DNA of 51,460 nucleotides, the filler included, from Porpidia crustulata (lineage: Eukaryota), in NCBI GenBank assembly GCA_964255105.1. It is 2 parts of 2 records of this genome, joined end to end, with 100 filler letters (N's around TTAATTAATTAA, not from the genome) between each part and the next. Parts side by side here need not be neighbours in the genome. Positions count along the whole stretch, not along the records: positions 1 to 25,711 come from CAXUWE010000049.1; positions 25,812 to 51,460 come from CAXUWE010000050.1. The stretch is one strand, 5' to 3'. Shown here piece by piece: positions 1 to 51,460 of the stretch (position 1 is its first letter; every line of letters begins with the position of its first letter). Made by a program: the position numbers and the translations under genes. The notes under the pieces were generated by a model. That model saw nothing but the letters and a program-made list of their open reading frames with translations. It made no database searches and was not told where the DNA came from.

Positions 1-55
1 GGTTAGGGTTATATTGACTAATCTTAACTAGCGCGGACCGTTTGGGGGTGGGAAC
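1..55 (+). repeat. Telomere-motif hairpin element, copy A (5' arm cut off by window start)
   Basis: GGTTAGGGTTATATTGACTAATC...GGACCGTTTGGGGGTGGGAAC resembles the loop and 3' arm of copies B-D; GGTTAG can pair with CTAATC. Confidence 0.65.
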
Positions 56-310
56 AAGTAAGCGAAATCAAAGTGGTACTCAGAATAGAGTCATCAAGGC
101 GGTACTACTGCCATGGGCACCATGGCACTTGCGGTACCTATCATGACCACACTACCGCACTTGCTAGGCATCTGACCGTTGAGGGTAAGAGATAATGTGC
201 GTGAAGTAGACCATCGCGAGGATCCCCCGGGGCCTCAACGGGGTACCTCATGTGTCATGGGAGGATAGATCTCTGCAGACAAGTCTTGCCAAAATTGCTC
301 CTTTACCAAC

Positions 311-2404
311 ATGAAAATGACTGCTTACGATACCGAAGAATGGCTCGAAGATTCATCAGGGAGGACGGACTTATGGCATGAAGCGCAAGCTGGTCATGAA
401 GCAGCCGCCAGAGCTATTCTTGATTCCACAGCTAGGAGCGAAGATCTTTTGGATCTGGTTGAACCGGTCCATGGTTGGACGGCATTATTCATTGCTTGCA
501 TTAACGGGCACTTCCCGGTAGCATAAATCCTTCTCGATACAGGGGCCAAGAGCGGACTATGTGATATTTCAGGATGGACGGAGAAAGAACATGCTGTTTT
601 CAACGGTCACTTGAAGGTAGCAGATTTGCTGGCTGCACATGAAGCTGACGACCATCGAAACCCCTCTAACAGTAAAGCTCCGCCGACGCATCTGGTGCAT
701 ACCAAACGGTTATCTCAACGTCGGTCGCAAAGTTTGACGAAGAAACCATCTGATCTAGAACTTTCGAAGGTGACTCAACAATCGGATGCAAAGCGATAGC
801 AGCCAGATACTCCTTACGCTGGGTCCTTCTAATTTGAGGAGCAAAATGAAACCTATCGACTTCACGAATCAATCATTTGATCACGGGCAAAGTGTCAACC
901 ACGGGACTAGAGCTGGTATTATTATTAGATCTGAAGGTGTAAAATTCACTTCAACGTATAGCATCAAATTGCCGATACAGGAAAATATGATTAACAAACC
1001 GCTCAAATTCCACATGGAGGATAGTGATAATGTCGTCTTGGTATTTCAGCTCTTCCGCAGTAACCGTACAGGTGATGGAGGTATTCAGATCTTTGGTACG
1101 GGGATCACTCTTCTGAATTGTCTCCGCCAGGGACTTACGCCGCAGCGGGAGAGTCTTGTAAGAGATTATACTGTTCCCATTCTGGAAAACGGGGCTATGA
1201 CTTACATTGGTTCTGTAACATTCAGTATTCTGATAATTAAACCGTTCCGGCTCCAAAATCCACCTCCAAGAATGTCGCCTGGATTCTGGACGGCTGGTTC
1301 CACTCAAGTTGTGGGCCATCGAGGTTTTGGTGCAAATTCGACAGCACATACGAACCTCCAGATCGGAGAGACCACAATCCAATCATTTCTTACGGCTAGC
1401 AGTCTGGGAGCGTCCTGTGTCGAGTTTGATGTGCAATTGACAAAAGACCATGTTCCAGTCATATTCCATGACTTCCTAGTGATGGAGACTGGTGGAGATA
1501 TGCCCTTGCATACGCTGACTCTCGATCAGTTCATGCATCTAAGTCGATCACAAGCACCTAGGGGTGACCTACAGAGCTCAGCTGAAGTAAGATATCTAGA
1601 AAGGCACCTCGTCAAAGGAGGTACACGTCCAAAGCCACGTTCACACTCGGTAAATATATATGATGACTACCGAAGCCAAGACCTGGCCCAGCGAATGAGA
1701 TATACCGAGGAGGGCATGCAGAATAATATCAAGGGCAACCTCAGGGGCCACTCGGTCCAAGAGCCGCCATCGACCCTGGAACAGCTTCTCACTGAACTAC
1801 TCAAATCTATTCCCTTCAACCTCGAAATAAAGTATCCCATGCTTTGGGAAGCCGAAGACCGCGGCATGGAATTCAATGCCATGGAGCTCAACTTTTTCGT
1901 TGATACAATCCTGACGATGATCTTCCGGCTCTACGATGACCGGAATATCACCCTCTCTTCTTTCAGTCCCGAGATCTGTATCCTTCTGGCATGCAAACAG
2001 CGGACCTTCCCAATCCTGTTCATCAACAAAGCTGGCTCTGTCCCGGCAGGCGATGTTCGGGCCGGTAGCCTACAGGGAGCCACTGAATTTGCAAAAGCGT
2101 GGGATTTGGCTGGGATAGTAATACTTTCAGACCCGTTTGTGATGTGCCCGAGGCTCTCGACGTACGCCAAAGACCAGGGGCTGGTGGTAGGATCTTACGG
2201 GAACATGAATGACGAGCCGGATTGTGCGCTGGTAAGTACGACTCGAGCCTTGCTCAATAGAGTCCGTGCAACCACTAAAGAAGTTTCTAATGCATGACTT
2301 TACAGATACAAGCTGAAGCAGGTCTTGATGCTATCATGACGAACAAAGTTCGCCTAATTTCGGAAACACTCGCAAGAGCAAATTATGAGCATCAAGGAGT
2401 CTGA
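311..2404 (+). pseudogene. GDE1: GDE1-like ankyrin + glycerophosphodiester phosphodiesterase, 5'-truncated and disrupted
   Basis: Ankyrin motifs GWTALFIACINGH and GWTEKEHAVFNGH read through an in-frame TAA at 524-526; frame change near 780-800; GDPD motifs VVGHRG, EFDVQLTKD, FNLEIKYP, SSFSP; intron 2232-2305, last exon 2306-2404; no SPX domain upstream. Confidence 0.75.
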
Positions 2405-3660
2405 CTCGGCGAGTCACTGAAGCGAAAAACAAAGTACACTCATCAGACAGCTGAGAAGAGACATAGAGCCCGCACTTCCAGTTTAGAGAGCTTCATATAA
2501 GGCAAGGATAACTTAGACTTCTCCTAGACTCCCACGGCTTCAGTAAGCTTTTCGGAAGATTTTGATAACAATTATGCTTGGATGCGCATATATAGATGAG
2601 GACTAAAACTAGATCAAGAGTAGACACTTGTGAAGATAAGTTATCAGTAACTGTTTTCGCTAATCTTGACCGAAACCTTGATCACGAGCTTTGTAGATTG
2701 AGGTACCAATAGATCTATACCTATATTACAGGCCTTGCCTGTAGGAATAATACAAATGTAGATCTCGATGTAGCCCCACCCACTACACAAGAGGATGCTG
2801 GCTTCGCAGCCCAGATCGAGGACCGCTGTGTTGATAAGAAGATAGGACACATAGAGGTGACGCATTTTGTTTTTGTTTTGGGTCAGTCCCGTAATGATTC
2901 TCTTCATGGATCTTAGAGTACATCCTTCATTCACCTTAAGTTGAGTCTCTGCTCTCTACACTCGACCAGGAGACTCATAGTAGAACTTGATCAAGCAAAC
3001 GAAGGGGCCCTCCTGCGTGACCTTTGAGCTATTCTCATACTTTTATTTCCTCTACCAACGAAGTGTAAGCAGAATTCTCTACGAATGTAGTCACTTTTAA
3101 GCCGTGGACATTAATCATCGAGTACCATCAAAACAGCGGCGAACTCGAACAAGCACAAAGTAGTATGTCAGAAACACAACGATGAAAATGGCGAAACAAG
3201 TCATCGATACATAGTATCTGAGGACTATTCAGGGCAGAATATCCAAATGCAAGCAGATAGCATTATGAGATCTATAAGCTACACTGTAGTAACACAAATC
3301 CGAGCTGAAGGGGGTTCGCTAGTAGGCTTCCTGTGTCAGAAGCTGGTGCAGCCATACTGCATAAAGGGAAGCTGAAGGGCATGGTCATAAGAAGAGATTT
3401 CATTTCTGTGGTGCTTGAAACTTTTGATACAGTCTTTCTGTCGTCCCCTAGGTCATGGCTTTTTGGTCCTAACCATAGAAAAAGACAATCAAGCTGTTAA
3501 TCCAGTTCGAATACGCAAGGATTGAAAGGGAAATATATCTCCTCATCCTTTGCTTTATGTGACAATGACTGCTCTGATTTCCAGTACACTCAGGAAGCGA
3601 TAGAGAGGAGCCACTGACATCTAACCAGACCATGTAATCCATGCCAAGATGTCAATACCC

Positions 3661-3752
3661 GTTCTCACCCCTCACGGACCATTCAATCTAGGGTTAGGCT
3701 TATATCTGCTAGTCCTGGCGTGCAGTAGGGTGGTCCGATGAGGGGTGAGAGC
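3661..3752 (+). repeat. Telomere-motif hairpin element, copy B
   Basis: 3661-3684 pairs with 3728-3752 (24 bp, one A bulge, 3 G-U); inner CTAGGGTTAG/CTAGTCCTGG 10-bp stem. Confidence 0.85.
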
Positions 3753-3890
3753 AAATATAGATCTAGCTTCTTAGAGTTAGCTCGTCCACAACTACTCTGC
3801 ACTGAGTGACTGGCACTCGAATCTCCATCAGTACCTAAGCACAATCGTAGGATATCGAAACTACCTGATTTACGTATAACTTCTAAAGCC

Positions 3891-4838
3891 ATGGCTCACC
3901 AGACTGTAAACGTCCTTCTCACATCCTTTCCTGGCCTTGGCTTGCCACCTACTCTATCACATCCAGTCGTGGCTTCAACGTCCATTGCAGACCTCATTTC
4001 GCAGCTTACTATCCGCATTCCACGTCTAGAGAACCGTTTCATACTCACAACAACCTCAAACAAGGAGGTCGCTCAGACATCATCAGCATCCATTTCCTCG
4101 CTACTCTCGAGTGAGAGCGACACGTTCCTACCTCTTCGTCTTTCAGTTCCGCTATGTGGTGGCAAGGGTGGTTTCGGTTCGCAATTACGTGCCGCGGGCG
4201 GCCGCATGTCCTCCCGCCGCAAGAAGAACCAAGGCGACGCCAACAGCTCAAATAGAAACCTGGACGGGAGGCGTCTGCGAACCATCGCTGAAGCCAAAGC
4301 GCTGGCGGAATATCTAGCACTAAAGCCAGAAATGGAAAAGAAGGACAAGGAAGCTCGGCGCAAGCGGTGGGAGCAGGTTGTTGAGCTGGCGGAGAAGAGG
4401 GAAGGTGAGGTCCGGAATGGGTCGAAAGGGCGGGTAGATGGCAAGTGGGTGGAGGAAAATGAGGACGCTAGGGAGCGAGCACGAGAGGCCGTTCTAGCCG
4501 CGATGAAGTCGGGAGATCATCAGGATAATTTGAAGCACACGTCAAGCGGTAGTTCCGGCGGTGGTTCTGCTGAGTCGAGCGAAGGAAGTGAGGATGAACA
4601 TATTGAGAAATCCATCCCAGGCTTAGGCACGACAACATCAACACCCAAATCTGCGGCCGCCCCTGCACGTTCTTACTATGGCTTTGAAGATGACGATGAG
4701 TTTATGAGTAGCGAAGATAAAGAGCTATCGGACGAGGATGCTGAAGATGAGGTTCAACAGGAAAGGAATCAGGGGGAAATGGTAGCCGCACTCAAGCCAG
4801 AAATTGCAGGGAAAGGGAAAGGGAAAATCAAGGCATGA
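3891..4838 (+). CDS. SDE2: Sde2 (ubiquitin-fold N-terminus; splicing/telomeric silencing factor)
   Basis: 315 aa ORF with LCGG|KGGFGSQLRAAGGRMSS cleavage signature and NRNLDGRRLRT motif. Confidence 0.93.
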   Translation: MAHQTVNVLLTSFPGLGLPPTLSHPVVASTSIADLISQLTIRIPRLENRFILTTTSNKEVAQTSSASISSLLSSESDTFLPLRLSVPLCGGKGGFGSQLRAAGGRMSSRRKKNQGDANSSNRNLDGRRLRTIAEAKALAEYLALKPEMEKKDKEARRKRWEQVVELAEKREGEVRNGSKGRVDGKWVEENEDARERAREAVLAAMKSGDHQDNLKHTSSGSSGGGSAESSEGSEDEHIEKSIPGLGTTTSTPKSAAAPARSYYGFEDDDEFMSSEDKELSDEDAEDEVQQERNQGEMVAALKPEIAGKGKGKIKA

Positions 4839-4993
4839 TGCGTGGCAATTATTACAGTTAATTTCAGCGAAGGCGTCAAGAGGAGGTCATTGCTAGCCTG
4901 AGTAATCTAGAGGCATGAAATGCCGCGTGGTCTAACTAAATCTAAGGCCTACTGTAGGCTCTAATCATAGTGTGATGCTATCTATGAAGATGG

Positions 4994-7466
<2,473 letters not shown>

Positions 7467-9218
7467 ATTGGATTTTGTTCAGTCTCAAAATTTAGTCATC
7501 TGTAGAGGAAAGATTTGAACTGGCAGATATTCTTCGAAAAGGAAATAATCAGTCGTATTCATCGGACTCAAATAAGGGAAAGAAAATTCCAACTTATTCC
7601 AGATATACAGTTGTAATATTTTGTACTGGAGTAGAAGAGCACCGTAGGCACGTTTCTGACGTCTTAAATTGGTACCGACGCAAGACACATGAGAGGACGT
7701 TGCGGGGTGCCAATTTATGTAGCCTGGGGCCTAGCTTCTAGGTATCTACCTTAAGGTATCTCCGCATTAATATAATTCTTGTTCTGCAGTCCAGCATCTC
7801 AGGAGCAGCTCTCCTTCCCGATACGGACTGACTGTACGACAGCATGAAATATTCATGATAGCCTCATTCTTAGTTAAGCAAAACACGACGCGTTCTTTCC
7901 ATGTACTTAATGGTACACAAGAAATGGGCTATTGGAAAATAAACCAAACTGATACGCATGCTTTGGTGCTCGAAAACCGTTAATCCGGCTATCCATGAGT
8001 ATCATGCATGCGAATTCGCCATTTGTTTCAATGATTGGAATCTTCCTATCTCTACTTTCTCTTAATACTTGACTCACCTTTCTGTTACCATGATTTCCTG
8101 TTAGATATCTCGCGTCGCAACCGCGAATCCGCATATTTTCTACGTGATTCGGGCATGAAATAACTTCATGATAAGATGCATTGTCTTCATGCCAGAAGCC
8201 CACGTCTGCCATGGTTTCCATTGCACTTACTGTGTTCCGTGCAAGAATATTTTCACGTTCCCATGTACGGCTATGCTAATTGTACTCGACCAAAATAGCC
8301 ATCACGGTCAATCTTCGCCAAGACGGATTTTCTATACGTACATCAATTTAGGTCTAGCATCAAGCTTGGGCTTTCTTCACCAAAGAAATCGAGTAGTGGG
8401 ATAGTCGGTGTTGGTATCGAGGGTATTGGCATACGTTCGCTTCTCCCGACGTCTTCAATCCAGAGATATCACGGGTTAGATAGATAGGGGCTAGGACCGA
8501 CCTTTATATTCAGTCGCCAAGACGAAATGTCAATCTGGCTTTGATTTACTCTGTAATGATCCCTTTGCTGTGTCTTTTTACACGATTGCCGACTTGGTTT
8601 GGAGATCATGCGTCCCTCTCTCTTTGCTTCCTCCTTCTGTCCTTTTCTTCTCACTATCAGCGACAATCCGGTCAAAGTAATCGTAGGCACGAAGCTCAGC
8701 AAGCTCATTCACAAGCAGAAGCATCAAAAGCCTTTACTACGGAGTCTGATTTCTTTTTGAGCGATTACGTCTTGATATACAGGTACAGTAGCGGCGACAG
8801 CTTCAGCGGCACCTGCTTTAGACGGGGCCTATCGGGTTTATCTTACCCGCAAATGAGGCGGGAGGAATTGAGAGTTCAAGAGATCAACGGATCTGAGATT
8901 AAGGCGTTCGGATCACGGAATAGTGATTCCAAGCTCTGCTCGGGGAAGGGAGGAGACATCTAGGCTCGAAATAATCAACACCTGTCTGTAACACAGGAGT
9001 CCCAAGAATCTACCATAAGCGGAGCATGGAGTCAGGATTGATCTAGGCATCAAGCGTATCAATATAGTATTTTACCCTTAAACTATCTCTACCGAAGTGT
9101 AGCTCTACAATGTACTATCCTACGTTTGGCGTAATCATGATTCGTCTATGGAATGCACATGTATATCAGGTTACGCATCGTATCCATTTGGTCTTGCCAA
9201 TTGTATGCGCAAGCGGGC

Positions 9219-11437
9219 TTACTTGGATGGCGTGAAGGGACTTTGAACCGATCCATACCTATATGCGGATCTGTCAGCTAGATATCTTCATATCCACGAG
9301 CTCCTCGACAAAAGGGTCTTACCCCTGTGGACACTGCTTTCCCAAAGGCGCGCTCCCACTCCTCATGTAACAAATTTTCGCATCCGCACACGCTTGACTT
9401 GTGCAATTTGGCGTCTTTACACTCATCTTGCCCTGAAAGCCATTGAACTTCGACACCAAACTCAGATCCTTCGACATGGCCTCGGTCACCGCATGCCAAT
9501 ACTTGGCGTTCAACGGTGAAGACTTTGGCCAGCCAATGTTGTACGCATCTCTAGTCGAGTACTCGAATCGGTATGTCGGTCCGCTGGATGTACCATTGAG
9601 TCTGGGAAAGCTATTAACGTCGGAATACCAGGTATAGGCCTCGTAGATTTCGAAAGAGCCAGTGTCCACTTCATACATACGGAAGCCACTGTTGAGATTG
9701 GTGAGTGGTGTGACACTAGGACCAATCCAGCCAGGGGTAAGTGCACTGGCAGAGGTGCGAGCGGTGCCGTTATTCGAGTAATATATCATCACCTCATCTT
9801 CATGAGTGTGACCGAAGAAAATATTGGCAATGACGTGAGGCGAGTATCGATCGACAATCTGATAGAAAAGATCGGTGGGATTATCCAAAGGGTTCGAGCC
9901 GTCCCAGCCGGTCAGGACGTGGCCGATGATCCAGACTCTCTCATGGGCGTCTTCGGCGGCTTGAAGTTCTTGAATGAGGAAATGGAGCATGCCTGAGACA
10001 TCGGGGTTCGTCGTGTTGATATAATTGAGAAAGTTACTTCGGTACCAGAAGTCTGTGTTGAGCGTAATGATACGTAGACCATAATGATTCTGTACAGAGT
10101 AGGCCCCGTAGTGGGTCCTCGCTTGATTCGCAGTGGTAGCGTTGATCCAGCCATCATGCTGCCAAAGGCCTGCAACATGATCGTAATTCCAACTTTGCTG
10201 CTGACCGAGAGGTCCAGGCAGACTATGAGGCGCATCAATCGCTTCAGGATTGCTGTCGTGGTTTCCGAGGGCAGCGAATACCGGTCCACCGATGTACTCT
10301 TTCAACATACCAAATACGCTCGTCTCCGCGTATTCTATGGTAGAAGATATCTAAGCATGTACATATGAAGGGATAAAGATCATTGTAAGAGGAAACATTA
10401 CCTGTGTAGGATCGGGACAGCTGGTTCTGTGAGTCGTGTGAAACAAGGTCTCCGGTGTATATAGTCCACCCAATTTGAGACTTGTCTTTCTGTGTGCCTG
10501 TCAAAGGACCGATTGCTTGCAGAGCAGCCAGCGCCAGATAGTACGGCGTATCACACTTAAAGGAGCCATAGAGTGGTGCAGGCAGAGAAATCTGTCCAGC
10601 TCCCAAACCCAAAGCGTGCACATTCGTCCTGCAACAGAAGCTGGCGGAGCAATTGGCTTCACTGGCGGCGCTGTATCTGGGATCTATGTGGAAGTCCGAT
10701 AGATGGAGAACTTTGATACGCTTCCCGCTGGCCTTTGGCGCAGAAGCGTTGGCTGGCTTTGCCTTAGGAAAAATACCTGTCGCATTGAGAGGCAGCGTAG
10801 TAGGTAGAGGGCAAAAGGTCTTGCTTAGATCATTGCAGATATATCTGCCATCGAGCCCGCTGACGTCCGCAAAGGCTAGAACTTGAGTCCAAATCGCACC
10901 AAAGCTTCCCGCTGCATACTCGTCCACGCATGACGCATTCGAAGCGAAATGATACTTCTGACAAAGGCTGACCATTGCATCAGGAACCTTTGAAGGAGCA
11001 ACCCGAGCAGCAAGCTTTGCAACACTCAACGCAGCTAAACATTTGGAACAATTTCCACTGATCCCACTGTCTCCAATGATCGCAACAATTTCGATAACGA
11101 CACTCTGAATAATCGCCATGGCAGCGGCATCGGAGATATTTGCCACGGGCTTAGGGTAGTAAATCGGGTCATCATCAGTGGTAGGAATGGTCTTGGGGTT
11201 AGTGAGATTGAGGGGGAAAGTGATGTTGAGCACTGGATCGTACAAGGCCGGTTGGGGTTCTTGAGTCGCAAGCGGCGGTATGTAATAGGATGAAAAGGCT
11301 GAAGTAGGAAAGCCTGCGGTAGCGGTGTAGGCCAAAGGGCCTGGAATCGATTCACTTCCCTGCGATTGTACAGCAACGATGAGAGCAGAGAACGACAGCA
11401 GTCTTTCCGATACAAGTGTAAGTTGACTTGAGCGCAT
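9219..11437 (-). CDS. Secreted acid sphingomyelinase-like metallophosphoesterase with saposin-like Cys-rich N-terminus
   Basis: Motifs HLSDFHID, YTGDLVSHD, LGNHD, IIGH, FFGHTH; introns 10335-10401 and 9259-9322; probable start MRSSQL at 11437. Confidence 0.9.
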
Positions 11438-12089
11438 CGTGGGTCCAATCGTAGAAATCTGATGTAGGGGGGTGACCGCAGAAGATTGCAGGGAAAAGAG
11501 AAGCTGCTGCAGCCCAAAGAGAAGCAATGTTGCGCCATGTTACTGCAGCAGGTAGCTTCCTCTTATATAGGTAGGTACTACTGCACACAATGTCACGATA
11601 TGATTTTACTTTCTATAGGATCTTCACGGGGAGGGGTGTTAATCATTCCAGATTGACGTACGGATGAAGGACGTGTCTACTAGGAAAGTGATCTATTCGG
11701 GACCTGTATGTGAACGGCGCATATCAGCCAATCAGACCAGCACGCTGACACGCTTAGCCCAACCATCACCAAGTAGTCTTCTCATCTTTTATACTACTCC
11801 ACGATATGCTTGATTATTGTTGTCTTGGGTTGTTGAGAAAATTCTTTGAAACAGAACCAGAGGATAGTCGACGCATACTCAGAAGCACAGTGACATGGGC
11901 ATCTACCACCATTTGCTATTGCCTGCTGATTCCGCACTACATATCAAAGTTTTGGTTGCCATATCAATACGTCAAGGAACAGAAACCAAATTTATGAACA
12001 CTAAGCTATTCGTCATCCTACGCATTTATTGCGTCCGGGCGATCATCGTGAATTGGTTTTGTAATCCCACACACACACGTGGGACAACG

Positions 12090-13500
12090 TCATTTTTCCG
12101 GATTATCATTAGGGGTTTCAGCAATTCTATCGTCCAGGTCAGCACCAAAAGCAGCTTATCAGGATACAGGACTACATACCTGAAGACCAATTTCTTATTA
12201 CCGCTCTTCCGGTTCATCAGTCGTTGTAGGGCACCTTCAACACCTCGAAGTCCCTCTGGAACAACCTCGAATGGATGGCCTGTCAATCTTTTCTCATGCA
12301 ACAGTCGTCCAAACATCGCGGCCCAAATGAACCCAAAGTCCTTGGCTCCGTGCTCCTTGTCTTCGTGGACGCAGCCTACCCTGAGGACAAATATTAGCCT
12401 GAGAGAGCAAAGGCAGTAATAGAAACGTTACCATATTTGCTTGTACTCAGCAAAGGCTTCCAAATATTTCTTCTGGCCATCCAGTATTCCAGTCGTGCAT
12501 GTGTATTTAGCATCATTCTTCCCTACTGCGCTTGAAATATAAATAGCGCTTTCAATACTAGGGCTCGCGTCAAATACGTGGCGACATATTTTATCAGACA
12601 AGGCCTGACTGAGATCTCCTGAAATAGTTGGGCTTCTATAATCTAGTACCACATCATACCCCACAGATCTCGCGAAGTCCGCGGAAGCCCCGGCAATCCC
12701 GATGATGGGTGATATGGACGGGTTGAGCTTGGCCAGCTTGAGAGCGAAGGCCCCAACAGCGCTGGAGGCCCCATTAATTATCAGTGGAGTGGGCTTCGAC
12801 ACTTTATCCCACGGACAAGGTAGCTGAAGAATACGGAAGAGGCCTACGGCCGCAGTATACGCTATGTCTTTAGATCAGTGAACTATCAACAAAGATAATG
12901 AAACTGATTGAAAGGGTTCCGTTACCTGCGAGAGGTATAGTTGCGGCTTCCTCGAAGCTTAGAGATTCTGGAATAAGGAAGACAGATTGTTTCTGAACAA
13001 CCGCGACTTCTGCATAGCCACCACCTTTCGTGTTCATTTGGTGGAAAGCGGCCACCCGGTCTCCAACAGTGAAACCATTTACATTCTTGCCGACAGCATA
13101 GACAATACCAGCAATGTCATCACCTTGATTGAGCCGGCTGTTCTATGGGACGGAACGAGTATACATATTAGTGGTCTATTGACTGTTCCATATCACCCCG
13201 AGCGACTCACAAAGTAGGCTGGCCCTGGATGTTTCCAATCCTGCGATTGGGTCAGTTGTCGATACAACCAAGTATGTCAGAAAAAGGCCATGGAATTTCT
13301 GACGAGTTACTTTTGGGTTTGCACCAGCCACAACAACTTGGATTAGCAACTGATCGTCGTTGTAGGTCCTGCAAATGAATGAGATACGAAGCCTCGAGGG
13401 TCACAATCTGCAAGAAGATAGAATCTTACGGGTATGGAATATCTTCTATCTCTGCTCGGACCCACGAAGGGGGGTCAGAAGTGACAATGACATTTTTCAT
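12090..13500 (-). CDS. Medium-chain dehydrogenase/reductase, trans-enoyl reductase/TOXD-like, multi-exon
   Basis: Exons encode GANPK-DWKH, FTVGDRVAAFH, LSFEEAATIPLA, IINGASSAVG, KKLVFR; ATG at 13500, stop 12090-12092. Confidence 0.85.
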
Positions 13501-14396
13501 GGTGATGAAGATTGCGGCTCGACGAGGAAGGTTTGAGTACGAGTCAAGTGGGTAAGATGGTGGGAAACTCGCAGCTGAAAGATGAATATGGTATTCGCAT
13601 TATACGGCTTCTTATAGGACATATTCCAAGATATAAGAATGATAGGGATGCTGCTTTGTAAGACTAGGTAATAACGTAGATACCTATAGTGAAGCTGACA
13701 AATGCCGAAGCGTAAAGTGAGGTGGGCTCATCTAACGAAACGCGTTGTTGGGAATATACAAACTAAACAAAGGCCTATGAATTGAGAGGAGGAGATTTAA
13801 ATTCGAGCTTGCCCTGCGCCTGTTCACAAACATCCATTTCCCGGCGAACCTGTATATGACTGCGCGGTCTTAGAGTCAAAATGCTCTATAAACCTGATAG
13901 GTTGACATAATTCGAGTATAGAAGAAGATCGACCATTGCGTTTTCCACTTTTTGAGGTTATATCAGCAGCCTGCAGCTTTGGCAGCAGAAGCAGTAGGCG
14001 TTGATGCAGATGCGTCGTGCTGACTGTGTCGAACGATGGGTCATCATCTCATCGATACCAAATTCCCCTCAAATCTCTGTCTGGAAGTGCATCCCTTCGT
14101 GAGCGCCTCCAAAATTCATGACGAATCAATACATGCAGTAGTGGAGAAGCCACTTCATAGTTGAGAGGTAGAGATAGAAATTCGCGGTTAAAAAAACAAT
14201 TGGGACCTTAAAGCTTTTGAAATTTTGATATCTTATAATCATGACCTATTTAAATTTCAATCACGTCCTTCAAGCACTGTCGATTTTCGAGAGGACGATG
14301 ATAAGTAATTAGATAGAATTTGCATAAATTCCTGATAATAGGAGCATCATAATTGATAGGATTGCATTTTCTTCAACCACGAGCTACCTCTAGCCG

Positions 14397-14470
14397 TACT
14401 CCCAGCGGACTACTCCACATAGGGTTAGGGTTGTATCCACTAGACGGGCGTGGTCCGTTGAGGGGTGAGA
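14397..14470 (+). repeat. Telomere-motif hairpin element, copy C
   Basis: TACTCCCAGCGGACTAC (14397-14413) pairs with GTGGTCCGTTG(A)GGGGTG (14450-14467), 17 bp, 4 G-U; loop contains AGGGTTAGGGTT and CTAG. Confidence 0.85.
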
Positions 14471-14587
14471 AGGAAAATCGCGTGGTTAGTTACAGACAAT
14501 TTGTCCAAGCGAATCGCTTTTGCGTCCTTGGTCGTAAGGTGGCATCCAGCTTTCTGATAGAAAGATTACTGCGACTGCGGTAATCTA

Positions 14588-16660
14588 ATGGCCACTGCTG
14601 TCCATTTCCTGCCCAGTGCTCTCCTCAGCCCCCTGCCAATACCCGTCTTTCTATGCCCCCTGCTTAGGAAATTCCCATCGGTTTCGCTAATTCCTCGAAA
14701 ACTCAATAACCACAGCTCGAAATCGCAAAGGCGCAGGTATCAGACTGAGTCCGCCAAAGCGCAGACCCACGCGCTGCAAACCCCTCCAAATCTACTTGCT
14801 CTGCTAACATCGTGCCCGGGTTGTGGAGCTTTTACCCAGACCGTGAACCCTGAAGGGGCTGGCTATTACAATGTTACTCGGAAGTCTGTGAAAGCGTTTC
14901 TGGCTCGGAGCGAGAATGGACAACTCGGAGAAGCAGAGACTTTCAAGGAAGCAGTCGATCACGCGAATCGGGACGTACTGCAACAGCTGGGTATGCCGGA
15001 TATATCTGACGCCAAAGCTGTTGAGCAACGGCAATTGTTTCTTCACGACCGACATGTGACTGACACCCTGAGAGGATCTATGGGCTCAGAACATGTAGCG
15101 ACACCCGTATGTAATCGCTGTCATAACCTACTAAATCACCATACTGGAATTCCAATAATCCATCCGACTATAAATTCTATCCAGGATATGATCTCCGAGT
15201 CTCCATACAAGTACAATCACATATACCACGTCTTAGATGCAGCAGATTTTCCCATGTCGTTGATTCCTCAACTGCAGAAGCACCTTGAATTGACAGCGCA
15301 GAGATCCCAAAATCGTAGAGCTAAAACCCAAAGGTTCTACCATGGAAGAATGGCCGAAATGAGCTTTATCATTACGCGCGCCGACCTCTTGGCGCCGCAG
15401 AAAGAGCAAGTTGATAAATTGATGCCTTACCTCACCGAGGTTCTTCGGGATGCATTAGGACGCTCTGGGGCAGACGTCCGTCTCGGAAACGTGCGATGTG
15501 TTAGCTCCAGGAGAGGTTGGTGGACGAAACAAATCAAGGACGAGATTTGGGATCGGGGAGGAGGTGGATGGATGGTTGGAAAGGTCAACGTGGGAAAAAG
15601 CAATCTATTCGAATGCATTTTCCCAAAGGGGCGCCAGGAAGATGTAAATTTCAACGCTTTACGGCGAAATGCCACAAAGATAGTACCAATTGATCCACAA
15701 TCTGATTCACCTCAAGATCTCCACGCTACGACAGCCCCAGACCAAGCTTTCATACCTTCTCTCGGCGCCAGACCATCGCCGGACCTACTACGAGGGCCCT
15801 TGCACGAAGACTCTCTCCTCCCTCCTGCCCCAGCCGAAACCCGATATCCCGTCATGCCCATCGTCTCCTCCCTTCCCGGCACAACCGTGGCCCCGATCCG
15901 CCTCCTCTTCGGCAGCGGCAAAGGTGAATTAATCGATCTTCCTGGTCTCTCGCGCGGCAACTTGGAAGACAATGTCTTGGACGAGCGCAAACTCGATCTC
16001 GTCATGCGCCGTCGCGTGAAGCCTGAGCAATTCGTCCTTAAACCTGGCCAATCAATTTTGCTTGGTGGAGGCCTGGTGCGAATCACGCCTACGTCACAGG
16101 ATGTTACCACACTGGCATACCCCTTTGTGCCGCTGAAAGCACATGTAACATCCACGGAAAAGGCGGCAGCGATTCAGAGCCAGGAACAATCCTCCGGCAT
16201 CCCATCGCTCCTGAAACCCGGTATTGGAGCGTTCATAGCCTCCGCCGGTTCCTTTCCCCTCAAATGGGACGTCACCAAAAAGCGCGCGGGCCCGCTCACC
16301 TCCTCCTCGGCCGGCCGCCTGCATACAAAGATCCTCCCCTTCATCGTCTACTCCACCGATATCCTTATCGAAGGCTGCGGGTGGGTGGAGCTGGTAGCGC
16401 AGGTGCGGAAAAAGGATATTGAGTCACAGCTAGTGGGATACGAGGACCGAGGCCAAGGGGTTGCGCCTTTGGACGTCCCGGCAGTGGAGATCTTCACGCC
16501 TCACGGGGGACACGTTGATGCGCGGAGTCCCATGAACGGCTGGTTGTTGGGGGGGCCGAATACGGCATCAGCGGGCAAGAGGGCCGCAAGGCCGAGGAGA
16601 AGCATGAAGGGGGTGAAGAAGGCCGAGAAGATGGCAAAGCATCGTGGGCGCGGAGATTAG
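14588..16660 (+). CDS. GEP3: Mitochondrial circularly permuted GTPase Gep3/Mtg3 (YqeH family)
   Basis: 690 aa; CPGCG...CNRC zinc finger, DAADF, TRAD, GKVNVGKS, LIDLPG. Confidence 0.9.
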   Translation: MATAVHFLPSALLSPLPIPVFLCPLLRKFPSVSLIPRKLNNHSSKSQRRRYQTESAKAQTHALQTPPNLLALLTSCPGCGAFTQTVNPEGAGYYNVTRKSVKAFLARSENGQLGEAETFKEAVDHANRDVLQQLGMPDISDAKAVEQRQLFLHDRHVTDTLRGSMGSEHVATPVCNRCHNLLNHHTGIPIIHPTINSIQDMISESPYKYNHIYHVLDAADFPMSLIPQLQKHLELTAQRSQNRRAKTQRFYHGRMAEMSFIITRADLLAPQKEQVDKLMPYLTEVLRDALGRSGADVRLGNVRCVSSRRGWWTKQIKDEIWDRGGGGWMVGKVNVGKSNLFECIFPKGRQEDVNFNALRRNATKIVPIDPQSDSPQDLHATTAPDQAFIPSLGARPSPDLLRGPLHEDSLLPPAPAETRYPVMPIVSSLPGTTVAPIRLLFGSGKGELIDLPGLSRGNLEDNVLDERKLDLVMRRRVKPEQFVLKPGQSILLGGGLVRITPTSQDVTTLAYPFVPLKAHVTSTEKAAAIQSQEQSSGIPSLLKPGIGAFIASAGSFPLKWDVTKKRAGPLTSSSAGRLHTKILPFIVYSTDILIEGCGWVELVAQVRKKDIESQLVGYEDRGQGVAPLDVPAVEIFTPHGGHVDARSPMNGWLLGGPNTASAGKRAARPRRSMKGVKKAEKMAKHRGRGD

Positions 16661-17512
16661 ACTTTGGGCCACACTTCGCCGTTGGGATTAGATTAGCATT
16701 TCTGATCTGGAAAATTCGAGTCTCGGATTGAATCCACGCCAATGCTTCGAAAACTCAGGATCCACAAGTTGGGCCGCGACCGCTCCAGTCCCCCACGTGA
16801 ACCTCGAGTCTCGATGCCGAAGTTCCCCACCCAACTCTACTTGCTTGAGCTTCCAGTATGTCGCAGACGCTTCGCCCATGGAGGTAGAAAGCTAGTGGAG
16901 ACTGAATTATTTGCACGACACAAGGGACACAAGGAGATGGATCGCATGAACACCGGAACCAGTACTTCCCAAGGCCGATGTGCAACGTAGATTCATCGCC
17001 AGCGACGTAGCGCATTACTTATTATTGACAGTCGAGAAGAATTCAACGATGAGCTTTATCCCGAAGCTCAGGATGCGCTTCACGACAGGAAGGCGTGAAT
17101 AAGTACTTGGCTGCGTCTTTGGGCGCTGAGAAAGGATGCTTGTAAGGGTTTCCTTGGGTTCTATTGGAAGTGAAAAAACATGGGTGAAGTTGAACATCGA
17201 TCAGGGTATGAGTGGTAGAAAGTTTAATCAAAAGATTTGCAATTTCAATCATCGCAAACGAAAGTATTAAATCCTAGATATAATCCTAGATATGGGACAC
17301 TCTGTTTGCCAATGTATGCAAAATATGCGTACTCTAGATTGCTACGCGTACTGTGATCCAGGTACGTGGTTTGCATCCTATGATGACTGTGCGTCACTCT
17401 AATGCAATCTCACTCAGACCCACCAGGGGGCGGCTAGGGTATAAAGTATCCTTCGTAATGTCGTGAACTCATGAAGGCGTTGCGAAGGGTCGCTCAATGA
17501 CTCGAAACTCGG

Positions 17513-18364
17513 TTATTGGCTCTCATGATTGCTTGACCCCGCTCGTTCCAAGAGGCTGGGTGACACGACGTCAAGTGCGTCTTTGTGATGTCCCACCAAG
17601 ATATCGTCGTCCAGCGGCCGCCAGACCCATTCTCTGCGGCGCTTGCGCCGTCCGTGCACTGGAGTGGCAGAGCCGTCTTCTTCTTCGATGATGGCACGTC
17701 TCTCTTTTATTGCGGCCTCGGTCCTATGACCATCGCTATCCGAGTCCAATGAACCGAATATCGTCTCAGCATCATTTGTCGGTATGGTCTCTTCTAGTGG
17801 TTCGTGGAAGAGCACTCGTTTGGCAGGTGGGAACATCCTCCTCGGCGCACGGGCTGAAGTGGCCGAAACGTGCCGTCTTGGTAACGGGCTATTGCGGAGG
17901 ATGCTGCGAGCCCCCAGTGGGAGGTTGTAAGGAGTTGTGCTAGGAAAGGGCGATGTGTGGCCGGAGGCCGAGGAGCTTCCTGCTGAAGTGGATGACGGTG
18001 TGGGCTGATGGTGAAGTGGTGCTCCTTCGATTCCCCGCGAACCGGGAGAGTAATGTGAAGGTGAAGGTGAAGGTTCGAAAGCGTTGACGTGAGCGTTGCG
18101 TATTGTTGGCGAGTCTGTTGAGAAGCTTAGATTAGGGCCCGGCTTCGTCCTCTGTGCTGATGGAGGTGATGTCTGGAGAGAGAGTTTGGGCCGCTTTGCA
18201 GTTGCCACTGTCACAGGTGGCAGTACCGAGATCATCATATCTCCTTTTGGCACTTGTGACTGTAACATCGATTGTGGATCCTGCGATGTTTGTACTGTCG
18301 AAGGGGAAGTATGTGAGCAGGGTTCTTTGACCTGGTGGTGGAGGCGAGATGGCAAAATAAGCAT
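17513..18364 (-). CDS. Hypothetical Ser/Pro-rich disordered protein
   Basis: Long ORF, probable ATG at 18364; motifs KRPKLSLQT, RSILRNSPLP, KRVLF, KRRREWVWRPL. Confidence 0.65.
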   Translation of the reverse strand: MLILPSRLHHQVKEPCSHTSPSTVQTSQDPQSMLQSQVPKGDMMISVLPPVTVATAKRPKLSLQTSPPSAQRTKPGPNLSFSTDSPTIRNAHVNAFEPSPSPSHYSPGSRGIEGAPLHHQPTPSSTSAGSSSASGHTSPFPSTTPYNLPLGARSILRNSPLPRRHVSATSARAPRRMFPPAKRVLFHEPLEETIPTNDAETIFGSLDSDSDGHRTEAAIKERRAIIEEEDGSATPVHGRRKRRREWVWRPLDDDILVGHHKDALDVVSPSLLERAGSSNHESQ

Positions 18365-18831
18365 TGTGGTTGCAGTTGCCTTGTTCGCCCAGATGAGATG
18401 AGCTTGGTAGCACTTGCGGTTGTTAATGGATAATAGTAAGAATATGGCCCGGAGTTGCAAGAATAAGCCCAGACTACTCGGTCGGAGAGCAATTCGATCG
18501 CTAGGATCGGTTGGTAAGGCACGAGGGCAATTGATGAGCCGGGTGGCGGAGTTATCGAGCTACTCGTTGGGACTGTTGGGAAGACATGAGCGAACCGTGA
18601 GTTAGAATCGGATAGGCGATCGGTCAAAGACAGCCTGTGCCTTTCTCCAATTTAACATATACGATTTGTTTTGTCCGAGTTCTTAGTGTGGAGAATGGCA
18701 GATTTGTTGTAGAGGGAGTGGTTAGAAAGTCTGCGACTAGGCAGGTGTAAGACAATGACAGGTGGGATAGCGGATGGTAGAGCAGCTCGTTCTGGTAGTA
18801 GATTATGCGCACTCACAAGAGTGACAAGGTA

Positions 18832-19349
18832 CCCCAACTTTCAGGTTCCTGCCTCGCTTTTTAAATTTTCAGAATTTTTTTTTTCTTCGGATCCGAGGGT
18901 CAAAATCAGCTTTTCATGATACAGTGATCAACGCTTCGTTGAATATCGTTTCAAATGAGACAGATTGTAGATTACATGTAGTTCCATCTGTACACGCAAT
19001 CACATGAAATTCTAGCTTCATGTTGTTGATGTATAACTGATTTCATGATATGTACATCGTACAGCATGTCGCAAAATCGAAGTCTCGACTCATTTTTATA
19101 CACAGCGTGCTCACACAGCTTGACAGTCACAAGTTTTATGAAATCAGTATTACGTTAACAACACAAAGCTAGAACTGTATATAACTGCGTTCACAGATGA
19201 AACTATATGTAATCTATAATCTGTATGATTCTGAACGATATTTAATCAAGCGTTGATCACTGTATCATGAAAAGCTGATTTTAATCTCTTCGATCTAAAA
19301 AAAAAAAACTGAAAATTTAAAAAGCGAGACAGGAACCTGAAAGTTGGGG
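18832..19349. mobile_element. MITE/foldback element with about 220-bp TIRs, TA target duplication (Tc1/mariner type)
   Basis: TA|CCCCAACTTTCAGGTTCCTG...CAGGAACCTGAAAGTTGGGG|TA; arms align for over 200 bp; AT-rich; no ORF. Confidence 0.9.
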
Positions 19350-19639
19350 TACATAATTAAATGAAAAATGTATAATTAGGTCTCTGCTTAAGACTTAAAT
19401 TATATGCCACTGTGTACATACCTTGTGAGTCTGCTATGCTCATAGACTCTACGGCATGTTCGAGCTCCTTGTTATCTGCCCCGCTGTCTGCGTATCGACT
19501 TCTTGAGTGACTTGTACTCGTTATTGATGTCAGTCAGCGACTGGGTCACGTTATACGTTTCTGGGCAGATTGGCACATTGGAACCCAAGCACCACTCACG
19601 CCACCTACCAGTTCAATGGGTGTACCATACGAAACACAC

Positions 19640-19712
19640 CTCTCAATGGAACAGTAGGCACAGGGTTAGGGTTATTCCCACTAGTTTGGGCCTATTGTTC
19701 CGTTGAGGGATG
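19640..19712 (+). repeat. Telomere-motif hairpin element, copy D
   Basis: CTCTCAATGGAACAGTAGGC (19640-19659) pairs with GCCTATTGTTCCGTTGAGGG (19690-19709): 20 uninterrupted bp, 3 G-U; loop ACAGGGTTAGGGTTATTCCCACTAGTTTGG. Confidence 0.88.
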
Positions 19713-20120
19713 AATACGAGTGCTCTAAATTGATAGGCACGTAGGTCGTCGTTTTGACTTTTTCAACTATCGATCGGCAGCCCTACCGTATAAAAAGACT
19801 TGACATCAGGTCTTCTTAGAGTACTTACCTATCCACCTATCCAAAAGCGGACACCTCAAGTCACATGATCTGACTGTTCGCTTACCTTACCCGACAGATT
19901 CGAAGCAGTAGTGTGATTATCACTCATGATTGAGATAAAGTGACAACTTTTTCATGTTGTGCCTGTGCATCATTGCTTGTATCTGACCTGCTGCTGGTGC
20001 TTCCAGACCTTAAATTCCAGGCCACTCCACCTCTCGTGGTTATAGCCATCCGAGGCTACATCTTACATTGCATTATTCCAGACTTCCAGGTATGATCATG
20101 AATTTCAGCTCGGGCTCAAT

Positions 20121-22197
20121 ATGGCCAATTGGGAAGGCCCGGCCCTCAAAAGGCATGATAAAAGGACAATCATACATTTTGTAAGCACCTATCATTTGTA
20201 CTTCTCTCCCTCTCTTAGGTAATTTTCTAATCATCAATGGTGATAAGGATTACGACTGCTTTTACGCTGCCGTATTCGAAAGAGAGGATCCTAAGCTCCG
20301 CTTTCTGCCACTCGCGGTACAACAGAAACAGATTATAGTCACGTGCAATTACGAAGCTCGTCGTAGAGGCCTGCACAAGTTGCAGCTGGTCAAGGAGGCA
20401 AGGAAGATGTGCCCTGAAGTCATCGTGATGCTCGGTGAGGACCTAACGCGCTTCCGAGATGCTTCCAAAGACAACTACGATTTCCTCAGGAATTATTCAT
20501 GGAGCAAGAAGGTTGAACGCTTGGGTTTCGATGAAGTGAGTTACCGTCCTCGTTGGCCAAGGGTTTTCTTCCCAAGCACAAGGACTAATCAGTCAGGTAT
20601 TCATGGATGTCAGCGATATGATTGATTACAACGTTGACCTTCTCAATTTCAACCATCTAGCGGCATCCTTCTTCAATCTGGATCGTCACGACCCAACTGT
20701 TGGATTTGACTTCGATGCCACGGAATATTATGGCCATATCTACCCGGAGACTTTGCCGCATTTCAGTGGTCCATCCCCAGCATCGATATCGCCGGGTTCC
20801 AGGGATTCGTATTCTCTCTCTATGCGACTCCGACTTGGATCTCATCTTTCCCGCTATCTAAGAAATCGACTCGAAGAGCAGAAAGGCTATACCTGCACTG
20901 TTGGTGTTAGTACAAATAAGCTCTTATCGAAATTGGTGGGCAACCTCCATAAGCCCAAAGGCCAGACAACGCTTGTCCCCCCATATGTTACCATGTCAGA
21001 GAACGAGGACAGCAATGTCAACCAATTCATTGACGGCCATGATATTGGCAAAGTACCAGGAGTTGGATTTAAAACTGCACAGAAGATCAGGGGCTTTTTA
21101 CTAGGGCGTGCAGCTGCGTTTGATACAGGCCTGGTTTATGGGCCAACGAAGGAGAATATTACAGTCAGTGCCGTTCGGAGACACCCGAACGTCAGCCTGC
21201 AATCTCTAGAGAGACTCCTGGGTGGTGCTAGGGCGCCTAAGGGTATCGGCGCAGTGATTTGGGGTCTACTCCAAGGCATTGATGAATCCGAAGTGGCAAA
21301 AGCTAGAGATGTGCCTCAGCAAATCAGCATTGTCTGTCACTCCTGGATAATAACTCGCAACGTCTTATCTAATATTTTCAGCAGGAGGATAGCTATCTCA
21401 GACTTGACACGATGGAAGAGCTCAAGAAAGAATTGACAATGCTTGCACGAAGCCTGATTAAACGGATGCGCCTAGACCTCACCTCAGACATCAACGATGA
21501 CGATATCGGGCTGCTCAACGGCGATGAAGAACAGCTGAGCAAGAACGATGCCGAAATACCAAGAAGATGGATCGCGTATCCTCGAACACTAAGACTAACA
21601 ACCCGCCCACGTCTGCCGCTAAATCCTGATGGAACCCGTTCGAGAACTTTCAACCGCATCTCTCGATCGTGTAACATGCCCTCAACGATCTTCAGCCTCG
21701 CCAATGATGTGGACGTCTTAGCAGCTCAGCTGGTGACTGATACTCTTATTTCCGTGTTTCGCAAGCTACACCCGGAACGATCTGGCTGGAATCTGAGTCT
21801 GGTCAACCTTTGCGCCACTAACATGACTCTCGTTGCGAACGACAGCAGGGACGGAGTTGGGAGGAGTATCGAGAAGATGTTCAAGAAGCAGGAGGACTCC
21901 CTGAAAGAATGGAAGGTCGAGGATGTTGATATCGCACCTTCAGGTAATGACTTCGGGATCCAACAGCAACCTCCCACTTCGGTGAACAATGAAGTCTTGA
22001 CGGCCAATCTTCAAGCCGGCGATTATTATGGTTCCGAGGATGTCCGAGACTCGACACAGCAGATTAACGACAACGACAACACATGGAACAGTGAGGACGA
22101 TGCCCTGGACCCTGGTGTCGCTTGTCACATTTGCGATGCAGTGATGCCACCGTTTGCGATGGCTGCCCATGAGCGATTTCACGCAATGCCAGACTAG
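20121..22197 (+). CDS. Y-family translesion DNA polymerase (iota-like) with C-terminal UBZ finger
   Basis: Exons 20121-20180, 20248-20535, 20597-21331, 21385-22197; IIHF-DYDCFYA, TCNYEARRRG, ERLGFDE, NKLLSKL..HKPKGQT, CHIC..HERFH. Confidence 0.9.
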
Positions 22198-22554
22198 TAT
22201 TCTGCTCCGAGAGCTGCTGTATCAGCATTGACTTACCCGCCCTTCGATCTTCCAGGTAGTGTATATGTCCAACTGGTCATATACGTCAAAAACCTACTGG
22301 TTCGATGTACGCATATGTTCCATCGTATTTAGAAGCGGAGGCTAAGATGTAAAGCACTTGGTATCGCAGGAAAAATTGGACAGAGCAGGCTAACTCCTGG
22401 CTTTCGGAAAACAAATTGCCAGCCACGGAATTGTGGAAGACCAAAACCCGCACGATCTGGTGCATATTTGCATCAATCATGGTTCCTAAAAGAGAAATCG
22501 CTCTCAAAGCCAAATGTCACTCCTCCTAGCAATTCCGTGCCTACTGCTAGCCGT

Positions 22555-22791
22555 TCACCACTGATCACCCCATAACGGTGCCTGAAAGTCTCGGAGTCGG
22601 GGGGTCCGATCTCCATCCCCCGATCTTGCATAGGCTCCATCCTGAGCCCGACATGGATGACACATTTGAGGTAGGCGAAGGAACTTTGTCTTCGCTTCAC
22701 AGGCGCCGTTGATTCTACAGTGATCGCAACTCATGGTACCGGCATTGCGAATACAGCTGCAGGCATAAAATATCGCATGCTTGAGACACAT
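22555..22791 (-). CDS. Small Cys-rich hypothetical protein (78 aa)
   Basis: MCLKHAIFYACSC...CDHC...C...CHPC pattern. Confidence 0.45.
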   Translation of the reverse strand: MCLKHAIFYACSCIRNAGTMSCDHCRINGACEAKTKFLRLPQMCHPCRAQDGAYARSGDGDRTPRLRDFQAPLWGDQW

Positions 22792-23204
22792 TGTGTGGAG
22801 CTGTTCGGCAAGCGGTTCCGTAGGCTTGAAGAGTACTGAGGGAGATGTATTGGACCGGCTTCGTTGGATTGGTAGCAGTCTGACGGGAGCGAAGGGAAAA
22901 ATTCCTGTAAAGTTATAGGCAATCCTAGTGTGAGTGTCCATCACAGTCAGATGAAGACTCACGCAAGTGAATAAATGCGGAGAAGACGTATGAATGAGGT
23001 TGCGATCCGGGGTGCTTCAGGATGATTCAACACAAGTACCATAGGTTTCTGGGTTTGCTTGTCAAGGGCTAGATAATCCCGATATTTCAGATGTCGATGC
23101 TCGGAGATCAAGATCAGCAAAGCATAGGTATCGATCGTTCGGTCCAACTAGTTTGCTCACTTTATCAATCGGTACTTCGCTGTCCTCTTGCTACCGATCA
23201 AATC

Positions 23205-24140
23205 TCATTCAATCTGGCCCTTCCACCACGCGACGGACCCCAGTACAAAAACCACGGTCAATGCATCAGCGACCAGCTGCGTAATTATTCCGCTATATCT
23301 GACTGCAAGCGATGCATAAGTCCCGAACGGCTCCGGTAACATTCCCGACAACATGCCCATCATCCCCAAAGGGGCTGTCCGTGCCCCTTCTAGAAAGAAC
23401 TTCGTACTCTGTAGAACAAGCTCTGCCGTTGCGAATATCCAAAAGAAATTCTGAGTCGCTTCCTCTCCCTGGACAACCCCGGCTCGTGCGACCTGAGAGC
23501 CGCTGAAAGGTGCACTCCACACAATGTAAATCCCCAACGCGAAGGCCATGACGGCGTGCATGATTTTCCAAATATCTCTCCCCTTCTTTTCTTGCCCATT
23601 CATTTCTTGCCCCTGCGCCGGCTCTCCCCCACCTTGAGCGCCCATCATGGCGGCTAGCGCAGGAGGTAATCCTCCATGTCCACCTCCTTGACCGGGTCCT
23701 CCTCCAGCCCCGCCAAGCATCTGCTGCAGCATGCGCATCATTGGATCCTCGCCCCCGCCATAATCCTCTTGCTGCGGACCGAAAGAGCTCCGTTGCTGTT
23801 GCTCGCCATGAGAGGTGCTGCGGAGTAGCTGCCTTATCTCTGCTTCGGTGGGACCGCTATTGTTATTCGAGCGAGGGGTGTATGGGTGATCTGATATGTC
23901 CACTTCATCCGGATCTTCTGCATTACTAGACGCTGATGGGCTTCTGGCAGTTTCTGACAGCGACGAAGGGTTATTTGGCTCGGGGGCGGGGCGACCGGAG
24001 AGATTGGTGATTTTCTCCAAACGAGAAGATCCTCCGGCATTGATCTTGGCGGCCCGGCGTTCGCGGCGGAGGCGGGCTTGCTTTTGTGCGGAAGATTCTT
24101 CGGATTCATTACGAGCAGTTTGAGTTTCCGGGGTGGACAT
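23205..24140 (-). CDS. GET2: GET complex subunit Get2
   Basis: QARLRRERRAAKI..GGSSRLEKIT motif, disordered middle, C-terminal TM helices. Confidence 0.85.
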   Translation of the reverse strand: MSTPETQTARNESEESSAQKQARLRRERRAAKINAGGSSRLEKITNLSGRPAPEPNNPSSLSETARSPSASSNAEDPDEVDISDHPYTPRSNNNSGPTEAEIRQLLRSTSHGEQQQRSSFGPQQEDYGGGEDPMMRMLQQMLGGAGGGPGQGGGHGGLPPALAAMMGAQGGGEPAQGQEMNGQEKKGRDIWKIMHAVMAFALGIYIVWSAPFSGSQVARAGVVQGEEATQNFFWIFATAELVLQSTKFFLEGARTAPLGMMGMLSGMLPEPFGTYASLAVRYSGIITQLVADALTVVFVLGSVAWWKGQIE

Positions 24141-24358
24141 TGTTGATAACGAGGTGAATACTAAATAATGAGCTGTCTTGAAGTGGTCAGAATTTAACGG
24201 AGCTGCACGCGTTTCCCCACAGGGCTGAGTTAGTGAATTTGTCTAGGCGAAATAAAGCTAGCACCCTTTCGCTTACTTTTACACAAATATTGGAAAATCA
24301 ATCTTCGCCGATAACCACAACGAAGCGATTCCCCGAATAGCGCCAGGAACTCGCAATC

Positions 24359-25023
24359 ATGTACGATACCTAGTGCAGAAAACCACAAGGGTACATATTG
24401 ACCTACGTGCCAGGCTGATCCCCAAAGCCGACCGCAAGAAGATCCACGAGTATCTCTTCCGTGGTATGTCTGGCATGGAATGAGACTTCAACGACGATTA
24501 CGAACTAACCTGAACGCAGAGGGTGTACTTGTGGCAAAGAAAGACTACAACATGCCCAAGCACGGCGAGATTGACACGAAGAATCTCTTCGTACGCGACC
24601 TTCCAACACCTTGACTGTTGATTGCACTGACACATCTCCCCTCAGGTCGTAAAAGCTTGCCAATCTCTTACATCCCGCGGCTACCTCAAGACCCAATTCT
24701 CTTGGCAATGGTACTACTACACCCTCACCCCCGAGGGACTCGACTACCTCCGCGAATGGCTCCATCTCCCCGCTGAAATTGTGCCGGCAACCCACATCAA
24801 ACAACAACGCTCGCACGCTCCCCCCAAGGGCATGATGGGTGGTGATGACCGTGAGCGCCGTCCGGCTGGGCGCGGGGCTCCTCGTGGGGATCGCGGGGAT
24901 AGAGATGGTGGATACAGACGCCGTGATGCAGGCGACGGTAAGGAAGGCGGTGCTCCCGGAGAATTTGCCCCTACGTTCCGTGGAGGGTTTGGGCGGGGCC
25001 GTGGTGCACCTCCGGCTTCATAA
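24359..25023 (+). CDS. RPS10: 40S ribosomal protein S10 (eS10)
   Basis: Spliced [26 protein letters not shown]...[37 protein letters not shown] tail; three introns. Confidence 0.95.
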
Positions 25024-25316
25024 ATAGCCATCTGGAGAGCATGGAAAAGGGCTGGACGGTAGCGTGTTTGGTCTAGTGAAAGAAATTGCCGGGGGAGGTA
25101 CAGTCGAAGGTGGCAGATGACACTGCACTGAGCTTAGGTAGAAAATGCAATCACTAGATGCAGTCTTGCTGCTCAAAGTAAATTACTGACTACTAAACAT
25201 TGGGCACCCTTACATTTATACTCGGTTTGCTTCTATCTGCGATAATAATCATCATCAATGCAGCCAGGGGCCACTTGATCTGACACATCACCAAAATCTC
25301 GGGATTCCCTGCCTGC

Positions 25317-25711
25317 TCATAGTCCATCTGCTCTATGCGCCCTCAGCTTATCGTACCGCAGCACGGCGCCCATGAGGACCTGAGCACCATTCGCACAATC
25401 TTCCGGTGTGCAGTACTCGGCCGGGTTATGCGACACGCCATGCCGGCAAGGCACGAAAATCATCGACGTCGGTACCCTCTTGCTCGTGAAGACGCTATCA
25501 TGTCCTGCCCGTAACAGATCAGCTTCCCTCTGTTGTCTTTGAAAGACGGAACCATCTCACCTGCGCCTGAAATCATAGCCTGCATCAAAGAATCCGCATT
25601 GTCCCCGAACAAATCCTTCGCACTCTCCTCGACGCACCGAATACAATCTTCATCAAAGCTGATGGCGGTACTCGGCGCATCCAGCGTCCACTCAACCGTG
25701 CATCCCCGCCC
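25317..25711 (-). CDS. 3' end of M20 amidohydrolase (beta-alanine synthase/N-carbamoyl-amino-acid hydrolase type), truncated by assembly gap
   Basis: SGAG-HDSVFTSKRVPTSMIFVPCRHGVSHNPAEYCTPEDCANGAQVL. Confidence 0.85.
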
Positions 25712-25811
25712 NNNNNNNNNNNNNNNNNNNNNNNNNNNNNNNNNNNNNNNNNNNNTTAATTAATTAANNNNNNNNNNNNNNNNNNNNNNNNNNNNNNNNN
25801 NNNNNNNNNNN
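25712..25811. other. Artificial assembly gap/linker N44-TTAATTAATTAA-N44
   Basis: Palindromic six-frame-stop sequence at 25756-25767 centred in 100 positions. Confidence 0.95.
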
Positions 25812-25900
25812 CCCCCGGATGATACAACATGGGGATCAGAGTCCCGAGGCGAACGTTTGGCGCGTGGGCATGTACAACAGTTAGTCAACATAGGCAGCGC

Positions 25901-25921
25901 ACATACACATACACATACACA
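25901..25921. repeat. Short (ACATAC)n microsatellite
   Basis: ACATACACATACACATACACA. Confidence 0.6.
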
Positions 25922-26375
25922 ATCATTAACGCGGAATTTTTTTCTCACATCCGCGCGCTCTTCGAAGATTTCTAACCTCTAGAGTATCGCAATGCTATCT
26001 ACCTACTTTGGGAAAGCATCGCCGACCGCCTTGCTATATAATGCATGTTTTATAAAAATGGAGAGAGGCACTGGCCGGCATTGATTTCCATGGGCAACCC
26101 AACCGCGGATGTAAATAATGCACTTCGAGTATGTACGCCACTACGCGAATAAACACTCGGAAGAGCGAAAGCAGATACTGGTTTGATCAGAAGAGACTCC
26201 TAGGCTAATGCAATCAATGGAGTGTTGTTGTCGGGAGCCCAAAGAAACGCCTCTGCGATGGGAGCCAGAGCGTGCGCCGGAAGTGCATGATGATGCTGAA
26301 TAACAGTAACGGGCCGTGAAGGGTAGAGAAGAAAGCCGGAGGCAAACCATGAGCGCCAGCTAAATTCTATACAAG

Positions 26376-29300
26376 TCATAATTTTTTCCTCTTCGGCACA
26401 ATAAAGGGATTTACTTCCTTCTGTTTCATGCTTGGCGGCCTCACATGGTTGTTTGACGGTAACGGTCTCCTTGGCTCGACCCCTTTCTTTGGTGGGAGCT
26501 CGCGTCCATTCTCATACTTGCCACTGGAGCTGAACGAAGGATCACGACCGTTTCTTTCCGCAGCGGGACCAGTAGGGACATTTGTAGTATGTACATCAGA
26601 GACTTGCCTCGGCTCCATAGGCTGAGAGCGTGAGGAGGTGTTCTTCTCGTCGATAACCGGGGACCGAATGGGGATGCTGTTGTATGAGGGAGCGCGGGGT
26701 GTGGGGACAACGTTGGAGCTGTTGCAGAGTGGCGGAGTTGCTACAGATGACCTCCGCTCCGCTTTGGGCGCTCGCATAGGAGGCGACGGTTCACGCTTTC
26801 TCTTCGGCGGCGCCTTTTGGTTTCCTATTTTTGGCTCATCTCTGGTTGGTGGCGGACTCTCACGCGTAGCGCGCACTGTGGGTACTGATTTGGCATGATC
26901 TCCTAATTGCTTCTTAGCTTGTGTCTCGGGGGCCCACTGCATTTTACGCTTATGGCCAGCCTCTTTTCTTTTCAACATCTCCTGCTCTCGTTTCGGAAGA
27001 GGCTGAATACTTGTACAGAGTCTCGAAGAATGACCCCATTGACCGCAATCGAGGCAACGTTCAACTGTGCAGGAGTTTATCCGATGGTCAACGCTTCCAC
27101 ATCGAAAACACGCGTCTTGAATCTTAAGCTTTGCTTCGACATTGTCGCACATGGAGGTTTGATGCGCCGCACTACCACAAACCGAGCAATTTGCATTAGA
27201 ATTGAGTCCGTTAGATCCCCCAGATGGCGCATTGAATTGAGGACTTGATTCTTCCCTCATCGTATGTGAAGGAGCATCAACCTTGGATAATACATTTGCA
27301 GACAAAGCTGAACTATCCTTATCACCTATGAAGCGATCGACAACTGGTGCGTCCCACATATCGATGTCGTTATTTGTCACCACTGCGCTGGACGAGGCCT
27401 GGCCGGGGACGACGGCATTCACGTTCAAAAGAGGCTGCTCCAGTAGACCAAGAATGTCGCCACTGGTGTAGAAGTTGCGCGTTCTAGCATCTTGGATCAG
27501 TCGACCCCAGAATTCACCTTGTCTTAGAGATTGGGCGTTTCCCAAGACCCATAGCGACGATTTTGCTCGAGTGATGCCAACATTCATTCGACGTATGTCA
27601 GACAGAAATCCTATTGTTCCATTCTTCGAAGCTCGAACACAGGAGAAGATGATCACTTCACTCTCTCTTCCTTGGAAGGCGTCTGTCGTATTGAATTCCA
27701 CCGTCGTGAGTATAGAGTCACCATATTTTATTGCGAAACGTGATCGAAGCTCTCGAAGTTGGCTCTTGTATGGTGTGATGATTCCAATTTTGTTACGAAA
27801 GTCATAACCCTTGCAATCCGTGACCAGGCGATCGAAAAGCTTCAACGCTACTTCGACCTCCCCAAAATTGACCAAAGAATGGCCGGATACGGTCCGGTGT
27901 ATGCCTTGAACGTCAAAGAAGCGGTAAGGTCCAAGAATTGCACTTTGATGCCATGGCTGAGTCCTCAACGACACCATCTGGGGACCATTGAGGAGCTTTC
28001 CGTCGTAGAAAGCCCTGCTCGGAAAAAAACTAATCTCAGGGTGCATGCGATATTGAGTGTCAAGAAGATGAACATCATTAGCATGGTTGGCTTGCATTCG
28101 AACAAATAAACTCTGCTCGTACTGGAACCGAGCAGCTTCTCTAGAAAGTACTGTTGGAGGCAGTTGTTTTGGATCGCCAACCAAGATGCATTTTGAACAT
28201 CCATACTTCAAGGGGATCAGAGCACTAAGCTCGATTGATTGGGCTGCCTCATCGATGATGACAGTTTCAAACTCTATATTGAGTGTCTGAAACATTTCGT
28301 GACCACTACCGCTGAGCGTAGCACAGATGACATGAGCATTGTCAAGAATTTCCTGCTGAGTCTTGCGTCGGATTATTTCGGCGTCCCTAGCTACTGTATT
28401 ACCACTGTCACGCACGGCATCAATTTTGGTGCTCAGCTGTTGTTTCTTTCTTTTGAGTAATTCGATGTCTTTTTCTTGCTCAGGAGACACCGAACTCCCA
28501 CTCGCTTTAATATCGCCAACTTTACCGAGAAGCATACGGAGTTCCTCGCTCAGACTTTTGTGTGCTGTCATAACTTGTCCAAGCTCATCTCCAGCGGTCT
28601 TTTGCATTCCTGTAAGACGAAGTTTTGCATTCACAAGCTCTTCGAGAGTTACATCAACGACATTGGTGTTAATGGCATCGCTTCGACCAAGGCGGATGAC
28701 CGACAATTTTCTGAATTCGCCGTTCAAGGTCTTAACACCTTCCTTGAATCTCATGACTAATTCATCCACTGCGGCATTGCTGGGTGCACAAATAAGCAGC
28801 TTTTTTGCAGCAGAAGGTCTAGCGCTTATCTGAGCAACATGGGGAGCAGCAATAGTTATGCCTTTGTCACCAAAATTGCCCGTCATCAGCGCGCCTACGA
28901 TAGCAACGATAGTCTTTGTTTTCCCCGATCCTGGCGGTCTACTCAACAGTAATTAGTATGATCTGTGACAATTGATTGGAAATATATGACTTGCCCTTGA
29001 ATCAGCGTAAATGCATCATTGTCAATTGCAGATCTAACGGCCTTGGCCTGCGCTATGTTGATTTTGTAATTGGCGACTAGTGGGCCCAGCTGGTTCTCAT
29101 TGTAACTAAGTAGCGGCGACGGTTTAGCTTTGATTATTTCATCACAGAGGTCGAAGTATTTCAAGCCTTGCAGTGCGCCGTACTCTCTCTCCAGTGGGGT
29201 TATCGAAGATATCTTGATACCATAGAGAATAGCATTGGGCACCATCAAAGCTAATAAAGGGACAGCGGAGTTGACACGATAAGTAATTTCCATCGAGGCC

Positions 29301-32300
29301 TTCTTACGGGTAATCTTGAATACTCTTGCAAGGCAATGCAGCTGATCGGGCTGTGATGCAGGGGATTCTCCTTTCGACATGAGTACTATATCTGCTTCAC
29401 TAATACCGATATCTTTACCCTCGGCCATTGGCATCGCACTTGCTACTTCAATAAAAGAGTCGACACTCATACGGTTGGCAACTTTGATTTCGAAGGACTT
29501 AAAATTACCTTCCTCTTTTGATTTCAGAAATCCTTGCCAAGCTTCAAGAACTAGGAGAGGTTGAAAAATGTTTTGGTAATCCACGGGATTCCGAAAGGTA
29601 TTCGCCACCAGACTGTAGTCATCACGGTCAGAGCCTGGAGGAATATCACCTCGGTGAAAGAAATCCCAGCTAAGAATGGTTTGGTGAAGGGAGGTAAGAT
29701 CGGGGGCCAATCGTGCGCGCATATCCTTAGCAGACCTGAGTTGTCGAGTCTTCTTAACGGGTCCCTGGTCTCTGAGTTGCTTCGATTTGCTTGCATGGTA
29801 GTCTTTAACAGCATCAGACATCTTTGATGGCTTCTCGGACTTGCCGAAAAGCTCGTGATCGAGATCATCATCTGATTCGGATTCTGATTCCGAAGAGACC
29901 ATCATCCCAGAGCCTTTGGGAGCATGGTCTTTGCCTACTATACCAATACTGCCGAGCGCCGGTGTCTCCTTGAACACGGCTTTACTCTTTTTGACTTTGA
30001 GAATCTCCTCCGCATCGCGCTTCTTCTTGGCTTCTCTCTCCTTTTCACGTTTCTCGCGAAAGCTTGCTCGTTCGTCTGCAACCTGAGCTTCTGTTTTGCC
30101 CCCTCTCACCAGATGTGGCTCACGCCTCGAAGCCTGGTGTGATCGCTCTGCCTGTTGCCTCTTCAGCAGCTTGACGGAACGGCCGAACTCGAGTAGGTCC
30201 CTATCAAGCTCAGGTGTCGATCCGTATTCATCTTCGTCAGATATGTCGACCACGGATTGCGATGGCTTTGCTCTGGCCTTCCACGCCACTAAGTCGATAG
30301 TCCCGGATTTAGTACCACTTTTCTTCTCCTGGGCTGAATTCGTGACTCGGCTTTGATTTGACGGTACGCCGGCTCCCGAGTGCACTTGTGATCTTGTATC
30401 CGACAGCTCTGTTTCTATGTCCACGATTGAGATTGGATGCCCTACATTTGTCTCAAGAGCTCTGGCAAGTTCAGCTTTGTCTTGTGCTGACAAAACGGTT
30501 CGCCCCTGAGAGGCCCCTTGAATTACGTTCTCAAGAAACTTACACGAAGGCTCAGCGAGAGTCATTTTACGGTCGCTGAGACGGTCCAAGATCTTTTTGG
30601 TTAGCTTAATTGAAATCTCTGCTAAGAATATATCGCGAAGTCTGAGCCATTTGATCAATGCTTCCATGGTCCTGGCCGGGTGCTTCAACAATTCTTTACT
30701 AGCCAGTTTATTGTCGGAAATACTCCCGCCTCCCTCTTGTTTTATCCACACAGTCGAATCAACAGCACTGGCAAAGATGTTATAATGATCAAAAAAGCGT
30801 TCCGAAAATTGCATGGTATCTCTGCAAAATTCTTTCATGACAGTGTTGTCAGTCGCGCGTGTCCGGCCCCACTCTTCGGTCATCTCATAGATGACTCGTA
30901 GAGCTTCCCATTGGTACTCCCAGAAGCTTTCAACCACTTCAGTTTCCCGGAGACCTGAGAGCCTACGCGTACGAAGAATACCACTCTGTGAGTCACACAG
31001 AATATCGATCACGTCCGTGCAAGTTTTCAGCATTCGGGGGCACGAAGCGTAACTCCTGTTTTGTGCTATCCGACGGACGGACCAGGAGATGCTGCTCAAC
31101 GTTGTTTCGAAAAAGTGATTTAGCAAATGTCCGACAGCTTCCTTCCGTGCGGATTCCGAGCTGATGCTCTTGATAAGATTAACCCCAGCCTCGTACGTAC
31201 TAGCATCAGGCGAGAATAAGGAGGCAACAAGCGCAACAGCTGTGTCTGAATGACGAAATAGCTTGTCAAGATCGCTCGGGTCAAAATCGTTGATCCGTTC
31301 AAGCATCTGACACACCAAGTGCGTAAGATGCCCAAAAGTGACATTGAACTGGCTCTTTTCTTTTGAATACTTATCCTCTGATGTTGTCTTGAACCTTTCG
31401 ATTCCAGTCAAGCCGTTGATACCGGTCAGTGCAGCTCTGGCTACAACAATATTTCCGCGATCGAGGTGGTTGACTATAGCACTCCAGATGGTAGGAGAGT
31501 AAGAGGAGAACCCCGATGGTAGCGTTTGATCTTGTCGGAGAGCCTCTTGGTCTGACCTCAAGTACTTACATTCTAATGCAAGAGCGCCTTTTACGGCTCT
31601 CATGCATGGTTCTTCCAGTGCTAAGCGGAAATTGCTCGAAATGGGTAAGGAAGGCGTTGCAAGGATTTGTTTTACGTAGGTTCCAGCCACTTCCAATGTC
31701 TCGGCAGCTACGACACGTCCGACGGCCTTAAAGTATGCGTCTTCCTTATTGCAATTGGCCAATGTCCAATTGAGTACACCAAGACCGATTCGAAAACACT
31801 CAATTCTAGCGTACATCGGAAATCTATCAGCTTGTAATCGGTCCATCAGCTGGAACGTAAGTGAGCGACAAGCTTGGGCTTGGTGCGCAGTGTGGAGAGA
31901 TGCCATGAATGGTTTGACCCATGATAGCATGTCCTTAAGTGGAGAAGCGTCATAGTCGTCATCTTCGTTGGCTTCCTGTAGAAATTTATCGTATTGCGGA
32001 TTATTGAAAACTTGTTCAATCACAGTTGTGGGTGAGATCGCTCCCATGGACTCCCAGAAGTCCTTTGGTGCAACTTCAAGTAGTCGTTCGATTGTTTGAA
32101 GTAAGAACCTTAGACCAGGAGTGTCGTATTGCAAATGCTCAAGGGACAGTCTGAATAGGTCAACGTCCATGGCTCGCAGCGAGTGTGTTATAAGATCGCT
32201 GTCGAGTCTCTCGATGATCAATCTTACACCGCACCACACCCGCTGAATTAAGGTTGAGTCTGTGATTGCCTCAGATGACAATCTGAGAACTGCAAGTAAC

Positions 32301-33172
32301 GAGTCTCGCACGGCAAAATCAAAGTCTTCTTTCGAGAGATGCTTTCGGTACTTGGACCAAGTGTGCAAAGCCCAGATACATCGCGAATTGTTTTGATCGA
32401 AGAGAAATCTCGTAGCTGCCGGTACATAATGTGCCACTGCAAGTCGCTTATTTGTTTGAACTAGTGCCAATGGTTCTTGCAGGTGTTGCTCGACAAGATC
32501 ATCACATACAAGGAATGCCTGGCATGTGAGGGCTTCGAATAAGGAGAGCTGATCAGATAGATGAAGGACATCTCTGCCTCGGCGGCGGATCTCTGTAGCT
32601 TTCAGCGTCTGGGTTGCACTTTCAAGCCCTCGTTTGATTCTCTGTATATCCTCATCGTCGATAATTTTGAAAAAGGCAGAAACGTCTTCCTCATCGTAAT
32701 CACTACACTGATCAGCATCTGTCAGATGGTTCCTGGATACATCCTTCGCGGGCTCTAGGACAGACTCACTGCCTCATGCGTTCGATTTTCTGATGCTTGG
32801 ACTTGTAGTAAGACACTATGCACGTATCGCACTTTCCCAACTGCAATTTAATTTGTTCTCTCAGATACTCCTGATGTGGAAGGACATCTTCACCATCGTA
32901 GGCGAATAGTTTCAAGCATTCAAATGCGAGATCAAGACGATGCCCTATAGAAGATGGGATCGAATCTTCGATTTTAATACGGGCTTGTTCCTCCTCCAAC
33001 AAATCTTGCCTAGCTGGGATTTTGGCATCTTCCAAAGAACAGAACCAATGAAGCTCAGGAGGAAGATCTTTGAGCTCACTTTTGTAGGAGACTACCATCA
33101 GCATACACCGTCTTTGAGGGCATTTCTACGGAATTCGAGTGCTCACTGAAGCTTGGATAATATTTCCGCCAT
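26376..33172 (-). CDS. SEN1: Sen1/senataxin RNA-DNA helicase
   Basis: Sen1 N-terminal region (LHWFC), IQG-PPGSGKT, CAPSNAAVDE, IIDEAAQ, VGDPKQLPPT, QYRMHP, TTDAFQGRE, RRMNVGITRAK; ATG at 33172. Confidence 0.95.
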
Positions 33173-33730
33173 AGCCGCCACCTGCAGTCACCTTTGCAAT
33201 TCTTTATTTTAATGTGATCTTTCCTAGAAGAACAGTCTACCGAGCATTGCACCTCTAATACCGTTATATCTCATCTCTCAACTCTTCACCGACGCCTACT
33301 TGATGAAGGGAACATCTCTACGACAGAGAAATATGTAGGGCGTATAGTACTACACTGTTGGCTGGCAAGTGACGAAGCAAGTGACAAATCTACAACAGCA
33401 GCTATCGAAATAACTCTGTGTCATACCAAAGCTCTTCGACAAGGTGAAGTGTATATAGCCTTTTAATGTCTTGGCAGAGAAGGTATGTGGTCATGATACC
33501 TTGCTTAAGTGACGGAAGTGACGCGAACGGTAACCGAGACGCGAAACAAGGATGTGACACCCAACTAGTGAACGTGGTGAAAAATACAAGTGGAATGGAG
33601 AGCCTAATAACCAAAGAGCATGAGTGTTGTACCGTAGATGGGAAGTAGTATCGTGCACCTTCAGGTAGGTAGGTAGGTACTGTAAAAGAATGCTACCTCA
33701 TTCGGATTCCTAAAGTACCGGGTACCTACC

Positions 33731-33958
33731 CACGCGGGTTAAGAAAAAAATGAGACTGAGCAATAAGCGTCTTCAGTGAAAATCTTATTAAATTTGTCGA
33801 CGAATTTCACAAATATATGACTATATCACGATTTCACAGCGTTATGAACGATAAACTATTAAAATCATTAATTTTCGATTAATTTATAAAGATTCGCTGA
33901 CAGATTTCGTGAGATTTCTCGCTGCTTGCTCAGTCTCGTTTTTTTCTTCACCCGCGTG
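33731..33958. mobile_element. 228-bp MITE with 33-bp TIRs (CAC...GTG) and 5-bp TSD CTACC
   Basis: CTACC|CACGCGGGTTAAGAAAAAAATGAGACTGAGCAA...TTGCTCAGTCTCGTTTTTTTCTTCACCCGCGTG|CTACC; 2 mismatches between TIRs; AT-rich core. Confidence 0.9.
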
Positions 33959-34007
33959 CTACCTTAAGGTAGCGTGTAAGTCTTTATTCTACTACGTAGT
34001 AGTCATA

Positions 34008-34066
34008 CTCTCAATCAAACATCCAAGGTTTTAGCCCTAACCCTAAGTTCGATGTTCGATTAAGGG
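34008..34066 (-). repeat. Telomere-motif hairpin element, copy E (divergent, minus strand)
   Basis: Minus strand CTTAATCGAACATC / GATGTTTGATTGAG 14-bp stem with 2 G-U, enclosing TTAGGGTTAGGGCTAAAACCTTG (inner TAGGGTT/AACCTTG). Confidence 0.7.
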
Positions 34067-34849
34067 CTGTGTTCGTACGAGTAACCCTATCGAAACAGGC
34101 CTCACCTCATATATTCAGGGATTGAATAAAAGATGAGCTGGCCACTTCATTGAACCAATTCTATACTTATGCTATTGGTAAGATACGTATCATAGTATGT
34201 AGGGTTATGGCTTGACTAGCTAGCGGATCGCAAAATTGAGTACGCCTCCCCCCAGTCGAGTAGATGAATGAGGCTCTGCCTATGTAAGAGCGCGGTCGGA
34301 AGCCAAAAGCATTCCGACTTTGGAGCACATCACTAGAGATACTGGTGACCTATTGATTGCATCGTGGATCCCCAAAGCTTTCTCCACCCACAGTCCCTTT
34401 ACTGAACAGGCTTCAAGGCTCTACTAGATTACAGTGACGATATAAAGATCTCTTCGTTACAGTTGACTTCAGATTTACTGGCGTGTTGTCCAATCTCATA
34501 TAACTATGAATCCTCGTTCTAAATGTCGAGAACCTGAATCACGACGGGAGGTACCAAGGCAAGCACAAAAATATTGAGTCTGATTGTTGACGAACGGCTC
34601 GAGCGAAGTGAAATATGTTATAGCTATAGTATGAAGTCAGGGCTACCTCGCTTTTATCCCTGGCATAAGACGCCAAAAATCAATGAACCCCTGTTGTCGG
34701 TCCCAAGACTATGAACTCATACGCCGGCCTATCAGAACACCGACCGCCCAATGCGGAGAACCAACGTAAGTCGCTAACATGAAAGGAGATGGAGGTATCT
34801 ATTCGCTAAGGTGTATTTACAGTGTCAAGAAGGCAGAAGGAGTGCAATG

Positions 34850-37800
34850 CTATCGAAGGGATGAACTGCCATGGACCGGTCTCTGGGTCGGTCCTTGAGA
34901 ATGGCTGGACTCGATCCTCGTTAGTAAGGCGGCGGAAGTGAAATCATTGCTCGCCTCGTAGCTTGGTCTTATTTTGTCCATCGAATCTCGCATCCTGTCA
35001 AACGATGGCCTCGGCCGCTCAAACGACGGTCGGGTCGGTCTTTCAAGCGAAGACCTATGGCCCGTGTAGTCCGTTCCGTCGCTACCATTTTGGCTGCGTG
35101 GGTTGTAAGTTGTGTTGGTGGCAGTCACAGATGGTGGGTAAATTGGTCTTTGGCTTTCATTATCCGCCATAGGTATCTTTACAGTCGCGACTGGCTTCAC
35201 AGGCTGAGAGTCCTCTGACGATGCGGCGGAAACAGTCTTAGGCGGAACGTAAGCTTCATAGTTATCCAGGTACTTGAATTTGCCCTGGCGGACCTGTTCG
35301 CGAATGATGTCTACGTCTCTAGGCATGTAGATCTTTTGGAAGGCTTTCGCAGTGAAACGCGGCAGGAGGCAAATCATGATCGTCAACAGGGTAAGCGTCC
35401 AGAATGTAAGTTGACCATATACTTGGGTCGCAGCCTTGTAGAATTGATAGGACGAGGAAAATGCCGTGTAAACGCCAGTCCAAAAGAAAATCAACAGCAA
35501 ACTGATGACTACAAGGAGCACCATCAGCCAATCCCATCTATATGTATTTAGTAAGATGTAGATATTGACAACGGCAATCGTCGCGCAGGCGACGTAAACT
35601 CCTATACGCTCTGTGTCGTTGACAGACAAGCCACTGCTAGTCTCGAAAGTGGCCGGTTCGAAGAGTAGGTATGGCATATAGAAGCAGATTACCGACTGGT
35701 AGATCCCATCAAGCATATACATCCTAGGTGCGATTAGCAGGTGTCATATATGAGGTGACAGCTCCTTACCAGAACTTGACTTGAGTCCACTCTTTACGCT
35801 CGATGCCTCTTCGGTAGAGTTGGGGAACAGCCAGAGAGACCAAATCGGAGACGTCTTGATCGAGTATACCCATGAAGATAACGGGCAGAGACGTGAATGC
35901 CAGATTTACCAGAAGGATGTAGGTATAATCAAAGAGGTAAGTACCGTCGAAATTGTTGTAAAGCTGATACCAGAAAAGTGCAAATGTCCACACAATATTC
36001 TAGAATGTGTCAGTCACTGACACCACATACTCATCAGGGTCAACATGCCTTGTAGAAGAAATTTGCTATCGTCTCTGCCAACCTGCGATACGACCACCGG
36101 CCATGAACAAGTATCAATCGCTGCAAGAATCGGAATTGACCAATGGCGTAGTCCGAAGACATCACCGCTTGTCTACCCTCCTCCCCAGCAATGCCAACGC
36201 CTACGTCAGCTTCTTGGATCATTGCTACGTCGTTAGCACCATCCCCAACGGATAACGTTATGACATCCAACCCCGTCTTGACCATCTGTACCACAGCAGC
36301 TTTCTGGCTTGGGCTCACTCTACAGCAGAGAACCGCCTTGCATCTCTTGCACAGTAATAAGAACTTCTGCCGAATTGTATCCTCTAGGACCAACTTCAAG
36401 GAATCGCCGTCAATGACGATAGCATGTGTGGGTCCCGGAGGCTCATGATTTTTCTTAGCGGCTCGGAGCTCTTCGTCCGATCCAGTAATTCCAAAGGATG
36501 CCAAATGCTTATCAACTTCCGCCTCGGCTGTCTCCAATTTCTCATCCTCGACTTTAAAGACTAATAGATCCATTTCATTGCTAAGAAGATTGCAAGAGAA
36601 TCCAATGTTGATGGCCGTCTCCACCTTGTCGCCAGTGAGTACCCATAGCTTGATCCCGGCGTCTCCGAGCAATGCAATCGTGTCCGGGACGCCGTCCTGC
36701 AGCCGATCTTCTATAGCGGTCCCACCAAGGAGCGTAAGTTCCCTTTCAATGGCATCAGAAACTTTCTCGAGCTTGTCTTCGCGATCGACAATAGCCTCCG
36801 CAGCTAGATCATGCTCTTTGTTCCACGACCGGTATTCATCTTCATTGATTTCTTTAGACGCAATACATAATGTTCTGAGCCCTTCTCGAGCGAACATCTC
36901 AAGATGCTCAGCCGTTGACTTTCGTAGGAGCGGTTGCTCTCCGCGTCTCAGGCGGGAGTAGATCACACTATCAGCGCCTTTGCAGAACAGGACAATTCTT
37001 CCGTCTGGCATGCGGATTATAGCGCTCATCCGCTTTCTTGATGAGTTGAACTCCAGAGTATTAAGCACTGTGTATTCCCGTTCTTCGCCCATGATATTCA
37101 AAATGATGCCATCATTCGATCTACCTAGAACAGTGAAGCCACAATCGCGAGCCGTCGCTACCAAAGCTGCCTCGTCAGGTGATTGCGCTTTGAACTCAAT
37201 CTTGGGCGGGTTGCCCGTACTTCTCTCTGTAATCACCGTGTGGCATAGGGCAAGGGCGAGCATGAAGTTCTCGTTGGCCGCTCTTTGCATTTTGCCCGAA
37301 ACGCCTTCAAGGTCACTCACAAAATCTGGTGCAACAAATGTAAGTTCCTCGTCATGCAGATATGGGTTTGAGTGTAGATTTCGAAGGCTTCTCAGCATCT
37401 TTACCCGATCCTCGGCAATCTGCTTATGAGCTTTGGCGCCTTCTATTTCGATGTTGATTCCTTGACGTCTCTGCATGCCAGCCTGCGCTTCAGTGTAGGC
37501 CTCGCCGTAAGGAACGCCGTTTATGCTACATTTCTTGAACTCCATCACATTCTGTGTCAACGTACCGGTCTTATCGGAGAATATATACTCGATCTGTCCA
37601 AGATCGTCAGATATATTCCACGACTTTGGCGTGCACGGGTAATCGAGTTTTTCGTAGTACATCCAGGTATCGCTGTAGATGAAGAAGGCTTGGGCAGTCT
37701 TGATGATCTCAAGCGAAATATATAGCGATATGGGCACTAAGTTTTGGAAGAGAATCAAGGCCGTCCAGAAAGAAATAAAACCGTCCATGGCGGGCGATCC

Positions 37801-39559
37801 TCCAATGGAGCCAAACTCAAAGAAGTTCAAAGAGTCATGCCCCTGCGACCAGGTAACACCTTGAATAGTCCCTGAAACAAAACACATGAAGAAGAGGATG
37901 ACGAAATTGTAGATGACGTCCCAATTCAGCTCCCTCGCAATGCGTGATCGTTTGCTGGGTGTGATACCGGCATTCAGCATAATCTTCGTCTCCTGTCCGG
38001 TAAAGATTACCACACCGAGGACCCACTCGGTATTACGAAGACTGCAACCACGCAGAAGAAGATTGTTTATAGAGATGGGTTCAGCCATCTGTGTTCCGGG
38101 TTGCACCAGATTCCTAGGGTCTGTTTGGGTCCAGCGTGCAGCACCACTGTATTGGTACAGATTTGCATGTGGCGGCTCACTCTCGATGTAAAATTCGGTT
38201 CTCTCGCAGTCTTGCGCATGTCTGACTCTACGGCCACTGTGCAAAGCCTGTCGCACTTTTAAATTGGTTTCACCATCCAGGTTTTTAGTCTCTACGTAAC
38301 AGGCCCCATCGGGATCCGAGGTGGAAAGGATGACTACATCTGCAGGTATTTGATCCTCGTTATAGATGCGCACAAAATCACCAACCTGAACGCTCTTCCA
38401 ATAGTCTTTCTTGAATCTGGCTTTGCCAGGTGTATTCTTAAGAGCATTAAGAACGCTACCGTGAAATTTTCCAGGGGACGGGCCCTTCTGCGTATGGCTC
38501 ACGGGGGGCACTGACAATTTACCATCCGAGGTTGGTGTTATAGGGTCACCCGCATTATCTGAGAACGGAGACCCTTGAGGTTGGTCTTGATCTTCAGTGT
38601 GCCCGCCAAGTTGCCTTTCATGTCCCGGCTGGGGCGATGGGACAGGCGTCATTTGAATCCCATCCTCGCCCCCTTGACTCTGAATCGAATGAAAAGAGGG
38701 TCTGGATGAAATCACTGATGACCGATTCGTACGTCTGGTTTCGATGGAATGACGAGATTCGTCTAAGGCTCTCTGTGTATAGCTCTTCTCAGTCTCTGAC
38801 TTTCGTTGAGTCTTGCTTTTGTATTGTCTAAATAACCATATGATTCCCCTGCTAGTCGCTTTCTTGACCTTACGCCAGATTGAGATCGAGTCCTCCGAAG
38901 TGTTGACGTTGTTCCAGTCAACAAGTCGATGAACGGGTGAATTGTTCAACTCATTGTCCAATACCGTCCTTCGCCAATCCTCAATAGCGTCTTTCACAGC
39001 TGTGACGACGAGGATGACGATCAAAGGCACGGAGCCTAATGCGGGGTTCGAGGCCCCGAATATTGGAAAGATCTGTCAAATGCAAGCATAAGTAATCTGT
39101 GCACTTGAATTGGTCCAAAGGTCTTACCGCAAGTATGATTACAAAAAGGAAATATATGTTGGCAATATTATGAAATTGAAACCACAAGTTCTTCGGAACG
39201 AAGCTCAACGGGGTATATTTAGCGGTTCGGATCTTATTTCTTTCAAACGTTGTGAGCGGGCGCCCATCTTCATCCTTGGCGTCGTCCGGCAAGGGGATAT
39301 TAAAAAAGATCCTCCGCCTGCTTGACACACTTTCATCTTCATCTTCTGAGCCTTCAAGTTCTTCTTGCAACACGTCCAGATGGGTGCCACCTGCAATTTC
39401 ACTCTTCTTTTCGCCGGATCCCGATCTTTTGTGGAATCTATCCATAATACTATGGCGTTTCTTCCTTGCGTTTGAGCCAGTGACCCTTTGTGTTGCCCAT
39501 CGGATTCTCTTGACTGGTGTTGAGACATTACTGTCTTCATGATGCGCTTGGATTGCCAT
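34850..39559 (-). CDS. DNF1: P4-type ATPase phospholipid flippase (Dnf1/Dnf2-like)
   Basis: DGETNLK, DKTGTLT, SPDEAALV, KGAD, TGDKVETAINIG, GDGAND, PRDVDIIRE; three introns. Confidence 0.93.
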
Positions 39560-40854
39560 TACAAGTACAGCAGATGATTGGCATCAAGGCGCACGGATAA
39601 GCTTCAGCTTGCTATGTTGACTTTTGAAATGGCTCGGGCCAGGGCAGCTTCTTTGTCAACGCAGCATTTTCCAATCATCCGCTTGCGCAAGCGTATTCGT
39701 CAGCTACGAGACAGGACGTAAGATAGACGAAAGAACCCAAAACGTTGTAGAAGTAACGAGTTGTCGCGGGCGCCGAGCAGACAGATTGACTCAAAAGGCC
39801 GGAGTGGCACGGAATGGAGCCACAGCCCGCGGCGACGCTCTCAACTTGCGCAAGGCGGAGTGTCTCTTTAATTGAAAGAGTGATACCCAGTGGGACAACA
39901 ACAGAGCGAGTGAATCATAGACTAGGTTTTGGAGATAGTCGCTCGGTAGGTAAGGTGGTAAGATATAATTCAGCAGTAATTGTTAGCAGACGAACGTTGT
40001 TCTCCTCCGGATTTAAAGTATCTTAGGTGCTTGGGTAGCCGAGCGACTTGGGATTTGCCAGTGTCAATAAAAATAATACCTTAGCACGCTTGATAGTAAA
40101 CATTTGTCAGACCGGTGCCGGCAGCTACGAACGACAGACTGTGGACCCTGATATTTAACAAATGAATATGAGGTATGTAATGTTTTGATGACAGTAATTT
40201 AGAGAGGCGACTAGGTTGACGATGCCCAAGATGGCGAATCCGATGCTGTATGGAGAGTACTTCATCTGATACAAAGCATACTTTAATACAAAGCACGCAG
40301 CAACAAAGCCACTTCTACGTGTTTGATCCTTCCTTCAGCTCCGCCGTACTGATATACTATTATTACTATTTTCTCTTCAGTCTGTGAGTAAGCACATCGC
40401 ACATCCCACATCTGACGTAAGCGGGATCTCGGCACCTCCTGACTGTTGCTACTGTGCCCCTCGAAATTCGAGAAGCCACGTTGCTGGATTTGTGTGTTCC
40501 AGCATTCGTAAATGTGACCACAAGGAACACTACTCGCAGATGCACACAGCTATGCATTTCGTGTACGATTGAGGCCCTGAGTAGATGACACGTACAATGG
40601 AGCGCATCAGTGGTAATAGAAGTGTCCATGGGTAGGCTTGCAACCATTCTCGAAGCGCGATTAGGTATGGTAGGGCTGAGGCGATACCGAATGGGTACCT
40701 TATCACCTTATCTCCGGTTTTCTGAGCTAATGCCAAAGCTGCTGGTACGCGTAGTAACATGTGATCCGGCGTCCTCACACTTGGACTGACGCGTCTAATA
40801 AAGGTGCAAGCTCCCAGTATCGTACAGCGGCGGAGCGCTTCGTAGAGAACTGTC

Positions 40855-43246
40855 ATGCGCAAACCTTCAAACATTACCGATTTCTTCAAACCGTATGCAC
40901 AATCTAGTCACAAAAAGCGGACTTTACCACCCGATAATCCTCTAGAAACGGGGGCTATCAGACATGCCACTGGTGTCAAACCGCAAACTAGGGACCATGG
41001 CGATGAGCCGTCGGAGAAGAATGTCGCTATGTCTGACGAATCTTTACGGGATTTAGCGGCTGATGTTCACTCTGACGAGATCGATACTCCACCTGCCCAA
41101 CTCAGTGGTGCAACCGATGGGTCAAGAAAAGACGATGTTTTCTCATGCATGAATCATTGTGAACCTCTGAGTTCGCAACGCACTGTCCCAACAAGTCGTC
41201 AACGGATAATAAAGAACGGCAGAGTCCTGATAAGAAGTTCTGAGGATGATGCATCCGATTCAGATTCCTCTCTAGAAGATATTAATGCCCTGCTTGCGCC
41301 CAAGGAGTGCAGGGGAATTTCTCCCCCCCGATTAGAAGTAGCAGCTCCTGTACCCAATACTGACCACAATGATGGTCCCCAAAGTAGCAAAAGAAGACGA
41401 GAATATGGGCGTAAAACTATACTGGACGACACTGCTCGATTACCCTCTCATCCAATCATTCCAAAATACAAGTTCTCACTTGACTCATTGGTGAAGCAGA
41501 GCCAAATATTCGGAGAATCGGAGACCCAAGCAGCTAAGGCGCGATTGCTACTTCGATCTCTAGAGCAGCAAGGAATGATACCAAAAGAGGGAGAAACCAG
41601 GATCTCAAATGGCACTACAAATACTAATGAAGACTTGATCGCCACAGTAATGAAGCAAAATGGAGAAGAGAATGATGTTGGAAGACTGCTCGATGCAATG
41701 AAGCGAACAGAAGCATTATACTCAGAGAAGTCGTGGTCATTCCTCGTGGAGGAGGAGGATACACCGGAGTCAGAAGGGCCTAGGTTCCCACAGATTGACC
41801 GATTGACGAACGTTCTTGAAGGTAAATGCTGAAGATCAAATCGCCACAACTTGCTGATTCAGCCTAGGCACCCATTCGAGACAGCAGGCGTTTCTAAGCG
41901 GTTACATGGGACAATTAGCAGAGAAGAGAAGCCTGCCGGAAGAGGTACTCAAGTGGTTAATGGATGAAGGTATGCCTAGCATATCCACGCAAGAGCGCGA
42001 AGTAATGGAAATCCACAGTCTCTATAGAAACACGGGATGATTTAGTACAATCATATACATACACTCTTAAGGTTCGTATAAATCCTAATCGCTTCTCTTG
42101 AATCAACTAATTATTCTTTTAGAAAGCTGCTCAGCGACTCACTCCCTTGCTGACCCCGGATCGCTGTGACACTCTTTTTCGCAACGCTGGAGCGAGTATA
42201 GAGGCTCTAAGTAAACACAAACCAATCGTTCCACGGCTGGTCATACCGCCTCGTATGTGAGACTATTCTAAGAATTTGGGTTACTATTAATGCACCACAG
42301 AGAAAAAGGCGGAACGCCACTTCAGGCTGTTGTCGGTCATTCATATGCTACGAGATCTTGCCAATTTGTATGTCATCATAATGTTTTGGGATCCAACCCT
42401 GAACCGAGCTAAGAAATATTGACGTGTAGCTTCAATGGCGAGTCTCGAACGCACGTTATACACCTTCTATGCCGCATGTTATTCGACAAGTCTATCATCA
42501 GTCAAAGCCATTTCATGATGGCAATTGAGGAGTCACTAACGAGCCTTGTCAATACTATACCAGAGGCAGATCTCGGTAAAGAGGTAGGGAGATGCTTTAT
42601 CATAATTGCAGATACCCATTGACCGTCTCGTCAGCTCCATACCATATGTCAGACCATACACCCCTGTACAGAGATCACAGCTCTCCGATTGCAGTTGCTC
42701 CAGAATATGCCTCCATCAAAGCGCTTCTTTACCATTCAACGCCGACTCTCACTCGCATTCTTCTTCAGTAATACAGAATACTTGAACAAGCATCCGGAAG
42801 ATCTCTTGGACCTAGGACGAGTCGCAGCTCATCTCCAAAGACCCGAATTCACTATTAGCAACGACACAGACTATGCCGAACTTGCAGCCTCTATGGCCAT
42901 TTTGAGCATTGGGGTCGGTCTTGGGGATCCACCAACCCCAGGCTGTGATGCATCTCAAGAGGCCTTATTTAATACTGACATGGACGTGTTGTCAGAGCGG
43001 ATTAAAGCAATCTTCACACAGATCATCGACTCTGGAGCTTCGCACAGGCGAAGGACTGAAGCTAAGCAGACTTTGGAAGCCTTTCACTCGCGGCTGCTGT
43101 ACTCAGTAAGGACGAAGAGAAAGCCCAAGACAATGCTAATAGGTGATGCGAGTACTGAGGTCGGTCCGGACTCGAGGCAAGGGGCAATGCTTAGAGGCTT
43201 CCTTGATAGAGCTAAGCAGCATGAGGACATTATTGTACTGGAGTAG
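40855..43246 (+). CDS. Conserved fungal protein, possibly Smc5/6 loader Nse6/SLF2 (CANIN domain), multi-exon
   Basis: Disordered N-terminus, YKFSLDSLV, several short exons, C-terminal IIDSGASHRRRTEAK..L...RL.YSVRTK; family assignment from memory only. Confidence 0.6.
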
Positions 43247-43497
43247 GGTAAATCACCCTGTGAAATATCCAAGGATGAGGAAAGGGATGAGGAAAGGACG
43301 GTCAACTGGTTTATTGGGGACGGGATGCCCATGCAGGAGTGAAGCGAGCCTCCATCACCGCAACCCTAATCTCTGGTGCTATCAATACACGATGGGTTAT
43401 GTACAAGCTTCGCTGTAATGCCATGCAATGCACGAGGCCACCATGCTCTGCTGATCAAATAAACAATACCTAGAAATCTTATGAACAAATGGAAGGC

Positions 43498-44293
43498 TCA
43501 ATCATAGAATCTTCGGTTGTCGTTCTTGCCGAAGAGGCTTGTTCGGACCATAGGGAGCGCATCACTCTCCAGAAGCTTCAGGCGTTCGTCCAAGGTGTTA
43601 TTGATATCAATCTTTCCATTGCCTCCAACAATAGAAATACCGCCGGATCTACCATGATTAGCAAATACCGCTATGGCAACAAAGAAGAGACACCTCACAG
43701 TCCTTCCGGCAAAGGGTTCTTCTCATCTAGCTCAATGGCAACATCTTTCTTAATATTCTCCTTGTACTCCTTTTTCGCTACCTCCATCGCCTTTCTCACA
43801 ACCTCATAATCCGCTTTCCTAGCCCTCACGGCCACCTTCTCTTCATTCAAGGCGTAAAGCCCCTCCAACATCAAATTCTTACACATCTCCTGGTATTTAC
43901 TCTTGTTTTTTGTGACATCTCCCAATTTCTTGCTCGTTTTCTCAAACAAGTCGTCCAAAAGTTCCTGCCTTGCGCTAAGTACTTTTATACGTGTTTTGTT
44001 GGCGAGTGTAGAACGAGTGATTTGCTGTGACATGGAAGCCTGTTTGAATTTCTTCTCGTAATTCGTGTCAATGGAGGAGGTTTCTTGGCGAACAAGCTTG
44101 GATTTTTCTATGGCAAACTCTTCATCGGCTTTGATTTCGATCTCTTTGGCTTTCTCCAGCGCTTCTTGGCGGATGAATGCGGTCATTTTCTTCAGCTCCG
44201 CTGAGACCTAGATTGATTGATTAATCGAAGAAGCCCCCACAACCATTTTTCGGGATTTGTAGCTACCTGATCGTCCGACATAGCGCCTGACAT
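43498..44293 (-). CDS. VMA4: V-type H+-ATPase subunit E
   Basis: [44 protein letters not shown]...KIDINNTLDERLKLL...NRRFYD. Confidence 0.95.
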
Positions 44294-44789
44294 CGTAAGG
44301 TACGAGACGAAGCGTGGAGAAAAGGTGCGATAGAGTGACGGAACTAGATAGTGTAGATAAAGGACAAAAAGTAATATGCGAATAGCCAGTCAAGGCGAGG
44401 CAAGGTCGTACACTCCGAATAGCCCGAAGTCTAGTCAGTTGATCACGAAATGCATAAGTCACATTAAAAGGAGCGTCTATTGAGCGGGGACCTCTGATGT
44501 TCCTGCAGAGGGTCAAAGTGTCATTGCACCGCTCCAAGCTCCGATATATTACACTAGTGAGTATATTTGAGCCGCCGCCAGCCAAACCAACATAGATCGT
44601 GTTCGCCGCTGCACAAGAGCATCTGTTATATCCGTTCCTACGTGCCTACCTACTCGTACATTCATTATTGTAAACTACTCGCGCTATGGACCCCAAAGCA
44701 CAGCGTTGATCATAATGCTTCTCTATGATCTCTACACATTCCAATGTCAAATCCCGCTGTAGGGATCTCCATGCGCTCTTGGAGGTAGG

Positions 44790-46521
44790 ATGGGCCAGCT
44801 TGGAGATCTCTCGCCGCAAGGGAGTGTGGCTGTAAGGAGTCTTCCTCTTTCTCTCGAATTAACGTCATATTCTGACATTGAACGACAGGTTGGGGTCATC
44901 GCTGGCCTTATCTCCACAAGTGTGCAAAGCTTGGGCCTGACTCTTCAAAGGAAATCCCACATTCTGGAAGACGAAAAAGACTCCAACGATGTCCGGCGCC
45001 CACCACATAGGCGACGAAGATGGCAGGTTTGTAATAGCAAAAAAGGATCGGGAAGCAGTCGGCTAATAATTGCCACTGTAAAGATCGGCATGTTCATTTT
45101 CATCCTAAGCAATATATTCGGCAGCACCATCCAGATCACTACCCTTCCTCTGCCAGTCCTGTCAACGCTGCAAGCTGTATGATTCTTTCCAGGAAAGCCC
45201 ATTGATCGCACTGACAGGTGATATGCTAGTCTGGCCTGGTCTTCAATTCCATATGCGCCACACTTATTCTCGGAGAACCTTTCACAAGATGGTCATTCGG
45301 GGGTACAGTCTTAGTTTGTGCTGGGGCAGTCCTTATCGCCATTTTTGGAGCCATAGGAGAGCCGGCGCATAATTTAGACCAGCTCCTTGAGCTACTCGGT
45401 AGACAACAGTTTATTCTCTGGATGGCAGGCCAAGCAATCCTAGTGCTCGCCATTATCGCCAGCGCCAAAGCCCTGAAGCTCATGAATCCGCGAACAAGCA
45501 ACAGTCCCCGACTGCGCCTCTTCCGGGGCATGGCTTACGGATGTATCAGCGGCATCTTATCCGCACATTCGTTACTAGTAGCGAAGTCGGCAGTTGAATT
45601 ACTCGTGCGAACCATTAATGACAGACATAATGAGTTCAATCGCTGGCAATCCTGGATGATCCTTCTTGGGCTTATCGGCCTTGCCCTTTCCCAATTATAC
45701 TATCTCCATCGAGGATTGAAGCTTTGTTCTACTAGCATTTTATACCCTTTCGTTTTTTGTGTTTACAACATCATTGCCATACTGGATGGATTAATTTACT
45801 TTCACCAGGCTTCCCGCCTATCGCTTTCTCACGCACTCCTGGTAAGATTCCTGCATTCCAACAAGCTTAAGACTGATGCAGACCGTCTCAGATCGCATTT
45901 GGCACCCTGATCCTTCTTGCCGGTGTACTCTGTCTCTCATGGCGGCTCAATACCGACCCTACCACACGACCACCCGTGGCTCAATCTTCCCTGACACCCG
46001 GTATGGGCTTCGTAGATGATGAGAGCGACTCAGAAGCCGAGGCTCGAAATGGCCTTATCTCAGAGCCAGACATTGAAGAAGCAGATTCACACAGTAATCA
46101 GGATCTGCTCTTCTCTGTAGCCCACAGGCATAAGTGGCCTTATAAGGCTGATCTGAGAACTCCCACAACCAGAGATAACGACTTACTCGCCATCACACGC
46201 TCTAGTAGAAAAGGATTCATTGAATCCGAAGAAATTCGAGAGGAATTAGAAGACGACACGATAACAGAATTTTCCCAGTTTCATAACCGTAGACGCAGTA
46301 CCATGAGTACGCCCGCCAGGAGCACACCAAATGCGAGATTATTTGACGCGCCTAGCGAGGCAAGTCCGCTGCTCGGCAGATCGAGTACCGGCAGGAGTTA
46401 TAGGGATAAGCGAAGACGGCGGTCAGCGCCTGTGGGAGAGAGAAGGAGCAAAAGCACAGGAAGCCAAGGGGCTCTTGGAGGTTGGTGGAAGCTCGAATGG
46501 TGGAGGGAAAGGAAGAGTTGA
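44790..46521 (+). CDS. NIPA/DUF803 family membrane protein (Mg2+ transporter-like)
   Basis: QSLGLTLQRKSH, TTLPLPVLSTLQA-SGLVFNSICATLILGEPFT, LLVAKSAVELL, multiple TM segments, four introns. Confidence 0.85.
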
Positions 46522-47711
46522 GCAGAGTGACAGCCAGGGTCCAGAACAGTTGCAACATGCGTTTGATAAACGTAGAATTTGGCGTACGGAGAGCCTGGGT
46601 GACGAAGGCAAGCCATGACACAAGCGCATCCTGGACAGGCGTTTAGTATCAGAAACGTGGAGCCACACAATCTACATAAACATCTCCGGCGCCGAGTGGA
46701 CCGGTAAAACTGTATATAATTATATCAATTGCACATTGAAGAGGTTTGCGGGAAAGCTCCGAGCATGTGTGGAACAATTCAGGGCGAGTCCGTAAAGCGG
46801 TGGGATCACAGACATCGTGAACCTACAATCTCGTAACCTCGGGATTATGATACGCTTTTTGCAACCCCATTGAATCTGGGTCGCAGATGACGGCACTATA
46901 TAGATCTAGAGCGTCAATCGTTACTTGCAATTATTAGCACGCATTCTGGAGCGTGAATCCGGGGGTTCTCGTCCTTGAGATGATCTCTTGGTGCATGGTT
47001 CTTGCATCGGGACTCTGGGGACTGAATGTACCATGATGGGAAGTAGGTGCATTACTCTATCTCGTGACTAATTTTGAGAGTTGTCGTTGCGGAAAGATGT
47101 ACAGCGTCGTCGAGCAGAAGTTGAGCCAGGGAACAAGGTGGTCTTGGTGTTGATCAGCTGTATGTCCGATTGTGATTCTTGCAATTGACACTGGCGTGAC
47201 GAAATGATGTCGTTTCACGATATTCGCAGACAATGTTCTTCTCTGGCTCGCTGAGGATGGAAGGGGGCCGCCTTGAACTGAACGAACGCGTTAACGATGA
47301 GGATGGCGAGTGAGCATTTGTGCGTAGGATGATTTCATGTGCGTGTGATAGTAGACGTATAATACATATAAGCCAATGAGCAGCCCGACCACAGCAAAAG
47401 CCAAATTTTCACCGAATTCCGCTGTTCTAGATAGCCCTCTCGGGGGGTTGGGGACGCGATTTGGCTCGCTTCGAAAAGGAAAGAAGATCTCAGACAGGCA
47501 ATATAAAACGACCTCATCACGAATCCATGCCTGACATCGCCGGAACACCTACTGCATAAAGCGCACCTTCCCTTTTGCCAAAACTCGCGCCCAGGCAAAT
47601 CCATTTTTTGCATTAAGATGGGTCGGGTATCAACCACCAGACTCTCCCTCGTTGTGTATCATTGCCGTCTTAATCGTCCGTTCCTTTCGGTATTCCAGCG
47701 CTCCTGTTTAC

Positions 47712-48531
47712 TTACGCCGATGGTTGTTGCTGATGTGGCATTCTCGCTTGCGGGGGCATGGGATACTGTCCGCCGACGCCTCCCTGCTGCTGCTGCATGT
47801 ACTGCTGATAGGCCAATTGCTGTTGCTGTTCCGGGGTGATGTAGTGGGGTTGCATACCAGTACCTCGAGGCATACTGGCTTGTGGAGCAGGAATTTGCGC
47901 GTGGTTGACGTCTTCCGGCGAGTCGACGGTTGACTCGCCATCAACGCCGTTCTCATTACCAGGTGCGGGTTCGGGCGCGTTCAAACAGGCCTATTGAGAT
48001 AGATTTTAGAGGGGTGCAAATCGAGGAATCGCGCGAGCACATACTTGAATGAGGTTCTTGCCCTCTGCTTTAGTGACGAGGGGTTGGAGCTTTGGCGTTG
48101 TAAAGGTATATACCAGTCCAGTTTCGGAAACAACGAGGAGAAGGACTTGGGTGCCAGTCAGAACAGAAAGTTCGTACGCCTAAATGCGCATTAATCCATT
48201 AGCAATTATGATAAATGGAGTCACATCTTGACTGGTGGAGTGCGCAATGCGCCTGGAGTAAGTCCGAGGGGTTAGCTAAGCGTACCTTTTTCATGATGCC
48301 AGCTTTGCGCTTCGAGAATGTGATGTGTCGGCGGGACTTGTCTTGAATAAATTTAATATCTATCTTCCTCCGCTCACGACCGGGCTTGTCATCATCGTCA
48401 TCGTCGTCGTCGGCCGCGGTGCTGACACGAGGACGCTTTACTCCACGGTTGTCGGCGCCATTGCCGTTACCGGTCGCGTCGTCTTGAGCACCAGGCGACT
48501 GCTGTGCATTGGGATCAGTAATATCGGCCAT
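47712..48531 (-). CDS. MCM1: MADS-box transcription factor Mcm1
   Basis: RRKIDIKFIQDKSRRHITFSKRKAGIMKK-AYELSVLTGTQVLLLVVSETGLVYTFTTPKLQPLV; Gln-rich tail. Confidence 0.95.
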
Positions 48532-49931
48532 TACTGTAGTATAATTCGGTTCGTTGCCTGGCTGATTGGCCTTGATGATGAATTGGCCCGATGAGGAATG
48601 ATGTGATGAGATTACTGCGTTGGGTTAGAAATGAAGAAGGAAAGGCGACCGAGGACGAAAAGGGGAAAGGGAACACCAGCACTCTTCTTGTACGAGGACC
48701 CCCGTCTTTCCGAGGCCGCGGGATATTTATGTGGGCATTTACCCCTGCTATCTCACTCTGTACTATCGCGATTGGGGTAAGGCGCAGTGGAAGGCGTGAA
48801 GCCGACTCAGCACCTTCGGACCTAGGCTGACTTACGCTTGAACTCGTTTTCCCCGTGCCAACCTCGAAGTGTCTGTATGATTTACAGCTATAGCTTGTTC
48901 GGGATTCTCAGCGTCCAGATAGGATACCACCGGTCGCCTGGGCAGAAAGAGGATTGGAGGCGCGATCTCTACGACTGCAAAGAGGAATGGGGGCTTGAAG
49001 TGCTTCCGCACTAGTGGTTGGCTTACTAACGAAACTCCTGATCAAGTGGGGTCGAGAGTAAAGTACCGATCCTCCGTCATCCTCGGCTTGTATCCTAAAG
49101 TAAAATACTTATAAAAACAGGAAAGAACAGGAATACCTTAATATAGATGATCCAGCAAGCATTCTCAGTGCATAGCGTGATGGCTATAATCAGACTAGGT
49201 TCGATTCCTAATGGCGCTGGTACAATGATGTAGTGGTTTGCTTTTCTCATGGTGCTGCACCACTGGCTAGGAGAATTGTTAGGAAATGGCGTGGAGAATT
49301 GACACTAGAATGATAGGTACGGTAAAGTAAACAAGGGTGCTGTACTAGCATGACCAGGTATCTAGTGCGGTCTGTCAAGAAAATATCCTACAGTATTACA
49401 ATATCACGAGTACCAACAGCTGTTCTCGACATGATCTCCCCCCTCGTCGCAATGGACACGTTACTTGAGACCAATAGTATCGGCTAATGTATCGCATCAT
49501 TGTCCTTTGAGCCTTTCTGACGGTAAACATTCTTCGAGTTCCTTGCTAGTACTGTTCATGCCATAGATGAGAGACAAGGAGATTCTGAAACCGATCGTGT
49601 CCGAATTCTATCAACACGTCCCTCACCCACGCGACAGCTTTATGCCATGCCTCACACAAAGCATTGACACTGGCAACTGACTCGGCTTAATTTCTTCCAT
49701 CTTCTAGTTCCTGATTTCTCTACTGCAGCTCTTTTGGATGACCTGCCAGCCAAAGTCTGACAGAAGATCTTTTTTTTTCGTGATTCACTATCGCATCAGC
49801 GCAAAGGCATCAATCTTTCCCATGCTCTTCTGTCTTTTCCTAGTCTGACGCTGGCCGTCAAAAACTCCTCTCGTCCTGACTATCATTCATTGGTGTACTG
49901 GCTGCAGTTGAAGTTACAGTCCACCGCCAAG

Positions 49932-50753
49932 ATGCTGAACAGGGTCCTCCTCTGTTTCTTGATTGCCGATAGCCTTTTCACGGCCACAGGAGGACTGCTT
50001 GTGGCTTTTGTATTTATTGAAAAAGCTCACATGACGGAGGCGCCCTCCATAGCAAATGTCGCTACAAACCTTCTCCTCGACCGGACACCTCTCACAGGTA
50101 TTCCAAGCTCGTAATTTACGCTATATCATGAGAATCATATTAATCTTACCATGCGCTAGCTGCACTCATCAACGCGGGTCTCATTTTCTTTACCTTTCTC
50201 GTTTCGCTACCCGCCATCCTGCTACCCAACAGCCGCCTATGGCTGAACCTTCACAGCTGGCTGGTCTTGGGCTGTGCTATGTTGACACTTATCCTGGGAC
50301 TGGACATCTGGTTCTCAACATTACAGACACGGGCCAGCTTGGGAATCATGTGGGGGAAACAGACGGCGAACTTGCAGAGCTTGTTGCAGCAAAAGGTATT
50401 ATATCCACGATGTGATTCTATGTCAACACTGAAGTTTGCCTAGTTCGACTGCTGCGGGTATACTAGCTTGCCATTCCAGCAAGATGGAACTTGCACGAAT
50501 GTTGCTGTTGAAGGGCCGAAACCCAATTGCGTAGGGCCCTTTGGGAATTTCGCCAATGGGTTCTTGAACCTAATATTTACGGCTATGTTTGGCTTGGTTG
50601 GTAAGCAGCCACTCTTCGCTAGGACAGCTCGGACTGATTTTGATAGCTCTTAATGCAATTCTTTTCTTGTGCGCTATCATGTTGCTCAATAACCGAGCGG
50701 AGAAGGAGAGATACCGTCACATCGACGAAAAGATTGGTCCCAGTATGATTTAA
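49932..50753 (+). CDS. PLS1: Fungal tetraspanin Pls1
   Basis: Four TM segments, SLLQQK-FDCCGY in the large loop, C-terminal RAEKERYRHIDEK; three introns. Confidence 0.85.
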
Positions 50754-51460
50754 AGATGCGCTTGGTACCTGTTCCGCGTCTGTTATGTACTATCTTTTTA
50801 CCGTTGTTTTGATGAAGTATTACTCCCTCGAGCAAGGTGGTTACTACGTCACATTGTATGACCGTTGCAAACTAAATTGAGTATCGGTATCATCGAATAT
50901 GCAGACTTTGGAACTCCTACTAGACGTTCAATCGCTGTAAGATCTAGAGTGTACGCTGAGCATATCTTATCCTTCCCCAGCAAGTCTTTTCGTCCAGATT
51001 GGTCTACATGCTGAACGATTCATGACTTCTAACAGACAGCCTCTCCACCTACATTCAAGTCTTTGATTTACAATGAGCAAGATATTGATGAAACAACTCA
51101 TTTGATGGAGCCCAAAGGGCTTAGCGACCGGCTGAACATGCCTCGTTATGCGGCTTGAGTCTTCCAGCGCAGCAGTGAAAGCCTTTTCAATTCGCCTCCC
51201 AAGGGGTCAAGTGGCCGCAGAGATGAAGATATCATACATCAGCTAATTAAAGCCTTGCCGATCTACAGCGTACCTTACAGCGAGTCTTTCATGGACGATG
51301 TGAACGTCAATATCTTCGAAGGAATAGCATCGTCGCGATACTTCAATATAGGGAAGCCGGCCAAGTTCGGCATAGTTAGCAGAACACATGAACAAAGGCA
51401 CAGAGTCTGTATTCGCTGCCGCTATCTCGTACTATGCTTCATATCATTGAACAGTCCTAC

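Follow-up and report, generated by a model that had tools for sequence, protein, structure and literature searches.

The hairpins dispersed through the window, by which we mean the whole 51,460-nucleotide stretch of DNA that was analyzed, are quite probably MITEs, i.e., non-autonomous cut-and-paste TIR DNA transposons with a size of 72–102 bp. We favor this reading because the elements have TIRs of ~28–30 nt, carry TA at their ends, contain no ORF, occur as dozens of near-identical copies, and share the window with two further MITE families. The unusual trait of this MITE is a pair of telomere-type TTAGGG repeats in the middle of the element.

Architecture, boundaries, and copy number of the element

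The family is represented in the window by four complete copies of a palindromic element of 72–102 bp, one copy that is cut by the window start, and one relic of a 3′ arm. All five loci of the original prediction are present with slightly wider bounds (1–60, 3656–3757, 14391–14477, 19628–19716, and 34006–34077 on the minus strand). The window consists of two contigs joined by a linker (N44-TTAATTAATTAA-N44, 25712–25811), and the copy at 34006–34077 therefore does not necessarily lie 34 kb from the copy at 1–60. The features are as follows.

1–60, + strand: copy c1, incomplete because the window begins inside it; GGTTAGGGTT at 1–10, CTAG at 28–31, 3′ arm at ~33–58, TA at 59–60
164–194, + strand: relic of a 3′ half; CTAG at 164–167, 3′ arm at 172–192, TA at 193–194
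3656–3757, + strand: full copy (c3661); left TA, 5′ arm, AGGGTTAGG at 3690–3698, CTAG at 3709–3712, 3′ arm at 3731–3755, TA at 3756–3757
14391–14477, + strand: full copy (c14397); TA at 14391–14392, decayed 5′ arm, AGGGTTAGGGTT at 14421–14432, CTAG at 14440–14443, consensus 3′ arm
19628–19716, + strand: full copy (c19640); stem of 23 bp, TA on either side, AGGGTTAGGGTT at 19662–19673, CTAG at 19681–19684
34006–34077, − strand: full copy (c34008), the most decayed, from the second of the two contigs; stem of 16 bp, TA on either side, TTAGGGTTAGGG, without CTAG

Each copy is built from two inverted terminal repeats of ~28–30 nt that flank a short asymmetric core, which consists of AGGGTTAGGGTT, a few bases, and CTAG. 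The relic at 164–194 has a 3′ arm that is 80% identical to that of c1 and lacks the upstream TTAGGG tract. The coding capacity of the element is nil since 72–102 bp is too short for an ORF, and all copies lie between ORFs with Pfam matches. Neither a transposase domain nor an autonomous partner was found among the 17 long ORFs scanned in the window. Two other MITEs are present, at 18830–19351 (TA-flanked) and at 33731–33958 (with a CTACC duplication).

The original proposal of a multicopy element that is dispersed and carries a conserved telomere-type tract is borne out by the loop sequence AGGGTTAGG, which has four matches in the window as compared to 0.23 expected and reached at least four in 0 of 100 shuffles. 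Likewise, a 20-nt stretch of the 3′ arm (≤3 mismatches) matches the window twice with 0.00 expected, and its 10-nt core (≤1 mismatch) matches seven times, four of them within elements. A covariance model, R1, was built from the four full copies, which consequently match it by construction (E 2e-22 to 1.5e-15). R1 produced 16 matches in the window in total, which include weaker matches to the same four loci on the opposite strand and the truncated copy (1–27, E 0.59); the seven remaining matches, with E of 0.32–9.7, were taken as noise.

The original prediction saw no shared TSD, and this point has to be corrected. TA borders four of four left ends and five of six right ends, at a TA dinucleotide frequency of 0.051 in the window, and the TIRs align in register when read inward from the TA slot. 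The arrangement of TA followed by 10 nt and CCCC(T/C) is found at both ends of c3661 and at the 3′ ends of c1 and c14397, the latter having AA on the plus strand (TT read inward) in the expected TA slot. In c19640 and c34008, the distance between the right-hand TA and the conserved core is 4 and 0 nt, respectively, as compared to 10 nt elsewhere, which indicates that either these ends are shortened or the TA is coincidental. The base preceding TA matches on both sides in all three complete pairs (ATA/ATA, ATA/ATA, and GTA/GTA), which could point to a 3-bp target as in PIF/Harbinger. Judged from these flanks, TA may be duplicated upon insertion; alternatively, TA could be the final two bases of the repeat.

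To count copies, we used the contigs of one sequencing run (X1), which is probably the source of the window itself; of c1, only the right half (60 nt) enters the count. In this run, 71 records align on 1–18800, with likenesses of 99% and above, 95–99%, 90–95%, and below 90% in 8, 41, 10, and 12 records, respectively. The summed depth in bin 1–627 is 74.5 as compared to a baseline of 11.4, which is what ~58 further contigs of single-copy depth would add across the 60 nt of c1. By these right 60 nt, the c1-type subfamily occupies roughly 50–60 near-identical loci and has thus amplified recently. The boundaries can be read from the same contigs: five records reach position 60 and diverge directly after the TA at 59–60 (agreement 0.48), and one other contig aligns over 3656–3752 with the alignment starting exactly at the TA at 3656. 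About four other contigs align over 14418–14471 of c14397. Two other copies have ACCCGTCAAAACCCCCAAACGG as their 5′ flank, with identical CCCGT start and spacing, and the arm variant in ACCCGTCAAAACCCCCAAACGG is the exact complement of CCGTTTGGGGG in c1. In runs X2 and X3, from other organisms of the same study, the alignment is confined to short coding pieces with 80% likeness.

Based on these features, our working model is that a transposase encoded elsewhere in the genome would bind both repeats and excise the element, which would then insert at a TA dinucleotide and duplicate it, following the Tc1/mariner ("Stowaway-like") pattern; a 3-bp RTA is the alternative target. The hairpin potential would simply follow from the inverted repeats. 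The remaining copies of the window are older than the c1 type and are decaying, mostly through transitions, and the conserved internal double telomere-type repeat is a putative protein-binding site that either the host or the transposition machinery may keep.

Self-pairing, arm variation, and alternative mechanisms

The original prediction held that each complete copy pairs with itself. Arms of 16–26 bp do pair inside each full copy, and when folded as DNA, self-pairing is confirmed for three copies (z −4.07, −4.96, and −2.24), whereas it fails for the copy at 14391–14477 (z +0.49) or for the truncated copy (z +1.22). The proposed "second inner stem" of the TTAGGG tract is weak, with RNAalifold predicting four pairs, none of which changed on both sides. 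The arms do differ between copies while still pairing, as had been noticed, but selection on base pairs is not the reading that the differences fit. On comparison of the arm sequences, the apparent "compensation" is a matter of subfamilies whose two ends share a variant, rather than of per-copy base-pair selection, because arm identity within copies (75–76%) is not above that between copies (up to 89%) and 17 of the 24 arm mismatches are transitions. For the same reason of identity, concerted evolution of the arms within copies was considered and rejected.

A structured ncRNA or 5′-leader hairpin that shares a transcript with the gene behind it and is under selection for base pairing is very unlikely to be the correct description, even though several observations would suit it. 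The four full copies folded as RNA gave z of −6.26, −3.21, −7.02, and −3.77 for the sense strand and −4.85, +0.07, −5.02, and −2.60 for the antisense strand. The G-rich (sense) strand folds well and better than the other strand in all four copies, which is not predicted by a pure DNA-transposon reading. In addition, 4 of the 18 pairs predicted by RNAalifold changed on both sides, and the copies are co-oriented with downstream genes. Against this, folding is a property of any inverted repeat, the identities and transitions given above indicate decay and not maintenance, and dozens of copies at 95–99% with sharp TA ends fit transposition. The RNAalifold result also suggested a wobble strand asymmetry as a sign of RNA selection; this was dismissed, since a hand count over whole arms of the sense strand gave ~10 G-T wobbles versus 6 C-A mismatches, which is not significant. 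Rfam returned no match in the window at gathering score, consistent with the expectation that the element belongs to no named RNA family, and the three matches at E up to 10 are all away from the elements; ARAGORN found no tRNA in the window.

The proposal of a non-autonomous single-strand HUH/Helitron-type element is more improbable still. It draws on the co-occurrence of a hairpin and CTAG in four of five copies, which would be end signals and are features shared with Helitrons. As laid out in passages of PMC4522978, however, Helitrons are defined by 5′-TC, 3′-CTRR, and a hairpin just ahead of the 3′ end. The elements described here differ in both respects: they end in symmetric inverted repeats, starting with CCCG, GCCG, or CGAA and finishing with GCAAA, ATGAA, or GAGAG, and CTAG sits within the loop, between the arms, and not 10–12 nt past a 3′ hairpin at the element end. 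Furthermore, the boundaries set by other copies fall at TA. Altogether, none of the mechanisms put forward originally (ncRNA or leader, HUH/Helitron, telomere or docking site) is the best fit; the TIR MITE architecture, which the prediction had itself foreseen as grounds for its refutation, fits better.

The telomere-type motif and its gene context

The sequence AGGGTTAGG is invariant in four of four full copies and GGTTAGG is present in five of five, as compared to a mean column identity of 65% for the element. The telomere-type motif is the best-conserved block, which at n = 5 is a hint. As a baseline for arm decay, 15 arm-core differences were counted by eye over 4 × 17 positions, or ~11% per site; by our own estimate, 0 changes over 36 motif sites then has p ~0.015, and 2 changes over 48 sites has p ~0.1. 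The gene context offers a second hint, again at n = 5, in that all five copies are located upstream of, and co-oriented with, the next downstream gene. The inferred ATG of a Sde2-like gene (3891) follows the end of c3661 by 133 nt, and that of the next plus-strand gene (14588) follows the end of c14397 by 110 nt. Downstream of c19640 is a Y-family polymerase-like gene, with its inferred ATG (20121) at a distance of ~400 nt, and the inferred ATG of SEN1 (33104) is ~900 nt downstream of c34008.

These observations could be taken to suggest a portable promoter or insulator module, in which the double TTAGGG is a candidate dock for a host Myb-type protein (Tay1/Teb1 or Tbf1 type) that sets downstream chromatin or transcription; such a module may also be a MITE. 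Precedents exist: passages of PMC7952879 describe fungal Tay1 proteins with high-specificity TTAGGG binding, a fission-yeast homologue that is a transcription factor, and budding-yeast Tbf1 working at snoRNA promoters, and PMC4551913 describes Tbf1 as an enhancer-blocking insulator too. The conservation of the motif and the position of two copies within 110 and 133 nt of an inferred ATG are in line with this idea. Nonetheless, we consider it doubtful, as the co-orientation of five of five copies reaches only p ~0.03 (one-sided), the ATG is 400 and 900 nt away in two cases, no common function links the genes downstream, and the conservation test is post hoc and estimated by eye. A broader version seems similarly doubtful to us, namely that the MITE retains the two-repeat motif as a putative load site for a Myb-type TTAGGG binder, either a host Tay1/Tbf1 homologue or transposon-encoded, and thereby spreads ready-made, orientation-dependent promoter or insulator (nucleosome-free) modules ahead of genes and scatters dozens of interstitial telomere seeds in gene-rich DNA.

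Fungal genomes normally contain MITEs, so that the element is ordinary in kind and changes little. It should be masked or annotated to keep it from being read as a regulatory hairpin or an RNA gene. The interest for follow-up lies in a conserved double TTAGGG within a recently amplified element ahead of genes. If a telomere-repeat-binding protein uses the motif, the family would offer a clear example from fungi of a transposon that brings one transcription-factor or insulator site to many promoters, and it would in addition supply interstitial telomere repeats.

Comparison with known systems

Among the published descriptions and sequence strings that were searched, no named MITE family matches the element. 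In the literature, the arm and core strings occur only in unrelated primer-type papers, judged by title, and no fungal MITE with an internal double TTAGGG was among the matches listed. A degenerate core-plus-3′-arm pattern hit five loci in a metagenome scan, all of which lack both the CTAG layout and a 5′ arm of complementary sequence, and two loci in prokaryote genome contigs (a Stenotrophomonas contig and a Pirellula MAG); both sets were taken as chance.

Plant Stowaway MITEs are short, target TA, have TIRs that can form hairpins, and prefer genic regions, and the element is similar to them in these traits, with TA as its likely target. They differ in kingdom and in TIR sequence, and Stowaway elements are not known for carrying a telomere-type motif internally. 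PIF/Harbinger (Tourist-like) MITEs usually target TWA, and Harbinger elements carry a gene for a Myb-like protein that recognizes subterminal DNA sites. In such a system, an internal Myb-type motif would function in transposition. A 3-bp duplication would suit the ATA/ATA, ATA/ATA, and GTA/GTA flanks; however, assuming such a duplication, the two TIRs slip one base out of register, and the target here would be RTA instead of TWA. For Epichloe EFT-8m, a passage of PMC3227409 gives the target as TWY.

The element is also similar to telo-box and Tbf1/Tay1 promoter sites, where Myb-type proteins bind to short stretches of interstitial telomere repeat directly ahead of genes (PMC7952879 and PMC4551913). 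Those sites are single promoter motifs that are not inside a TIR element, and binding is only putative here.

Fungal Tc1/mariner-type MITEs include Guest of Neurospora crassa (98 bp), mimp of Fusarium oxysporum, and EFT-29m and its relatives of Epichloe festucae. Compared by description, with Guest and mimp as cited in passages of PMC3227409, they are like the element in their size of ~80–135 bp and in TIRs of 25–30 bp that form most of the element. The same passages describe Epichloe MITEs of 83–135 bp with TIRs of 25–29 bp and a 2-bp TSD (TA in the 83-bp EFT-29m, AT in the 135-bp EFT-3mA) that are enriched 5′ of ORFs. In Mycosphaerella graminicola, passages of PMC4522978 report TA TSDs in 8 of 13 MITE families and MITEs in gene-rich regions; TTAGGG in those passages concerns a subtelomeric non-LTR element and not a MITE. 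Guest, mimp, and EFT-29m further share with the element, again as described in passages of PMC3227409, TA ends, nil coding, tens to about a hundred often degenerate copies, and proximity to genes, 5′ of ORFs.

Copies, ends and dispersal of the hairpin element

The five loci of the original prediction are present, with their ends now redrawn, and every copy of the hairpin element (inverted-repeat arms around a TTAGGG-bearing loop) is intergenic.

Hairpin copies, named by their originally predicted starts, and two other MITEs in the window. Distances run to the next downstream ATG, as inferred from ORF translations.
1-60, + strand: c1, partial copy cut by the window start; about 250 nt to a GDE1-like gene
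164-194, same orientation as c1: relic, a 3' arm of the element
3656-3757, + strand: c3661, full copy; 133 nt to an Sde2-like gene
14391-14477, + strand: c14397, full copy; 110 nt to a GTPase-like gene (weak Pfam match)
18830-19351: foldback MITE of about 520 bp; TA at both ends, TIR beginning CCCCAACTTTCAGG
19628-19716, + strand: c19640, full copy; about 400 nt to a Y-family polymerase-like gene
33731-33958: 228-bp MITE; 39-nt TIRs, 90% complementary
34006-34077, - strand: c34008, full copy on the second contig; about 900 nt to SEN1

A full copy opens with TA and a C-rich 5' arm; AGGGTTAGG(G/C)(T/C)T follows, then CTAG after a short spacer, and, beyond a second spacer, a G-rich 3' arm near TGGTCCGTTGAGGGGTGAGA that leads into the closing TA. 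CTAG is absent from the minus-strand copy c34008. The left part of c1 falls outside the window, and c1 and the relic are co-oriented ~100 bp apart, an arrangement (1-240) that suggests nested or tandem insertions.

With ends read inward and left ends aligned to reverse-complemented right ends, the two share about 28-30 nt. The best-kept ends, namely the left and right ends of c3661 and the right-hand one of c1, read TA, 10 nt, then CCCC(T/C); on its right, c14397 keeps the 10-nt spacing but has AA (+ strand) in the TA slot. TA was found at 4/4 left and 5/6 right ends, its frequency in the window being 0.051. Because the right-hand TA lies nearer the core in c19640 (4 nt) and c34008 (0 nt), either these right ends are shortened or the TA there is coincidental. 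The base preceding TA is identical on both sides in all three complete pairs (ATA, ATA, GTA), and thus a 3-bp target duplication instead of TA is possible.

AGGGTTAGG was found at 4 places in the window where chance predicts 0.23 (0 of 100 shuffles get to 4), and the 20-nt 3' arm, at up to 3 mismatches, matches twice against 0.00 expected. A covariance model was trained on the four full copies, whose own matches (E 2e-22 to 1.5e-15) are therefore by construction; at a cut-off of E up to 10 it returned 16 matches in total. These include weaker opposite-strand matches at the same four loci and truncated c1 at E 0.59. The remaining 7 (E 0.32-9.7) were set aside as noise, which leaves no additional good copy in the window. 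A degenerate stretch resembling the loop and 3' arm of the c1 type (TAGGGTTATGG…CTAGCTAGCGGATCG) was spotted by eye at 34196-34250 (+), ~120 bp from c34008 and opposite to it in orientation; it is not among the covariance-model matches.

Contigs from the public sequencing run X1 were also compared with the window; X1 contains 0.99 of the sampled words of the window and is probably its own source, and so does not count as independent support. Alignment to 1-18800 at >=80% likeness gave 71 records, about seven of which tile the locus, with 8, 41, 10 and 12 records at 99% and above, 95-99%, 90-95% and under 90% likeness. Summed depth in bin 1-627 was 74.5 against a baseline of 11.4, an excess of about 58 extra single-copy-depth contigs over the 60 nt of c1. 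Five records align up to 60, just beyond the TA at 59-60, but lose similarity from there on (agreement 0.48), and one other contig covers 3656-3752, starting exactly at TA with an unrelated flank. About four contigs cover 14418-14471; two read ACCCGTCAAAACCCCCAAACGG ahead of 14418, sharing the CCCGT start and the 10-nt spacing, and carry an arm variant, CCCCCAAACGG, exactly complementary to the c1 3' arm CCGTTTGGGGG. The family is therefore dispersed in the genome with sharp ends at TA, and one subfamily is recent and numerous. Outside this genome, a degenerate core plus 3' arm pattern matched 5 metagenome and 2 bacterial loci, which we treated as chance; a matching 5' arm was absent from all 5 metagenome loci.

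Folding and arm variation

Fold z-scores (DNA; RNA of the G-rich strand; RNA of the other strand). RNA folds cover the four full copies.
c3661: -4.07; -6.26; -4.85
c14397: +0.49; -3.21; +0.07
c19640: -4.96; -7.02; -5.02
c34008: -2.24; -3.77; -2.60
c1 (truncated): +1.22 (DNA)

The proposal that each complete copy pairs with itself is borne out by DNA folds against shuffles for c3661, c19640 and c34008, but not for c14397. The G-rich strand folds better as RNA than the other strand in all four full copies. RNAalifold predicted 18 pairs, 4 of them changed on both sides; the second inner stem proposed at the TTAGGG tract was recovered, but as only 4 weak pairs, 0 of which changed on both sides.

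Both arms carry GGAACA/TGTTCC in c19640 and c34008 and GGACCA/TGGTCC in c3661 and c14397, and c34008 has two further changes on both sides. Per-copy maintenance of base pairs was considered and rejected, since within-copy arm identity (75-76% over 30 nt) does not exceed between-copy identity, which reaches 89%, and 17/24 within-copy mismatches are transitions. On the same grounds, the pattern is read as subfamilies that group c3661 and c14397, c19640 and c34008, and c1 and the relic; the two ends of each founder would have matched, with decay following insertion. A hand count on the sense strand gave about 10 G-T wobbles against about 6 C-A mismatches, not a significant difference.

Gene neighborhood and the telomere-type core

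The window is gene-dense, with fungal-type genes by Pfam (GET2, yeast-type Sde2, SEN1, a phospholipid flippase and a GDE1-type glycerophosphodiesterase). Positions 25712-25811 are an N44-TTAATTAATTAA-N44 linker, a six-frame-stop spacer of the contig-joining kind, and thus the two contigs are not necessarily neighbors. The GDE1-like gene has an in-frame TAA at 523-525, in an ankyrin repeat that is well formed apart from this stop (…INGHFPVA*ILLDTGA…). Candidate explanations are a nonsense allele, a pseudogene and an unusual gene model; the X1 contig across 523-525 differs from the window at no letter. The foldback MITE, with arms of at least 145 nt that are 83% complementary, lies about 280 bp upstream of c19640. 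The 228-bp MITE lies 47 bp from c34008 and is flanked by CTACC, a 5-bp direct repeat at 33726-33730 and 33959-33963 that is a clear target-site duplication.

At a mean column identity of 65%, AGGGTTAGG is unchanged in 4/4 full copies and GGTTAGG in 5/5. Assuming about 11% decay per site, a rate estimated from arm-core differences counted by eye, the chance of seeing all 36 motif sites unchanged is about 0.015. The motif block was chosen after the fact, and 2 of 48 sites have changed in the wider 12-nt telomere-type tract. This gives only a hint that the core decays more slowly than the arms. The core could serve as a docking site for TTAGGG-binding proteins of the Tay1/Tbf1 kind, although it is telomere-type by its TTAGGG and may not be the host's own repeat. 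PMC7952879 reports specific binding of TTAGGG by fungal Tay1 proteins, describes their fission-yeast member as a transcription factor and places budding-yeast Tbf1 at promoters; PMC4551913 describes Tbf1 as an insulator. Together with the invariant core and the orientation of 5/5 copies with the downstream gene (p about 0.03, one-sided), these activities make docking worth stating, but we consider it unlikely.

Identity of the element

The best explanation, and one we hold to be quite probable, is a TA-flanked MITE family that had not been named before, based on the combination of TIRs, TA flanks, tiny size, lack of an ORF, dozens of near-identical copies and position before genes. An HUH/Helitron-type element, as originally suggested, was rejected because the ends are symmetric, CTAG sits inside the loop rather than at a terminus, and neither 5'-TC nor 3'-CTRR after a hairpin was found. 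No copy had an Rfam match, whether at gathering score or at E up to 10, and a tRNA search of the window gave none. In a limited literature search, in which absence is not proof, the arm and core strings were not found, and none of the matches listed described a fungal MITE carrying telomere repeats internally. The element is ordinary in kind, and its conserved telomere-type core is the unusual feature that deserves genome-wide attention.

The same picture emerges for MITEs of two other ascomycetes. In Epichloe festucae, which has 13 MITE families, MITEs are enriched 5' of ORFs; one family averages 83 bp in length, with a TA TSD and a 25-bp TIR, and another measures 135 bp, with an AT TSD and a 29-bp TIR (PMC3227409). 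In Mycosphaerella graminicola, 8/13 MITE families have a TA TSD, and MITEs lie in gene-rich regions (PMC4522978).

Follow-up and report, generated by a model that had tools for sequence, protein, structure and literature searches.

Telomere-repeat hairpins of a dispersed repeat family lie ahead of genes in Porpidia crustulata and may be constrained on their G-rich strand

We found that the nuclear DNA of Porpidia crustulata carries a family of scattered repeats that can form hairpins, have a conserved telomere-repeat centre and are located ahead of genes; this is the firm part of our results. The copy at positions 19640-19709, here called copy D, is a member of a genome-wide family of imperfect palindromes of ~75-95 nt. 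Five copies (A to E, with A cut by the start) lie in the window, the whole stretch of 51,460 nt that was analysed, which is ascomycete nuclear DNA by its atlas taxa and Pfam content. The explanation that we favour, with a probability of roughly 0.4, is that the hairpin is constrained on its G-rich strand, probably as RNA, where it would display UUAGGG repeats.

Copy D consists of a 20-nt arm, a 30-nt loop and a second 20-nt arm. Positions 19640-19659 (+ strand) pair with 19709-19690 without interruption, through 17 Watson-Crick and three G-T pairs (T19641-G19708, T19647-G19702 and G19654-T19695 in the pair list of the fold). This is exactly the 20-bp stem, with G-U at all three non-Watson-Crick positions, given in the preliminary description. 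Outward of the stem there is a mismatch, C19639 opposite A19710, and then two more pairs. The 5' arm was delimited from the sequence, the RNA fold and its pair list, and the 3' arm (19690-19709, + strand) from the sequence, nhmmer and the alignment. When the + strand was folded as RNA (19634-19716), its energy was -41.8 kcal/mol (z -7.15), and none of 200 shuffles folded as well; the - strand reached -31.5 kcal/mol (z -4.61).

The loop of copy D (19660-19689, + strand) carries AGGGTTAGGGTT. Its core, AGGGTTAGGGTTATTCCCACTAG at 19662-19684, was located by sequence, pattern search and contig depth, and comprises two telomere-type repeats plus CCACTAG. The CCACTAG that follows the telomere-type dimer is complementary to TTAGG(G), in the same columns in B and C as in D. 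A small apical stem is possible within the core, with one T-G pair invariant in B, C and D, and the consensus fold of these three copies pairs TTAGG with CTAG/CC. In the 3' arm, TCCGTTGAGGG is identical in copy C and differs by one base in copy B.

The other four copies share this plan. Copy A (1-57, + strand) retains the core from GGTTAGGGTTATAT on and the 3' arm GGACCGTTTGGGGGTGGGAAC (nhmmer E 0.022; partial covariance model match at 1-23). Copy B (3661-3752, + strand) has a stem running from 3661/3752 inward to 3687/3725 around a core at 3690-3712, and its G-strand folds as RNA at -54.5 kcal/mol (z -6.30). Copy C (14389-14474, + strand) has its main stem at ~14397-14413 with 14450-14467 and its core at 14421-14443 (-36.4 kcal/mol, z -2.58). 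Copy E (33995-34073) is inverted, its TTAGGG strand being the minus strand; the stem runs from 34067/34007 to 34051/34023, the core extends from 34044 downward, and the G-strand fold reaches -26.5 kcal/mol (z -4.06). Copies B, C and E were each recognised by nhmmer, the covariance model and the RNA fold. The covariance model found copy E at E 0.012 on the TTAGGG strand, and E was not in its training set. Both nhmmer and the covariance model, the latter with filters off, recovered the same five places and no others in the window, copy A only in part and with weak E-values.

Each copy has the same conserved centre, AGGGTTAGGGTT followed by ~7 nt and then CACTAG, and the arms common to the copies relate to CCCTCAACGGACC and GGTCCGTTGAGGG(GTGAGAA). 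The motif GGGTTAGGGTTA, with at most one mismatch, occurred four times in the window, each time in 5' intergenic DNA, against 0.12 expected, and a longer pattern of core, CTAG and 3' arm gave three matches against none in shuffles. The stability of the hairpins is exceptional: of 5136 windows of 101 nt scanned over 51 kb, those containing B and D take the top two places in fold stability, and C is thirteenth among the distinct regions listed.

We observed arm-like motifs that lack a telomeric core close to copy A, at positions 90-245. CCGTTGAGG (176-184) is followed by its complement CCTCAACGG (233-241), an order that reverses that of the canonical copies, and a sequence resembling the 5' arm of C occurs near 95-115. 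They are perhaps decayed copies, or tandem ones, adjoining copy A. The region 60-310, which includes the arm-like pair and has no telomeric core, folds no better than shuffles (z -0.33) and was left out of the count of copies. Self-alignments of entire regions caught unrelated small palindromes and were not used.

To follow the family beyond the window, contigs of one public DNA run were aligned to positions 3600-19760 at 80% likeness. The cores attracted further contigs of this genome, ~1 extra on B, ~4 on C and ~11 on D, and the total contig depth at the core of D was 133.5, compared with ~11 for single-copy DNA. The paralogous contigs match the core at 19662-19694 and diverge leftward from 19629-19662 and rightward from 19675-19694. 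Since contigs pile up on the cores and are unlike outward of the arms, we conclude that the family extends across the genome and that its strongest conservation lies in the core. Pattern scans with core plus arm gave no matches in metagenome contigs, and scans for relatives gave none in prokaryote-genome or viral contigs. The sole metagenome match was to the core only, in a TARA marine contig (1089-1111, - strand); it lacks the flanking arms and was set aside as chance. The hairpin family is not in any Rfam family: a search of the whole window gave no matches at the gathering threshold, with far sub-threshold matches to generic hairpins on D and B only. In the full-text literature searched, which included parts of PMC13152902, PMC8214302 and PMC7952879, no account of a fungal hairpin family with a telomere-repeat loop came to light.

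All five copies are located in 5' intergenic DNA, with the G-rich strand being the sense strand of the next gene. Copy A lies upstream of a GDE1-like gene. Copy B ends 139 nt before the ATG (3891) of a gene of the Sde2 family (Pfam Sde2), and copy C ends ~115-120 nt before the ATG (14588) of a GEP3/YqeH-like GTPase gene. Copy D is ~410 nt before the likely ATG of a Y-family polymerase gene, and copy E is ~890 nt upstream of the likely start of Sen1. B and E sit between tandem genes, and C and D between divergent genes. The orientation pattern is not significant alone, because orientation is informative for only B and E. Among the five downstream genes, three have roles on nucleic acids or in genome maintenance, namely the Sen1 helicase (26376-33125, - strand), Sde2 (3891-4838, + strand) and the Y-family (IMS) polymerase (20122-22197, + strand); the remaining two, the GDE1-like and GEP3-like GTPase genes, have no such role. 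With only five genes, this proportion is no evidence of a regulon.

This location bears on the main rival explanation, which we regard as a serious possibility. According to it, the element is a duplex DNA palindrome, a MITE-like or foldback relic carrying a pair of TTAGGG repeats to which a tandem-Myb protein of the Tay1/Teb1 or Tbf1 type would bind. It would act or persist as a promoter-proximal element, and the G-T skew described below would reflect chance and the choice of stem limits. Plant telo-boxes are short interstitial telomere-type repeats upstream of protein-coding genes. The hairpin family resembles them, and the promoter sites of Teb1/Tay1 and Tbf1, in having telomere-type repeats upstream of genes, here two in tandem. 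Proteins of the Tay1 family are described, in the parts of PMC7952879 drawn on here, as binding TTAGGG through two Myb motifs, with some members acting in transcription; Schizosaccharomyces pombe Teb1 regulates transcription, and Saccharomyces cerevisiae Tbf1 works upstream of snoRNA genes (PMC7952879). Tay1-family proteins bind two telomere-type repeats in tandem, and the sequence contains at least two tandem TTAGGG-type repeats upstream of a gene, as in sites of the Tay1/Teb1/Tbf1 type. Such a site in the core is putative. The position of all five copies in 5' intergenic DNA, with B and C ~115-140 nt before start codons, fits this explanation, as does the conservation of the core and 3' arm above all other parts. 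The hairpin family nevertheless differs from Teb1/Tay1/Tbf1 sites in that its repeats lie in the loop of a hairpin-capable palindrome of 17-25 bp, itself a dispersed repeat family, and in that the downstream GDE1-like, Sde2, GEP3, Y-family polymerase and Sen1 genes form no evident regulon.

The same explanation treats the element as a transposon relic. Like fungal MITE/foldback elements and bacterial REP and Correia-type repeats, the copies are short, non-coding, multi-copy, intergenic and hairpin-capable. Unlike in MITEs, the conserved part of the family is the centre and not the termini, and genomic copies share the core, which is the opposite of a terminal-inverted-repeat transposon. By eye, no direct repeat that could be a target-site duplication was seen at the stem bases of B, C, D or E; this counts against a MITE, but is not a strict exclusion because the element limits are fuzzy. 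The window also contains a true foldback MITE of 524 bp at 18829-19352, with 56-nt terminal arms that are 95% complementary and 145-nt inner arms that are 83% complementary. This MITE, too, is multi-copy in the genome, and up to ~10 contigs align to it.

Short interstitial telomeric sequences are internal repeats inserted at repaired breaks, and their flanks are unrelated between sites. The hairpin family is like them in having internal telomere-type repeats a few units long. However, the arms and CCACTAG are homologous among the copies, which excludes independent telomerase insertions at breaks. We also rejected a Helitron end, as the homology runs past CTAG on both sides, and a telomerase RNA, as the element is multi-copy and the wrong strand is favoured.

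We then compared the RNA energies of the two strands, a check proposed in the preliminary description, and the TTAGGG strand came out better in every complete copy. For the elements alone, the energies of the G-strand and C-strand were -54.5 and -43.9 kcal/mol for B, -36.4 and -21.8 for C, -41.8 and -31.5 for D, and -26.5 and -18.9 for E, so that the TTAGGG strand was more stable as RNA in 4/4 copies, by 7.6 to 14.6 kcal/mol. In random 101-nt windows the strand difference has an SD of 6.6 kcal/mol and tracks the G+T content (r -0.76). The four differences are not fully independent, because the shared G/T-rich core contributes part of each. For copy C the RNA hairpin is significant only on the TTAGGG strand (z -2.58, compared with -0.01).

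With DNA parameters the picture changed. The strand differences were 1.3, 2.6, 5.1 and 2.1 kcal/mol, and copy C formed no significant hairpin on either strand (z +0.67 and +1.16). D and B gave significant hairpins with DNA parameters too (z -5.32 and -4.47). The smaller differences and the non-significance of C favour RNA over ssDNA, if the constraint on a single strand is real. They weigh against an ssDNA hairpin on the G-rich strand, which would serve the copying or moving of the element or form on the displaced strand at promoters, and which we consider improbable. The hairpins of bacterial REP and IS200/IS605 elements provide a model for the handling of such ssDNA. The multi-copy nature of the family, its conserved loop with less conserved stems and the significant DNA folds of D and B are all consistent with it. 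Against it, Pfam scans revealed no enzyme candidate in the window, and we know of no eukaryotic precedent for such ssDNA hairpins except Helitrons, whose end structure does not fit.

The central claim of the preliminary description was that stem mismatches on the TTAGGG strand are almost all G-U, whereas neutral decay of an inverted repeat should give G-T and A-C about equally. It had also warned that the arms were delimited by eye, and this caveat proved to be the crux, since significance shifts with the stem limits. For a wobble-blind count, the TTAGGG strand was folded with G-U pairs forbidden, and the symmetric 1x1 and 2x2 interior mismatches in the core-enclosing helices were counted. This fold count is a single analysis of the four complete copies B, C, D and E. 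It gave 8 G-T, 0 A-C and 5 other mismatches (two-sided binomial p 0.0078). The neighbouring MITE, read on the + strand, gave 11 G-T, 13 A-C and 9 transversion-type mismatches, in agreement with the earlier remark that its arms show both kinds. Since this MITE lies 300 bp from D, its ratio of 11:13 indicates that neutral decay looks symmetric here. In this count the hairpin stems differ from the symmetric decay of the true MITE (Fisher test of 8:0 against 11:13, p 0.010). The explanation by a duplex palindrome leaves the 8/8 interior G-T transitions, set against 11:13 in the MITE, without a reason.

When G-U pairs were allowed, the enclosing helices held 15 G-T and 2 A-C, a count that favours wobbles by construction. 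In these helices copies B and C hold 4 and 5 G-U pairs, bearing out the statement that they behave on the + strand as D does. For copy E, the A-C mismatches of the + strand indeed become G-U on the minus strand, where there are three G-U and one A-C (C34065 opposite A34009) near the stem base. Copy E, which is inverted, thus shows the skew on its own TTAGGG strand. A mutational skew tied to replication direction was rejected on this ground, as E is inverted relative to B-D and yet skewed on its own G-rich strand.

The picture is less clear at the edges of the stems. Just outside the core stem of B, a 3x3 loop places C3658-C3660 opposite A3753-A3755, and if it is counted as three A-C mismatches the ratio becomes 8:3. 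On the G-rich strand, A-C mismatches stand at the stem bases of D (C19639 opposite A19710) and E (C34065 opposite A34009). A lenient wobble-blind alignment of the arms gave 10 G-T and 5 A-C (p 0.30), a result that suits the duplex explanation. The number of G-U pairs in the optimal fold of each strand, 10-11 on the G-rich strand and 7-13 on the other, did not differ significantly; the wobbles of the C-rich strand come from flanks and alternative pairings. Beyond the core stem of B (3653-3660 with 3753-3760), the CCC/AAA block is followed by 3-5 complementary bases, and on the C-rich strand this block extends the helix with three G-U pairs. Set beside A and C, the A-rich right flank of B seems to be ancestral and not a decayed stem.

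Inside the clearly paired stems, then, the skew is complete, and both kinds of mismatch occur at or beyond the stem bases. The significance of the skew depends on the arm limits, because the counts range from 8:0 to 8:3 and 10:5. The proposed binomial comparison of G-U with A-C therefore had a divided outcome in the four complete copies, with p 0.0078 for interior positions and p 0.30 under lenient limits. The claimed G-U bias is significant for the interior (8:0) and is not significant once outer positions are included (8:3 to 10:5) or when G-U pairs are counted symmetrically on both strands. Taken together, the G-T skew in the four complete copies is suggestive and not established.

A neutral origin of the skew was also considered. 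By definition, a G-T mismatch goes back to a C>T or A>G change in the strand on which it is read, so that selection could be mimicked by a sense-strand asymmetry that is transcription-linked or RIP-like. Under this explanation, strand-asymmetric mutation would raise C>T and A>G on the non-template (sense, G-rich) strand, through transcription-associated deamination or repair or through RIP-like C>T changes. In our reading of the alignment, where the consensus gives a direction, five changes are C>T and two are A>G on the G-rich strand, which is the sense strand of the next gene in all copies. However, the 200-nt flanks have no G+T excess (0.491 upstream and 0.472 downstream), base composition being a weak proxy, and the MITE that shares this intergenic region has a symmetric ratio of 11:13. 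Known transcription-linked asymmetries are far weaker than 8:0. We therefore give this origin little credence.

To see whether pairing is maintained, we examined changes in the stems among copies. Two-sided changes occur in 6/18 outer stem pairs among B, C, D and E in an alignment fitted by the covariance model, which leans towards its own structure. Two stem pairs read C-G, C-G, T-G and T-A across B, C, D and E, which is the route of compensatory change through a G-U intermediate. RNAalifold on B, C and D alone showed a two-sided change in 2/27 pairs. The arms cross-pair between copies almost as well as within their own, the true assignment ranking 2 of 24, and the covariation is limited for this reason. 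Among A-D, conservation is higher in the 3' arm than in the 5' arm, and this hints that sequence is constrained, and not pairing alone. Overall there is some covariation, but it is modest. Stems kept through two-sided changes are left without a reason if the element is only a duplex palindrome.

Iron-responsive elements are dispersed cis-regulatory RNA hairpins in which the loop is conserved and the stems vary. The hairpin family is like them in its conserved loop, in stems that may partly be kept by two-sided changes, in its tolerance of G-U and in lying beside unrelated genes. Unlike iron-responsive elements, the copies are homologous by descent and not convergent, as their arms share sequence; the stem is also much longer and more stable, and transcription would have to be assumed. 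Precursors of Dicer-dependent, microRNA-like small RNAs would have a similar geometry, with a stem of ~20 bp in a total of 70-100 nt, and copy B has sub-threshold Rfam matches to miRNA precursor models (20.5 and 21.2 bits, with gathering thresholds of 70 and 91). These matches fall far short of the threshold and are of the sort that any long hairpin gives, and miRNA families conserve the stem and vary the loop, the reverse of what the contigs show here, making such precursors very improbable. An H/ACA snoRNA was rejected, as by eye there is no pocket and no ACA box.

The preferred explanation, a hairpin constrained on its G-rich strand, proposes that the element functions through its G-rich (TTAGGG) strand, folded as a single strand. 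Its likeliest form would be a sense-direction RNA, either a 5' leader or a promoter-associated transcript, in which the stem would present a UUAGGG-UUAGGG loop to a binding protein. Here we infer transcription, the identity of the folded strand as RNA and not ssDNA, and any binding partner. The distances of D (~410 nt) and E (~890 nt) from the next start codon are far for a 5' leader and count against this explanation. The functional single-stranded hairpin put forward in the preliminary description is accordingly plausible in part: the 8/8 interior G-T transitions and the RNA energies in 4/4 copies speak for it, and the small number of copies (four), the A-C mismatches at or beyond three stem bases and the symmetric G-U count speak against it.

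A more specific proposal, which we hold to be rather unlikely as a whole, is that the family comprises lineage-specific regulatory hairpins, as RNA or displaced ssDNA, that act as a telomere mimic and recruit telomere-repeat or G-strand binding proteins to gene starts. A dimer of the telomere G-strand would then be displayed in a loop on the 5' side of many genes, and the stems would be kept by compensatory evolution via G-U intermediates.

If the skew dissolves in a full census of copies, the family would be an ordinary palindromic repeat carrying a Myb-type site, which would still be of some interest as a way to spread such sites to promoters. If the strand-specific constraint holds genome-wide, the family would represent a dispersed, repeat-borne structured element in a fungal nuclear genome, and telomere-repeat recognition would be tied to the 5' regions of genes by a folded single strand and not by a duplex site.
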